Translations under genes and position numbers: made by a program
NCBI GenBank assembly: GCA_963697895.1
Contig: OY969100.1
Span: forward strand, 32,001-96,000
Length of the DNA stretch: 64,000 bases
Direction of reading: 5' to 3'
Source: an uncultured Methanomicrobiales archaeon
Lineage (GTDB): Archaea > Halobacteriota > Methanomicrobia > Methanomicrobiales > Methanospirillaceae
Notes under the pieces: model-generated
Databases searched by the model: none
What the model was told of the DNA's origin: nothing
Seen by the model: the letters and a program-made list of their open reading frames with translations, nothing else
Shown here: positions 1 to 64,000 of the stretch, piece after piece
Layout: every line of letters begins with the position of its first letter
How positions within the stretch are numbered: position 1 is the stretch's first letter

Positions 1-828
1 CCGTATCGAAGCATGCCCGAGGTTTTCCTGGACGACCCGGAGATTTTTTGAGCGCCGGTAGAGTTCGCTTGCGTAACTGTGCCGTATCTTGTGCGGGGTG
101 ATCCCGGGAGGCGCATATTTTTTGAAGATATGCTCGATGGTCCGGGGAGAGATGTGCCTCCCCTGCTGCCCGAGAAACAGCGGCCCTACGATCCTTTTAC
201 CCACAAAGCGGTCGATATCCTTCAGGGTGTCCCCGTCCACGAAGACGATCCGGATCTTTCCGCCTTTTCCCGTTACCCTGATCGTCTGGTCCTCGGGATC
301 GATATCCTCGATATTCATCGCGGACAACTCGGATACCCGGACCCCCGTGGCGTAGATCAACCGTACGATCAGCCGCTCTTTCTCGTCGGGGATGGACTCG
401 ATCAACTTCATCACCTGGTTGTGTTTCAGGTACACGAGCTCCTTTTCCTTGATCTTCGGCCGGATTACGCCGATCATCGGGTTCGCGGCAACTGCTCCCT
501 GCGTGGTCAGGTACCGGTAGAATGAACTGAGCGTGGAGATGACCCGATGAAGCGTTGTCGGTTTGTAGGTGCGGAGGGAATTCAGGAACCCGAGGAACTC
601 GGTGATCATCGCCGGGGTGACGACCACATCGGTATCGAGGCGGGTATTGGGAAAATCCGTCCAGTACTGGGCAACCTTTGCCGAATCCACATTCCGGCGG
701 ATCCAGACGTAGTACCCGAAGTGCCGGATAACCTGCTCGTAGCTCGAGAGGGTCCGGGCCGAATAATTCCGCATCCGGAGGTAATCCCGGTAGCTGTTCA
801 GCCACTCCGAAAAATAACCCCCATCCAT
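1..828 (-). CDS. xerA: XerA/XerC-family tyrosine recombinase (3' end runs off the window)
   Basis: Not in the ORF track because it runs off the edge. My translation from ATG 828 reads MDGGYFSEWLNSYRDYLRMRNYSARTL...YATGVRVSEL...VTGKGGKIR...TPHKIRHSYASELY...LRVVQENLGHASIR, giving the catalytic R, K, HxxR and LGH motifs plus an N-terminal core-binding domain. Confidence 0.9.
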   Translation of the reverse strand, partial: MDGGYFSEWLNSYRDYLRMRNYSARTLSSYEQVIRHFGYYVWIRRNVDSAKVAQYWTDFPNTRLDTDVVVTPAMITEFLGFLNSLRTYKPTTLHRVISTLSSFYRYLTTQGAVAANPMIGVIRPKIKEKELVYLKHNQVMKLIESIPDEKERLIVRLIYATGVRVSELSAMNIEDIDPEDQTIRVTGKGGKIRIVFVDGDTLKDIDRFVGKRIVGPLFLGQQGRHISPRTIEHIFKKYAPPGITPHKIRHSYASELYRRSKNLRVVQENLGHASIR

Positions 829-850
829 GGTTTATTCTTTAGAAATCTCC

Positions 851-868
851 TTTAATATACTTTTTGCA
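851..868 (-). promoter_or_regulatory. Putative BRE/TATA promoter of xerA
   Basis: Minus strand reads TGCAAAAAAGTATATTAAA about 25 nt upstream of the ATG at 828, consistent with a leaderless transcript. Confidence 0.5.
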
Positions 869-937
869 GAGAATAATCATTCTCCGCAAAAATTTCCGGT
901 GCGATTATTTTTCTCGGAGAAGGGTCCATCACTACAG

Positions 938-1306
938 GTGAACCGTATACATTCCCCCTCTTCCCCATGGGAATACCACCGCCTGCACCGGGTGAAGAAG
1001 CAGGTCCGGATCAAGGGATATGATAACAAACGTGACACAGCCCGATACCAGACTCAAAACAGACGGGAACCACTCGAGATCATCGCATACAAGCAGGGAA
1101 GATGTGAAAAATGCGGAATTGTCTGTGACGGAACCAATATCGTCATCTTTGATCTCCATTCTCCGGATCCGGCGGGGAAGGATGTAACTCTGGACGGTAA
1201 AGTCGTCTGCCTGGAGAAAGAGGAGATCGACAGTTTGGTCCTCGTCTGCAAGAACTGTCATGCGCTTATTCATTCTTCCAATGGTATAAACCGGGAAATC
1301 AGCTAA
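938..1306 (+). CDS. Small HNH-endonuclease-like Zn-binding protein (start uncertain: GTG 938 or 992)
   Basis: ORF 827..1306 C-terminal half: GRCEKCG...IFDLHSPDP...EEIDSLVLVCKNCHALIH, the CxxC...H...CxNCH layout of McrA-type HNH proteins. Confidence 0.65.
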   Translation: MNRIHSPSSPWEYHRLHRVKKQVRIKGYDNKRDTARYQTQNRREPLEIIAYKQGRCEKCGIVCDGTNIVIFDLHSPDPAGKDVTLDGKVVCLEKEEIDSLVLVCKNCHALIHSSNGINREIS

Positions 1307-2360
1307 ATTTCCTTCTCCTTTCTCATCAATACCCGCACTTTGGGGGATTTATTCCGGAAATATCCGGATCCCGGGAAGATCCCATCATACGATCTGCAGA
1401 AAAACCAAACCGAATCATTCGATTTGCAGATCCCGTTCCGATCATCCGATTTTTTTAAAGATCCCACTCTCCGATCATCTCCAATGATGAACCCATCCCG
1501 GTTTATCCGATCGGGTACATTCCGCGGCTCGCGGATCATTCAGACCCTTCATTCTTCCAGCCAGGGAATGGTCCCCACTCTGCAAGTAACCGATTTCGCC
1601 GTATCCCCAAGATTGCAGCCATTTTATAATCCTGAATCCTGATCTCCTGCGGTTGGGGAAACTTCTTCAGATTACGGATTCACAGGGATCTTTCAAGGGC
1701 AAAGCCAGCATTTTTGATCCATCAATCGGATCGAATGAGGGACAATATCGCCAAAAACAGTGTAAAATGAGGTATAATATATCCCGGTCTATTATCGGCC
1801 ATTCTCATCGTGCAAATCGCCTCAAATTATCGTCCTTTTTAAAACGAATTTATGGGCCCACAGGATACATATTGAGGCATATCTTTCACCGCCGATCACG
1901 TAACTCAGGCTGAGATGAGAGATCAAGGGGAACCTTTCCTGAAAATCTTTCAAGCCGAACATGAAAGTTTTCAGAATGATGGTGAATGACGTTCCCCCTT
2001 GATCTCCCGCCCAAAAACAGGGAACCAACTCCTGCAATCGTCCCTCGTCGAGGATCATAAATACTTTGATGGGCGTTGCATGAACCCATTTCTTCAGTCT
2101 TCAAATGAACGGACTCTTATTTGGCAGCATTTTCATAAGGATATACATCTATAAACCATATAATGCTATATTTGATGCTGCCTTCCGATGAACCCTTTTT
2201 CCTGATGAGCAACCCGGTTTTAGACCCTTCTGGGTTTGTATCCCTGATCGAGATAATACATACAAAATAGTTATACCATATATTATTCAATTGGGAAAAT
2301 AACCTCCCAAAAAGCCTTAAAATAAGGAATAAGGATATAAATAACGTATTTATGGGGTAT

Positions 2361-3114
2361 ATTAACACTGTTAACAAATGGAAAGGTCAGCCTGCTCGAA
2401 TGGATCAAAGGCTTTTTTGCATCCAATCAGAGAAATTCCTAATATTCTTCGATTTATGTCTGTATGGTAACACTGTTAACGCCTGGCCGGATTCATGACC
2501 GTATGGTAACACTGTTAACACCTGGCCGGCTACCCTTTTGAATCGTGCAATACCTCGGTCAAATATAATTCAGAGATGAAAACTCTCTATTATTACGGTT
2601 ATGTTAAATCTTTTAACGTCACCGGGAACGACCGCTCTGGATCAAAATTAAAACGCGCTTTTCCCTTCAAAAGGAAATTGAATCCCCACTACAGACTATG
2701 GCATGTTAACAACGTTAACATATGGTTGTTGACTTCCGGAATCGTGCAATAAAACGTTATAAACCAAAATGCGAACCTGGAACAGTATAACACAGGTACC
2801 ATTAACACTGTTAACTTCATCCGGAAACGGGCACTTTAATCGAAATTACCGTGATCTTCATTTCAAAAGGAAAATAGCTCCCTTCGACACATACGTCATA
2901 TGTTAACAACGTTAACATAGACTGATAACTCCCTGGAATCGAGCAAACACCGGTTAGAGATAATCCAGAAACGGGAACCGTCTGACGGGGGAATATTAAA
3001 GGTGTTAACGCTCCATATCCGGGTTTTCAGAATCGAAATCTTCCGTTATTCATCCCTGAATGGAAAAATTCACCCTTGACCCGGAGGAAAATGGGCAATG
3101 TTAACGATATTAAC
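2361..3114. repeat. Array of nine 15-bp palindromes (consensus GTTAAC-N3-GTTAAC), about 100-bp period
   Basis: Copies start at 2361, 2466, 2505, 2603, 2705, 2801, 2902, 2995 and 3100. Copies 2 and 3 belong to a 39-bp direct duplication (GTATGGTAACACTGTTAACRCCTGGCCGG). Confidence 0.9.
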
Positions 3115-3120
3115 AGCAGG

Positions 3121-3161
3121 TATTTATAGCGGATCTGCCTATGTGCAGGTGTCAGGAGGTG
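3121..3161 (+). promoter_or_regulatory. TATA box and RBS of hsp20
   Basis: TATTTATA at 3121-3128 and AGGAGGT at 3154-3160, immediately before ATG 3163. Confidence 0.65.
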
Positions 3162-3162
3162 T

Positions 3163-3468
3163 ATGTATATGGTGAAAATCGCACGAATGTCTCCGGAGGT
3201 ATGTGCAATGCCGGATGAAAAACATGAGAATCTCCATATCGAGATTCAGCTGCCGGGCGTGGACAAAGAGAAGATCAGCCTCAAGATGCACGAGGACAGC
3301 TTCAATATCCACGCGACCAGGGAAGACGTCGAATATTCCGGTTCCTACGCGGTCTGCTGCCCGATCGATTACGGTAAGGCAAAAGCCCGCTATAAAAACG
3401 GCCTTCTTACGGTCGATGTGCCGTACATGAAACCGGGACCGAGCGGAAAGAAGATCCCGATCGACTGA
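3163..3468 (+). CDS. Hsp20/alpha-crystallin family small heat-shock protein
   Basis: IEIQLPGVDKEKISL...AKARYKNGLLTVDVP...GKKIPID alpha-crystallin motifs; strong RBS. Confidence 0.9.
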   Translation: MYMVKIARMSPEVCAMPDEKHENLHIEIQLPGVDKEKISLKMHEDSFNIHATREDVEYSGSYAVCCPIDYGKAKARYKNGLLTVDVPYMKPGPSGKKIPID

Positions 3469-3595
3469 CCGGAGGCCGGAGAGCGCTCCCGGCAGGGAAC
3501 CAGAATACCCGGTCTCCCCCAGCGGTATTTCTTATACTCGCCGGTCTGCAGGGGTCCCCTTTTTTTCTCCGATGCCTGCACAGGTAATCTATCGC

Positions 3596-4318
3596 ATGTA
3601 TATCCTCTGCCACCTCGCAGCCGGCATCGTGATCGGGATTCTTCTCTTCTGGTACTTTCGCGACCCTATCCTGATCGTTGCCGCCGCGATCGGGAGCATC
3701 CTCCCCGATCTCATCGATAAACCGCTCGGATACATTGTCTTTGAGGCCACGCTCGATTATGGACGGATCTATGCGCACACCGTCCTGTTCTTCCTCGTCG
3801 TCCTCGTTATCGGCCTCCTCGTATGGTACCGGTACCGTTCTTTCGCGGGTGTCGCCCTCGCCCTCGGCGTCCTCTCCCACGATCTCCTCGATGCGATGTG
3901 GGCCGAACCGGCGAACTGGTACTACCCGTTCCTCGGGCCGTTCCAGGGAAGACACGTCGAGAACTTTTTCCTCTCCGGTCTTATGCAGGAACTGACCAAC
4001 CCCTCGGAGTGGCTCTTTGCCTTCGCGGTTCTCCTTATCCTTATCTGCGTCCTGAAGGCACGGGGATCTCCGTTCATCATCCGGCATGGACGCATCTTCT
4101 TCGTGCTCTCCCTCGTGCTGATCGTCATACTCGGCGGAGCCGGGCTGTTCATCCTGTATGCGGGATTTACGGGAGCGTTCTCGATACTGACCGGATGGAT
4201 GGACCAAGGGGATAATGTGATCGCCGGGGTTGTCATGGTCGGGATTTCACTCCTGGCAGCTGCAGGCCTCCGGTATGGACGGCTCTGTCCGGGTACCCCG
4301 GATGCTCCCGGATCCTGA
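3596..4318 (+). CDS. Membrane-bound metal-dependent hydrolase (YdjM-like)
   Basis: H near the N-terminus, GSILPDLIDK, GRIYAHT and LSHDLLD motifs; multiple TM segments. Confidence 0.85.
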   Translation: MYILCHLAAGIVIGILLFWYFRDPILIVAAAIGSILPDLIDKPLGYIVFEATLDYGRIYAHTVLFFLVVLVIGLLVWYRYRSFAGVALALGVLSHDLLDAMWAEPANWYYPFLGPFQGRHVENFFLSGLMQELTNPSEWLFAFAVLLILICVLKARGSPFIIRHGRIFFVLSLVLIVILGGAGLFILYAGFTGAFSILTGWMDQGDNVIAGVVMVGISLLAAAGLRYGRLCPGTPDAPGS

Positions 4319-4680
4319 TTCTTCAGCTGAGATCTAATCTCCCACGGGAAAAAAAATGCCGGAGAGCACGGGTGTCTTTAGGGGATTCCCGGATCCCGTC
4401 GGGGGGGAAAATAATTCCCGTTTATTTCACTGCTTTCATTTTGCATTCTTTCGTCATTCACCGGACCCGGGATCGTCGCCGGAAAAAAAGATCTTCCGGG
4501 GCTGGTCCGTCGGGCCGGCACTCTGGCACACGCCACTGCCGGCCGTGATAGCCATCGCTCCCGGTTCTGATGAGATCTTCAGCGGTCATTGTGGTTACCG
4601 TGCCGGATATCGTTCCGGGAAACGGTTAACGCTTTTCTCCCGCGGAACCGAAATCCCTCTGAGAAACCGTGAGTGGATTC

Positions 4681-4809
4681 CTATTTCTTTGCTTCCCTCT
4701 TAAACCCCTTTTTGCACTTCGGGCAGCAGACCCGCGCTGAGGTGGATTTACTCTCCCAGCGGTATCCGCAGCCCGGGCAGGTGAGGGTGGATAAAGGTTC
4801 TTCTGGCAT
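4681..4809 (-). CDS. Small zinc-ribbon protein (about 42 aa)
   Basis: MPEEPLSTLTCPGCGYRWESKSTSARVCCPKCKKGFKREAKK: two CxxC knuckles and a basic tail. Confidence 0.65.
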   Translation of the reverse strand: MPEEPLSTLTCPGCGYRWESKSTSARVCCPKCKKGFKREAKK

Positions 4810-5053
4810 ACCGATCATGGGCATATGGGATGTCCTGCATGTAAAGTCATCTGACGGGGATCTCGTCCGGCATCGAACGGGTTCCTTCGTTTCCGGGGTT
4901 GACCACAATCCGGACCATGACCCCGGGAAGGATCGTCATTGCGCATGCGAAGCCTCGATCGTGCTCTCCGCCCGTTACAGACGGAAACGATCCCGGCACT
5001 TTCCTCTGCCGAAGCCCATATCTCTCCCCTGCACGCATATCACCGATCATCGC

Positions 5054-5923
5054 ATGATCGTTCCAACACCCGAATGGGAACTCTTTGGCGGTTCGATCGA
5101 TAGCGGCACGATCTATCTCCTCGGTGCCAGCGACACCGGGAAGAGCACCCTTTGCCGGTACCTGATCGGACACGCAGCATCCGGCGGGCCGGTGGCGTAC
5201 CTCGACGGGGACACCGGGCAGTCCACGATAGGTCCGCCGACCACGGCCGGCCTCGCCATCTATGACGGTGACCCGGACGTCCCGGTCGCCGAACACCTCC
5301 GGTTCGTCGGCGATGTCTCCCCCCGCGGGCACCTCCTCCCGGAGATCGCCGCACTCAAGCGCCTGCAGGAGAGGGCACGGGAATACCATCCCCGGCTGAC
5401 GATCATCGATTCACCGGGATATGTCCGGGGAGATGTCGCCCGGGAATACCAGTTCCACCAGATAGATCTCCTCCAGCCGGATCACCTCATCGCCCTGGAG
5501 GAGGGCGACGAGCTGGAAGAGATCCTCAGCCTGTTCCGGAGGCACCCTGCCATGCAGGTCCACCGGTTCAGGGTATCCCCGCTCGTGAAGAAACGCTCCC
5601 GGGAATGGCGGCAGCGATACCGGGAGGAACGGTTCGGGCGCTACTTCTCCGGGTCGGTCACCCGGGAGATCTCCATCCGGGGGATCGGGTTCCATGGCCG
5701 CGTTCCCGGCTCTTTCCGGCAGGAAGACTGGCAGGATCTCCTGATTGCGCTCTGCGACCCGGAACAGGATGTTCTTGCATTGGGCCTCGTGAAAGGGATC
5801 GATCCCCTGAACGGCTCGATCACGGTCTTCGGACCGGCATTCGATCGGTTCCGGTTGTCATCCGTTCACGTGGGGTCCATCCGGCTGGACCCGGAGGGGT
5901 GGGGTACCATTTCTGTGGATTGA
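5054..5923 (+). CDS. Clp1/Grc3/Nol9-family polynucleotide 5'-hydroxyl kinase
   Basis: Walker A GASDTGKS, LDGDTGQSTIGPP, IIDSPGY and R-rich lid SREWRQRYREERF. Start moved to MIVPTPEW; the longer ORF N-terminus overlaps the opposite-strand Zn-ribbon gene. Confidence 0.85.
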   Translation: MIVPTPEWELFGGSIDSGTIYLLGASDTGKSTLCRYLIGHAASGGPVAYLDGDTGQSTIGPPTTAGLAIYDGDPDVPVAEHLRFVGDVSPRGHLLPEIAALKRLQERAREYHPRLTIIDSPGYVRGDVAREYQFHQIDLLQPDHLIALEEGDELEEILSLFRRHPAMQVHRFRVSPLVKKRSREWRQRYREERFGRYFSGSVTREISIRGIGFHGRVPGSFRQEDWQDLLIALCDPEQDVLALGLVKGIDPLNGSITVFGPAFDRFRLSSVHVGSIRLDPEGWGTISVD

Positions 5924-6054
5924 GCCTCCGCGATCCGACAGAATGTTGGTATGGACCGTAATAGTTCCCACGATTACGCTCTGGTGACTTCGTCCCCTCC
6001 CCCCATTACAGCCAACACTTGGTAGGATAAGAGTTCCCTCTCCGGGTTCGGGGT

Positions 6055-6104
6055 AAAAAAAGGAAGATTAGGAAAAGGGATATTCCCTTTCCGTGGTTCA
6101 CCGC
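6055..6104 (-). terminator. Hairpin plus U-tract terminator of giant gene copy 1
   Basis: Sense strand GGAAAGGGAATATCCCCTTTTTCC...CCTTTTTTT after the TAG. Confidence 0.6.
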
Positions 6105-9100
6105 CTAGATGGGCGGGAGCATGGCGAGGATGTAGTCGCGGGGCGGGAACGGGGACGGTGCCGGGTTGTCGCTGTCCGCCCAGGACTCGCCGTGGGTGTA
6201 CCCGAAGTTGGGGTCGGCGATCAGGCTCTGTTCGACGAACTTCCCGCTGGTCGCGTCGCCGTTGCTCGCCTGGGTATATGTCGCGCTGGTGTCGAAGTTG
6301 AGGATACCATTGTGGAATGATCCGCCATCCGGGTCAAGGAAGGCCCAGGTGTGACCGTTGGCGACACTCACCGTGGCATTGTCTTCAGGGATACCGAAGT
6401 CCGGGAAGCTTGCCCGTGCCGCTGCGGAGAGGTTCACCTTCGTCATGTCCGCATTCGCAAAGGTCCCCGCCGCATCGTTGGTCGCGTTCACCTCGGCACC
6501 GAAGAGTGCGAGGGCGTCTGCATGGGATGCGTTTGCAGGATCGTTCACATAATTCGTGAAGTTGACCGAGGCGTTCTGCTGTACCCATCCGAAGGTGAGC
6601 GATTCTGCCAGGTTCGCGTCGGTGACCTTGATCGTACTGATCCCCATGCCGGAGGCATTCGAGGTGGAGTTCACGGCTGAAGCCGCCAGGTCCCGGTCGA
6701 AGACGTTGCTGTCTGCTGCTGCGGTTCCGACCGCATCGTACCCGGCAGAGGCATCGGCAGTCGCTTTCTTGCCGAAGCCCTCGCCTCCCGCATAGCTGAA
6801 GAGGAGGTTCTTGTCGGTGACGGTCTCGAGGCTTAAGTCGACGTGCGCATCGCTTGTCGATCCGACGCCAGCGAGACCGAGCGCAACTCCGTTGCTGGCC
6901 GCTGCCTTGCTCCACACGGTTGCATCGCTCGATGCACTGGTGGTCGGGCTCAGGGGGGTGCTGCCGTATTCGGGCACCAACTGTACTCCGTCAGCATTGG
7001 CCGATCCGCATGCATCCGCACCCGTATCGCCCTTCGTCCCGTTCGTTGCGGAGAAGCTGGCGATCAGGGTCGTGTCATGGTTGTCCATGGTGGGGAGATA
7101 GCCACCCGCAAGAGGATCGGGAGAGACCGAGTTCTCGCCAATTGCCAGGATGAGCGAGGCCGATATCGGGTCCTTGCACTTGTCGCCGCCTACTGCAGAG
7201 GCTGAAACTCTTCCATCGGCAGCGCTCGTCTGCGTGCTGTTCCAGTTCGGTACCGCTGCATAGCTCAGGGCATTGGTGTCTCCGCTTGCCGACCCGGAGG
7301 CCTTGGCCGTCTCCTTCGGGCAGTCTGTCTCCGCAACGGCGAGGTCCGCGATTACGGAGAAGACGTCCTGGTCGGCCTGGGGAATGCCGTTGCCCAAAGC
7401 ATCGGATTCCAGGTCAGTGAATGAACCGGATGCCTCGCCCGCAAGGGACAGGCCAAACCCGCCCTTCGCGGCTTCGGCAGCGGAACTGGCGCTGGATCCC
7501 GAGAACGAGGACGAAGTGGCGTTGATGTCGGGCGTACCGTCATCGGTCGTATCCGCAGTGAACTGGCTCAGAGCAGTCGCATCCCGATCCATGATGGGGA
7601 TACACTCGACAACGGTTGTTTTTCCAACCTTCCTGCTCTTATATTCCTTGTTGACGTCGGCCGTAGCCTTACCGTCGCCGTCCGCCACCGACAGCGCTCC
7701 GTCGAGGGTGATGGCGTGCTCCTCAGCAGTAACGTCTTCCCCGATAACGCCGGCATTCACTTCGCTGGAGGCACCCTGGGCTGCGACCCCGAGGGCGAAG
7801 CCGTCGGCGCTTGTTGTTGCGGCAGTAGTCTTGACCTTGGCGTCAGCGGTGCTCGTTGAGTTCCAGATATAGAGGCTGGCATCTTCCGGAGTTGTATTCA
7901 CGACAAGGGAAGAGTCCGCAAAGGCCGTGCCGTCGGCAGCTCCCCAGGTATCGGCAGACTTGCCCCACGATGCCGAGAGGCTCCCGACCGTGGCGGCGCT
8001 GTAGGTATCTCCGCTTCCGGCGAACTCATTTGTCCCATCAGGCATGAATATGAGACCGTCCTCGTCGATGTCGGTGAATGCGACGATCGCCGACGCCGAG
8101 AGCGGGTCTCCGCAGCCGGCGTTCGCGTTCCCACTCACCTTACCGGAGGCATCGGTCGTGCTGGCACCGGCCATGTACATCCCGCTGAAATCAATACCCC
8201 TGCCGAGGTCTACGTAGAAGGTACTGCTGGTACCTGCCTCGCCATTGGCATTGGTATTCGCGATTGCAGACCCGGATTTGCCGAACTGCTGGGCGAATGC
8301 GACCTGGGCGACCATGCTCCCTGCAGTACCTTCACCATGGTCGGTGTTTCCGGTCGGACCGGCACTGGTGCCTTCACCGGCGAGGAGGACATCTGCCGCG
8401 AGCGCAATTCCATTCTTGGTCTGGACATCGGAGCATGCCGTGCCATCGGCAAAGGCAGCCGAGGTGACATTCAGCAGGGTGACATCAGGATCGGTGACCA
8501 CGTTCAGGACGGACCCGTTCGCTTCGGTCTGGCCGTCTGCGTATGCGTGTGCCCCTGCGGTGCCGGCGGCGAATCCTCCGGTCCCGATAAGGGCGACGTC
8601 CACGAGGTCGCCTTCGTCGCTGGCAAAGTCAGCGGACCCGATCGCTGCTGCGGAGAGCCCCAGCCCGCCATTTGCGTTGGCAGACGTGCTGACCGTGCCG
8701 GACGAACTCGATGGCCCGAAGGGACTAAATCCTCCGGCTGCATTCGCATTCCCGGTTGCCGTGCCCCAGGTGCTACCGGATGCGGCTCCGGATGTGCCCG
8801 CGATCAGGGTCGCGTCAAGTCCCTGTGACTCGTCGATCCCCTGTGCGGAGACCCCGAGGATCACCGATGCGGATGCCGGGTCGTGGTCGGACTTTGTCCC
8901 GGCGACCGCTCCGCCCTCGACCCTGCCGGATGCATTGCTGCTCCCGATGGATCCATAGTTTATACTGTCAGGTATTTCCGTTACTGTATGCTGCCCGACT
9001 GCCGCGGTCTCGCCGTCTGCGCAGGCGCTGGCGGTCTTTTTACCGCTGTCGCTCCCGGATGCGGAGACCGACTGGGAGATGACGCTGATCTCAAGGAGAT

Positions 9101-10664
9101 CGATATCGGGGAGATCAAACTCGAGTTGCGGGGGCTCCGGCTGCTGCAGGATGCCCGGATTGATTGAATTGAGATCTCCGGTGATCGGAGTACTTGGCAG
9201 GTTCTGCGTATCCGGCACCTGCGGGAGTGTGACGGAGTCCTCTATGGGGCTGATCACGTCAAGACTGAAGGTACCTTCATTGGCGCCGATCAGGTCGAGG
9301 GACGTGATCTGGGAGTCGGCATACGCTTCACCGCAGCCTTTGACGTCGACCTTCGCGGAGGTATCTCCCATTGCATTGGTGTTGGAAGAATAGACCGTTT
9401 CAAGTGTTTCGTCTGTTATGGTGATATCGAGCACCGCATTTGCGGTACCCTTGGTCGTACCGGAGGCCGATACCTTGGCATTCTTGTCGTACCCGGTTGC
9501 CCAGGCGTCGCTCTGGAGGACGCTCCCGTCGGCATACTCGGGACTGAAGGTGAAGTTCACGTACGCGAATTCTGGTCCGAACCCTAATTGGCAAGACGCC
9601 ATGGGGACTTCAGTAAATGCATAGATCGACGATTCGCTGCCGGCTTCACCCTTGCTGTCGCAGATGGCTGCGGTGCTGCTGGCGGTTCCGGTCGTGTTGA
9701 CGGAGTATTCGTGCGTCTCAGACGGTGGCGCTCCGTAATATGCCGTATTCTGTTGTCCGACCGGTGTCGATGCGGATGAAGAGGCCGTCGCGGTGTACTT
9801 ACCGGTTCCGCTCCAGACCGAGCTGTTGGACGAGATCTGGCTCGCTACGTGAGTTACAATGGCCGGATCAACTGCTTCGGATTCGATCGCTGCATTGGAG
9901 GTAAACCCGCCCGAGCCTTTTCCGGAACCGTCCGCCTTCGTGGTACCCGTAACGTACGCGGTCAGGTTGCCCGTGTCGGCACTGGCGGAGGCGTTCCCGG
10001 AGGCCCAGGCTCCACCGGAGGCCTGGTTCTCGCCGTACACGTCGGCATAGATCAGGGCGTTGACCGATGGATCCGCATCCAGCAGGGTGGAGGATTCCGA
10101 TATGATCCCGCCGGTCGCATTGAGTATGCTGACGGAGGCACTCTGCACTTTACCACTTGCCTTGGAAGATCCGGAGACATTCGTCTGCAGCTCGGTCCCG
10201 TTGTACGTGGCGGATGCGGTCCCGGACGAGCAGACATCGCCCTCGGCCGTGCCTTTGGTGCCGGAGTCGAGGGTGACGCTGCTCGCGATGGACGAATTTA
10301 TCACGGCATTGCCGGAGTCGTCATCGGACCCTTCGGCCTTGACGCTGCCGTTCAGGATTGCGGTGCCGGTACCGGTCGTCTTGCCGCTCGCCTTGATGTT
10401 TGAGTCGATGCTTACCGTGATGCGACCGTCGCCGCTGGTAGCGGAGTCTGTCCCGCCGTTCGTCGCGTCTTTGACGGTTGCTTTGTTCTGCAGCTTTACG
10501 TTCACATTCTTCTCGACCGTGGCCGAGTGCTGGGTGGTACTATGCTGGTTTGAATAGTCCACCTGGGCGTCGCCTTCGATGACCACCGCGGTTACGGCAC
10601 CGGTCAGTAACGCGATGACCAGGATGACGAGGATGCCCATCATAAATTGTTTTCGGGATTTCAT
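6105..10664 (-). CDS. Giant secreted Ala/Ser/Gly/Thr-rich protein, copy 1 (1519 aa), putative cell-envelope or beta-solenoid protein
   Basis: Basic-hydrophobic signal peptide MKSRKQFMMGILVILVIALLTGAVTA, many N-x-S/T sequons, internal repeats and conserved C-terminus PFPPRDYILAMLPPI. Confidence 0.85.
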   Translation of the reverse strand: MKSRKQFMMGILVILVIALLTGAVTAVVIEGDAQVDYSNQHSTTQHSATVEKNVNVKLQNKATVKDATNGGTDSATSGDGRITVSIDSNIKASGKTTGTGTAILNGSVKAEGSDDDSGNAVINSSIASSVTLDSGTKGTAEGDVCSSGTASATYNGTELQTNVSGSSKASGKVQSASVSILNATGGIISESSTLLDADPSVNALIYADVYGENQASGGAWASGNASASADTGNLTAYVTGTTKADGSGKGSGGFTSNAAIESEAVDPAIVTHVASQISSNSSVWSGTGKYTATASSSASTPVGQQNTAYYGAPPSETHEYSVNTTGTASSTAAICDSKGEAGSESSIYAFTEVPMASCQLGFGPEFAYVNFTFSPEYADGSVLQSDAWATGYDKNAKVSASGTTKGTANAVLDITITDETLETVYSSNTNAMGDTSAKVDVKGCGEAYADSQITSLDLIGANEGTFSLDVISPIEDSVTLPQVPDTQNLPSTPITGDLNSINPGILQQPEPPQLEFDLPDIDLLEISVISQSVSASGSDSGKKTASACADGETAAVGQHTVTEIPDSINYGSIGSSNASGRVEGGAVAGTKSDHDPASASVILGVSAQGIDESQGLDATLIAGTSGAASGSTWGTATGNANAAGGFSPFGPSSSSGTVSTSANANGGLGLSAAAIGSADFASDEGDLVDVALIGTGGFAAGTAGAHAYADGQTEANGSVLNVVTDPDVTLLNVTSAAFADGTACSDVQTKNGIALAADVLLAGEGTSAGPTGNTDHGEGTAGSMVAQVAFAQQFGKSGSAIANTNANGEAGTSSTFYVDLGRGIDFSGMYMAGASTTDASGKVSGNANAGCGDPLSASAIVAFTDIDEDGLIFMPDGTNEFAGSGDTYSAATVGSLSASWGKSADTWGAADGTAFADSSLVVNTTPEDASLYIWNSTSTADAKVKTTAATTSADGFALGVAAQGASSEVNAGVIGEDVTAEEHAITLDGALSVADGDGKATADVNKEYKSRKVGKTTVVECIPIMDRDATALSQFTADTTDDGTPDINATSSSFSGSSASSAAEAAKGGFGLSLAGEASGSFTDLESDALGNGIPQADQDVFSVIADLAVAETDCPKETAKASGSASGDTNALSYAAVPNWNSTQTSAADGRVSASAVGGDKCKDPISASLILAIGENSVSPDPLAGGYLPTMDNHDTTLIASFSATNGTKGDTGADACGSANADGVQLVPEYGSTPLSPTTSASSDATVWSKAAASNGVALGLAGVGSTSDAHVDLSLETVTDKNLLFSYAGGEGFGKKATADASAGYDAVGTAAADSNVFDRDLAASAVNSTSNASGMGISTIKVTDANLAESLTFGWVQQNASVNFTNYVNDPANASHADALALFGAEVNATNDAAGTFANADMTKVNLSAAARASFPDFGIPEDNATVSVANGHTWAFLDPDGGSFHNGILNFDTSATYTQASNGDATSGKFVEQSLIADPNFGYTHGESWADSDNPAPSPFPPRDYILAMLPPI

Positions 10665-10761
10665 ATTTTCTACCTCAGGTTTTTTGCACGGGGATGCATG
10701 TACACTCCCCGTTTTTATCGTACGTTGATTTCGGCATACATTCGTGGGTGAATTGTTCTTA

Positions 10762-10903
10762 TCAGCAGTTGATCATCAAATGCTGGAGCGGTGAAATAAT
10801 TTCGTTCCCGAAATTATCCTCCGGTTATCCGTTCGTTTCGGAATTGCTGAATCTTAGATGGATCAACTATCTGTTTCATACACCCAGGCGGATATAAGAC
10901 TTG
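10762..10903 (-). promoter_or_regulatory. Conserved promoter plus structured 5' leader, copy 1
   Basis: CAAGTCTTATAT TATA-like box, then AGTTGATC...ATAATTTC-N6-GAAATTAT...CAGCATTTGATGATCAACTGCTGA, shared with the other three copies. Confidence 0.75.
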
Positions 10904-10955
10904 TGCTGGGGTTTTTCAATTCGGGAATTTTTTCCCAAAATTCTGTAAACCGCAT

Positions 10956-11003
10956 AAAAAAAAAGATTATGGGGAGGATTTCCCTCCTCCCGTGGTTCAC
11001 CGC
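10956..11003 (-). terminator. Hairpin plus U-tract terminator of giant gene copy 2
   Basis: GGGAGGA-GGGAAA-TCCTCCC followed by T9. Confidence 0.7.
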
Positions 11004-14000
11004 CTAGAAGGGCGGGAGCATGGGCAGGATGTAGTCGCGGGGCGGGAACGGGACCGGGGAGGGGTTGTCGCTGTCGGCCCAGGAACCTCCGTGCGTGTAC
11101 CCGTAGTTCGGGTCGGAGGTCAGGTCGCCTGTAACGAAAAACCCTTGTGTCGTGTTTCCGCTGCTCGTCTCGGTGTATGACGCGAGGGTATCCCAGTCGA
11201 GGAACCCGTTGTGGAATGTTCCGCCGTCCGGGTCCAGGAATGCGTAGGTGTGACCGTTGGCGACACTCACCGTGGCATTGTCTTCAGGGATGTTGACGAT
11301 GTTGTTGTACGGCCCGGCCCGTGCCGCGGCGGAGAGGTTCACCTTCGTCATGTCCGCATTCGCGAAGGTCCCCTTTGCATCGTTGGTCGCGTTCACCTCT
11401 GCACCGAAGAGTGCGAGGGCGTCCGCATGGGATGCGTTTGCAGGATCGTTACCGGGAGAGAATGCGATCGAGTAGTTGATCGAGGCATTCTGTTGTACCC
11501 ATCCGAAGGTGAGCGCTTCCGCTTCGTTCCCGTCGCTGACCTGAACGGTGCTGACCCCCTTGCCGGCAGCGCTCGCGTTGGAGACCACCTTGGGGACGAC
11601 CGGATCGATATCGAGTATGTTGCTGTCAGCCGTTGCGGTGCCGACGGCATCGTAACTGGCACAGGCATCCACCTTCGACTTCTTGCCGTACCCTTCCCCG
11701 GCGGCGTAGCTGAAGAGGAGGTTTTCGTCGGTGACGGTCTCGAGGTTGATGTCGACATGCGCATCGCTCGTGGATCCGACGCCGGAGACACCGAGCGCCT
11801 CTCCCTTGACGGCCGAGGCGTAGCTGGTCACATCAGCCGTACTCGATGCGTTTGCACTCGGGGCAACGATCGGGCTGTATCCGTCGTACGGAGCCGTCAC
11901 CTGGGATCCCGTTGCGCCGGCAGATCCCTTCGCTGACCCGCCGGCCTTCCCGTTGTCCCCGCCGGTCGCCGATAGCGTGGCGATAAGGGTACTGTCACTG
12001 GTGTTCATCGCCGGGACATACACAAGGACCGGATCGGGATAGACCTCGTTTTCACCAAGGGCCAGGATCAGCGATGCAGCAAACGGGTCTTTGCACATGT
12101 CGCTCGCAGTCGCATAGGCCGAGACATCGCCCTGCGCCTGGCTGGACTGCGTTCCGTTCCAGCCCGGAATCTGAGCGTAGTTAAGGGCAGAGGTATCCCC
12201 GCCCGCATCTGCGGAGGCCTTAGCGGTCTCCTTGGAACAGTCGGTATCAGCTGCGGCGAGACCTGCGATCACCGAGAAGACGTCCTGGTCTATCGTTCCA
12301 CTGATGGAATTGACATCGGTCAGCGAACCCGATGCTTCACCGGCAAGGGACAGGCCAAACCCGCCCTTCGCTGCCTCGGCCGTGGTTATGGCGTGCGATC
12401 CCGAGACCGACGTGGACGTGAAGTTGCCGTCCGGCACAAAATCATCGTCGAGGTCGGCAGTGAACTGAGCCAGAGCGGTGGCCTCACGGCCTTCGACCGG
12501 TACGAGTTTGATCTCTTTCACTTTGCCTTTCTTGTCCTTGCAGACCAGTTCCTGCATGTTGACGAAGGCTGTGGCCTTACCGTTGTCGTCCGCCAGGGAG
12601 AGCGCCCCGTCGAGCGTGATGGCGTGCCCGCCACCAGTGTCGACATCATCGATGGAGGATTCGGATTCGCTGGATGCCCCCTGTGCCGCTACACCGAGGG
12701 CGAAACCGTTATCGCTCGTGGTGCTGGCAGTGGTCCTGACCGTTGCGTCAGCGCTGCTGGTGGAATTGGTGATATAGAGACTGTTACCTGCCGTGGTCGT
12801 GTTGAGGACCTGGGTTGAATCCGCGAAAGCGGTGCCGTTGGCAGAGCCCCAAGTGTCGGCAGACTTGCCCGATGATGCAGAGAGGCTGCCGACCAGAGCG
12901 GCGTTGTAGGCCTCGCCGATCCCGGCGAATGACTCATCGAGACTTCCGCCGAAATCGTTGTATGCCACGATTGCAGAGACCGAGAGCGGGTCACCGCATC
13001 CGGCGTTCGCACTTCCGCTCACGGTTCCGGATGCATTGGTCACGCCATCAGCGGAGAAATACCTCCCGAGACCGAGATCGGAATAGTACGTGCTGCTGGT
13101 CCCGGCTTCTCCGTCAGCAAAGGTATCGGCCTTCGCAGACCCGGACTTGCCAAACTGCTGGGCAAATGCTGCCTGTCCTACGATGCTGCCTGCTGTCTCC
13201 CCGGCGCTAACGCCTCCATTGTCGAAACTTATGCCGGTTCCTTCACCGGAGAGGATCGCATCGGCGGCCAGGGCGACACCGTTCTTGGTGCTGACATCGG
13301 AGCATGCCTTACCGATTGCGAAGGCATCCGACGTGATGTTCAGTTCCGTTAAATAGATGGGATCACCGATGATGGTCTGGTGCAGGATCGAGCCGTTTGC
13401 GTCGGTCTGGCCGTTGGCGTAGGCATGTGCTCCTGCCGTCCCGGCCGAGAATGCGCCGGTCCCGATCAGGGCCACGTCCACCAGTGAGGGATCAGATTCA
13501 ACAGTATCGGTAGCATAATCTGCCGAACCGATTGCGGCTGCAGAAAGACCCAGTCCGCCATTTGCGTTGGCAGACGTGCTCACCGTGCCGGAAGAGCCCG
13601 ATGGTCCGAGTGAGGACAGAAGAAGAGAACCAAAGCCTCCGGCGGCGTTTGCATCCCCGGTTGCGGTACCCCATGTCTTACCGGATGCAGCCCCGGAGGT
13701 GCTCCCGATCAGGGTGGCGTCAAGCCCGGAAGCTTCAGCGCCTTGTCCGTCTAGTTGGGTAACGACAAAGGGAACGCCGATTCCCTGTGCGGAGACTCCG
13801 ACAATGAACGATGCGGATGCCGGGTCATGGTCGCACTTCGCTCCGGCCTCGGCCCCGCCCGCGACGGTTCCGGCGGCAGAGCTGCTGCCACTGGCTTCCA
13901 GGATCTCGGTGAATACAGACAGACCATCGGCCGCGGTCTCACCGTCTGCACAGGCCTCGGCGGTCTTTTTACCGCTGTCGCTCCCGGATGCGGAGACCGA

Positions 14001-15611
14001 CTGGGAGATGATGCTGATCTCGAGTACATCGATCGGGGGCAGGTCGAACGTTAGTTGCGGTGCCGGCAGCTGCTGCAGGAGGCCCGGATTAATGGAACTG
14101 AGATCCCCGGTGATCGGACTATTTGGCAGATTCTGCGTGTCCGGCACCTGCGGGAGAGTGACACTCTCCTCAACCGGGTTGATCAGGTCAAGACTAAAGG
14201 TACCTTCATCAGCACCGATCAGGTCGAAGGAGGCGATCTGGGAGTCGGCATACGCTTCGCCGCATCCTTTGACGTCAACCTTTGCGGTAATATCGCCCGT
14301 GGCGCTGGTGTTGGAGATATATACTCCCGAGGGGATTTCGCCGTTCCAGACCAGCATGGCATCGGCGGCGCCCTCTTTGGTCGAACCGGCCGCCGACACC
14401 TTGGCATTCTTGTCGTACCCGGTTGCCCAGGCATCGCTCCGGATGACGCTCCCGTCAGCATATTCGGGACTGAAGGTGAAGTTCAGATATGCGAACTCGG
14501 GCCCGAACCCCAGGGCGAATGCCTCCATAGGGACGTCAGCAAATGCCAGAATCTGGGATTCGCTGCCGGCTTCACCCTTGCTGTCGCAGATAGAAGCGGA
14601 GCTTTTTGCCGTCCCGGAGGTGTTCGCATAGAGTTCGTTCTCCTCGAGGTTTACCGTACCATAATATGCCGTGTTCTGTTTCCCGACCGGTGTCGATGCG
14701 GATGAAGAGGCGGTTGCGGTATACTTTCCGGTTCCGCTCCATACCGAGCTGCGGGACGAGATGTTGCTCTCCACATACCCCCATGTAATGCCGTTTTCCG
14801 CTTCGGAGCTGACCACGGCATCGGAGCTGAAACCGCCGCTCCCCTTCCCGGATCCGTCAGCCTTCGTGGAACCCGTCACGTATGCGGTTGCATTTCCCGG
14901 GAACGGGATTGTAAACGCTTCGGCGGTGGCTGAGGCGTTACCCGAGGCCCAGGCTCCGCCGGAGGCCTGGTTCTCGCCGTATACATCGGCATAGATCAGG
15001 GCGTTCGCAGCGGGATCGGCATCCAGCAGCTGCGTAGAAGCCCCGGAGCTAATCCCTCCCGTCGCATTGAGTATGCTGATGCAGGCACTCTGCACCTTAC
15101 CACTTGCACTGGAAGACCCGGAGACATTTGTCTGGAGCTCGGTCCCGTTGTATGTGGCAGACGCGGACCCCGATGAGCAGACCTCCCCCTCGGCCGTGCC
15201 TTTGTTGCCGGAGTCGAGGGCGACGGTGCTCGTGATGGACGAATTGATCACGGCATTGCCGGCACCATCATCGGATCCCTCAGCCTTGACGCTGCCATTG
15301 AGTATTGCCGTGCCTGTCCCGGTAGTCTTGCCGCTCGCCTTGATGTTCGAGTCGAGGCTGACCGTGATCTTCCCGTCGCCGCTGGTGGCGGTGTCCGTTC
15401 CGCCGTTCGTCGCGTCTTTGACGGTTGCTTTGTTCTGCAGCTTTACATTCACATTCTTCTCGACCGTGGCCGAGTTCTGGGTGGTACTATGCTGGTTGGA
15501 ATAGTCCACCTGGGCATCACCCTGGATGACCACCGCGGTTACGGCGCCGGCCAGTAATGCGATGACCAGGATGACTAGGATGCCCATTATCAGGTGTGTT
15601 CGGGATTTCAT
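11004..15611 (-). CDS. Giant secreted Ala/Ser/Gly/Thr-rich protein, copy 2 (about 1535 aa)
   Basis: Full-length paralogue of copy 1. Start set at MKSRTH by alignment with the other copies; C-terminus PFPPRDYILPMLPPF. Confidence 0.85.
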   Translation of the reverse strand: MKSRTHLIMGILVILVIALLAGAVTAVVIQGDAQVDYSNQHSTTQNSATVEKNVNVKLQNKATVKDATNGGTDTATSGDGKITVSLDSNIKASGKTTGTGTAILNGSVKAEGSDDGAGNAVINSSITSTVALDSGNKGTAEGEVCSSGSASATYNGTELQTNVSGSSSASGKVQSACISILNATGGISSGASTQLLDADPAANALIYADVYGENQASGGAWASGNASATAEAFTIPFPGNATAYVTGSTKADGSGKGSGGFSSDAVVSSEAENGITWGYVESNISSRSSVWSGTGKYTATASSSASTPVGKQNTAYYGTVNLEENELYANTSGTAKSSASICDSKGEAGSESQILAFADVPMEAFALGFGPEFAYLNFTFSPEYADGSVIRSDAWATGYDKNAKVSAAGSTKEGAADAMLVWNGEIPSGVYISNTSATGDITAKVDVKGCGEAYADSQIASFDLIGADEGTFSLDLINPVEESVTLPQVPDTQNLPNSPITGDLSSINPGLLQQLPAPQLTFDLPPIDVLEISIISQSVSASGSDSGKKTAEACADGETAADGLSVFTEILEASGSSSAAGTVAGGAEAGAKCDHDPASASFIVGVSAQGIGVPFVVTQLDGQGAEASGLDATLIGSTSGAASGKTWGTATGDANAAGGFGSLLLSSLGPSGSSGTVSTSANANGGLGLSAAAIGSADYATDTVESDPSLVDVALIGTGAFSAGTAGAHAYANGQTDANGSILHQTIIGDPIYLTELNITSDAFAIGKACSDVSTKNGVALAADAILSGEGTGISFDNGGVSAGETAGSIVGQAAFAQQFGKSGSAKADTFADGEAGTSSTYYSDLGLGRYFSADGVTNASGTVSGSANAGCGDPLSVSAIVAYNDFGGSLDESFAGIGEAYNAALVGSLSASSGKSADTWGSANGTAFADSTQVLNTTTAGNSLYITNSTSSADATVRTTASTTSDNGFALGVAAQGASSESESSIDDVDTGGGHAITLDGALSLADDNGKATAFVNMQELVCKDKKGKVKEIKLVPVEGREATALAQFTADLDDDFVPDGNFTSTSVSGSHAITTAEAAKGGFGLSLAGEASGSLTDVNSISGTIDQDVFSVIAGLAAADTDCSKETAKASADAGGDTSALNYAQIPGWNGTQSSQAQGDVSAYATASDMCKDPFAASLILALGENEVYPDPVLVYVPAMNTSDSTLIATLSATGGDNGKAGGSAKGSAGATGSQVTAPYDGYSPIVAPSANASSTADVTSYASAVKGEALGVSGVGSTSDAHVDINLETVTDENLLFSYAAGEGYGKKSKVDACASYDAVGTATADSNILDIDPVVPKVVSNASAAGKGVSTVQVSDGNEAEALTFGWVQQNASINYSIAFSPGNDPANASHADALALFGAEVNATNDAKGTFANADMTKVNLSAAARAGPYNNIVNIPEDNATVSVANGHTYAFLDPDGGTFHNGFLDWDTLASYTETSSGNTTQGFFVTGDLTSDPNYGYTHGGSWADSDNPSPVPFPPRDYILPMLPPF

Positions 15612-15706
15612 TTTCATAACCTCAGGTTCTTGCACGGGGATGTGTTTTCCTCCCCGTTTTTTCTCACATGTCAATTTCTGCATACGTTCAGGATGAAATC
15701 TTCTTG

Positions 15707-15847
15707 TCAGCAGTTGATCACCAAATGCTGGAGCGGGGAAATAATTTCTTGTCTGAAATTATACTCCGGTAACCACTCTTTCCGGAATTGCTGAATCGGA
15801 GGTGTATCAACTATGGGTTCAATAAACCTAGGCAGGTATAAGACTTG
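15707..15847 (-). promoter_or_regulatory. Conserved promoter plus structured 5' leader, copy 2
   Basis: Same motifs as copy 1; palindrome spacer AGACAA. Confidence 0.75.
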
Positions 15848-15902
15848 CGCTGCCGGATTTTCGACTCCATAGAGATTTTCCAGACATTAAAGGCCGGATT
15901 GC

Positions 15903-15951
15903 AAAAAAGAAGATTAGCGGGAGGAATTTCAGTCCTCCCGTGGTTCACCGC
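15903..15951 (-). terminator. Hairpin plus U-tract terminator of giant gene copy 3
   Basis: CGGGAGGA-CTGAAAT-TCCTCCCG then CTTCTTTTTT. Confidence 0.7.
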
Positions 15952-18900
15952 CTAGATGGGCGGGAGCATAGGCAGGATGTAGTCGCGGGGCGGGAACGGG
16001 ACCGGTGACGGGTTGTCGCTGTCGGCCCAGGAACCTCCGTGCGTGTACCCGTAGTTCGGGTCGGAGATCAGGTCGGCGGCGATGAAATTCCCGTTTGTCG
16101 TGTTCCCGCTGCTCGTCTGGGTGTACGTCGCCAGGGTGTCGATGTCGAGGAGCCCGGTGTGGGATATTCCGCCGTCCGGGTCCAGGAACGCCCAGGTGTG
16201 ACCGTTGGCGACACTCACCGTCGCATTGTCCTCAGGTATGTTGACGATGTTGTTATATGGCCCTGCACGTGCCGCGGCGGAGAGGTTCACCTTCGTCATG
16301 TCCGCATTCGCAAAGGTCCCCTTCGCATCGTTGGTCGCGTTCACCTCGGCACCGAAGAGTGCGAGGGCGTCCGCGTGGGATGCGTTTGTGGGATCGTTAC
16401 CGGGAGAGAATGCGATCGAGTAGTTGATCGAGGCGTTCTGCTGTACCCATCCGAAGGTGAGCGCTTCCGCTTCGTTCCCGTCGCTGACCTGAACGGTGCT
16501 GACCCCCTTGCCGGCAGCGCTCGCGTTGGAGACCACCTTGGGGACGACCGGATCGATATCGAGTATGTTGCTGTCAGCCGTTGCGGTGCCGACGGCATCG
16601 TAACTGGCACAGGCATCCACCTTCGACTTCTTGCCGTACCCTTCCCCGGCGGCGTAGCTGAAGAGGAGGTTTTCGTCGGTGACGGTCTCGAGGTTGATGT
16701 CGACATGCGCATCGCTCGTGGATCCGACGCCGGAGACACCGAGCGCCTCTCCCTTGACGGCCGAGGCGTAGCTGGTCACATCCGCCTTGCTCGATGCGTT
16801 TGCACTCGGGGCAACGATCGGGCTGTATCCGTCGTACGGAGCCGTCACCTGGGATCCCGTTGCGCCGGCAGATCCCTTCGCTGACCCGCCGGCCTTCCCG
16901 TTGTCCCCGCCGGTCGCCGAGAATGTGGCGATCAGCGTCGAGTCCCGGCTGTCCATGACCGGGACAGCGGCATCGTTCGGATCCGGATATGCGTTGTTCT
17001 CCCCGAAGGAAAGGATCAGCGATGCGGAGATCGGGTCCTTACAGGTATCGCCGGCCTCGGCCGATCCCGAAACGCTGCCGTCTGCGGAGCTGGACTGCGT
17101 GCCGTTCCAGTCCGGTACCGATGCGTAGCTGAACGCACCGGTGCTGCCGGTTGCCGACGCGGAAGCCTTTGAGGTCTCCTTTGGCTTATCCGGGTCAGCT
17201 GCGACGACATCCGCGATCACGGAGAAGACGTCCTGGTCAGCCTGGGGAACACCGTTGCCCAAAGCATCGGAGACCAGGTCAGTGAATGAACCGGAGGCCT
17301 CGCCCGAGAGGGCAAAGGCGGACCCGCCCTTCGCGGCCTCGGCCGCAGAGCTGGCGCTCGATCCCGAGAACGAAGTTGACGTGGCGTTGATGTCGGGCGT
17401 ACCGTCATCAGTGATGTCGGCGGAGAACTGGCTCACCGCCGTGGCTTCCCGGTCAATGACGGGAATACACTCGACTGATTTCACTTTTCCTTTCTTATCC
17501 TTGGTTATCTTCTCTTCCTTGTTGACGTCGGCTGTGGCCTTGCCGTTGCCGTCTGCCAGGGAGAGCGCTCCGTCGAGCGTGATCGCGTGCTCGTCGGCGG
17601 CGACGGTTTCACCGTAGACTACTGCACTCACTTCGCTGGAGGCACCCTGGGCCGCAACCCCGAGGGCGAACCCGTCGGGGCTCGTTGTACTCGCGGTGGT
17701 CTTGACCTTCGCGTCGGCGGCGCTCGTGGCGTTCCATACATAGAGGCTGTCATCCTCCAGCGTTGTGTTCACGAGAAGGGATGAGTCCGCGAGGGCAGTT
17801 CCGTCAGCAGCCCCCCAGGTGTCGGCAGACTTTCCCCACGACGCGGAGAGGCTGTCAATGAGGCCGGCGCTGTACGTCTCCCCGCCGCCGTAAAATGATC
17901 CCGCATCAACCGAACCGCCGCCTCCGAATTCGGTGAATGCGACGATCCCGGACGCCGAGAGCGGGTCACCACAACCGGCGTTTGCGCTCCCGCTCGCTGT
18001 TCCGTCGGCATCGGTCGTGCCGTACCCGGCGATGAATGCACGGTTGTCGATCCCATCGGTGGAACCGAGGTCGAGATAGAAGCTGCTGCTGGTCCCTGCC
18101 TCGCCGTCAGCCTTGGTATCCGCTTTTGCTGACCCGGACTTGCCGAACTGCTGGGCGAATACGACCTGGCCGACCATGCTCCCCGCGGTGCCGCCACCGC
18201 CACCGGAGGATTGGAGTCCACTGGCACCGGTTCCTTCACCGGAGAGGAGGACGTCGGCCGCGAGCGCGATTCCGTTCTTGGTGCTGACATCGGAGCATGC
18301 CGTGCCATCTGCAAAGGCAGCTGAGGTGACATTCAGCAGGGTGATATTCTCAATCGGACCGTCCTCGATGGAGATCTGGCGCAGGATGGACCCGTTCGCT
18401 TCGGTCTGGCCGTCCGCGAATGCGTGCGCCCCTGCAGTCCCGGCGGCGAATGAGCCGGTCCCGATCAGGGCGACGTCCACGAGGTCGCCTTCGATCACAT
18501 TGAAGGATTCATAATCAGCCGAGCCGATTGCGGCTGCAGAGAGCCCCAGTCCGCCGTTTGCGGTGGCAGATGTGCTCACCGTACCGGACGAAACCGATGG
18601 CCCGGTTGCGGGAATAAATCCTCCGGAAGCCTCTGCATCCCCCGAAGCCGTGCCCGAGGTCTTACCCGTCGGGCCGCCGGCCCCGGAGGTGCTTCCGATC
18701 AGGGTCGCATCCAGTCCCTGATTCCCGTCGATGCCCTGTGCGGAGACACCGAGGATCACCGATGCGGATGCGGGGTCGTCGCCCTTCCCGCCGGCCTCGG
18801 CACCGCCCACGACTCTGCCCGATGCTGAGCTGCTTCCCGTGAATGCAGCGGTGACGAAATTTTCTGGGGTATAAATATACGTGTGCTGTCCGTCGGCAGT

Positions 18901-20511
18901 GGTCTCACCATCTGCACATGCGCTGGCGGTCTTTTTACCGCTGTCACTGCCGGAGGCGGAGACCGACTGGGAGATGATGCTGATCTCGAGCACATCGATG
19001 GTGGGGAGATCAAACTCGAGTTGCTGTTCCGGCTGCTGCAGGATGGCCTGATCGACCAGACCGGGTTCCGGGAGCGTGACGCAGCCCTCCACCGGGCCGA
19101 TCAGGTCGAGGCTGAAGGTGCCGTCACCGGCGCCGATCAGGTCGAAAGACGCGATCTGAGAGTCGGCATCCGCCCGCCCGCTGCCCTTGATGTCCGCCTT
19201 TGCGGAGGTGTCACCCTTGGCGCTGGTGTTGGATGAAAAAATTATCCCTTCAACCCCCTGAGTCTGGTTGACATTGAGCACCGCGTTTGCCGCACCCCAT
19301 GTCGAAGCGGCCGCCGATACCTTGGCGTTCTTGTCAAACCCGTTTGCATATGCGTCGCTCTGGAGGATGGTGGTGTCAATGTATTCGGGATTGAAGCTGA
19401 AGTCCAGGTACGCGAACTCGGGTCCGAACCCGAGCCCCGGATCCTTCAGAGGGATGGCGGCATATGCATCGATCGACGATTCGCTGCCTGATTCACCCCT
19501 GCTGTCGCAGATGGACGCGATGCTGCCGGCGGTCCCCGTGGTGTTCACATAGAATTCGTGCTCCTCCGATGGAGGTGCTCCGTAATATGCCGTGTTCTGT
19601 TTTCCGACCGGAGTCGATGCGGACGAGGAGGCGGTGGCGGTATACTTTCCGGTTCCGCTCCATACCGAGCTGTCGGACGAGATCTCGCTCTCGACGTGCG
19701 TTTCACTGATGGGATCTACTGCTTCGGATGCGATCGCCGCATTGGAGGTAAACCCGCCCGAGCCTTTTCCGGAGCCGTCCGCCTTCGTGGTACCCGTTAC
19801 GTACGCGGTCAGATTGCCCGTGTCCGCACTGGCGGAGGCGTTCCCTGAGGCCCAGGCCCCGCCGGAGGCCTGGTTCTCGCCGTATACGTCGGCATAGATC
19901 AGGGCATTCACCGTGGGGTCATAATCCAGCAGATTGGATGCCTGGGACGTGATCCCTCCCGTCGCATTGAGTATGCTGACGGAGGCACTCTGCACTTTAC
20001 CACTTGCCTTGGAAGACCCGGAGACATTCGTCTGCATCTCGGTCCCGTTGTACGTGGCGGATGCGGTCCCGGACGAGCAGACCTCGCCCTCGGCCGTTCC
20101 TTTGTTACCGGAGTCGAGGGTAACGCTGCTCGTGATGGACGAGTTGATCACGGCATTGCCGGAGTCGTCATCGGACCCCTCGGCTTTGACGCTGCCGTTC
20201 AGGATCGCGGTGCCGGTCCCGGTCGTCTTGCCGCTCGCTTTGATGTTTGAGTTGAGGTTGACCGTGATCTTCCCGTCGCCGCTGGTGGCGGTGTCTGTTC
20301 CGCCGTTCGTTGCGTCTTTGACGGATGCTTTGTTCTGCAACTTTACGTTCACATTCTTCTCGACCGTAGCCGAGTGCTGGGTGGTACTATGCTGGTTGGA
20401 ATAGTCCACCTGGGCATCGCCTTCGATAACCACCGCGGTTACGGCGCCGGCCAGTAATGCGATGACCAGGATGACGAGAATGCCCAGCATCAGGGGTGTT
20501 CGGGATTTCAT
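15952..20511 (-). CDS. Giant secreted Ala/Ser/Gly/Thr-rich protein, copy 3 (1519 aa)
   Basis: Full-length paralogue; signal peptide MKSRTPLMLGILV; C-terminus PFPPRDYILPMLPPI. Confidence 0.85.
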   Translation of the reverse strand: MKSRTPLMLGILVILVIALLAGAVTAVVIEGDAQVDYSNQHSTTQHSATVEKNVNVKLQNKASVKDATNGGTDTATSGDGKITVNLNSNIKASGKTTGTGTAILNGSVKAEGSDDDSGNAVINSSITSSVTLDSGNKGTAEGEVCSSGTASATYNGTEMQTNVSGSSKASGKVQSASVSILNATGGITSQASNLLDYDPTVNALIYADVYGENQASGGAWASGNASASADTGNLTAYVTGTTKADGSGKGSGGFTSNAAIASEAVDPISETHVESEISSDSSVWSGTGKYTATASSSASTPVGKQNTAYYGAPPSEEHEFYVNTTGTAGSIASICDSRGESGSESSIDAYAAIPLKDPGLGFGPEFAYLDFSFNPEYIDTTILQSDAYANGFDKNAKVSAAASTWGAANAVLNVNQTQGVEGIIFSSNTSAKGDTSAKADIKGSGRADADSQIASFDLIGAGDGTFSLDLIGPVEGCVTLPEPGLVDQAILQQPEQQLEFDLPTIDVLEISIISQSVSASGSDSGKKTASACADGETTADGQHTYIYTPENFVTAAFTGSSSASGRVVGGAEAGGKGDDPASASVILGVSAQGIDGNQGLDATLIGSTSGAGGPTGKTSGTASGDAEASGGFIPATGPSVSSGTVSTSATANGGLGLSAAAIGSADYESFNVIEGDLVDVALIGTGSFAAGTAGAHAFADGQTEANGSILRQISIEDGPIENITLLNVTSAAFADGTACSDVSTKNGIALAADVLLSGEGTGASGLQSSGGGGGTAGSMVGQVVFAQQFGKSGSAKADTKADGEAGTSSSFYLDLGSTDGIDNRAFIAGYGTTDADGTASGSANAGCGDPLSASGIVAFTEFGGGGSVDAGSFYGGGETYSAGLIDSLSASWGKSADTWGAADGTALADSSLLVNTTLEDDSLYVWNATSAADAKVKTTASTTSPDGFALGVAAQGASSEVSAVVYGETVAADEHAITLDGALSLADGNGKATADVNKEEKITKDKKGKVKSVECIPVIDREATAVSQFSADITDDGTPDINATSTSFSGSSASSAAEAAKGGSAFALSGEASGSFTDLVSDALGNGVPQADQDVFSVIADVVAADPDKPKETSKASASATGSTGAFSYASVPDWNGTQSSSADGSVSGSAEAGDTCKDPISASLILSFGENNAYPDPNDAAVPVMDSRDSTLIATFSATGGDNGKAGGSAKGSAGATGSQVTAPYDGYSPIVAPSANASSKADVTSYASAVKGEALGVSGVGSTSDAHVDINLETVTDENLLFSYAAGEGYGKKSKVDACASYDAVGTATADSNILDIDPVVPKVVSNASAAGKGVSTVQVSDGNEAEALTFGWVQQNASINYSIAFSPGNDPTNASHADALALFGAEVNATNDAKGTFANADMTKVNLSAAARAGPYNNIVNIPEDNATVSVANGHTWAFLDPDGGISHTGLLDIDTLATYTQTSSGNTTNGNFIAADLISDPNYGYTHGGSWADSDNPSPVPFPPRDYILPMLPPI

Positions 20512-20608
20512 ATTTTCTACCTCAGGTATTTTGCACGGGGATGCATGTACGCTCCCCGTTTTTATCGTACGTTGATTTCGGCATACATTCGTGAGTGAAT
20601 TGTTCTTA

Positions 20609-20751
20609 TCAGCAGTTGATCACCAAATGCTGGAGCGGGGAAAATAATTTCGTACCCGAAATTATCCTCCGGTTATCCGTTCGTTTCGGAATTGCTGAAT
20701 CTTAGATGGATCAACTACCTGTTCCATACACCCAGGCGGATATAAGACTTG
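20609..20751 (-). promoter_or_regulatory. Conserved promoter plus structured 5' leader, copy 3
   Basis: Nearly identical to the copy 1 upstream region; palindrome spacer GGGTAC. Confidence 0.75.
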
Positions 20752-20805
20752 TGCTGCGGATTTTTCACTATCGGGAATTTTTTCCCAAAATTCTGTAAAC
20801 CGGAT

Positions 20806-20850
20806 AAAAAAAGATTAGGGGAAGGGATATCCCCATTCCGTGGTTCACGC
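20806..20850 (-). terminator. Hairpin plus U-tract terminator of giant gene copy 4
   Basis: GGAATGGGGATATCCCTTCC...TAATCTTTTTTT after the TAG. Confidence 0.6.
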
Positions 20851-23800
20851 CTAGATGGGCGGGAGCATGGGGAGGATGTAGTCGCGGGGGGGGAACGGGA
20901 CCGGTGCCGGGTTGTCGCTGTCGGCCCAGGACTCGCCGTGCGTGTACCCGAAGTTCGGGTCGGTGGTCAGGCTCTGTTCGACGAACTTCCCGCTGGTCGC
21001 GTCGCCGTTGCTCGTCTGGGTGTATGTCGCGCTGGTGTCGAAGTTGAGGATGCCGTTGTGGAATGATCCGCCGTCGGGGTCCAGGAAGGCCCAGGTGTGA
21101 CCGTTGGCGACCTTTACCGAGGCGTTGTCTTCAGGGATACCGAAGTCCGGGAAGCTTGCCCGTGCCGCTGCAGAGAGGTTCACCTGCGTCATGTCCGCAT
21201 TCGCGAAGGTCCCCGTCGCATCGTTGGTCGCGTTCACCTCGGCACCGAAGAGTGCCAGGGCGTCGGCGTGGGATGCGTTCACGGGATCGCCCAGATCCGT
21301 GAAGTTGACCGAGGCGTTCTGCTGTACCCATCCGAAGGTGAGCGATTCTGCCAGGTTCGCGTCGGTGACCTTGATCGTACTGATCCCCTTGCCGGAGGCG
21401 TTCGAGGTGGAGTTCACGGCTGAAGCCGCCAGGTCCCGGTTGAAGACGTTGCTGTCTGCCGCTGCGGTGCCGACCGCATCGTACCCGGCAGAGGCATCGG
21501 CTGTCGCTTTCTTGCCGAAGCCCTCGCCTCTCGCGTAGCTGAAGAGGAGGTTTTCGTCGGTGACCGTCTCAAGGTTGACATCGACGTGCGCATCGCTCGT
21601 CGATCCCACGCCAGCGAGACCCAGGGCAACTCCGTTGCTGGCCGCTGCCTTGCTCCACACGGTTGCATCGCTCGATGCACTGGTGGTGGGGCTCAGGGGG
21701 GTGCTGCCGTATTCGGGCACCAACTGTACTCCGTCAGCATTGGCCGAACCGCATGCATCCGCACCCGTATCGCCCTTCGTCCCGTTCGTTGCGGAGAAGC
21801 TGGCGATCAGGGTCGTGTCATGGTTGTCCATGGTGGGGAGATAGCCACCCGTAAGAGGATCGGGAGAGACCGAGTTCTCGCCAATTGCCAGGATGAGCGA
21901 GGCCGATATCGGGTCCTTGCACTTGTCACCGCCTACAGCCGAGGCTGAAACTCTTCCATCGGCAGCGCTCGTCTGCGTGCTGTTCCAGTTCGGTACCGCT
22001 GCATAGCTTAGGGCATTGGTGTCTCCGCTTGCCGACCCGGAGGCCTTGGCCGTCTCCTTCGGGCAGTCCGTCTCCGCAACGGCGAGGTCCGCGATCACGG
22101 AGAAGACGTCCTGGTCGGCCTGGGGAATGCCGTTGCCCAAAGCATCGGAGACCAGGTCAGTGAACGCACCGGATGCTTCACCCGCAAGGGACAGGGCAAA
22201 CCCGCCCTTCGCGGCTTCGGCAGCGGAGCTGGCGCTGGATCCCGAGAACGAGGACGACGTGGCGTTGATGTCAGGCGTACCGTCATCGGTCGTATCCGCG
22301 GTGAACTGGCTAAGAGCAGTCGCATCCCGATCCATGACGGGGATACACTCGACCACGGTTGTCTTTCCAACCTTCTTGCTCTTATATTCCTTGTTGACGT
22401 CTGCCGTTGCCTTGCCTTCTCCGGCCACTACGGATAGTCCTCCGTCGAGCGTTATGGCGTGCTCTTCGCCGAACTCGCCGATTTCACCGAGGATGGATGC
22501 ATCAACTTCGCTGGACGCACCCTGGGCCGCAACCCCGAGGGCGAAGCCATCCGGGCTCCTGGTACTGGCGGTGGTCTTGACCTTTGCATCCGCGGTGCTG
22601 TTGGTGTTCCACACATAGAGGCTGAAGTCTGCCGGTGTGGTATTCACGATCAGGGAAGAGTCCGCGAGTGCAGCGCCATCTGCGAAGCCACAGGTATCGG
22701 CAGACTTGCCCCACGATGCCGAGAGGCTGCCGACCGTTGCGGCGCTGTAAGACTCTCCGCTTCCGACGAACTCCTCAAACGTATCAGGCGTGGATACCGA
22801 TCCGCCCACACCGGAGTCGGTGAAGGCGACGATCGCCGATGCCGAGAGGGGGTCACCGCAGCCGGCGTTCGCGTTTCCGCTCACCGTTCCGGAGGCACCG
22901 GTCGTGCTGTCTCCGGCAATATACATCTCGTCGCCGCTCGGACCTTCACCGAGGTCGATGTAGAAGGTACTGCTGGTACCTGCTTCACCATTGGCATTGG
23001 TATTCGCGATTGCAGATCCTGATTTGCCGAACTGCTGGGCGAATGCGACCTGACCGACCATGCTCCCTGCAGTGGTGTCGCCGGCACCGATGAGAGAGGA
23101 TCCACTGGTACTGATACCTTCACCGGCGAGGAGGACGTCTGCCGCAAGTGCGATGCCGTTCTTGGTGCTGACATCGGAGCATGCCGTGCCATCTGCAAAG
23201 GCAGCCGAGGTGACATTCAGCAGGGTGATATTTTCACCCGGATCGTCGGGAATGAAGATCTCGTTCAGGACGGACCCGTTCGCTTCGGTCCGGCCGTCTG
23301 CGAATGCGTGGGCCCCTGCAGTACCGGCGGCGAATCCCCCGGTCCCGATCAGGGCGACATCCACGAGTTCGCCATCACTACTCCCTTCGTCGGCGGCAAA
23401 GTCAGCCGAACCGATGGCAGCGGCCGAGAGGCCCAGTCCGCCATTTGCATTGGCAGACGTGCTTACTGTCCCGGACGAGCTCGAAGGCCCTAATATTGGA
23501 CGAACGCTACCGGCTGCATTCGCATCACCCGAAGCCGTGCCCCAGGTATTGCCGGATGCGGCACCGGAAGTGCTGGCGATCAGGGTCGCGTCAAGCCCGG
23601 AGTCTGAATCGATCCCCTGTGCTGAGACCCCGAGGATGACCGATGCCGATGCCGGGTCGTGGTCGGACTTTGTCCCGGCCACAGCCCCGCCCTCGACTCT
23701 GCCGGACGCATTGCTGCTCCCGGTGGAACCACTGGTTACACTGCCTGAAATCTCCGTTAATGTGTTCCGCCCATCGGCCGCGGTCTCACCGTCTGCGCAG

Positions 23801-25437
23801 GCGCTGGCGGTCTTTTTACCGCTGTCGCTGCCGGATGCAGAGACCGACTGGGAGATGATGCTGATCTCGAGGAGATCGATGGGGGGGAGGTCGAACGATA
23901 GTTGTTGCGGGGCCGGTTGCTGCAGGATGCCCGGATTGATCGAACTGAGATCTCCTGTTACCGGAGTATTTGGCAGATTCTGTTCCGGTATCTGCGGGAG
24001 CATAACGGAGTCCTCAATGGGGCTGATCAGGTCAAGGCTGACGGTACCTCCACTGGTGCCGATCAGGTCAAATGAACCGATCTGGGACTCGGCATTCGCA
24101 TTCCCGCAGCCCTTGAGGTCGACCTTCGCAGAGGTGTCTCCAGTGGCACCGGTGTTGGAGGCGATGGCGGTCTGGAAGTCCTCCGGGGGAGTGGAGATAA
24201 CAAGCGCTGCATTTGCCGTACCTCTGGTCGAACCGACCGCCGATACCTTGGCATTCTTGTCATACCCGGTGGCGTTGGCGTTGCTCCCGATGAAGCTCGC
24301 GTCACCGGAAGAAGCGTTGATGATGAAACTAAGATTCGCATATTCGGGCCCCAACTGGAAGTTCGCCACGCCCGAACCGTTTATGGCCGCCGCGAAGATA
24401 TCGCCATAGCTGCCGGCCTCGCCCCTGCTGTCGCAGATGGATGCCTGGCTCGAGGCGGTACCGGTGGTATTGGCCACCTGCTCGAGTGCTCCCCCGGCCT
24501 CCACTCCGGCATAATATGCCTCATTCTGTTCCCCGATCGGGGTGGATGCGGATGAAGACGCGGATGCCGTATACTTACCCGTTCCACTCTCTCCGAAACT
24601 TTCGGAGTAGATGTCAGAGGAAACGATATCTCCTGACGATCTGCTTTCCGTATAGGATTCGATATCGGCATCAGTGAGGAAGTCTCCCGAGCCCTTGCCG
24701 GAACCGTCCGATCTCGTGGATCCGGTCACCGATGCGGTGAGATTCCCGTTGTCTGCTGATGCGCCGGCGCTGCCCGACGCGCCCGCAGATCCGGATGCCG
24801 TGTTCTCACCATACACGAAGGAAAAGATCACGGCATCCGTGCTGTAGTTTCCATTTATGACCGAAGAATTTGAGAAGACACCACCGGTCGCATTGAGTAT
24901 GCTGACGGAGGCACTCTGCACTTTACCACTTGCTTTGGACGACCCGGAGACATTCGTCTGCATCTCGGTCCCGTTATACGTGGCGGATGCGGACCCGGAT
25001 GCGCAGACATCCCCCTCGGCCGTACCTTTGGTGCCGGAGTTGAGGGTGACGCTGCTCGTGATGGACGAATTGATCACGGCATTGCCGGAGTCGTCATCGG
25101 ATCCCTCGGCCTTGACGCTGCCATTGAGTATTGCGGTGCCGGTACCGGTCGTCTTACCGCTCGCCTTGATATTCGAGTCGATATTGACCGTGATAAGCCC
25201 GTCGCCGCTTGTGGCGGAGTCTGTCCCGCCGTTCGTCGCATCTTTAACGGTTGCTTTGTTCTGTAGCTTTACATTCACATTCTTCTCGACCGTGGCCGAG
25301 TGCTGGGTGGTACTATGCTGGTTTGAATAGTCCACCTGGGCATCGCCCTGGACGACCACCGCGGTGACCGTTCCAATCAGTAACGCGATAACCAGGATGA
25401 CTAAAATACCTATCATAAATTGTTTTCGGGATTTCAT
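20851..25437 (-). CDS. Giant secreted Ala/Ser/Gly/Thr-rich protein, copy 4 (about 1528 aa)
   Basis: Full-length paralogue. Start set at MKSRKQFMIG; C-terminal third nearly identical to copy 1. Confidence 0.85.
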   Translation of the reverse strand: MKSRKQFMIGILVILVIALLIGTVTAVVVQGDAQVDYSNQHSTTQHSATVEKNVNVKLQNKATVKDATNGGTDSATSGDGLITVNIDSNIKASGKTTGTGTAILNGSVKAEGSDDDSGNAVINSSITSSVTLNSGTKGTAEGDVCASGSASATYNGTEMQTNVSGSSKASGKVQSASVSILNATGGVFSNSSVINGNYSTDAVIFSFVYGENTASGSAGASGSAGASADNGNLTASVTGSTRSDGSGKGSGDFLTDADIESYTESRSSGDIVSSDIYSESFGESGTGKYTASASSSASTPIGEQNEAYYAGVEAGGALEQVANTTGTASSQASICDSRGEAGSYGDIFAAAINGSGVANFQLGPEYANLSFIINASSGDASFIGSNANATGYDKNAKVSAVGSTRGTANAALVISTPPEDFQTAIASNTGATGDTSAKVDLKGCGNANAESQIGSFDLIGTSGGTVSLDLISPIEDSVMLPQIPEQNLPNTPVTGDLSSINPGILQQPAPQQLSFDLPPIDLLEISIISQSVSASGSDSGKKTASACADGETAADGRNTLTEISGSVTSGSTGSSNASGRVEGGAVAGTKSDHDPASASVILGVSAQGIDSDSGLDATLIASTSGAASGNTWGTASGDANAAGSVRPILGPSSSSGTVSTSANANGGLGLSAAAIGSADFAADEGSSDGELVDVALIGTGGFAAGTAGAHAFADGRTEANGSVLNEIFIPDDPGENITLLNVTSAAFADGTACSDVSTKNGIALAADVLLAGEGISTSGSSLIGAGDTTAGSMVGQVAFAQQFGKSGSAIANTNANGEAGTSSTFYIDLGEGPSGDEMYIAGDSTTGASGTVSGNANAGCGDPLSASAIVAFTDSGVGGSVSTPDTFEEFVGSGESYSAATVGSLSASWGKSADTCGFADGAALADSSLIVNTTPADFSLYVWNTNSTADAKVKTTASTRSPDGFALGVAAQGASSEVDASILGEIGEFGEEHAITLDGGLSVVAGEGKATADVNKEYKSKKVGKTTVVECIPVMDRDATALSQFTADTTDDGTPDINATSSSFSGSSASSAAEAAKGGFALSLAGEASGAFTDLVSDALGNGIPQADQDVFSVIADLAVAETDCPKETAKASGSASGDTNALSYAAVPNWNSTQTSAADGRVSASAVGGDKCKDPISASLILAIGENSVSPDPLTGGYLPTMDNHDTTLIASFSATNGTKGDTGADACGSANADGVQLVPEYGSTPLSPTTSASSDATVWSKAAASNGVALGLAGVGSTSDAHVDVNLETVTDENLLFSYARGEGFGKKATADASAGYDAVGTAAADSNVFNRDLAASAVNSTSNASGKGISTIKVTDANLAESLTFGWVQQNASVNFTDLGDPVNASHADALALFGAEVNATNDATGTFANADMTQVNLSAAARASFPDFGIPEDNASVKVANGHTWAFLDPDGGSFHNGILNFDTSATYTQTSNGDATSGKFVEQSLTTDPNFGYTHGESWADSDNPAPVPFPPRDYILPMLPPI

Positions 25438-25535
25438 TTTTCGTAACCTCAGGTTCTGCACGGGATTGAAGTCTTATCTTTCCGTTTTCAGATTACATCG
25501 TTCATTCTGCACGAATTCAGGGTGAAAATTTCTTG

Positions 25536-25676
25536 TCAGCAGTTGATCACCAAATGCTGGAGCGGTGAAATAATTTCGTACCGGAAATTATCCTTCATTA
25601 ACCCTTCTTTTCGGAATTGCTGAATCGGGGGTGGATCAACTATGGGTTCAATACACCCGGGCAGGTATAAGACTTG
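25536..25676 (-). promoter_or_regulatory. Conserved promoter plus structured 5' leader, copy 4
   Basis: Same motifs, closest to copy 2; palindrome spacer CGGTAC. Confidence 0.75.
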
Positions 25677-25787
25677 CGCCGCCCGGATTTTCGACTCCGG
25701 GAAATATTTTTCAGACTCACAAGACAGGACGGTATTCTTTCAGATAAAAAGAGGGAATGGTTTGTAGAACGGATCTTCCATCTCCCG

Positions 25788-26996
25788 TCACGAGAACAAG
25801 ATCCGGTATCCCGCATCCTGCAGGGCCGAGGTAATCCGTTCGATATGCTCCGGTCCGCGGGTCTCCACCTCCACCTCGACCCGGGTCAGGTGGATGGGCA
25901 GGTCCGGCTCGCTCCGTGCCTGGACCACGTGGAGGATATTCCCCTGCATACCGGCCACCACGGAGAGCATGCCGGAGAGGGTCCCGGAGACGTCCTCCAG
26001 AAGCACGGTGAACCGCATGACCCGCCCGTGGAAAAAAAGCCCCCGGCGGATCACCCGTTCGAGGAGTGGCGTATCCACATTTCCCCCGCTGATCACGATG
26101 GCGACCCGTTCGCCGGGTTTCACCGCGATCGCCCGGGAGATGACCGCGGCGAGGCCGACCGCCCCGGCACCCTCCGCGATGACCTTCTTCCGCTCTAAAA
26201 GCCCGAAGATCGCGTCCATGGTCGCTTCGTCGGAGACCGTGACGATCCCGGCGACGAGATCGCGGATGACCGGGAAGGTCAGGTCTCCGGTCTCTTTCAC
26301 CCGGATCCCGTCGGCGATCGTGGAGTTGGCATCGACCGTCACGGGCGTCCCGGCGAGGAGCGCTTCAAGCGCCGACGGGCAGGCATCGCTCTGCACGCCG
26401 ATGACCCGCGCATCCGGCCGGATACCGGCGACGGCGATCGCGATCCCGGCGATCAGCCCGCCCCCGCCGACCGGGACGATGACGGTATCGACCGTCGGGA
26501 GGTCTTCCAGGATCTCGAGCCCGACCGTGCCCTGACCGGCGATGATCGCCTCGTCGTCATAGGGGTGGATGAACGTCATCCCTTCCTTTCCGGCCATCTC
26601 CCGGGCGACCGCGATGCTCTCCTCCAGGGAACAGCCGGAGAGGACGATGGACGCACCGTACCCCCGGGTCGCCTCCTGCTTGCTGATCGATACCCATTCC
26701 GGCATGACGATCGTTGCCGGAACCCCTGCCATGTGAGCGGCCAGCGCCACCCCCTGTGCGTGGTTCCCCGCCGATGCCGCGATCACGCCCTTTTGCCCGA
26801 TCTCCTGCCGCCGCGAGAGTATCCGGTTCGCCGCACCCCGCACCTTGAAGGAGCCGCCCTTCTGCATGCACTCGAGTTTCAGATACACCTCGGCCCCGGT
26901 CATCGCGGAGAAGGTGGGAGAATAGACGAGGGGGGTGCGGATCACCCGTTCCCGGATACGGTTCGCTGCGTCCCGGATGTCGGTGAGGCTCGGCAT
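25788..26996 (-). CDS. ilvA: Threonine ammonia-lyase (PLP-dependent) with C-terminal ACT domain
   Basis: KLECMQKGGSFKVRGA (PLP lysine), ASAGNHAQG, VPVGGGGL, SGGN and ACT-type tail VETRGPEH. Confidence 0.92.
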   Translation of the reverse strand: MPSLTDIRDAANRIRERVIRTPLVYSPTFSAMTGAEVYLKLECMQKGGSFKVRGAANRILSRRQEIGQKGVIAASAGNHAQGVALAAHMAGVPATIVMPEWVSISKQEATRGYGASIVLSGCSLEESIAVAREMAGKEGMTFIHPYDDEAIIAGQGTVGLEILEDLPTVDTVIVPVGGGGLIAGIAIAVAGIRPDARVIGVQSDACPSALEALLAGTPVTVDANSTIADGIRVKETGDLTFPVIRDLVAGIVTVSDEATMDAIFGLLERKKVIAEGAGAVGLAAVISRAIAVKPGERVAIVISGGNVDTPLLERVIRRGLFFHGRVMRFTVLLEDVSGTLSGMLSVVAGMQGNILHVVQARSEPDLPIHLTRVEVEVETRGPEHIERITSALQDAGYRILFS

Positions 26997-27253
26997 GGAT
27001 GATTGATAGGCGGAAGAGGCATATGAGGATTATTGATGTGGGGACCCCGCGGCAGCAGGATGCCGGGGCGAACCTGCCGCAATCATCTTCCTCATTTCTT
27101 CATAATGCAACAGAAAAAAAATCCGGGAATTTCCCTGTTTTTCCCGGTCGGACCCTGCAGGAGTCATCTCAGAATTTTGTCCATCACCCACGGTAGCGAC
27201 AGGGAATCCGAACTCCCTGTCTCTGAACGGAACAAAGCGATACGGCGATCTGC

Positions 27254-27688
27254 TCAGTCGGCCCGCGGGCTCTCATCCCGGATGATATCGGTGAGGTTTA
27301 AGAGTTCCCGGGAGAGGACGCAGATGGTGTCGTCCACCGTGACGATCCCGACGAGGCAGCCGCCGTCATCAACCACGGGGAGCCGCCGGATCTTCTCCCT
27401 CCGGGCGCACTGCATCGCATCGGAGAGGTCCGCATCCGGGGTGACCACGATCGGGTTCTTCGTCATGACCTCCCGTGCCCGGGTCGTCTTCGGGTCGATG
27501 TTCCGGGCGACCCCCCGGACGACGATGTCGCGATCGGTCACGATACCGACCGGCATGTTATTCTCGGTGATCACGACGCTTCCCACGTTCTCGTTCCTCA
27601 TCAGCTCCGCCACCTCGTGCACGAGGGCGCCCGGGGCAGCCGTGACCACATTGGTTCTGCAGCAATCCTCGATTCTCATCTCTTTCAT
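27254..27688 (-). CDS. CBS domain-pair protein
   Basis: VGSVVI...GIVTDRDIVVR and IRRLPVVD...GIVTVDD tandem CBS motifs. Confidence 0.9.
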   Translation of the reverse strand: MKEMRIEDCCRTNVVTAAPGALVHEVAELMRNENVGSVVITENNMPVGIVTDRDIVVRGVARNIDPKTTRAREVMTKNPIVVTPDADLSDAMQCARREKIRRLPVVDDGGCLVGIVTVDDTICVLSRELLNLTDIIRDESPRAD

Positions 27689-27974
27689 CTCCTTTCGGTG
27701 AGTGGGAATGATCGGGAGAAGTTATTGAATCTGCCGGTGATGCTATATACTCGGGTATGCATCCTGAAGGAGGAACAATCAGGAAATGCGACTGTCTGGG
27801 ATATCTATGGTAGGACCCGGAGCGGGGGATATATGTATCCCTGTCTGGCGCTCCGGATCAAGCGCCTCGTTCTCTTCCTTCCCGGACTCTAAATGAGGTT
27901 AACTAACCCCCCCGTCATCCCTCGCTGCGGAATAAGATCAGGATTTTATACTTGGCAGTACCACGATTCGGAGA

Positions 27975-28757
27975 ATGTCGATTCCTGCCTCAGTGGATAA
28001 AGACAAGCTCACCGTGCTCCTGGTAGATGACGAACCGGAAGTGCTCGAGGTTACCCGGCGGTTCCTCGAGGAGGAAGGGGGTATGGCGGTCACGACCGCA
28101 GGTTCCGCGGAAGAGGCCCTCTCGCTCATCCCCAATCGCTGGTTCGACGCGATCGTCTCCGATTACCGGATGAAGGAGATCAACGGGATCGAACTGTTAA
28201 AAGAGGTCCGGAAGGGGCTCTCGGGGGGCGCCGCCTGCCCGGTGCACGACCCGGCTTTCATCATCTTCACCGGGAGGGGAAACGAGGATACGGTGGTCGA
28301 GGCGATGAACCACGGGGCCGACCGCTATCTCCGGAAGGGATCTCACGATGCGCTCGCAAACGTGAGATCGGCGGTCGTAGACGCGGTGCGGAGGAGGGGC
28401 CGCTGCCGGAAGGTTATGACTCCGGAAGGAGCGGCAGGGCCGGACGATCTCCTGATAACGCGCCTTTCGGCGGGGCGTGAAGGTGCCATCATCCTCTCCC
28501 CCACCGGGACGGTTCTCTTTATGAACGATGCGGCCGCGGCCACCCTCGACCTCCCTTCACCGGGGTCCCGGATCGGCCGCCCGATCCGCGACCTGATCCC
28601 GGATGCCGGGTACGATATCGAGGTCCTGAAGCGGGTGCCGACCGGGCTGATCGCGGATTACCGCATCCCCGGGGATTCCCGGCGGAAAAAGGCGACTGTC
28701 CGCCTCACCTGGACCACGTTCCGGCAGGACGCGGTCCTCCTCGAGTTCCTCCCCTGA
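27975..28757 (+). CDS. Response regulator receiver plus C-terminal PAS-like domain
   Basis: LLVDDE, IVSDYRM, FTGRG, GADRYLRK; C-terminal GAIILSPTGTVLFMNDAA...IGRPIRDLIP. Confidence 0.85.
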   Translation: MSIPASVDKDKLTVLLVDDEPEVLEVTRRFLEEEGGMAVTTAGSAEEALSLIPNRWFDAIVSDYRMKEINGIELLKEVRKGLSGGAACPVHDPAFIIFTGRGNEDTVVEAMNHGADRYLRKGSHDALANVRSAVVDAVRRRGRCRKVMTPEGAAGPDDLLITRLSAGREGAIILSPTGTVLFMNDAAAATLDLPSPGSRIGRPIRDLIPDAGYDIEVLKRVPTGLIADYRIPGDSRRKKATVRLTWTTFRQDAVLLEFLP

Positions 28758-28846
28758 CCGGGAATTCCGCCTTCGATCGATCCAGGGTCGATGATACCCC
28801 TGACCGGGAATTCCGCCTTCGATCGATCCAGGGTCGATGATACCCC
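28751..28846 (+). repeat. Exact 46-bp tandem duplication spanning the stop codon
   Basis: CCCCTGACCGGGAATTCCGCCTTCGATCGATCCAGGGTCGATGATA at 28751 and 28797. Confidence 0.9.
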
Positions 28847-28952
28847 CGATCAGAGACATTTTCGCCGCCGTGAATAGATCAGAATTTATCCTCCGCAGTA
28901 TACATCTCCCTTACCGGGCAGCGACGCCTGGAGTCGGGGTAGGGGGACCTCC

Positions 28953-29897
28953 ATGCTTTCTGTGCTTCTTGTCGATGACGAACCGAGTGTGCTCGAGGTG
29001 ACCCGCCGGTACCTCGAACAGGAAGGGGAGATGACGGTCACGACCGCGGCCTCCGCGGAAGAGGCGCTTCGTCTCATCCCGCGTGAACGGTTCGATGCGA
29101 TCGTGGCAGATTACCAGTTGAACACGGTCACGGGGATCGATCTGTTAAAGGCGGTCCGCGGCGTGCCGGAGGGCACCGGGTCGATCGGATATGACCCGGC
29201 ATTCATCCTCCTCACCGGAAAGAGCCGGGAGAAGGTCGCGATCGATGCCCTGAACTATGGTGCCGATTATTACCTCCGGAAGGGGAGGAAGACCGGGGAG
29301 ATGCTCGCGACCCTGAAGGTGGCGATCTATTACGGCGTACAAAAGCGCCACGCTCTCCGGGGTTCTCTTCCATTGGCCCGTTCATCAGGCGAAGGGATCC
29401 ATGCGGCGGCTTCCGCATCCGGCGAACGCGTGCAGTCACCTGCCACCTCGCCCCCCGGAGGTATGCAAACGGTTCAGCTCCTCTCCTCGTGGGAATCCGC
29501 ATCTTTGGGGAATGGAGCAAAGGCAGCAAATTCCGAAACAGACGCAACACCGGCATCCCACACCGATCCGGACACGGCGCTCATCAGCCGGCTGACACAG
29601 AGAAGGGACGGATCGATCATCGTCTCCCCCCTGGGGAGTATTCTCTTTATCCATCCTGTTGCCGCCCCGCTCCTCGGGCTGGATTCCCCGGAGGCCGGGA
29701 TCGGGCGGCAGATCGGTGACCTGATCCCGGACGCTGTTTACGATCTCGTCCTCCTCAAGCGCCTTTCGATAGGGATCATCTCGAATTACCGTCTCCCGCA
29801 GAGCAGATCCCGGAAGGAGGCAACGATCACCCTCTCAAGGATCACGTTCGGGAAGGAAGAGGCGGCCCTCATCGAATTCCATCCGGACCAGAGATAG
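28953..29897 (+). CDS. Response regulator receiver plus PAS-like domain, paralogue with a long Ser/Pro/Ala linker
   Basis: LLVDDEPSVLEVTRR, IVADYQ, GADYYLRKG; shares DLIPDA-YD with the upstream paralogue. Confidence 0.85.
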   Translation: MLSVLLVDDEPSVLEVTRRYLEQEGEMTVTTAASAEEALRLIPRERFDAIVADYQLNTVTGIDLLKAVRGVPEGTGSIGYDPAFILLTGKSREKVAIDALNYGADYYLRKGRKTGEMLATLKVAIYYGVQKRHALRGSLPLARSSGEGIHAAASASGERVQSPATSPPGGMQTVQLLSSWESASLGNGAKAANSETDATPASHTDPDTALISRLTQRRDGSIIVSPLGSILFIHPVAAPLLGLDSPEAGIGRQIGDLIPDAVYDLVLLKRLSIGIISNYRLPQSRSRKEATITLSRITFGKEEAALIEFHPDQR

Positions 29898-29922
29898 GAT
29901 GCAATTAACCCTACCGGAGCTG

Positions 29923-30037
29923 GGTTCGGATAGTCCCCATAGAACCGGTGGCGGTCGGGGATTCTTTACCAGCCCAGAGATATGGTTCGGATAGTTCCTG
30001 CCGGCCCGGAGAGATATGGTTCGGATAGTTCCTGCCG
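29923..30037 (+). repeat. Short direct repeats (34-bp period)
   Basis: AGAGATATGGTTCGGATAGTTCCTGCCG at 29976 and 30010, with a partial GGTTCGGATAGT at 29923. Confidence 0.8.
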
Positions 30038-30176
30038 ACCAGAGAGAGGGTCCGGGTAATTCCGTCTGTACTTTCTCTCTTTTCCTCTTCGGATCCGGGT
30101 TTTGAGAACACCGGCATCCTTCCCTTTCGGGCAAAGATTTTTCCCTGTCATCGCCGATACTGCCACAGGTGCCCGG

Positions 30177-30620
30177 ATGGAGGATCTGGAAGAGGTAAAG
30201 GCCGCAAGCCCGGCCGGGAAGAAGATGCACATCAGTACGCCGGGGATCTGGCGGGACCGTATCGCCGCGATTCTCATGGTCGCTGCCGCGGCGGTCGCCC
30301 TGGGAGCGTTCGTGATGATCATCCTCGGCGAAGCGATCACCGATCCTGCACTGCAGGTGACGGCGCTCTGGCAGGCGCTCACCTATATCGTCCTCGCCGG
30401 CCTCTTCCTGCTCCTCGCCAATGCCCCCCGGGCATATCCGGGGGTCTGGGAGTTATCGATCTTCCTGAATGTCGCGATGGCGGTGGGGGCGTTCGTGCTG
30501 ACGAATGCGGCCGGAGCAGAGGCGGTCTTCTGGATAGAAGGGACGATCGCGCTCCTTATCATCATCTCGTACGTGCTATCGAACGGAGACCGTGCCTGGG
30601 GAAGGTTCCGGCACCTCTGA
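30177..30620 (+). CDS. Hypothetical membrane protein (about 4 TM)
   Basis: Four hydrophobic segments and a PRAYPGVWEL motif; start uncertain. Confidence 0.7.
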   Translation: MEDLEEVKAASPAGKKMHISTPGIWRDRIAAILMVAAAAVALGAFVMIILGEAITDPALQVTALWQALTYIVLAGLFLLLANAPRAYPGVWELSIFLNVAMAVGAFVLTNAAGAEAVFWIEGTIALLIIISYVLSNGDRAWGRFRHL

Positions 30621-30729
30621 ACCGTGGGATCGGATCTTCCTCTTTGACGGCATTATACCGGAAGAGAAATTGAGAATACCGGCAGGACGAGGAACGTCAG
30701 CTCGACGGATTTGAGGGGAAGAGATCACC

Positions 30730-31670
30730 ATGCGGTACATCGTAACGGGCGGGGCCGGCTTCATCGGCTCCCACATCGCTGAAGCGCTCGCGAAAAGAGG
30801 GGACGAGGTGCTGATCCTCGACGATCTCTCATCCGGGAGGAAAGAATATATCGCACCCCTCCTCGACCGGGATTCCGTATCGTTCGTCGAAGCAAGCATC
30901 CTCGACCTGGACGAGCTCCTCGAATCCTTCCGGGGGGCGGACGGGGTCTTTCACGAGGCGGCGTTCGTCTCCGTCCCGAAGTCGATCGAGCACCCGGTCC
31001 ACAACCATGACGTGAACGTCACCGGAACGTTAAACGTCCTCCTCGCTTCCCGGGACACCGGGGTGAAAAAAGCGGTCCTCGCATCTTCTGCGGCGGTCTA
31101 CGGGAACAGCCCCGACTCCCGAAACGGGAGGAGATGGCGCCCGACCCGCTCTCCCCGTATGCGGCGGCGAAGCTGGTGGACGAGTATTATGCCCGGATAT
31201 TTTCCCTGCTCTACGGGGTGGAGACGGTCTGCCTCCGGTACTTCAATGTCTATGGCCCCCGGCAGGATCCCACGTCCGAGTACGCCGCGGTAATTCCCCG
31301 GTTCATCTTCCGGCTCGCGGGAGGGGAGCCTCCGGTCATTTTCGGGGACGGCACCCAGACGAGGGACTTCGTCTTTGTCACCGATATAGTGGACGCGAAC
31401 CTCCGGGCGATGGGGAGCACGGCGACGGGCGTATTCAATATCGCATCGGGAACCGGGACGAGCATCAATACGCTGGCCGGTACCCTCATGGACCTTCTCG
31501 GGGTACCGGGTGCGCCGGAGTACCAGCCGGCCCGGGAAGGGGAGGTGCACCGTTCCGTGGCAGATATTTCGAAGGCCCGCGATGCGTTCGGGTTCACCCC
31601 GGGATACCCGCTCGAACGGGGGCTGAAAGAGACGGTGGACTGGTTTAAACGCCAGCCCGCGCCGATCTGA
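30730..31670 (+). CDS. NAD-dependent epimerase (UDP-Glc/GlcNAc 4-epimerase-like); one frameshift near 31115
   Basis: [17 protein letters not shown], then in a second frame PYAAAK (YxxxK), RYFNVYGPRQD and QTRDFVFV. Confidence 0.85.
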
Positions 31671-32351
31671 CATCGCGGGGAATAAAGACGGTAGCCTGGA
31701 TGATCCTGGCGATCGAAAACCTATTGATCTTTTTTTTATCAGGCTGCACGATCGGACCATACCCTGCCAGAGTAACCGTTGACCTTTTCCGGTAACCGCC
31801 TGCGGATCTGACATTCCGCCCGGTGTTCTCTCCCGTAGGGATGCGGCCGGAATCTCCTTTTCCTTTATATTCATCAGCCTGATGAATCCGAACCGCCGTG
31901 ATAAATAAGTGGGTCTGTGTTGAAGAGTCAGGTGAAGGTGGCAGGTGAACGGGTAGGGGGATACCTTCCCCTTCACGATCATTGATACTCCGGATCAGAT
32001 CATTGACTCCCGGCGTTCAACGGTCGAACCGGTTCCACGTGAAGATCATTTATCCGATCATTGAGTAAGAGAGCGGGGATAATATATGATAAGCAGTTCA
32101 TCAAGGCGCCCGAACCATCGGCGGCTGACCTATAATCAGCGTATTTTGCAGGTTTCCATATGTATGCGGGGGTATAATTCACGAACGACACGGGGCCGGC
32201 GGTGCGGTTATCATGACGATTTATAGGCGTTAATCCCCGGTTCATTTCCTATCCCGGTGTGCGTGAGAAGAAATCTTCCTCCTGTTCTTCCCTTCTCAAT
32301 CCGCGTGACTATTTATACCACAACGCCAATTCCTCTCTGTAGAGGTATATC

Positions 32352-33694
32352 ATGCACATTTACTGGCTCTTTACCCGCGGCCTGGTCCTGATGCTCCTCG
32401 CCTGCGGGCTCTTCGGGATCGCAGCCGCACAGATCGGCGGGGACACCGGGTACTTCGATATCACGTCGAACCCGTCGGGTGCGTCGGTCACCTTTGACGG
32501 GTCGTACCGGGGAACGACCCCGGTCACCGTCCCGGTCCTGGTCACCGCCGATCCCTCCCACACGATCTCGCTGACCAAGTCGGGCTATCAGCCCTGGTCG
32601 GATACCTACGAGGGGAACCCGGAGGCGGGAGATACGATCACGATCAACGCCGACCTGATCTTCATCCCGGTCACCCAGCCGACCACCCAGATCGGGGGCG
32701 GTAAGGGGTACTATCAGATCTCCTCCTCGCCGCAGGGGGGGAACGTCTACTTTGACGGCGCGTACCAGGGGACCGCCCCGGTGACCGTCCAGGTCTCGTC
32801 ATCGGGCACCCCGGGCCACACGATCCAGGTCACCCTCTCCGGGTACCAGAGCTGGTCCCAGAACTACCCGGGCAACCCGGCGGACGGCCAGACGGTGTAC
32901 GTGACCGCCTACCTGACCCCGATCGCGACCTACGGGAGCATCTCGGTCTCTTCGAATCCTTCGCAGGCGACGGCTGTCCTTGACGGCAGCCAGTCCCTGC
33001 TGACCCCGGCGACCTTCAACAACGTCCTCCCCGGCACCCACACGATCATGGTGAGCAAGTCCGGGTACTCGACGTCCTCCCGGACGGTCTCGGTCTCGGC
33101 GGGAAGCAACACGCCGGTCTCGGTGACGCTCAGCCAGCTCCCCCGAACACGGGAAGTATCTACATGGTGACGAACCCCCAGGGGGCCGCGGCCTACGTGG
33201 ACGGGACGTACTACGGGATGACCCCGGCGCTTGCACCCGGCCTTTCGGCCGGCACCCACCAGGTCCGGCTCTCCCTCTCCGGTTTCCAGGACTACCTGGG
33301 GATTACCACTGTCGTGGGCGGCCAGACGACCACGGTGACGCAGACGCTCGTCGTCGCGCCGACCGGCACCCCGACCCCGACCCAGTCTCCGGGCACCGGA
33401 TCGATCGCGGTCTCCTCTGTCCCGGGCGGGGCCTCGGTCTTCCTCGATAACGCCTATGTCGGGATCAGCCCGCTCACCATCCCCTCGGTCCAGCCCGGCT
33501 CCCATGTCGTCACGATCACGCAGACCGGGTACCAGAACTACGAGATGACCGTGACGGTCCAGGGCGGCCAGACGGCCCAGGTCTCGGCAACGCTCACGCC
33601 GGTCACCTCGCCGACCCCCACCCAGGGGAGCCTGCCCGCGATCGTCGCGGTCATCGGGCTTCTCGCGGTCGCGGTGCTGGCGAGGAGAAAATAA
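32352..33694 (+). CDS. Multi-PEGA-domain surface protein with signal peptide and C-terminal TM anchor; frameshift near 33150
   Basis: Repeated SxPxGAxVxxDGxYxGxTP units across ORFs 32352..33170 and 33164..33694; ends LPAIVAVIGLLAVAVLARRK. Confidence 0.85.
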
Positions 33695-33826
33695 CTTTTT
33701 TTTAACGATACCGGGGATATGTCTGCAATGAGGCTGTTCGTGTATCAGAAGTGAACAGCGGCATCATGCCTGGTTTATGGGAAATCTACTGGACTTAGTT
33801 CAATTATTTTAAAGAAGGGAGGCATT

Positions 33827-34060
33827 ATGAAAAATAAGAATACTATCAACGTATCGAAAGAGAAACGGGACGATATGGTCTCGGCAATACAGAATTATTT
33901 TTTAACGGAAAGAGAAGAAGAGATCGGTGATCTGGCTGCAGGCTTCATGTTAACATTTATCATGGAAGAACTGGCACCGGAATTTTACAATCAGGGGGTG
34001 TATGACTCGTATGTCTGTATGAGAGACATGACTGAAGATTTACTGTCGATCCAAAAATAA
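33827..34060 (+). CDS. DUF2164-family small protein
   Basis: IQNYFLTEREEEIGDLAAGFML.FI.EELAPEFYNQGV pattern; GGGAGG RBS. Confidence 0.75.
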   Translation: MKNKNTINVSKEKRDDMVSAIQNYFLTEREEEIGDLAAGFMLTFIMEELAPEFYNQGVYDSYVCMRDMTEDLLSIQK

Positions 34061-34292
34061 GTGGGTACTGCATAGTTTTCATGTTCCGATCTCAAGATCG
34101 AACCTTTTGTATCAGAGAGAAGCTTTCATCGGAACAGTCCGGTCCGATGCAACCGGGACACTCTCCTTTTCACAACGATTATGTGCGGTCACCGGGAAAT
34201 AATAAGACTATGCGGGGGGACTGTTCATATCTCCGGATATTATCCCCGGTCCGATCCGTTCCCGCGGGATGGAGATCGAATCAGGTGATACC

Positions 34293-35558
34293 ATGCAGAT
34301 TGCGGTGATTGGAACCGGGTATGTCGGAGCGGTAACCGGGGCGTGCCTGGCGGAACTCGGGCACGAGATCCTGTTCGTCGGACGGAATACGCAGAAACTC
34401 GACCTGATCCGTTCGGGAAAGAGCCCCATATTCGAACCGGGGCTGGAGCAGTTGTTAGAGAAGAACCGGCAGAGGATCAGGACAACGACGGATCTCTCCG
34501 AAGCGGTGAAGCAGTCCGAACTCACGTTCATCTGCGTGGGGACACCGTCGCAGGACGATGGATCGATCGATCTGTCGCAGGTACGGGAGGTGTCGGGGAC
34601 GATCGGGAAAAGCCTGGGCGAGGATGATACGCGCCATACGATCATTGTCAAAAGCACGGTGCTCCCCGGTACCACCGAGACGCTGGTGATCCCTGTTCTC
34701 GAGAAAGAATCCGGCAAAAAAGCGTACGTGGACTTTGGGATCGCCTCTAACCCGGAATTTTTAAAAGAGGGGACAGCGGTAGAGGATTTTTTCCATACCG
34801 ACCGGGTGGTGATCGGCGCCAACGACCAGAAGACGCGCGATGTAGTGGAAAAGGTGTACCGGCCCCTCCACGTGCCCATCTTTATCACGGCGATCCGCAC
34901 CTCGGAGATGATCAAGTACACGAGCAACGCGTTCCTCGCGACCAAGATCAGTTTTGCGAACGAGATCGGAAACCTCTGCAAGAAGATGGGGATCGACAGC
35001 TATGCGGTCTTCGCCGGGGTCGGCCTCGATACGCGGATCAGCCCGCATTTCTTCCGCTCCGGGATCGGGTTTGGCGGGTCGTGTTTCCCGAAAGACGTCC
35101 GTGCACTGATCGCCCATTCCCGGGCGCTCGGGGTGGAACCGCGGATCCTCGATGCGGTGATGGAAACGAACGAGGACCAGCCTGCCGCGATGATCGAACT
35201 CCTGAAGCGGCATATGGATCTCCCGGGAAAGACGATCGGGGTGCTCGGCCTGGCGTTCAAACCGGAGAGCGATGATATCCGGGAGAGCAGGGCGGTCCCG
35301 GTCATCGAGGCGCTCCTCGTGGAGGGGGCGGAGATCGTCGCCTACGATCCGGTCGCGATGGATAATTTCCGGCGGATCTTTCCCGGCATCCGGTATGCCG
35401 GAACCGCGGAGGAGGTCCTCCATGCGGATGCAATCCTTATCGTCACGGAGTGGAAGGAGTTTTCGTCCCTGGATTACCACGGGAAGATCGTGATCGATGG
35501 CCGGAGAATAGAAAAAGCCCAGAAGGAAGCGGCGGTGTACGAGGGGATCTGCTGGTGA
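34293..35558 (+). CDS. ugd: UDP-glucose 6-dehydrogenase
   Basis: VIGTGYVG, ICVGTP, KSTVLPGT, SNPEFLKEG, GFGGSCFPKD, GLAFKP.SDD.RES. Confidence 0.92.
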   Translation: MQIAVIGTGYVGAVTGACLAELGHEILFVGRNTQKLDLIRSGKSPIFEPGLEQLLEKNRQRIRTTTDLSEAVKQSELTFICVGTPSQDDGSIDLSQVREVSGTIGKSLGEDDTRHTIIVKSTVLPGTTETLVIPVLEKESGKKAYVDFGIASNPEFLKEGTAVEDFFHTDRVVIGANDQKTRDVVEKVYRPLHVPIFITAIRTSEMIKYTSNAFLATKISFANEIGNLCKKMGIDSYAVFAGVGLDTRISPHFFRSGIGFGGSCFPKDVRALIAHSRALGVEPRILDAVMETNEDQPAAMIELLKRHMDLPGKTIGVLGLAFKPESDDIRESRAVPVIEALLVEGAEIVAYDPVAMDNFRRIFPGIRYAGTAEEVLHADAILIVTEWKEFSSLDYHGKIVIDGRRIEKAQKEAAVYEGICW

Positions 35559-35587
35559 TGAAGGTTTCCCCGAGGAGGAGGTCTGCC

Positions 35588-35897
35588 AAAATGAAGGTTC
35601 AGACGGCGGTATCCGAGGGGATGTTCCGGTGATGCGGTTTCCCCGCGGAGGGGGGTCTCTGAAATGAAGGTTCAGACGGCGGTATCCGAGGGGATGTTCC
35701 GGTGATGCGGTTTCCCCGCGGAGGGGGGTCTCTGAAATGAAGGTTCAGACGGCGGTATCCGAGGGGATGTTCCGGTGATGCGGTTTCCCCGCGGAGGGGG
35801 GTCTCTGAAATGAAGGTTCAGACGGCGGTATCCGAGGGGATGTTCCGGTGATGCGGTTTCCCCGCGGAGGGGGGTCTCTGAAATGAAGGTTCAGACA
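35588..35897 (+). repeat. Tandem array of four essentially identical 73-bp units plus a partial fifth, each encoding the mini-ORF MKVQTAVSEGMFR
   Basis: ATGAAGGTTCAGAC starts at 35591, 35664, 35737, 35810 and 35883; the last is the real galU start. Confidence 0.95.
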
Positions 35898-36755
35898 GCG
35901 GTGATCCCGGCCGCCGGGCTCGGGACCCGGTTCCTTCCGGTGACGAAATCGATGCCGAAGGAGATGCTCCCGATCATCAGCAAACCGGTCATCCATTACG
36001 TGGTCGAGGAGGCGATACAGTCGGGGATCGAGGATATCATCATCATCACCGGCCGGGGGAAGCGGGCGATCGAGGACTATTTCGATGACGCCCCGGAGCT
36101 GGCGATGTACCTCCGGTCCCGGAAAAAGGATGAGATGCTCCGGTGCCTGGAAGATGTCTCGCAGTTCTGCGGCATCCATTACATCCGGCAGCGGGAGCCC
36201 CGGGGGCTCGGGGACGCGATCCTCTGTGCGGAACGGCACTGCGGCGGGGAACCCTTCGCGGTGCTCCTCGGCGACGACATCATGAAGGATACCACGCCGT
36301 GCATCGGGCAGATGATCCCGTACTTCGAGAGGCAGAAAGATTCGGTCATCGCGATCCAGGAGATCCCGGTCGAGAAACTGTCGCGGTACGGGATTGTGAA
36401 GGGGACGATGGTCGGGGAGAACCTCATGCAGCTGGAGGACATCGTCGAAAAACCCCGCCCCGAAGAGGCTCCTTCCCGCTGTGCCGCGATCGGGCGGTAC
36501 CTGTTCGTCCCTGAGTTGTTCGACTGCCTGAAGGATACGACACCGGGAGTCGGCGGGGAGATCCAGCTGACGGACGCGATCAAGCTGCTGATAAAACGGC
36601 ATCCGGTCTACGGGTACCTGTTCCGGGGACACCGGTTCGACACCGGCGATAAATGGGGATATATCGAGACGATCCTCCATTACGCCCGGGAGGATCCGCA
36701 GATCCGGCCGCTGCTGGAAGAATATCTGAAAAATATGTGCACAGATCTTCGTTGA
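35883..36755 (+). CDS. galU: UTP--glucose-1-phosphate uridylyltransferase
   Basis: AVIPAAGLGTRFLPVTKSMPKEMLP, GLGDAI, LLGDD, VEKP, GEIQLTDA. Confidence 0.95.
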   Translation: MKVQTAVIPAAGLGTRFLPVTKSMPKEMLPIISKPVIHYVVEEAIQSGIEDIIIITGRGKRAIEDYFDDAPELAMYLRSRKKDEMLRCLEDVSQFCGIHYIRQREPRGLGDAILCAERHCGGEPFAVLLGDDIMKDTTPCIGQMIPYFERQKDSVIAIQEIPVEKLSRYGIVKGTMVGENLMQLEDIVEKPRPEEAPSRCAAIGRYLFVPELFDCLKDTTPGVGGEIQLTDAIKLLIKRHPVYGYLFRGHRFDTGDKWGYIETILHYAREDPQIRPLLEEYLKNMCTDLR

Positions 36756-36887
36756 CAGGGAAAGAGAGGGCAATCCTTCCTGGCACCATTTTCCAGAAAT
36801 CTCTCCCGGAATCCGGATACTGGCCTCTTATCCGGAAGTCGGGAAATCTGCGATATCCTGAAGAATCTCATCCGATGAGTCTTCCAG

Positions 36888-37178
36888 TCAAATCCTGCCG
36901 TATTTTTTATGGGCCTGCCCTATTGTCATGATATCATGGATCCGGACGAGATTGGCCCCGCTATCGATCGTATAAAAGGCGGTATAGCTTCTCCCGATAT
37001 GAAGCCGGTATACGGCTATCCCCTCTTTAAGCTGGAGTTTCTCTTTATCGCCACCTATACCGGGATAGGGGTTCTCCTCAAGGGTCATGAGTGCATCGTG
37101 AATTATTCGACGAGTTTTTTCCGGCAGCTCATTGATCGATTCGACCAGATGTCGTTTGATACATACACGGTATGTCAC
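36888..37178 (-). CDS. RelE/ParE-family toxin
   Basis: 96 aa, LEENPYPG...YRLHIGRSYTAFY...AHKKY; GTGA overlap with the upstream antitoxin. Confidence 0.8.
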   Translation of the reverse strand: MTYRVCIKRHLVESINELPEKTRRIIHDALMTLEENPYPGIGGDKEKLQLKEGIAVYRLHIGRSYTAFYTIDSGANLVRIHDIMTIGQAHKKYGRI

Positions 37179-37369
37179 ACCTTTATCTCCGACAGCGGTA
37201 CAAAATCGTTTTCATCCATCGAACGCTCGATGTCTTCCATGAGGCGATGTTTCTTTTTCTGGTCAATCATCTCGGCAAGAAGGTCGTTATAGGTCTGGCC
37301 CGCGGATCGCATCTCTGCGAGTTCCTTCCAGACCTGTTCGGTGACCGGTATTCTTTTGGGGAGATTCAT
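37175..37369 (-). CDS. Antitoxin (RelB-like, archaeal RHH type)
   Basis: KRIPVTEQVWKELAEMRSAGQTYNDLL...FVPLSEI; coupled to the toxin; TTTTAAAT box about 25 nt upstream. Confidence 0.75.
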   Translation of the reverse strand: MNLPKRIPVTEQVWKELAEMRSAGQTYNDLLAEMIDQKKKHRLMEDIERSMDENDFVPLSEIKV

Positions 37370-37494
37370 GGTACATATTGTAAACATGATACATATTTAA
37401 AACTTGTAACCAGGCACCCCTGCCGATATCCCGTTCGATGGGATAAGGTTCGGGTCGCGAAGGTGTCGACGATGCGATCGGGCGATAAAAAAAG

Positions 37495-38032
37495 TTAGCC
37501 CCCCGCGAGGGGAGCGGGGTTCGTCCCGCGGGAAGTCGCGGGTATTCGAGGTTCGTCCGGGGGTTCGTGGATTCCGGGTGCATCGAGTCCCGGACTCCCC
37601 GCAGCGTTGACACCCGGTTCGTCCTTATCCCCTGTTCGTACCGATCCACTATCAGGGATCGGTCCGGAGATCCCGTCTTCCGGATCTTCGCCTTCTTCTT
37701 CGACGATCTCTTCGATCGTTCCGGGATAAGATCCGGTACCGGTGCCATCCCCGGTGGGGTCCCCGGGCCCAGAGTTCTCTTGAGATCTCCGGGAATATCG
37801 CGATCCCCCGGAGTTCGGCGATCTCCGCTGCGCAGGAATAGAGGATCTCCTTCGGGTCGTACCGTGCATACCGGAGCCTCCGCACCCGGACGATGGTGGT
37901 TAAATGCCGGGAGGAGATGATGAAGTCGAATGCGGTATAATCCACCGCGAGCGGGATCACTTCGTACCCCCGGTCCCCGGCGGCGTGGATCGCTTCCTGG
38001 ATCGCCACCTGTGGCTGCCGCCCGCGGGTCAT
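37495..38032 (-). CDS. Hjc/PD-(D/E)xK-like small protein with acidic disordered tail; frameshift near 37727
   Basis: MTRGRQPQVAIQEA...RGY...FDFII...VRVRR...ELWARG...WHRYRIL, continuing as PGTIEEIVEEEG in ORF 37495..37869; ATGA-coupled to the upstream gene. Confidence 0.6.
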
Positions 38033-39006
38033 CCGGCCTCGCCGCGTGCGGTTCCGGGGACGGACTGCAGCTCCACCGGCGGTGTCTCCTTCCCGGTTTT
38101 CGGGACGGATTGGTAGAACGGCATCTCTGTTGATGGCTTCTCCTCTCCGGTTTTCGGGATGTTCCGCGGGAACGGTACCTCCACGGACGGCGTCTCCTCT
38201 CCGGTTTTCGGGATGTTCCGCGGGAACGGTACCTCCACGGACGGCGTCTCCTCTCCGGTTTTCGGGATGTTCCGCGGGAACGGTACCTCCACGGAAAGGG
38301 GTTCCGAACTCTCTTTTCGTCCCCATTCACGCCGGATACGCCGGATCCCGCCGGGGAGCACCTCGTAACAGTGGCACCCGTCAGGCGGGCAGAAGATCCA
38401 GGCCTCCTTCCGGACGACCGCGGGACTTCCGATATCCCTGAGGCAGGCGAGCCCGTCGCGGTACCGGAGGAAGACGGCGTGTGCATCGGGTACGGGCTGC
38501 TTCGAGCGGCGGACCATGACGAGGAGGATCTCGTCTGTCCGGACCGCGATGAGGTCCGGGGGAGACGGGTACCCCTGCCACCGGCTGACGATCCACCCGT
38601 CCTGCCTCAGGCGGTAGCACGCCTCGTACTCGCCGTCGCACCCCTTCCGGTAGCGGACACGGTCGGGCTCCGGGCCCGGGCGCCGTCCGCCAGGGAGGGC
38701 GAGGGGATCCTTATTCGGGTTCCGTACCGGATCCACCGGATCGGATACCTGGATTGAGAGGGGGTCGTGCGGTGGATTCTGCTCAGGGTCCTCCCTTCTC
38801 TCAGGACCGGATATCTGTGGGGAGAGCGGATCCTTCTCCGGGGAGAAAGTCGACTGCTCCGGGAGAATATTCTGTATTCGTTCCGGTTTCCGGTCCTGCA
38901 CAGGGAGGGGATCTGCAGAGCTCCCATTCGATGCGGGGGAGCCGGAGTCCTGGTCCGGTTTGACCAGCTCCGTTCGTTCTTCGATCTCGGTTGTCATCTC
39001 GATCAC
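38029..39006 (-). CDS. Hjc-like (PD-(D/E)xK fold) protein with disordered N- and C-termini
   Basis: KGCDGEYEACYRLRQDGWIVSRWQGYPSPPDLIAVRTDEILLVMVRR matches the archaeal Holliday-junction resolvase layout, but ExK is replaced by MVR. Confidence 0.65.
   Translation of the reverse strand: MIEMTTEIEERTELVKPDQDSGSPASNGSSADPLPVQDRKPERIQNILPEQSTFSPEKDPLSPQISGPERREDPEQNPPHDPLSIQVSDPVDPVRNPNKDPLALPGGRRPGPEPDRVRYRKGCDGEYEACYRLRQDGWIVSRWQGYPSPPDLIAVRTDEILLVMVRRSKQPVPDAHAVFLRYRDGLACLRDIGSPAVVRKEAWIFCPPDGCHCYEVLPGGIRRIRREWGRKESSEPLSVEVPFPRNIPKTGEETPSVEVPFPRNIPKTGEETPSVEVPFPRNIPKTGEEKPSTEMPFYQSVPKTGKETPPVELQSVPGTARGEAG
38085..38296 (-). repeat. In-frame 54-bp tandem repeat (SVEVPFPRNIPKTGEETP x3 plus a degenerate copy)
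   Basis: GTTCCGCGGGAAC at 38161, 38215 and 38269. Confidence 0.9.
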
Positions 39007-39676
39007 TTTTTTTCATTCGGTCTGTCTTCAACAACAATTCGGGAAATTGCAGAGCATTCGCTCACGGTTTCAACGATTGTGCCGGAGACAAAACCCGTGC
39101 ACGGCTCGCCGAATCAGACACGGGAGCGTTCAGGAGTTGTTGTCAGCGGGCACCCGGGGCGCCGGCCGTCATCGTTGGCGGAAAAAGAGGAGGGTACGGG
39201 GTGAAAAAATTCGAACAGGGAATGGGATCCTGTAGTGAGGCCCCATCCCCGTCTGCTGCATCGCCGGCCGGGGTCGGTACACCCCGGTCAGCAGGTCCAC
39301 CACGAGACAGGTCCGCTCGATGACGGTGACGATCGCCGTCTGAAAACGCGGCGATGGTACCACCGTTCGCACCGTCCTGACCAGTTTCGTGAGGAAATTC
39401 CGGATCATTGCTGTGCATAAAAGTCAATAATTTAAGGGATAAACCTTGCGGTCTCACAGGGAAAAAAACGTGCAATGCGCCGGAAATTCTCGTATTGCGC
39501 GACGATCCATCGACCTTCAGGGGATCGCGCAGCGATGAGATGGGAAATCCCGGAAAGAACGGGGAAAATTAGGGGAAACAGGAAGCCTGGGCAGGAGGTG
39601 CGGCAGCGTGGAGCCCACGGGTACGGGTGCGTACCGCTGGAAACGGACTTCTCGGAAGGACGTACGGAATCCGCAA

Positions 39677-39694
39677 AATATATTATAATATATT
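39677..39694. promoter_or_regulatory. Perfect 18-bp palindrome over the TATA region of the second TA operon
   Basis: AATATATTATAATATATT, 15 nt upstream of ATG 39710. Confidence 0.6.
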
Positions 39695-39709
39695 CAAATA
39701 TGGTACACT

Positions 39710-39961
39710 ATGCCAAGGTCCGTTGAGCGGGAAACCACAACCATCGTCGTTCCGAGAGATTTAAAAACAGAGCTCGATCTCCTCAAGGTGCACCCACGGG
39801 AGACCTATGCAGAGATCATCAGGCGATTGATTGACTGTTCCTATGATACGGAACCTTTGAGCCCCGAGACCATTCAGGCGATCGAAGACGGTCTTGATGC
39901 GATCAAGCGGGGAGAAACCTACAGCCTCGATGAGGTGATGCGGGAGATCGGGGTGGAATGA
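39710..39961 (+). CDS. Antitoxin (archaeal RelB-like)
   Basis: TTIVV..DLK.ELD.LK.HPRETY.EIIRRL...LS.ET...IE.GL..IKRG.TYSLDEV pattern; ATGA overlap with the toxin. Confidence 0.8.
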   Translation: MPRSVERETTTIVVPRDLKTELDLLKVHPRETYAEIIRRLIDCSYDTEPLSPETIQAIEDGLDAIKRGETYSLDEVMREIGVE

Positions 39962-40225
39962 GGTACCAGATTCGAATCCTCCCCCATGCCCGACGAGCCT
40001 CTTTCTTCTCTTCCGATCAATGCCGCTCGGAGAATCGGAGGAGCTCTCCAGGATCTTGCAGAGGAACAGGATCCTCAATCCTGCGTAAAGCGGTTACGGG
40101 GACACCCGGCCTTATTCAGTCTCAGGGTCGGGGAGTACCGGGTGATCCTCTCTATCGATCGGGGGATCCTGGTAATCTTCGTGATCGATGCCGGAGACCG
40201 GAGAACCGTATACCGAAAGCTTTGA
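39958..40225 (+). CDS. RelE/ParE-family toxin; +1 frameshift near 40000
   Basis: MRYQIRILPHARRA joined to LSSLP...VKRLRG...FSLRVGEYRVI...VIDAGDRRTVY. Confidence 0.8.
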
Positions 40226-40475
40226 TCCACTCATTTTTCATCCTGAATCAGATGATTCCCTCTGATATTTATCTAAGGATTATCCCCGGGGTGTTCCGGT
40301 TGCCGGGATCTTCGACGTATGAAGAGTGCTGAAACGAATGATGACATTTTTTTATGAATCATAGGACACCCGCGAACCCTCTCTTATTCTGCTCGCGTGA
40401 AACACATCCATGTTGCCGGGATCCGGCTGATTAACGCCCGATCCATTGATCTATCATGACGGGATCCCCTGCCCT

Positions 40476-40980
40476 GCCGGTTGGTTATGCCTCCTCGATC
40501 TGCCTCCCGGGTATTTCCTGCTATTAAGCACCTTTTTATCCGGATTATAACCCGTATTTTCGAAAAATATCCGATAAAACCGGTATTTTTCCGGTTCGTG
40601 TCCACGGGATCCCTGTTACCCGGAGAATGGGATCGTATTTCCCGGAAACGGAGTCCGGACAAGGGGTTATTCAGGTACGGGGGAGATGCATTCATTGTCC
40701 CGAAATACTCTCAGGACGGGGAAAAAACCGGCTCATATCGCCCGATCCCCTGGGGATTCCCGGCACGATCGGCTACCTGTCCGGCCGGTTGTGCCTCCCT
40801 GTTCTTCCTCCCGGGTATTTCCTGCCATTAAGCACCTTTTCATCCGGATAAAAACCGCTCTTTCCGGAGATAAAGGGATAATATTGCCTTTATTGAGTAC
40901 GGTGTTCAGGAATTCTTCCGGATGCGGAAAGTCATCCGGAATTCCGGGAAAATACGGCCGGTTCAGGGTTATTCAGGCAA
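40476..40980. repeat. Diverged non-coding duplication, about 300-bp period
   Basis: CCTCCCGGGTATTTCCTGCYATTAAGCACCTTTTYATCCGGAT at 40503 and 40807; GGGTTATTCAGG at about 40664 and 40966. Confidence 0.7.
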
Positions 40981-41486
40981 TAAATACCTGCGATCTCTGG
41001 TTCCGGTATGGAGGAGCGGACCGTTCGGATCCTGTTCCCGTGTCTGCCCACCTGTCTGGCTGATATTCCCGTTTTTGCCATTTAACGGGTCGGCGCATAG
41101 GGATCATCCCGAAGACATTCCTTTCCGGAGTATATACCGTCGGGCGGGGAAGGGTCAGGGGAGGTATCAGCTCTCCTCCTGCCTGGAGGAAAGGATGCAT
41201 CTTCCTGGTGCGGTATGGATCAGAATACGCGTATTAACCAGCTGGTATAAATTCTGGGCGGGAACTACCTGATCAAGGAACGGCCTATCTCTGGGATCGG
41301 GCGAACCTCTTATCCGGAAGACCAGGAACCTGGGGCTCTTTCCGATCCAGCGGGGATATATCCCGCTATGGTCACGCGGGGAAAGCCGGTCGGGGAGATC
41401 AGCCCGAAGTGCCCTCCCGGCAAAGGTATCGACCGAAATACGCCGATCTATGGGTCAGCGAATTTTTCCACCCGTTGCGAGAGCCT

Positions 41487-42608
41487 ATGATTGCCATCAT
41501 CCTTGGTACACGCCCGGAGATCATCAAGATGTCACCGATCATCCGGGAATGCGAGCGGACGCATCGCGACTATTTCATCCTCCACACCGGCCAGCACTAC
41601 TCGTACGAGCTCGACAGGCTCAACTTCGACGAGCTCGAACTGCCCCACCCGAAGTACAACCTGGACGTCGAATCCGGGACCCACGCGTTCCAGACCGGCG
41701 CGATGCTGATCGGGACCGAGGTCTTCCTCTCGGAGGAGAAGCCCGACGTCGTCCTCGTCCAGGGAGACACGAACACCGCCCTCGCCGGGGCGCTCGCCGC
41801 AGCCAAGCTCCGGATCCCGGTCGGCCACGTGGAGGCCGGCCTCCGGAGCTTTGAGCCGAAGGTGCCCGAAGAGATCAACCGGGTGGTCGTCGACCACGTC
41901 TCCGACTACCTCTTCGCCCCGACCGCGATGGCATGCGCCAACCTCGAAAATGAAGGCATCCCGGTGGACCGGATCCGGCTCACCGGGAACACGATCGTCG
42001 ACGCCGTCCGCGAGAACCTGGCGATCGCGCAGAGACGGCCGAGTTTCCTCGCGACCCTCGGGCTCATCCCGCAGGAGTACATCCTCGCGACGGCCCACCG
42101 GGAGGAGAACGTCGACAACCCCGCCCGTCTCGCCGGGATCATCAGGGGTCTCCAGCTGATCGGGAAGAACGCCGACCTGCCGGTCATATCGCCGGTCCAT
42201 CCCCGGACCGCGAGGATCATCGCGGAGTCCCGGATCGACACGGACGGGATCACGCTGATCAAGCCGGTCGGCTTCCTGGAGTTTTTGCAGCTCGAGTCGC
42301 AGGCCCGCCTCGTCCTCACCGACTCGGGCGGCGTCCAGGAGGAGGCCTGCATCCTCGGCGTCCCCTGCGTCACGTTCCGGGAGCGGACCGAGCGGCCCGA
42401 GACGGTCCTCGCCGGCGCGAACGTGGTCGTCGGGACGAACCCCCAGGACATCTTTTACGGGGCGTACATGATGATGGACGCAAAGCCCGGGTGGGAACAG
42501 CCGTTCGGGGACGGGCATGCCGCAAGGAGGATCGTAAAGATCTGCGGGAACGTGAGGTACAACGACGAGCTGGAACGGGAGTGGGATAAGAGAGCGGGGG
42601 AAGGATAA
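41487..42608 (+). CDS. wecB: UDP-N-acetylglucosamine 2-epimerase (non-hydrolysing), copy 1
   Basis: GTRPEIIK, HTGQHY, VQGDT, HVEAGLRS, TDSGGVQEE, TERPE. Confidence 0.93.
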   Translation: MIAIILGTRPEIIKMSPIIRECERTHRDYFILHTGQHYSYELDRLNFDELELPHPKYNLDVESGTHAFQTGAMLIGTEVFLSEEKPDVVLVQGDTNTALAGALAAAKLRIPVGHVEAGLRSFEPKVPEEINRVVVDHVSDYLFAPTAMACANLENEGIPVDRIRLTGNTIVDAVRENLAIAQRRPSFLATLGLIPQEYILATAHREENVDNPARLAGIIRGLQLIGKNADLPVISPVHPRTARIIAESRIDTDGITLIKPVGFLEFLQLESQARLVLTDSGGVQEEACILGVPCVTFRERTERPETVLAGANVVVGTNPQDIFYGAYMMMDAKPGWEQPFGDGHAARRIVKICGNVRYNDELEREWDKRAGEG

Positions 42609-42642
42609 GAGGGGAAGATCTCTCGCGAGAGGGTTTTTCCCT

Positions 42643-43257
42643 TCATGAGATCGCGGACCGTGCCCTGAAGAAGAGCGCCAGGACGAGCATCGACCCGGTC
42701 GCGGTGACGATCCAGGGCACCCCGAGGAGCAGGAGCCCTACCGAAAAGGCGGGATAAAAGTACACGAACGATATCAGCGGGGTGACGAGGCCGTTCGCGA
42801 GGAAGAACCAGCGGACCCACCGCTGCACCCCCTGCTTCGCAAACAGGGGGACGGCAAACAGGGTCGACAGCCCCAGCGCTATGTAGCCGAGGGCATCGGC
42901 CGTCCAGAACAGGGAGTGGGGCGTCTGCACGATCGCCGGGTCCGGGGCCGCATACGGGATCACCGCCGTCAACTGGACCACGTAGTTCAGCGACACGTAG
43001 GTGGCATACATCACGGCGAAGAGAACGGCCGCCATGCTCCAGAACCGCTTCTGTTCCGGGGTCACCGAGTGGAGGGCGACCATCGCGAGCAGAAAAGGCG
43101 TGGCGATGAAGAGCGAAAACCCGTAGATGAGGACCTCGTCCCAGGGCGTACCGAGCGTACCGATGATCTGCAGGACCTGGGCGATATCGAATCCGGCCGC
43201 GGCGACAAAGGCGACCAGGGCGAACCAGAAGCCGGCTTTATAGACAGTTTCGTTCAT
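42643..43257 (-). CDS. Hypothetical multi-pass membrane protein
   Basis: About 6 hydrophobic helices; GC-rich codon usage typical of the host genes. Confidence 0.75.
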   Translation of the reverse strand: MNETVYKAGFWFALVAFVAAAGFDIAQVLQIIGTLGTPWDEVLIYGFSLFIATPFLLAMVALHSVTPEQKRFWSMAAVLFAVMYATYVSLNYVVQLTAVIPYAAPDPAIVQTPHSLFWTADALGYIALGLSTLFAVPLFAKQGVQRWVRWFFLANGLVTPLISFVYFYPAFSVGLLLLGVPWIVTATGSMLVLALFFRARSAIS

Positions 43258-43968
43258 GCACACTTCCCTCAGCGGATCTCAGACAAATCTTCTGGTTGTC
43301 CACAGCCGTTATAATACTACGGGCAGAGGGGCGGAGTGCCAGGGTGAATGCTCGGGGAAAGAAGGAACAGGAACTGGGATAGCATTTCCCGGACCTGAAA
43401 AATAGGAAAAGAGGGAAGATCCCGTCCAGGCAATATTCCGGTATTCTTTCATGAAAAAAACACGGTCGCATATTCATCGTCCCGGTATCTTTTCATCAGT
43501 ACCACCGGCTCATATTCATCGTCCCGGTGAACGTTCCTGTGAGAAATGTATAAGTGAGGGTGGGGAAGAATACCCTGTTGAAGATGGGTGGCACGCGGGG
43601 AAGGAGGAGCTGCACTCCCGCGTACGAATGGGGACCTCTTCCTGTCGTTGTGTCTGATGCATGCCATACGGGTACTCTCCGGGATAACCGGTGCAATCAA
43701 TACGCCCGGGCAATAACCATCCGGCATCACAGAGGGCATCTTCAGGTCGGCCGAACCGTATCCGGATCGTAATCTTCCGAAAATCTGCGGAAACCGTGCG
43801 GGTCTTGCCTGATCCGTTCGGGGATATCACCCGTGGTATACCCGCGAAAAAAGGCGGCCAGGGAGATCATCCTGAAGAACCCTCCCATAGGGAGGATCCC
43901 GGTTATCGAGTACGCCCATCGAAGGGATCCACCGTGATCCCTGTTAGTTCCATGGGTAGCGATACACT

Positions 43969-45087
43969 ATGATTGCAATCATTCTGGGAACACGCCCGGA
44001 GATCATCAAGATGTCCCCGATCATCCGGGAATGCGAGCGAAAGCATCGCGACTACTTCATCCTCCACACGGGCCAGCACTACTCGTACGACATGGATAAG
44101 ATCTTCTTCGACGAGCTCGAACTTCCCCACCCGAAATACAACCTCGACGTCGGCTCCGGGACCCACGCGGTCCAGACCGGCGCGATCATGGCCGGGACCG
44201 AGAAGGTCCTCGGAGACGAGAAGCCCGATATCGTCCTCGTCCAGGGGGACACGAACACGGTCGTCGCCGGGGCGCTCGCCGCCGCCAAGCTCCACATCAA
44301 GGTCGGGCACGTGGAGGCAGGCCTCCGGTCCTTCGACCGGACGATGCCCGAGGAGATCAACCGGGTCGTCGCCGACCACATTGCCGACTACCTCTTCGCG
44401 CCGACCGAGCTCGCCCGGCAGAACCTCGAGAAGGAAGGGATCCCCGAGAACCAGATCACGGTCACCGGGAACACGATCGTCGACGCCCTCCACGAGAACC
44501 TCACGATCGCCGGGAAGCGGAAGAGCATCCTCCAGGCCCTCGGCCTCAAACCGAAGGAGTACCTCCTCGCGACCGCCCACCGGCAGGAGAACGTCGACGA
44601 CCCCGCGCACCTCGCCGGGATCATCGCGGGCCTCAAGAAGGTACAGAAGTTTTCCGGCATGCCGCTCGTCTACCCGGTCCACCCCCGGGCAGAGAAGAAG
44701 ATCGCGGAGTTCGGCATCGACACCGACGGTCTCACAATGATCAAGCCGGTCGGGTTCCTAGAGTTTTTGCAGCTCGAGTCCCAGGCCCGGCTCGTCCTCA
44801 CCGACTCGGGCGGCGTCCAGGAGGAGACCTGCATCCTCGGCGTCCCCTGCGTCACCCTCCGCGAGAACACCGAGCGGCCCGAGACGGTCCAGGTCCGGGC
44901 AAACGTCCTCGTGGGGACGAACCCCGACGACATCTGCCAGGGGGCCGCCATGATGATGGACGCGGAGCCCGACTGGGAGAACCCGTTTGGCGACGGGTAC
45001 GCGGGAAGGATGATCGTCCAGATCAGCGAGAGTGTGAGGTATAACCGTGGGGCGTGTGGGAAGCGGGTTGGGGAAGAGGGAGGGTGA
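43969..45087 (+). CDS. wecB: UDP-N-acetylglucosamine 2-epimerase, copy 2
   Basis: Same motifs; closely similar to copy 1. Confidence 0.93.
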   Translation: MIAIILGTRPEIIKMSPIIRECERKHRDYFILHTGQHYSYDMDKIFFDELELPHPKYNLDVGSGTHAVQTGAIMAGTEKVLGDEKPDIVLVQGDTNTVVAGALAAAKLHIKVGHVEAGLRSFDRTMPEEINRVVADHIADYLFAPTELARQNLEKEGIPENQITVTGNTIVDALHENLTIAGKRKSILQALGLKPKEYLLATAHRQENVDDPAHLAGIIAGLKKVQKFSGMPLVYPVHPRAEKKIAEFGIDTDGLTMIKPVGFLEFLQLESQARLVLTDSGGVQEETCILGVPCVTLRENTERPETVQVRANVLVGTNPDDICQGAAMMMDAEPDWENPFGDGYAGRMIVQISESVRYNRGACGKRVGEEGG

Positions 45088-45221
45088 TTTTTTTTCCGAA
45101 ATCCGATCACAAGAATCTGACGACGAATTAAAAGGCATTTTTAGTCCGTAATATATTTCGTCTTTCATCATTTATTTACTATATAATCCTCATAATGTCG
45201 AATAGAATTCAGGGGGGCGAT

Positions 45222-46165
45222 TCTGAACGAAGTATGTTGTCACCGGAGGGGCAGGGTTTATTGGTTCGCATATATGCGGATCCTGGTCAACCAAGGTCAC
45301 GAAGTAATTATTTTGGACAATCTCTTTTCCGGGAAAGCAATAAACATCGACCAATCCTGAAAAATCCGAAGGTTGTTTTTGCAACAGACACAGTCACTTC
45401 CCCCGAAAGTCTTCAAAAAGCATTTGAAGGAGCTGATGGGGTCTTTCACCAGGCGGCCATTGCCTCAGTACCCCGTTCAGTGAAGAATCCACTTGCAACC
45501 AATGAAGCGAATATCACCGGCACCCTGAATGTATTGATCGCCGCCCGGGACTGTGGGGTGAAGAAAGTCCTCTATGCTTCATCATCCTCGGTCTATGGGG
45601 ACACTCCGACTCTTCCGAAACGGGAGGATATGAAACCTCTGCCCAAGTCACCCGTATGCAATCTCAAAATTGACCGGGGAATATTACTGCCAGGCCTTTT
45701 CTGAACTCTATGGGTTGAAGACGGTATCATTACGTTATTTTAATGTATTCGGTCCCCGTCAGGATCCGTCATCAGAATATGCAGCAGTGATCCCGAAATT
45801 CATCACCCGGATACTCAATAAGGAGCCTCCGATCATCTATGGAGATGGAAAACAAACAAGAGATTTTACCTATGTCAAAGATGTCGTCCAGGCAAATACT
45901 AAATCGATGACCAGCAATGCAGAAGGAATTTTTAATGTTGCATACAACAAACGGATTGATTTACTCGAGTCTTGGCTCCATTATAATGGATGAACTAGGT
46001 TCTCATTTCCCGCCACAATTTGAAGATTCCCGACCGGGAGACGTCAAAGATTCGTTGGCAGATATTACCGCAGCACAGAACGCGTTTGGATATTCCCCTG
46101 ATTATACCGTTCTTAAAGGATTACAGGAGACAATCGCATGGTACGAAAAGACATCACCAAACTGA
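45222..46165 (+). CDS. NAD-dependent epimerase (WbpP-like UDP-GlcNAc 4-epimerase); several frameshifts, start approximate
   Basis: [13 protein letters not shown] at about 45233, [19 protein letters not shown] and [11 protein letters not shown] in successive frames. Confidence 0.8.
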
Positions 46166-47386
46166 CCGTATGCGTCGTGGGCCTCGGTTATGTCGGCCTC
46201 CCCCTTGCGGAAGAATTTTCAAAGCATCTCAAAACAATCGGATACCGGAGAAATCAGGAAGCCGTTAATGAACTCAATAAGTTGAAGAAGGGCAATTTTT
46301 TTGCCACTACGGATTCCAGTCGTATCAGTGAGGCAGATGTCGTCATCATATGCGTCCCGACTCCCGTGACAAAGAACAAGATGCCTGACCTCGGTCCTAT
46401 TCTCGATGCGACATCAACGGTCGGAAAAAATCTCAAGCGAGGTGCGATCGTTGTCGGGGAATCCACCGTATGGCCAGGATTGACCGAGGAGTGATGGTGC
46501 CGATCTTGAGGGGAATCGGGTTGAAATGCGGCAAGGACTTTAAAATCGGTTACTCTCCCGAACGGGTAAATCCTGGCGATGACCTCCATACGATTGACCG
46601 GATCACGAAAATAGTCGTGGGAATGGATGCAGAAACTACGGAAATCCTTGCCGAGGCTCTATGGACTAATCACCAAGGTATTCATCGCAAAAGATATCCG
46701 GACTGCTGAAGGCGGCGAAGGTTATTGAAAATATTCAGCGGGATTTGAATATTGCTCTTTTCAACGAGCTGTCCATAATCTTCAACAGAATGGGGTTGGA
46801 TACGAAAGCAGTGGTTGACGCGGCATCTACAAAGTGGAACTTCATACGGTTTTCCCCTGGCATGGTTGGCGGGCATTGTATCCCGGTCGATCCCTATTAC
46901 CTTGTATACAAGGCCCAGGAACTCGGCTATCACCCGCAGGTCATCCTCGCTGGTCGGGCCATTAATGATTATATGCCTCAGTATATTGCAATGTTAACGG
47001 TAAAAGGATTGAATGAAGCGGGTAAGGTTATCAAGGATTCAAAAGTCCTAATTATGGGCCTTACCTACAAGGAAAATGTTCCAGATACCCGTGAAACACC
47101 TGTAGTTGAAGTGATTAAGTCACTTAAAGAATTTGGAGTAATTGTATATGGGTTTGATCCTCTTCTTTCCAAAGAGGAGGTGGAAAATTTTGGTATAGAG
47201 CCGCTGGAGGGTCTCTATAATGGAATGGATGCACTTATTATTGCCGTTGCCCATGATCAATTTAGGGATATTCCCCTGGAGAGAATCAAAGAATCAATGA
47301 CCATAAATCCCGTGATTGTTGATGTCCGGCGTTTGTATGATCGTATAAAGGCGGTTCAGATGGGAATGCACTATGTGACCTTGTAG
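46138..47386 (+). CDS. Nucleotide-sugar dehydrogenase (WbpO/TviB-like); frameshifted
   Basis: VGLGYVGLPLA, CVPTP, YSPERVNPGD, GGHCIPVDPYY, GLTYKEN. Confidence 0.85.
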
Positions 47387-47473
47387 ATCTCTAGGTACGT
47401 ATTATAGAGGACCATTCGAGAAGAATAAAAAATTGCTAACTTCATTACTAAAATTTCACAGAGGAATTGTAAA

Positions 47474-48517
<1,044 letters not shown>

Positions 48518-48580
48518 TAGTATCGATGATGGGAATAATACAGATCCTGATTCCAAAGGAAATTATGGGTTCGTGTATCC

Positions 48581-49533
<953 letters not shown>

Positions 49534-49711
49534 GATGAGCGGGGTTGTTCCGTAGTGACCGTGATGAATATTTTATTATCGTACTGGATGTGTGTGCGGC
49601 AGTACGTTTGCGTAAATTCCGAAACTCGAACCGCCGAATTGCAGCTATTTATATGAATAAAGAGGGAATCGAAAAATATGTCCACTATTACACCAATAGG
49701 ATGAACAGAGA

Positions 49712-50579
49712 ATGACTTTTCCACATCCTCTTCCGATGCCCACCGATAGGAGATACACGGATACCCACGATCAAGATCCGCCCTCCAAAAAAATGGGTCC
49801 CCATCAACTTTTCCGAGCTCTGGCACTATCGTGAACTGCTCTATAGTTTTGTCGCACGGGATGTGAAGATCCGCTATAAGCAGACTGCACTCGGTTTTCT
49901 CTGGGCAATCATCCAGCCACTCTTCTTAATGGTGGTCTTCACCCTGTTTTTCGGCAATCTTGCAAAAATCCCCTCAGAAGGCATCCCCTATCCTCTCTTC
50001 AGTTTTGCCGCCCTCATCCCCTGGACACTCTTTGCGGAAGGGCTCACCCGTTCTACAACGAGCATGGTGAGCAATGCGAATATCATGACAAAAGTCTATT
50101 TCCCCCGGCTCATTATGCCACTATCCGGTATTCTCTCACCACTCGTCGACTTCGCAATTGCCTTTGTCATTCTTATCATCATGATGGCATACTACGGGTT
50201 TGTCCCGACTATTGCAATCGTTCTGCTGCCGGCATTCATCCTCCTCGCAGTTCATGACCTCGCTCGCGGTCGGGCTCTGGCTCTCTGCACTCAACGTCAA
50301 ATACCGTGATTTCCAGTACACAATTCCATTTCTCATCCAGCTCTGGCTCTTTGCGTCTCCGGTTGTGTATCCGGGCAGTATGCTCCTTCCCCAGCAATGG
50401 CAATTTCTCTATGCTCTGAATCCCATGGTCGGTGTGATCGAAGGGTTCCGCTGGGCGCTCCTTGGCACAAATCCCCCGGAGGCGATGATCCTTGTCTCTG
50501 TTGTGTTGTTGTTCTTCTCCTTATCGGAGGCTTGTTTTACTTCAAGAGGATGGAGCAGTACTTTGCGGATGTGGTATGA
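49712..50579 (+). CDS. wzm: Polysaccharide ABC transporter permease (Wzm); frameshifted, start approximate
   Basis: ELW.YRELL...RDVKIRYKQTALG.LWAI.QP, KVYFPR, LNPM.GVIEGFR, FKRMEQYFADVV. Confidence 0.85.
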
Positions 50580-50614
50580 GATGAGAACACGGTTCTTTTT
50601 ATCTGGTGATCCTG

Positions 50615-51915
50615 ATGTCTGATGATATTGCCATCCGTGTCCGAGGGCTCGGGAAGAAATACACTATCGGTGGACCGCAGGAAAAATACCTCACATTCCG
50701 GGATGCCATCGTCAATTCGGTGAAGGCACCATTCAGGAGGTTGACCCAGAAGGGTGCTGACCAATCCACGAATGAGTTCTGGGCACTCAAAGATGTTTCG
50801 TTCGATGTGCATCAAGGGGAGGTTATCGGAATCATCGGTAGGAATGGTGCGGGGAAGTCGACTCTCCTTAAGATTCTCTCTCAAATTACTACGCCAACCG
50901 AGGGTGAAGTGGATATTTATGGGCGTGTTGGATCGCTTCTTGAGGTAGGGACGGGTTTTCATCCGGAACTGACCGGGCGGGAGAATATTTTTCTTTCCGG
51001 TTCGATTCTCGGGATGAAGAAACGCGAGATTGAGCGAAAAATTTGATGAGATTGTGAAGTTTTCCGAAATTGAGAAATTTATTGATACACCGGTGAAACG
51101 GTATTCGAGCGGGATGTATGTGCGACTTGCGTTTGCGGTGGCGGCACATCTGGATCCGGAGATTCTTGATAGTTGATGAAGTACTTGCGGTTGGAGATGC
51201 AGCATTCCAGAAGAAGTGTCTTGGGAAGATGGGGGATGTGGCAAAAGAGGGAAGAACGTACTTGTTTGTGAGTCATAATATGGCAGCAGTTCAACATTAT
51301 GTAAACGGGTATTATTAATTGATGGAGGCAATTTAATCGATGAAGGTCTACCGAGAACGGTAATTTCTAAATATCTCGGATTAAATATACAAAAAAAATC
51401 CATCCATATAGAAAATATGCTGCGAATTGTTGGGGGTGACAATATTCGAATTACCGATATCGGAATATTAAATGAAAATGGAGAAACCTGCAAGACTTTT
51501 AAGTATAACGATAAAATGATTTTGAGATTTTGTTTTAAAGTGAAGATAAAAAAAATTAATTATTTTGCAATTGAGTGGACAATTATTTCAAACGATGATA
51601 CTAAAGTCATCTATTGCTCGTCAAGTCCTCAAGGACATCTTTTAATCGTTCCTGAAAAAGAATATGGACATGTTGAATGTCATATAACCCACCTTCCGCT
51701 TACTTCAGGAACATATTTTATAAATTGTTTATTATCAATACCTCATCAAGAGCGACTTGACCAAATAGAAAGAAGTGATAGAATTTGAAATTATTTCTTG
51801 TGATATGAATAATACGGGTTTTGATGTTAACAGAAAGCTTGCATATACAACACTTAATACTGAATGGTTAAATTTTCAAAATGCAAGATCATATCTATCA
51901 ACGGACGATCATTAA
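50615..51915 (+). CDS. wzt: Polysaccharide ABC transporter ATPase (Wzt) with C-terminal carbohydrate-binding domain; frameshifted
   Basis: [29 protein letters not shown] and DEVLAVGD, followed by a Wzt_C-like domain ([10 protein letters not shown]). Confidence 0.85.
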
Positions 51916-51954
51916 GTTAGATTTACATCCAATTAATTAAAGGGGATTATAATT

Positions 51955-52626
51955 ATGATTAAAAAAATATTGCGACATATTGGATATGCTTTGATTAAAT
52001 TTTGTGACAAAAATCAGGTCTGTCCAAACCTACTCGGAGATCGTGATATTGAATGTTCATTTATTGCGGTAAAGATGCCAATAGGTCCGGGTTTTGCCTT
52101 TGATTTTGGCACTGGTGGGAGTAACCTGGGATTAATTGCAGCCCGGAATAATTATTATGTTACTTCCCTAGACCTCAATAAAATCAATTGGCCTTATGTC
52201 CATCCCCATTTGGAATTTATTCAGGGCGATCTTTTAGAAATTCCCCTTCCTGAACAAAAATTTGATTTAATTATCAGTTGTTCGACTATTGAGCATGTTG
52301 GTCTGTCGGGGAGATATAATATATCCTCCAATAAACCAGATGGCGATATTGAAGCGATGGGATATCTAAAAAAATTGATGAAATCAGATGGATGTATGCT
52401 CATTACAATTCCGGTTGGTAAAGATGCGGTTTTTACACCACTTCACAGAGTATATGGGATCGAGCGGTTACCTTCACTTTTCAATGGTTACACAATTGAA
52501 CATGAAGAATTTTGGGTAAAAAACGAACAAAATCAATGGGTTGTGACTGATAAGTCAGATGCTTTGATGAAAGAATCTCAACCACATCTCTATGGTTTGG
52601 GGTGTTTCGTTCTTCGCATTGCTTAA
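51955..52626 (+). CDS. SAM-dependent methyltransferase-like protein (DUF268 type)
   Basis: FDFGTG, FDLIISCSTIEHVGLSGRY...DGDI.AM, TIPVG.D...HRVYG. Confidence 0.75.
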   Translation: MIKKILRHIGYALIKFCDKNQVCPNLLGDRDIECSFIAVKMPIGPGFAFDFGTGGSNLGLIAARNNYYVTSLDLNKINWPYVHPHLEFIQGDLLEIPLPEQKFDLIISCSTIEHVGLSGRYNISSNKPDGDIEAMGYLKKLMKSDGCMLITIPVGKDAVFTPLHRVYGIERLPSLFNGYTIEHEEFWVKNEQNQWVVTDKSDALMKESQPHLYGLGCFVLRIA

Positions 52627-52644
52627 AGTATATGGATTGATTAA

Positions 52645-53482
52645 ATGATAACCATTTTTTCCTGTCCAAAACCCTTCAGAGGGCATACCGACATAATCCA
52701 ACGAAACGCAATTATGAGTTGGAGATTGTTGGATCCGTCTATCGAAATCGTTCTTTTTGGGGAGGAGGAAGGGAACCGCAGAAGTTGCACAAATCATGGC
52801 TGCAAAACATATCCCAACTGTTGAAACGACAGAGTATGGAACTCCATTAATAAGCGATATATTCGATCAAATAAATAACGTGGCACGAAATCAGTACCTT
52901 TGCTATGTGAATTCCGACATTATATTTTTAAAAGATTGTTTACTTACATTTTTACAAATACAAGAACGAAGAGAGAAATTTTTGATAGTTGGACAGCGAT
53001 TAGATTTCGAACAAAATACTGGCATAGATTTTTCCGAAGATTGGGAAATTAAGTTTGCAAAACAGGTTAAAAAAAGGGGAATTCTTCATTCAAAGGAAGG
53101 AATTGATTATTTTATTTTTAAAAAAGGAGAAATCAAAGATATGCCCCCATTTATTATTGGAAGACCCGGATGGGATAACTGGATGATCTATCATTGTAGA
53201 ATGAATGATATAGATGTAATCGATGCAACATCGTCAATCACTGCAGTTCACCAGAATCATGATTATCTTCATGTTCCCAGCGGAACTGGGCATTCATATG
53301 ATGGCCCGGAAGCAGATCAAAACCGTTCATTGATAAATAATGATATGATATATACAATCGAAAGTGCGAATTTGTATTTCCGGGAGGGTAAAATATCGCA
53401 TTCGATAAAAAATTGCATTACAAATAAATTTCTTATTTTTTTTAATAAGATGAAAGCCAGATTCAGAAAATGGGTTGATTAA
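52645..53482 (+). CDS. Putative GT-A-fold glycosyltransferase-like protein; frameshift near 52770
   Basis: MITIFSCPKPF...IQRNAI.SW joined to GTPLI...YVNSDI...DYFIF...GRPGWDNW...HQNHDY. Confidence 0.7.
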
Positions 53483-53862
53483 TTAAAGAGTTGTATCAAT
53501 AAAATTGCACATTATCAATCAGACAATTATGTGGTTCTTGCGGACTATCTACCCGCACTTGGATTAATTAATATCATTAGACCATGAAGCAGACTGATTG
53601 TGACGTGCAATGGAATATAAAAAAACCGAGAAATCCGTTCATTGATGATAAAGGAATAGCCCGATACAGACTGGTTGATTGTTTGTGATAGTTACAACAC
53701 ACGAAATAGGATCTTATTCAGGGCATTTGGACTAAAGAAGCATCTGAAATTCTTTGACGTTCTATCTACTCCTAAACATGGAAGTTATCTAAAAGAGCCA
53801 AAAAATAAAACTTTTTCCTTTCTCTAAAATTTTAAGCATAAGAAGAGCAGAGGATATAAAGG

Positions 53863-54769
53863 ATGAATTTGACTCCAATAATTATTTTCACCTATAACCG
53901 GCCTTGGCATACCCAACAGACTATAACGGCCCTAAAAGAAAATGCACTTGCTACGGGAAGTGAGTTATTTATCTATTCCGATGGGGCAAAAGGTGAAAAT
54001 GAAAGAAGAAAAGTCGAAGATGTGAGAGATTATCTAAAAACCATTAGCGGATTTAAACAAGTAACCATATTTGAGCGAGAAAAGAATTATGGTCTTGCCA
54101 GAAATATCATTGAAGGAGTCACTGAAGTTGTGAATCAATCGGGAAAAGTCATAGTGTTGGAAGATGACATTGTTGTAAATCTCAATTTTCTTACTTTTAT
54201 GAAAACTCTGGATTTTTACGAGAATACAAAAAAAGTCTGGCATATCAGTGCTTGGACATTTCCGTTTAAATCGGATCGTTTGCAGGAAACCTTTCTATGG
54301 CGAGTTATGAATTGTTCAGGAGGATGGGCAACTTCGGCGGATCGCTGGAAGTATTTCGAACGTAATCCGGAAAAACTTATTGAAGAGTTTTCCAAAGAAG
54401 ATATTTATCACTTTAATCTAGAGGGGGCATATGATTTTTGGAACCAGGTACAGCAAAATATTAGACAGAAAGCTATTTACATGGGCTATCTTCTGGTATG
54501 CGACAATTTTCAAAAATGACGGTCTCTGCCTGAACCCGGTGCACTCATTAGTTCAAAATATTGGTCATGATGGGAGTGGATGCCATTGTGCGAAAGGTGT
54601 ATATAAAGAGAGCATGCCACTCAATCACATACCAAATAAGTTTCAAGAAGAATTAGTTGAATGTGAAAGATGTGTAGAACAGATTAAAGTCTATCTTAAT
54701 GGGCAAAAACCTCAGTTATCTTTGCATATTCAGATTGCAAGAATAGTTAAACGATGGATGATCAAATGA
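53863..54769 (+). CDS. Glycosyltransferase (GT2/GT-A); frameshift near 54460
   Basis: IFTYNRPWHT, YSDG, VIVLEDD, WA, NIGHDGSG.H. Confidence 0.8.
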
Positions 54770-54850
54770 AAATTCTCTACGATCACCAGATATTCTCTCT
54801 TCAAAATACGTGTCGCATTCTAGTTTCATGCTCTGGAGGTTCCCTATCTT
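54766..54850 (+). pseudogene. N-terminal relic of a GT4 glycosyltransferase
   Basis: MKILYDHQIFSLQ followed by a decayed version of the usual YGGISRYF; no continuation before the next gene. Confidence 0.55.
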
Positions 54851-55021
54851 CATATCTTAATGTTTTTTCATCACCTTTATAAGGTTTGGAATTTAGTCTA
54901 ACTCTCGGCCCGGCAAAGTCTTATCTGAAGTTATGTTAAGATCAATAGACAAAAAAATAAAAAGTAAAAAAAATTAGTACTAGAAACTTATTGATCCCAC
55001 CTGTATAAGGGAGATTAAATT

Positions 55022-55846
55022 ATGAAATTACTTAATGTTGCTTGTGGTAACAGATTTCATAAAGATTGGATAAATATTGATTTTCATGCGTTTCCACGCG
55101 AAGTTAACGCAATAAACGTACTAAATGGTCTACCTTATTCTGATAATTCGTTTGATGTTGTTTATTCGAGCCACTTTTTTCGAACATTTGACGAAAACAC
55201 AGGCAGATTTTGTATTACGAGAAATTTTTAGAGTTTTAAAGGTGGGGGGTATAGTCAGGATTGTGGTCCCAGATTTAGAAAATATATGCCGAGAATATTT
55301 GGAGATTTTGTCTGATATTCAAAATAGCAACAATAAAATAAAATATGAGTGGATTATAGTCGAGATTTCGGATCAAATGGTTCGGACTGATTCCGGAGGT
55401 GAAATGTTAAAAATTTTTAGAGATGCCAAAACCGTAAATGATGATTTTTTGAAAGAATATATTTTTAGAAGAGTTGGAGAAAAATTACATAACTCAAGCA
55501 ATTTACCGGTTAGTTCTACTTATAAAGACAAGTTAGGAAAGTTAAATCTGAAAACGATAAAAGAATTGATATTTTATGTGTATATCACTACTATAAAAGA
55601 CTATTTCCACGGTCTATTAAAGACAGTTTGATCTTAAACACTTCCATCGGGGAAAGACATCTCTGGATGTATGATAAATATTCTTTGAGCGAAAATATTA
55701 GTAAACATGGATTTATACACGTGAGATTCTTCTCACACGATAAAAGTCAGATCCCAAAATTCTCTGATTACCATCTTGATACAAATAAGGATGGAACCCC
55801 CTAGAAAGGGGTCTCTTCATTATATTGCGAAGCGATAAAACCATGA
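55022..55846 (+). CDS. SAM-dependent methyltransferase; frameshifted
   Basis: LNVACG...WINID...FDVVYSSH, EH...RVLKVGG.VRIVVPD, GERH.WMYD; ends LYCEAIKP. Confidence 0.75.
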
Positions 55847-57094
55847 AAATACTTATTGTAAATACCCACGATATCCAAGGCGGTGCGGCCCGGGCTGCGT
55901 ATCGTTTGCATAACGCATTACAGTGTGAGGGTATTAATTCTCAAATGCTGGTCAATCCAAAACCAGCGAGATCCCACAGTTTTAGGGCCACGAACCCGAT
56001 TGCAAAAAGCCCGTAGTATTTATCGTCCAATCTTGGATGCATTGCCGGTCAACCATTACAAGAACAAAATCAAAACCCACTTCTCACCTGCATGGCTGCC
56101 CTCTAGTAGTATGGTAGAAAAAATAAACACCAGTGATGTGGATTTAGTTCACCTTCACTGGATTGGTGACGGCATGATGCGGATAGAAGATATCGCTAGC
56201 ATTAAAAAACCCATTGTTTGGTCTTTGCATGATATGTGGGCTTTTACAGGGGGTTGTCATTATGATTTTGAGTGTGGCAAGTTTACCACACATTGCGGGG
56301 CTTGTCCTGTTACTCGGTTCAAAAAAGAGATAATAATCTGAGTTATAGCATTTTTAACCGTAAAGCAAAAACCTTTGCCAAAATACCTAATATCAATATT
56401 GTAGGTATCAGTCGTTGGCTTGCATGCTGTGCGAAGAATAGCGCAATACTCGCAGAGAAATGCATAGTTAATTTACCAAATCCAATAGACACACACACCT
56501 TCCGGCCACTTGATAGAGAAACTGCCAGAGATCTCTTGGATTTGCCACTGAACAAGAAGTTGATATTATTCGGGGCTGCTAATGCCACGAGAGACCCGCG
56601 CAAAGGCTTTGCGGAACTATCAAAGGCAATGAACAAATTAAAATCAGGGAATGTGGAACTAGTTGTGTTTGGTTCCGGTCATCCCGTAATAAATGTCCCA
56701 GACTTTGGCTTCCCATCTCATTACTTGGGACATTTGCCTGGTGACCTCTCGCTTCGTATACTTTACTCTGCAGCAGATGTGATGGTAGTGCCAAGTTTAC
56801 AAGAGGCGTTTGGCCAAACTGCAAGCGAATCAATGGCCTGCGGTACATCCCGTTGTGGCCTTTAGGGCAACAGGGCTATTAGATATTGTAGATCATCAAA
56901 AAAATGGCTTTCTGGCAGCACCCTATGACCCAACTAGTCTGGCCGAAGGTATTGATTGGGTTTTAAATCATTCCACATCAGATGATCTTTCCCAAAATGC
57001 TCGGCAGAAAGTGATAGATAAATTTGAAGCGACCCGTGTACATCGGCAATATATGGAACTATATGAGGGGATATTGAAAACTGCCCAGAGTTAA
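55843..57094 (+). CDS. GT4 glycosyltransferase (WcaC-like); frameshifted
   Basis: DIQGGAARAAYRLH, HLHW, WSLHDMWAFTGGCH, RKGF, PSLQEAFGQTASESMACG. Confidence 0.85.
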
Positions 57095-57349
57095 TAAGTC
57101 CCCAAATACTTACCAATTGAATAGGGATTATTGGATTTATGGGAGTATATTTCAGTTAAAACGACCAGTTATACCCAAAGATCATACACTTCATCTGTAG
57201 AAACGAACATAAGTCAAGACTCAAGCATATAATGTGAAAAATGCTTTTATCCTACTTTTTTGAATATTCTCGTGGTGAGGAAAGGTTGCAGGATTTCGGG
57301 TCACGAACCCGTTGTAGACTAACCAATAGTCCATCAAGAAGCATACATT

Positions 57350-57932
57350 GTCTTTGAACGCGAATAGGGAAATACATCAGGATGCATTTCCAAATTCAAA
57401 TATAGTTTCTGAAGGTTTTAGATACTCATAAACATTTGTTGTTTACAAAATCTTCGGCATCCTGAATACTTTCATCAATGTAAAACTCCGCCGCGAAATT
57501 GACGATATAACCGGGATTAAAACCTTTAAAGGATTGGAAAAATTTTTATTATATGATATCTTTGGAATAAAATAATTTCTTAATTTTTGGTACATCTTTC
57601 TGATTGAGCAGATTACCAGGCATCGGAAATTTATTTTCATGCAGCTTGTGTTGTTATATATCCAAATGTCATTCTTGAACTCTTTTATCCTGTGGGGTAT
57701 CAGTGTTTGCGAGCATTTGGAGGAATTCCCGAACAAATTAAAGAGGGGATACCCTGGATTTTTCATCTCACTTGTAGATTTACATGCCATGGCAACGAAA
57801 TACTGGATTTGATTTTAATAAAAGACTATTCAAAAATGGGAGAAAATGCTCGAATGATGCAATGAAAGATTTGGATCAGAACTACAAGTTGAAGAATACT
57901 TAAAATCGTATAAAAATACATTAAAAGAATAA
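57350..57932 (+). pseudogene. Decayed C-terminal half of a GT4 glycosyltransferase (start approximate)
   Basis: Plus-strand fragments DYQASEIYFHAA, SCG...GGIPEQIKEG..GF and KMGENAR...QVEEYLKSYK in shifting frames with stops; no N-terminal half seen. Confidence 0.55.
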
Positions 57933-57989
57933 TTTTACGATGCAGTTTGAATAAAATTGGAATAATTTTGTGAGTTCCTTAAGAATTTT

Positions 57990-59911
57990 TTAAAGAGAGA
58001 TATAACCTGAAACAGATTTACTATTAAAAATTTCCGAGAACTGATGCATCTCGAATTCATTTTTTGGATTATAATCAATCTTATCTAAACCAAATCCCGA
58101 TTGAAATGGGTAATGAATAATGTAGTCCCTTAATAAAATCAGATTTTGACGATTCTTATCAAATTTTTTGAAAAAGATATAGTTATCTATTGAAACTAAA
58201 GTATTCATAGTATATTTTTGGGTGTCAAACCTGTATAGAATTGAATAATAATTATCACTTACATAATAACCCTCCAAAAAGGGATTCAATGTATTTATCG
58301 CGCTTAATTCTGAATCAATAAATGTGTACCTGATGTTTGTCGTTGAATGAAATGCAGGATTATCAATTGAGGAAATAATTATACTAAAGAATGAGAAACT
58401 AAAAACAATGACAAAAATGGCGAAATATTTTATTTTATCATTACGGATATTCATGAAAAGTATGAATAGCCCAAGTGCTGCAAAAACGGGAAACAATAAT
58501 TGAATATAAAGAATCCATCTTTCTGATTCAATTCCGAGATTAAAAAATATCCAACAAGGCCTATACAAAATGCTAATGCTGAAGATGACAATAGAATAAA
58601 AATTTTCTTATCCCTTATTTTTTCTGATAGAAGGAAAAAAATCCCCAATAATGACAATCCATAATATACATCTAAAATGAACATATCACACAATTGATCA
58701 AAAAAAGGTTTCATAGGTATATGTGAAACATTGTTATACGTCCCTAAATCTCTAAAGGTATATGTGCCAAAATTTGTATCAAATAATCGTAAGATACTTT
58801 CAGATAAATTTGTAAAATCCAGCCAATATATTAAAGTTCCAATTGTAAAAAGAACAAAAAAATAAATAAATAATTTTTGTTTTAGATCATCTTGAAATTG
58901 AGAGAGATTTAGTTTTTTCGAGATAACTAATAAAATAACATTAATAAATAATATAAATTCCATCAATAATGTCGGAAATGGATGGCATAAAATAAGGGCG
59001 CACAATTCAATAATAATAATTATTTGAATATAGAATGATTTTAATCGATCCAAATTAAGCAATAAATAAACTATAATCAAAATGTAATTAAATGCAAAAA
59101 CAAAAGGCACTAAATGAACCGAATAAAAATTAAAATTTAGAGCCCCGATTAAAATAAACAATCCCGCTATCAACCCTAATTTTTTGGATGTTTCGGTCCC
59201 AATCTTGTCTTTTAACAAACTATTAACAATGAGGTAAATGAATAAAATTAAAATTATTGTATTAAGAATCATAACGGACAATAAAGTGGATAGTTTAAAG
59301 TTTTCATTCGCTAGAATTGAAGTAGACGAGATAATGAGAGGATAAATGGGAATTTTGTCATATAAAGAAATAAGATTTGGAATGTGACCGGAACTAATCA
59401 ATTCTTGGGCAAATAGTTGGTGGAACCAAGGGTCAATACCAAGAAGGCTTGGAAATATCAAATTTTCTGAATAATTCGCCAATAAGACAACAAAAATAAT
59501 TTTTAGAAAAGTTATCCAGGTCCAGAATTTTTCTTTCACGGGTAAGAAAATTTCAAAAAAAATGATTGATACCATAATTGACCAAATTACGAAAAATCCT
59601 ATGGGTCTTTGGTATGAATCGCCAGATGTATATATCAATAGAATCGAAAAAACGTAAAGAAATATAAAAAAAATATTTGTGATATAGTGTGTTGTTTTTG
59701 TGATCTTCAATTTTGATGAATACTTAATATTATGTTTTTTAACAATTAACCAAAATACACAACACAGTAACGCGACTATAGAAGCAATGAAAATTTCGAA
59801 AGTAACATAAATTTTTAAAAAAAACATAAAAATTAAGATTATTGAAGCAACTGCCACAAAAAGGACCGGCAATGGGATAAAATTGTCTGAAAAAATATCA
59901 TGTAATTTCAT
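57990..59911 (-). CDS. Large polytopic membrane protein (putative GT-C or polymerase-like); frameshift near 58520
   Basis: More than 10 TM segments, GIDPWFH...GHI and HP motifs, and a soluble C-terminal domain in ORF 57990..58568. Confidence 0.65.
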
Positions 59912-60235
59912 AATTCACCGGTTGTATATTTTATTTTGTCGCTTTGCAGTAAAGTTATTTTCTAAATTGAAGGCGATGCTAAATATTAACGCGGCAAATT
60001 TTGCATCGAGCTTTCAATCGGATCAATTTCAACGAAGATATGATAAAATTTCCAGTCGTTTTTGCCATGTCAATCAGGTTTATGAATTTATGGAGAATAT
60101 TCTGGCTCATTAAGGCAAAGGAAGAAATTGGAACACCATAATTTCATGCAGGATAAGATCCATCTTTTCCGATTTTCTTTGAATATACTTTCAGCTATCG
60201 TTTTGAAGTACACCTAAAAAATATCAAAAAATTTA

Positions 60236-61045
60236 TTGAATAACACCATAGTATATGCTGTGAAATCCGAAAAAATTAAGGTATCAATAATTACGGTATG
60301 CCGAAATTCAGAAGAATCTATTGAAGCTACGATTCAAAGTGTAATTAATCAAACATATCCCAATATAGAGTATATTATCATTGACGGAAAATCAACGGAT
60401 GGAACATTAAATATCGTCCGAAAATATGAAGAAAAGATCAGTAAAATTGTGTCAGAAAAAGATGAGGGAATTTATGACGCAATGAATAAAGGAATACGAG
60501 TGGCGAATGGGGAAATAATTCATTTTTTAAATTGTGGAGATTATTTTTGCGATAACCAAGTTATAGAAAAAATTGTTGAAGTATTCATTAATAATAGAGA
60601 TTGCGCCTTTATTTACGGAGATTACTATTTGTATAACGAGAACAAAACTGAATTTATTGTTGGGTACCGGAAAAATATCACCCACATTATATCCCAAGGA
60701 ATTAACCACCAATCGACATTTGTCAGGAGAGCAGTGTTCGATTATGGACTATTTGATACTAGCTATCCAATTTATTCAGATTTTGACTGGTTATTGAATT
60801 TACTGATAAAACATCAGGTACATATTCTGTATATTAATATCCGAACAATCTATTACCTGATAGGAGGAGTTAGCGATCAGAATCGCAAAGATTTTGTATT
60901 GGAGAGAATTAAAATCATCAGAAAATATTCCAATTTCAAACAAACTTTAAAATTAGGAATGTATTATCCAAAACAGTCAATTTATTTTTTCCTTTTCCCG
61001 TTGTATTATATGGTAAAACGAAATATGGAGCGTAAAGCGCAATAA
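60236..61045 (+). CDS. GT2 glycosyltransferase (WfgS-like)
   Basis: SIITVCRN, IIDGKSTDGT, SEKDEGIYDAMNKG, FLNCGD, HQS. Confidence 0.9.
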   Translation: MNNTIVYAVKSEKIKVSIITVCRNSEESIEATIQSVINQTYPNIEYIIIDGKSTDGTLNIVRKYEEKISKIVSEKDEGIYDAMNKGIRVANGEIIHFLNCGDYFCDNQVIEKIVEVFINNRDCAFIYGDYYLYNENKTEFIVGYRKNITHIISQGINHQSTFVRRAVFDYGLFDTSYPIYSDFDWLLNLLIKHQVHILYINIRTIYYLIGGVSDQNRKDFVLERIKIIRKYSNFKQTLKLGMYYPKQSIYFFLFPLYYMVKRNMERKAQ

Positions 61046-61058
61046 TATTTTGAATTCT

Positions 61059-62186
61059 TCAATCAATCATTTTAAATAAATTTGTTTTTATTTTATTCCA
61101 ATCGAACTCGCTCTCTGCTAATGTCCTTGAATTATCTCCCATTTTGGAAAGCAGGGAATCAGGTATTTCTCTAATAGTTTGAATTCCTTCAACTAGACTC
61201 TCTGAATCGTAACCATCAATTACATATCCGCAATGATATTTTCTTACTAATTCTGCAGCATCACCAACATTAGTAGTTAATATTGGTTTTCCCATCGATG
61301 CATATTCAGCAAATTTTGTGGGTGCGGCGATTTCTGTAGCAGTGCTTTTGAACCTTGGTAGCACAAAAATATCTGCAATCGAATGGTACTTAATTATTTC
61401 ATGTCGTGGAACGTTGGGAATGCAGACGATATTTCTTTTTTTATATTGGATGTTCCCCCCAACAAATAAAAATACTAAGTTCTCATCGTGAATATGTTCT
61501 GCAGCATGGATTAAATTTTCCACACCTTGCCATTTTTGAAAACCTCCAATATATGCAAATATTTGTTTATCTTCGATTTTTAAATCTTCCCGAAGTTTTT
61601 CACGTTCTTTCTCACTCACATTATTAAAAAAATTTAGATCAACACCATTAGGAACATAGTATATTTTTTCAAGGGGAACTTTTTTTTGATGTATATAATG
61701 TATCATTTTTTTTGATACACAGACTATTTTGTTCGAAAATTTAATTGAACTCAAATTTATAATTATATTCTGAAAATATTTTAGCAAATAACTTGGGCTG
61801 TATTGGAATGGGTTTGAAATTAAAAACTCCTCAAAGCCGTCCCCATGGAAATCAAGAATCAAAGGAACCTTGATAAGTTTTCCGAGAAGAGAGACAAAAC
61901 AATACGGGGTAGCATTGCCATAGACTAAATCATACCTATTGTTAAGTAAAAAATTTAAATGTTTAATTGGTATTAAATATCGTGACGAAGATAAAAAATA
62001 ATGCGTAGAACCAATTTCATCAATGAATTCTCGTTTTACGAAATTCTTATTTAATATACCAGGTGCAAGTGGATAATGGATATAATCCACACGATGCCCC
62101 AGTGACGATAATAATCTCCCGATATTTGTTACCCGCAAATAATATGCAGAACAATCGGGTTCACCGCAAACAGATAAAATCCGCAT
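61059..62186 (-). CDS. GT4 glycosyltransferase
   Basis: VPNGVD, YIGGFQKWQG, PTKFAEYASMGKPILTT.VG. Confidence 0.88.
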   Translation of the reverse strand: MRILSVCGEPDCSAYYLRVTNIGRLLSSLGHRVDYIHYPLAPGILNKNFVKREFIDEIGSTHYFLSSSRYLIPIKHLNFLLNNRYDLVYGNATPYCFVSLLGKLIKVPLILDFHGDGFEEFLISNPFQYSPSYLLKYFQNIIINLSSIKFSNKIVCVSKKMIHYIHQKKVPLEKIYYVPNGVDLNFFNNVSEKEREKLREDLKIEDKQIFAYIGGFQKWQGVENLIHAAEHIHDENLVFLFVGGNIQYKKRNIVCIPNVPRHEIIKYHSIADIFVLPRFKSTATEIAAPTKFAEYASMGKPILTTNVGDAAELVRKYHCGYVIDGYDSESLVEGIQTIREIPDSLLSKMGDNSRTLAESEFDWNKIKTNLFKMID

Positions 62187-62190
62187 TTTT

Positions 62191-63412
62191 TCACCAAATC
62201 ATACGATTTTTGTTGATTTTTCGATATAAGAAAGCAATATTTTCGGGAATTGCAAATAAAATATCTCTTTTTGTAATTGGTGAATGGTTAATAGATTGTA
62301 TCTTAAAATTTTCTTCTTCAATTATATCCAAATTTAATTGGTGAAAACCTGCATTTATCGATAATTCTTTGCACATTATCGGGCGCATTTTTTTATTTAT
62401 TTTTACATACCTGATTAATCTCTCAAAATTCTCTATTTGCTGTAAATTCCCCTCTCTGAAGGGATGACATAATATTGTTATATGGTTTTCATTTTCTTTA
62501 TGAATTTGAAAGGTTGTATCAATCATGTTTTTTATAGTAAACCAAGGTTTATTGTAAGTTTCCACATTAATCGGTATCGATATGATCTTACCTCTATTCG
62601 ATGTAATTGAAGTGGGATATGAATGATATTTCAGATAGCTCGAATAACCTGTAATGGTTCAAGGCCGGATAAACAAAATAACCAATATTATTTTCAATCA
62701 AACTTGATACAGTGTCTTTGTTCATCCTCCCGATGAAATTTGCTCCAAAAATTTTTACATTTATATCTTTAATCATCATATCAATCAAATGTCTTTGTCC
62801 AAATTGGTCAAATGTGGAAATATATTCATGGAAATTTCCATGTATTGCAATTTCATGTTCCTCAGTGAAAATTACATCCAAAAATTGAGGATATATTTTT
62901 TTCATTAGATTTGTGATGAAAAAAGTTGCTTTAATATCATATCTTTTTAATAGCGGTAAAATCCTTGTGAGACCGTATCGAACACATCCAAATTGTTCCA
63001 CGTCAAAAATTAATGAAAAAGTTCCCGAATAATTTCTTAAATCCTCATTGGGCAAAATATTTTCGGAGATATCGAAATTAATGTCATTGTTAAAATTAAA
63101 AAAATCTTCATATAATGTTTGCATTTCAAGAGTTCTGAACTGTTGATCTATACCACTAAATGAGGAATAACCAATCCTTAATCTATTCGTCACGGAACCG
63201 ATATTAATTCTATTTTCGACCTGGTCATTTCTTGAATATAATACAAAATCAATATCGTTCATTAACACATTTTCCCGTAAACGTTCGATACTATCAGATA
63301 ACTTTGAGTAATCCAGTACTTCCCAATAAATATTCCAATCTGCAGAAAGTCGACTCGTGTTTAAATATTGGATATCTTCCGGATCGGCAATGATAAGGAC
63401 GTTATTTTTCAT
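62191..63412 (-). CDS. Polysaccharide deacetylase (NodB-like) protein; frameshift near 62640
   Basis: LIFDVE, IKATFFIT, HEIAIHGNFHE and C-terminal LCHPF in ORF 62191..62565. Confidence 0.7.
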
Positions 63413-63619
63413 TATAAAAATCTTCCTTTCTCGATGGCGATAATCTGCAAATTGGAATTGAATATTTAATAATCTTTGCAGAAAAACAATTTAAATATGG
63501 TGGAATATCAAAATCAATAACAACAAATAAACCGAAATAATAAGTTACCATCCTTTTTATTTACTAATCCTGGGGGTTCTATCATATCATATAGGGAAAA
63601 TCAATGGCGGAAAACATAT

Positions 63620-64000
63620 TTGAAGCATGTATTTTTAAGGATTGCAGGATATCCAAGTCTAATCCGCCGATTGCAGGCCCCTGTGCTAATAAGGATGTTA
63701 GCCCCAAAAAATAATGAATCAATATTAGATTTAGGATGTGGCAATGGAATTTTTACGTATGAATTTTCGGAAAAATGTGATAATATTTGTGGATTAGATC
63801 AATCAATAAACAATGATTTAGCATTGGCTGCACATTTCTCTCCGTCAATTTCATTGATAAAAGGAAATGTGCAATATCTCCCCTTTAAAGAGCGCACATT
63901 TGACAAGATCCTCTTATCAAGCATTCTTCAGATGATTGATGATGATAAAAAATTATTATATGAATGTCTTAGAGTACTGAAAGATGACGGATTGTTAATA
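63620..64000 (+). CDS. Class I SAM-dependent methyltransferase (partial, runs off the window; start uncertain)
   Basis: My translation: ILDLGCGNG...GLD...LPFKERTFDKI...ECLRVLKDDGLL. Confidence 0.8.
   Translation, partial: MKHVFLRIAGYPSLIRRLQAPVLIRMLAPKNNESILDLGCGNGIFTYEFSEKCDNICGLDQSINNDLALAAHFSPSISLIKGNVQYLPFKERTFDKILLSSILQMIDDDKKLLYECLRVLKDDGLLI

Follow-up and report, generated by a model that had tools for sequence, protein, structure and literature searches.

Segment swapping is a familiar evolutionary route for gene families that encode surface proteins. In Helicobacter pylori, babA/babB and other hop genes undergo segmental gene conversion among paralogues that encode outer-membrane adhesins, and the Campylobacter fetus sap, Neisseria pilE/pilS and Borrelia vlsE systems each combine one expression site with silent or partial donors; in these systems switching has been measured. 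The recombination mechanism itself is thus well known from bacterial surface-protein families; to our knowledge, little is known of surface variation in free-living archaea. Among the results listed, literature searches on archaeal S-layer gene conversion and on archaeal antigenic variation gave no pertinent paper. The published account counts 14 S-layer paralogues (with DUF3821, Ig-like domains and PGF-CTERM) in Methanospirillum hungatei (PMC11641113).

The 64,000-nucleotide stretch of DNA analysed here (the window) contains four giant genes in tandem. Our analysis shows that gene conversion among these genes and a fifth copy elsewhere in the genome is real and extensive, that the protein family is new, and that the mechanism is an ordinary one.

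The gene array and its surroundings

The five copies and the two genes that flank the array are as follows:

6105..10664, minus strand: g1 (paralogue 1), intact ORF of 1519 amino acids
11004..15611, minus strand: g2 (paralogue 2), 1535 amino acids counted from the conserved MKSR start, frame open to 15683
15952..20511, minus strand: g3 (paralogue 3), 1519 amino acids
20851..25437, minus strand: g4 (paralogue 4), 1528 amino acids counted from the MKSR start, frame open to 25461
G000:C1:1321309-1325886, plus strand: g5, a fifth full-length copy found by genome search
4673..5923, plus strand: Clp1-type P-loop kinase gene, flanking the array
25788..26996, minus strand: ilvA, threonine ammonia-lyase gene, flanking the array on the other side

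The coordinates of g2 and g4 are set by the conserved MKSR start within longer open frames. The original prediction, made from the window, spoke of four copies; this is correct for the array, but the total is five, since g5, which lies 1.27 Mb from the array on the opposite strand, is part of the same mosaic. All five ORFs are intact, and tblastn and blastn searches over the whole genome found no further family fragments and neither silent nor truncated cassettes. Of the 2.09-Mb genome, which is one contig, the five copies occupy about 23 kb (1.1%). In a genome of a related genus (G007) the Clp1-like gene and ilvA are only 14 nt apart, and here the array sits between them, an insertion relative to that genome. 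Genes for glycan synthesis and genes with PEGA domains lie near the array; there are no tRNA genes within the 64-kb window, and no Rfam family matches positions 5800-26000 at E <= 0.1. The g1 and g3 units are equal in length (4899 nt), with 93% identity between their upstream spacers, and the array is built on the duplication of a two-gene unit.

Mosaic relationships among the copies

Sliding-window identity confirms that the closest partner of a copy switches along the gene. In the 330 nt upstream, copies 1 and 3 had been said to pair with one another, and 2 with 4. There g1 and g3 are 93% identical, and the 2-4 pairing is real, though g2 and g4 are only 74% identical, because the informative sites among the four copies are split 31 for this arrangement, one for 1 with 2 and 3 with 4, and one for 1 with 4 and 2 with 3. 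The pairing does switch at the start codon, as proposed: in nt 1-120 of the coding sequence seven sites group 1 with 4 and 2 with 3, three group 1 with 3 and 2 with 4, and one groups 1 with 2 and 3 with 4, and the signal peptides fall into the expected pairs (MKSRKQFM in 1 and 4, MKSRT.L in 2 and 3). In the segment ASADTGNLTAYVTGTTK...YYGAPPSE (alignment nt 301-960) g1 again goes with g3, at 89.9% nucleotide identity. The 3' parts of g1 (6105-7680) and g4 (20851-22410) are similar, but "near-identical" overstated the case, as they agree at 1479 of 1560 positions (94.8%) with a 417-nt core at 98.1%; the same description does suit g2 11445-11970 and g3 16393-16920 (521/526, 99.05%). The named invariant blocks (for example FAQQFGKSGSA and DQDVFSVIA) occur in each of the four window copies. 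The major tracts are:

6108..7676, minus strand: g1/g4 3' tract, g1 side, 94.6% identical to 20854-22419
20854..22419, minus strand: g1/g4 3' tract, g4 side
11523..11942, minus strand: g2/g3/g5 tract, g2 side, g2 and g3 identical at 417/420 positions, dS about 0
16471..16890, minus strand: g2/g3/g5 tract, g3 side
9729..10364, minus strand: g1/g3/g5 5' tract, g1 side, 89.9% identical to g3 19576-20211
19813..20391, minus strand: g3 tract resembling the distant g5, 98.3% identical (569/579)
8721..9728, minus strand: g1 stretch nearest to the distant g5, 87.1% identical
12060..13900 (approximate), minus strand: g2 middle, at most 75% protein identity to any copy in the genome

The core of the g1/g4 tract (6966-7382 versus 21709-22125, 98.1% identical) has a dS of 0.07-0.2, and just downstream of the 5' tract at g1 9729..10364 the identity between g1 and g4 is only 60%. 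The longest exact runs in the g2/g3/g5 tract are 341-449 nt. The distant g5 has tracts of 98-100% identity in common with g3 and g2; it matches g3 at 360 of 360 positions over 16471-16830, and an exact tract of 449 nt is common to these two genes, 1.27 Mb apart on opposite strands. Because a tract with zero differences matches a copy at that distance, the exchange is recent.

Tests for recombination

Support for the different topologies varies along the gene (chi-square 170, df 14, p = 6e-29), and the longest runs of matching polymorphic sites are 96 (g2/g3) and 48 (g1/g4), against maxima of 16 and 26, respectively, over 2000 permutations. In 300-nt windows dS ranges along the gene from 0.00 to 1.18 for g2/g3, from 0.07 to 1.85 for g1/g4 and from 0.06 to 1.15 for g3/g5; within individual pairs it varies by a factor of more than 20 from one part of the gene to another. 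When the partitions are fitted with proportional branch lengths (lnL -16984.9, 76 parameters), the fit is worse by about 500 lnL than with unlinked branch lengths (lnL -16484.9, 112 parameters), a model that uses 36 extra parameters. Segments A, C, D, E and F each reject the segment B tree (p-AU 0.01 to 1e-122). With the five paralogues alone, five of six segments have the same unrooted topology, the only different one being g1 8721..9728, where g1 and g5 are sisters; a topology-only test of the five is weak because so many segments give one unrooted tree, and among them the recombination signal lies mainly in relative branch lengths. We therefore base the argument on the branch-length tests, on dS and on segment trees of 13 proteins (the five paralogues and eight metagenome relatives), rather than on five-paralogue topology. 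In the middle segment of these larger trees g2 and the metagenome protein P0012 are sisters with a bootstrap of 100; the N-terminal partners of P0012 are P0009/P0011 and its C-terminal partners P0008/P0014. Of the 12 cross-tests among the 13-protein segment trees, 11 reject at p-AU < 0.05. Thus a single topology does not fit all segments: the segment B tree differs, and the segment trees conflict when the relatives are added.

The argument that simple tandem duplication alone is insufficient is upheld by dS values from 0 to >1 in one pair, by the rejected proportional-branch model and by the incongruent trees. Only recombination or gene conversion among the copies accounts for dS running over this range within a single pair. 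The features of interlocus gene conversion are all found here: tracts of near-zero dS stand between deeply diverged stretches of the same pair, the segments have different histories, and non-adjacent copies (g5 with g3 and g2) have exchanged sequence without rearrangement.

Upstream and downstream elements

The following elements were recognised as sequence motifs, and their functions are putative:

10891..10902, minus strand: TATA-like element AAGTCTTATA(T/C)C, 223-227 nt upstream of each ATG
15835-15846, 20739-20750 and 25664-25675: TATA-like element of the other array copies
10762..10869, minus strand: conserved leader with a long-range inverted repeat, TAGTTGATCC...GATCAACTGCTGA
15707-15813, 20609-20717 and 25536-25642: leader of the other array copies
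10955..11003, minus strand: hairpin and T-run immediately 3' of the g2 stop codon
about 6050-6104 (g1), 15900-15951 (g3) and 20800-20850 (g4): equivalent hairpin and T-run

All five copies have the three elements. Upstream of g5 there is a related TATA-like element, its leader keeps the inverted repeat despite a different sequence between the arms, and a hairpin and T-run follow the gene. Each copy would thus appear to be transcribed from its own promoter. It had been claimed that all four array genes are intact, which they are, and that each has its own promoter and terminator, which holds at the level of sequence motifs. A reading of the leader's inverted repeat as part of an invertible promoter is unsupported because strand-changing joints are absent from the matching metagenome contigs.

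The protein family

Only 11 matches to these proteins were found among 1.84 billion representative proteins. Pfam yields no match to the four window proteins at E <= 1, NCBIfam has no family that covers the giant proteins, PDB sequences searched with a profile gave 0 matches, and the ESM Atlas gave no usable match. Foldseek found no match at E <= 0.001, and the best VIA hit (Z 7.9, rmsd 18.5 Å) is inside that tool's stated background range; neither tool gave a clear match to a solved membrane β-barrel or large β-sheet protein (porins, LptD, the SlpA barrel). The proteins are about 150 kDa and acidic (pI 4.05), with one N-terminal hydrophobic segment and 26-30 N-x-S/T sequons each, and about 57% of their residues are A, S, G, T or D. 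The C-terminus ends ...PFPPRDYILPMLPPI and has neither a hydrophobic helix nor PGF-CTERM. AlphaFold2 models of the two halves are both all-β (pLDDT 70 and 72, pTM 0.76 and 0.79). By these predictions the proteins are most likely all-β and secreted or N-terminally anchored. Their composition, the neighbouring genes and the medium-confidence model suggest a surface location, and on the same grounds they are probably N-glycosylated.

PF12863 (DUF3821) is found in four other genes of the genome, two of them with PGF-CTERM, and the PF18204 matches are likewise located elsewhere, outside the giant genes; the Methanosarcina family PF07752 and the Methanococcales family PF05123 have no match genome-wide, although control genomes do match. 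Since ordinary Methanomicrobiales S-layer homologues thus occur elsewhere in the genome, the giant proteins probably serve as an accessory envelope component. As a stand-in for expression, codon bias was dropped: the Nc of the giant genes (44.6-47.7, 24th-40th percentile) is unremarkable and says little either way, since the DUF3821 S-layer homologues have similar values (41-49). The locus points to a family without known fold or function as a possible part of the envelope of wetland methanogens.

Predicted loops are 66% identical and predicted strands 80%, and 113 of 158 insertion columns follow non-strand residues. Diversifying selection on the exposed parts is not indicated by dN/dS: the values for predicted loops are 0.30-0.42 and those for strands 0.20-0.28, never >1, in pairwise estimates from five sequences that are coarse and confounded by recombination.

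Related sequences in metagenomes

A 1302-nt contig (X2) and one of 1771 nt (X4), which come from separate studies, both pass from g1 (...7057) into g2 (11978...), with only 13 nt at the joint compatible with both sides; an X2 contig joins g1 9864 to g3 19712. These joints leave out 4920 and 9847 nt, which suggests that arrays with fewer units exist. Metagenome contigs that cover the g2 middle at about 96% continue into a g1-like 3' end. Because contigs from two studies join a g2-like middle to such an end, alternative combinations of the same segments exist in related populations; they are seen in soil, sediment and peat metagenomes. No strand-changing joints were found among the matching contigs. 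In the X1 metagenome 18 of 34 contig pieces cover the copies at >=99%, and parts of the array without metagenome cover were given no weight as evidence. A search of genome contigs and metagenome contigs for related loci found none, and no public sequencing run containing half or more of the stretch was found, nor was any RNA data set listed.

Origin of the mosaic

We consider it likely that the locus holds a lineage-restricted family of accessory envelope proteins, four in tandem and one distant, whose mosaic structure is due to repeated homologous recombination. The copies are mosaic because such recombination acted on them many times, by non-reciprocal gene conversion, in which the distant g5 takes part in inverted orientation, and by unequal crossing-over inside the tandem array, and the outcome is a near-identical 5' end and several near-identical 3' tracts, with old, deeply diverged middles retained. 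Conserved blocks do alternate with variable loops, as might also be expected if there had been no recombination and only uneven selective constraint along the protein, but then dS itself should not shift more than 20-fold in single pairs nor the closest partner change along the gene, and the rejected proportional-branch model already contradicts this explanation, which has practically no chance of being correct. An assembly artefact, in which the near-identical tracts are collapsed or mis-joined repeats, is very improbable; exact repeats of 341-449 nt are indeed present, but most tracts among g1-g5 are 90-99% rather than 100% identical and have graded edges, every copy is full-length and in frame, the genome is one contig, and the X1 pieces match the copies independently. 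Much of the mosaic might instead have been taken up as foreign alleles from related populations and not by exchange within the genome. The g2 middle, 86-92% identical to P0012 and its bootstrap-100 sister, could be an import from another population rather than an inheritance, and the array is inserted between genes that adjoin in G007; on the other hand, the most recent tracts (98-100% identical) are common to copies within the genome, and the relationship of g2 to P0012 is equally expected from old paralogue-type orthology followed by homogenisation of the ends in each genome. Import on this scale seems to us rather unlikely.

The original prediction saw in the mosaic a possible archaeal analogue of antigenic variation, perhaps for evasion of viruses or epibionts. 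In a programmed, high-frequency form of such variation, cells would switch or reshuffle the copy that is expressed and so escape them. There are several variants whose surface exposure is probable, exchange has been very recent, other segment combinations occur in related populations, predicted loops are more variable than strands, and the conserved structured leader could permit coordinated control of the copies. Against this, the genome has no silent, truncated or promoterless donor cassettes; in place of one expression site with silent donors there are five intact ORFs that have their promoter-like and terminator-like elements in common, dN/dS does not exceed 1 in strands or loops, and the matching metagenome contigs contain zero strand-changing joints. 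We regard such a programmed system as quite improbable. A more speculative idea, for which we would also give low chances, is that the five genes act as a permanent, self-shuffling repertoire, in which any copy is open to expression, modules swap at conserved joints (also with related populations), and the common structured leader selects the copy or copies to be made. If true, this would give wetland cells different combinations of envelope proteins, and would amount to population-level surface variation in a methanogen, driven by viruses or partners, without silent cassettes. Repeated homologous recombination among accessory envelope genes remains our preferred explanation.

Comparison with known systems

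Like sap, pilE/pilS and vlsE, the genes described here are a multigene family with conserved ends and mosaics made by recombination, presumably at the cell surface; unlike them, they have no silent cassettes that a genome-wide search could find. The parallel with the H. pylori hop genes is closer, in that both have full-length copies at separate loci with their own promoters (putative ones here) and with ends that are alike and middles that are different. The hop proteins, however, are bacterial outer-membrane barrels of a host-associated pathogen, whereas here an orphan protein, predicted to be all-β, belongs to a free-living methanogen and is encoded by five copies, four of them in tandem. 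The S-layer proteins of M. hungatei (PMC11641113) differ from these giant proteins, which are without DUF3821, PGF-CTERM or a Pfam match, but they are similarly a Methanomicrobiales family of many paralogues, with which the giant proteins would have an envelope role and glycosylation in common. The locus is a clean and followable case of exchange between genes for putative surface proteins, dated by synonymous divergence.

The giant genes of the array and a distant fifth copy

The four tandem giant secreted-protein genes g1-g4 have a fifth full-length paralogue, g5, which a search of their own genome (G000, a single contig of 2,091,725 bases) places on the opposite strand, beyond the window and at a distance of 1.27 Mb from the array; its protein is 80% identical to that of g1. 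Local tblastn and blastn searches with all five copies as queries found no further fragments of the family in this genome.

Features of the array, its flanks and the fifth copy (window coordinates unless stated; protein lengths are from the conserved MKSR start)
4673-5923, +, Clp1-type kinase gene, one flank of the array
6105-10664, -, g1, 1519 aa
10665-10930, -, g1 conserved leader
11004-15611, -, g2, 1535 aa
15612-15877, -, g2 conserved leader
15952-20511, -, g3, 1519 aa
20512-20777, -, g3 conserved leader
20851-25437, -, g4, 1528 aa
25438-25703, -, g4 conserved leader
25788-26996, -, ilvA, other flank of the array
L003:1235-1500, g5 conserved leader (L003 is a locus cut from G000)
G000:C1:1321309-1325886 (= L003:1501-6078), +, g5

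All five copies have a TATA-like motif 223-227 nt upstream of the ATG and, directly 3' of the stop codon, a hairpin with a T-run, both recognized from sequence. The leader (about 225 nt) can form a 9-12-bp long-range stem (TAGTTGATCC / GGATCAACT) plus inner hairpins, and g5 keeps this inverted repeat despite differing sequence between the arms. The leader has no match in Rfam; it may be mRNA-stabilising or regulatory.

The mosaic among five copies

The copies are 72-85% identical overall in nucleotide sequence, but the nearest partner shifts with position. Over the 330 nt upstream of the genes, 31 informative sites group g1 with g3 and g2 with g4 and one supports each of the other two groupings (g1 and g3 are 93% identical here), while the first 120 coding nucleotides split 7 for g1 with g4 and g2 with g3, and 3 and 1 for the others, so the pairing and its switch at the start codon are as originally predicted. 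Farther along the alignment, g3 and g5 are 98.3% identical at nt 121-720; g1 and g3 are 89.9% identical at nt 301-960, immediately downstream of which g1 and g4 drop to 60%; g1 is nearest to g5 (87.1%) at nt 961-2040; and from nt 3121 onwards g1 and g4 share 94.6% identity, with a core at 98.1%. Near the 3' end g2 and g3 agree at 417 of 420 positions (nt 3781-4200) and g3 and g5 at all 360 (nt 3841-4200). The fifth copy thus takes part in the mosaic, with 98% identity to g3 at its 5' end, about 87-90% to g1 over the next kilobase, and a 3' tract 100% identical to g3. The two tracts that the original prediction called near-identical measure 94.8% (g1/g4) and 99.05% (g2/g3), and its four-copy mosaic is confirmed and is extended by g5 and by metagenome homologues (below). 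Support for the alternative topologies varies with position in the gene (chi-square 170, df 14, p = 6e-29), and the runs of matching polymorphic sites, 96 in g2/g3 and 48 in g1/g4, exceed the maxima of 16 and 26 in 2000 permutations.

Recombination and uneven constraint

Uneven protein constraint as the sole cause of such a pattern is contradicted by synonymous divergence, since in 300-nt windows dS ranges from 0.00 to 1.18 within g2/g3, from 0.07 to 1.85 within g1/g4 and from 0.06 to 1.15 within g3/g5, and uneven constraint cannot produce so wide a range inside single gene pairs. When all segments share one tree with proportional branch lengths, the partition model reaches lnL -16984.9 (76 parameters), and freeing the branch lengths of each segment raises it to -16484.9 (112 parameters); freeing the topology as well gains merely about 9 lnL units. 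Five of the six alignment segments (A-F) share the unrooted tree ((g1,g4),(g2,(g3,g5))); the single deviating one, nt 960-2040, is the only one in which g1 and g5 are sisters, and each of the other segments (A, C, D, E and F) rejects its tree (p-AU 0.01 down to 1e-122). Among the five copies, then, the mosaic consists mainly of very unequal divergence depths, with one clear topology switch. No single topology fits all segments, and this is clearer after eight metagenome homologues are added: 11 of 12 cross-tests among four protein-segment trees reject, the exception being first-segment data against the second-segment tree (p-AU 0.09). The dS ranges, branch-length models and AU tests together support the recombination proposed from the sequence.

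The mosaic in related populations

The mosaic characterises the family at large. In the middle segment g2 and a metagenome protein, P0012, share 86-92% identity, whereas g2 reaches at most 75% with the copies in its own genome, and g2 and P0012 are sisters in the middle-segment tree (bootstrap 100). P0012 is itself composite, its N-terminal part being 90-98% identical to a second metagenome homologue (P0011) and its C-terminal part about 90% to a third (P0008). The g2 middle segment may have been imported from outside, as its closer similarity to P0012 than to its own-genome copies would allow; the simplest reading of these sequences is that the middle types are old and predate the population split, and that, genome by genome, the gene ends have undergone repeated homogenisation.

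Of the public runs, ten from metagenomes of soil, sediment, peat and marsh (five studies) contain 5-21% of the window's sequence words; no public run with half or more of the window was found. Contigs from four runs (four studies) were placed on 5900-25800. In run X1, 18 of 34 pieces reach 99% similarity or more, which places a near-identical strain there at low depth. Contigs from runs X2 (1302 nt) and X4 (1771 nt), from separate studies, pass from a g2 middle (about 96%) to a g1-like 3' end (about 88-91%) at a joint at 7057/11978, where 13 nt are compatible with both sides. Near this position g2 in G000 switches to the type common to g3 and g5, and P0012 switches to a third 3' type; thus the same middle type is joined to three 3' types in three lineages at about the same position, which lies just past an invariant block (T/L/I, g1 residues 1199-1201). 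Another X2 contig joins g1 at 9864 to g3 at 19712, skipping 9847 nt, which would fit arrays with fewer units in relatives.

Origin of the array

That the units of g1 and g3 each measure 4899 nt and have upstream spacers with 93% identity points to duplication of a two-gene unit that would afterwards have been overwritten by conversion; the 3' third of g1, for example, now resembles g4, not g3. Three of 12 relatives searched have ilvA (E <= 1e-60). In one of them (G007, same family, different genus) a Clp1-like gene and ilvA are convergent and only 14 nt apart (G007:C92:21817-23881), so by this comparison the array is a lineage-specific insertion relative to G007.

A tyrosine recombinase (phage-integrase family) gene occupies window 1-828 (-) and runs past the window start, in a region (1-4000) of lower GC (47-50%); there is no tRNA gene near it. 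It may be part of an element integrated some 5 kb away from the array.

An orphan family of predicted all-beta proteins

The giant proteins have no match in Pfam (E <= 1), NCBIfam, a PDB profile search or the ESM Atlas. Among 5.8 billion proteins a word-indexed search returned 12 matches, of which four belong to this genome and eight (53-71% identity) to JGI metagenomes, and exhaustive phmmer against 1.84 billion representatives gave 11, three at E <= 1e-30, the remotest of these three being a 1615-aa protein with 35% identity. The family was not found in 40 relatives searched or, by profile search, in 400 other genomes of the class from 44 other genera.

Each protein has a single hydrophobic segment, at the N-terminus, with a possible VTA cleavage site after it. 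The pI is 4.05, A+S+G+T+D amount to about 57% of the residues, and of the 26-30 N-x-S/T sequons 18 occupy positions common to all five. The sequence also repeats internally in modules of about 300 aa, with blocks at residues 531, 831 and 1131; the shuffled maximum is exceeded by 10 of the 91 block pairs. AlphaFold2 models of two overlapping halves (13-row alignment each) are all-beta with strands of 15-44 residues (pLDDT 70 and 72, pTM 0.76 and 0.79), the last ~80 residues being of low confidence; with these models Foldseek found no match at E <= 0.001, and the top VIA hit (Z = 7.9 at rmsd 18.5 A) was not above background. Predicted strands are 80% and loops 66% identical among the paralogues, in agreement with the alternation of conserved blocks and variable loops first read from the sequence, and 113 of 158 insertion columns follow non-strand residues. 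Values of dN/dS are 0.20-0.28 in predicted strands and 0.30-0.42 in loops, which indicates relaxed constraint; positive selection was undetected.

Envelope and glycan surroundings

An McrA gene in the genome identifies the organism as a methanogen. The genome has four DUF3821 genes, two of them of about 865 aa with PGF-CTERM. In a study of Methanospirillum hungatei DUF3821 is described as confined to Methanomicrobiales, and its combination with PGF-CTERM as the architecture of that species' S-layer protein (PMC11641113). With genes of this type elsewhere in the genome, the giant family is unlikely to form the main S-layer lattice. The two DUF3821 genes with PGF-CTERM (G000:C1:519916-522399, 863 aa, and 1978066-1980540, 859 aa) lie 1.46 Mb apart and have the same final 35 residues; they may be a second conversion-homogenised family.

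From the nearby PEGA-domain and nucleotide-sugar genes and low-GC glycosyltransferase island we infer that the giant family is a putative accessory envelope component.

PEGA-domain and nucleotide-sugar genes of the window
32352-33694, +, two adjacent PEGA-domain genes
34269-35558, complete UDP-glucose dehydrogenase gene
41409-42608 and 43969-45087, two UDP-GlcNAc 2-epimerase genes

The second of these PEGA-domain genes has a weak PGF-CTERM match at its end (G000:C1:65638-65691 = window 33638-33691). Short ORFs at window 45195-47386, probably gene remnants at the island edge, cover only parts of an NAD-dependent epimerase (169 aa) and, of UDP-glucose dehydrogenase (213 aa), only the central and C-terminal domains. 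Across window 50000-64000 GC drops from about 60% to 27-42%, and the glycosyltransferase, methyltransferase and polysaccharide deacetylase genes there look like a surface-glycan island of foreign composition. A PEGA-domain gene also lies downstream of g5, and about 4 kb upstream of g5 is another giant secreted ORF (P0024, 1805 aa, L009:406-5823 (+) = G000:C1:1311705-1317122, L009 being a locus cut from G000), which consists of tandemly repeated, nearly identical units of about 100 aa; it has no match in Pfam or NCBIfam and no relation to the g family.

Comparison with known systems

The original prediction also proposed an archaeal analogue of antigenic variation. This is unsupported, because the defining layout, one expression site with silent cassettes, is absent from the genome (tblastn and blastn, genome-wide) and positive selection was not seen. 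The mechanistically nearest known cases are gene-converted bacterial surface-protein paralogues of the H. pylori bab/hop type. Less ordinary here are the orphan nature of the protein family by Pfam, NCBIfam, PDB-profile and ESM Atlas searches, and a mosaic that spans the whole gene, involves five copies including a distant inverted one, and has segments common across populations.
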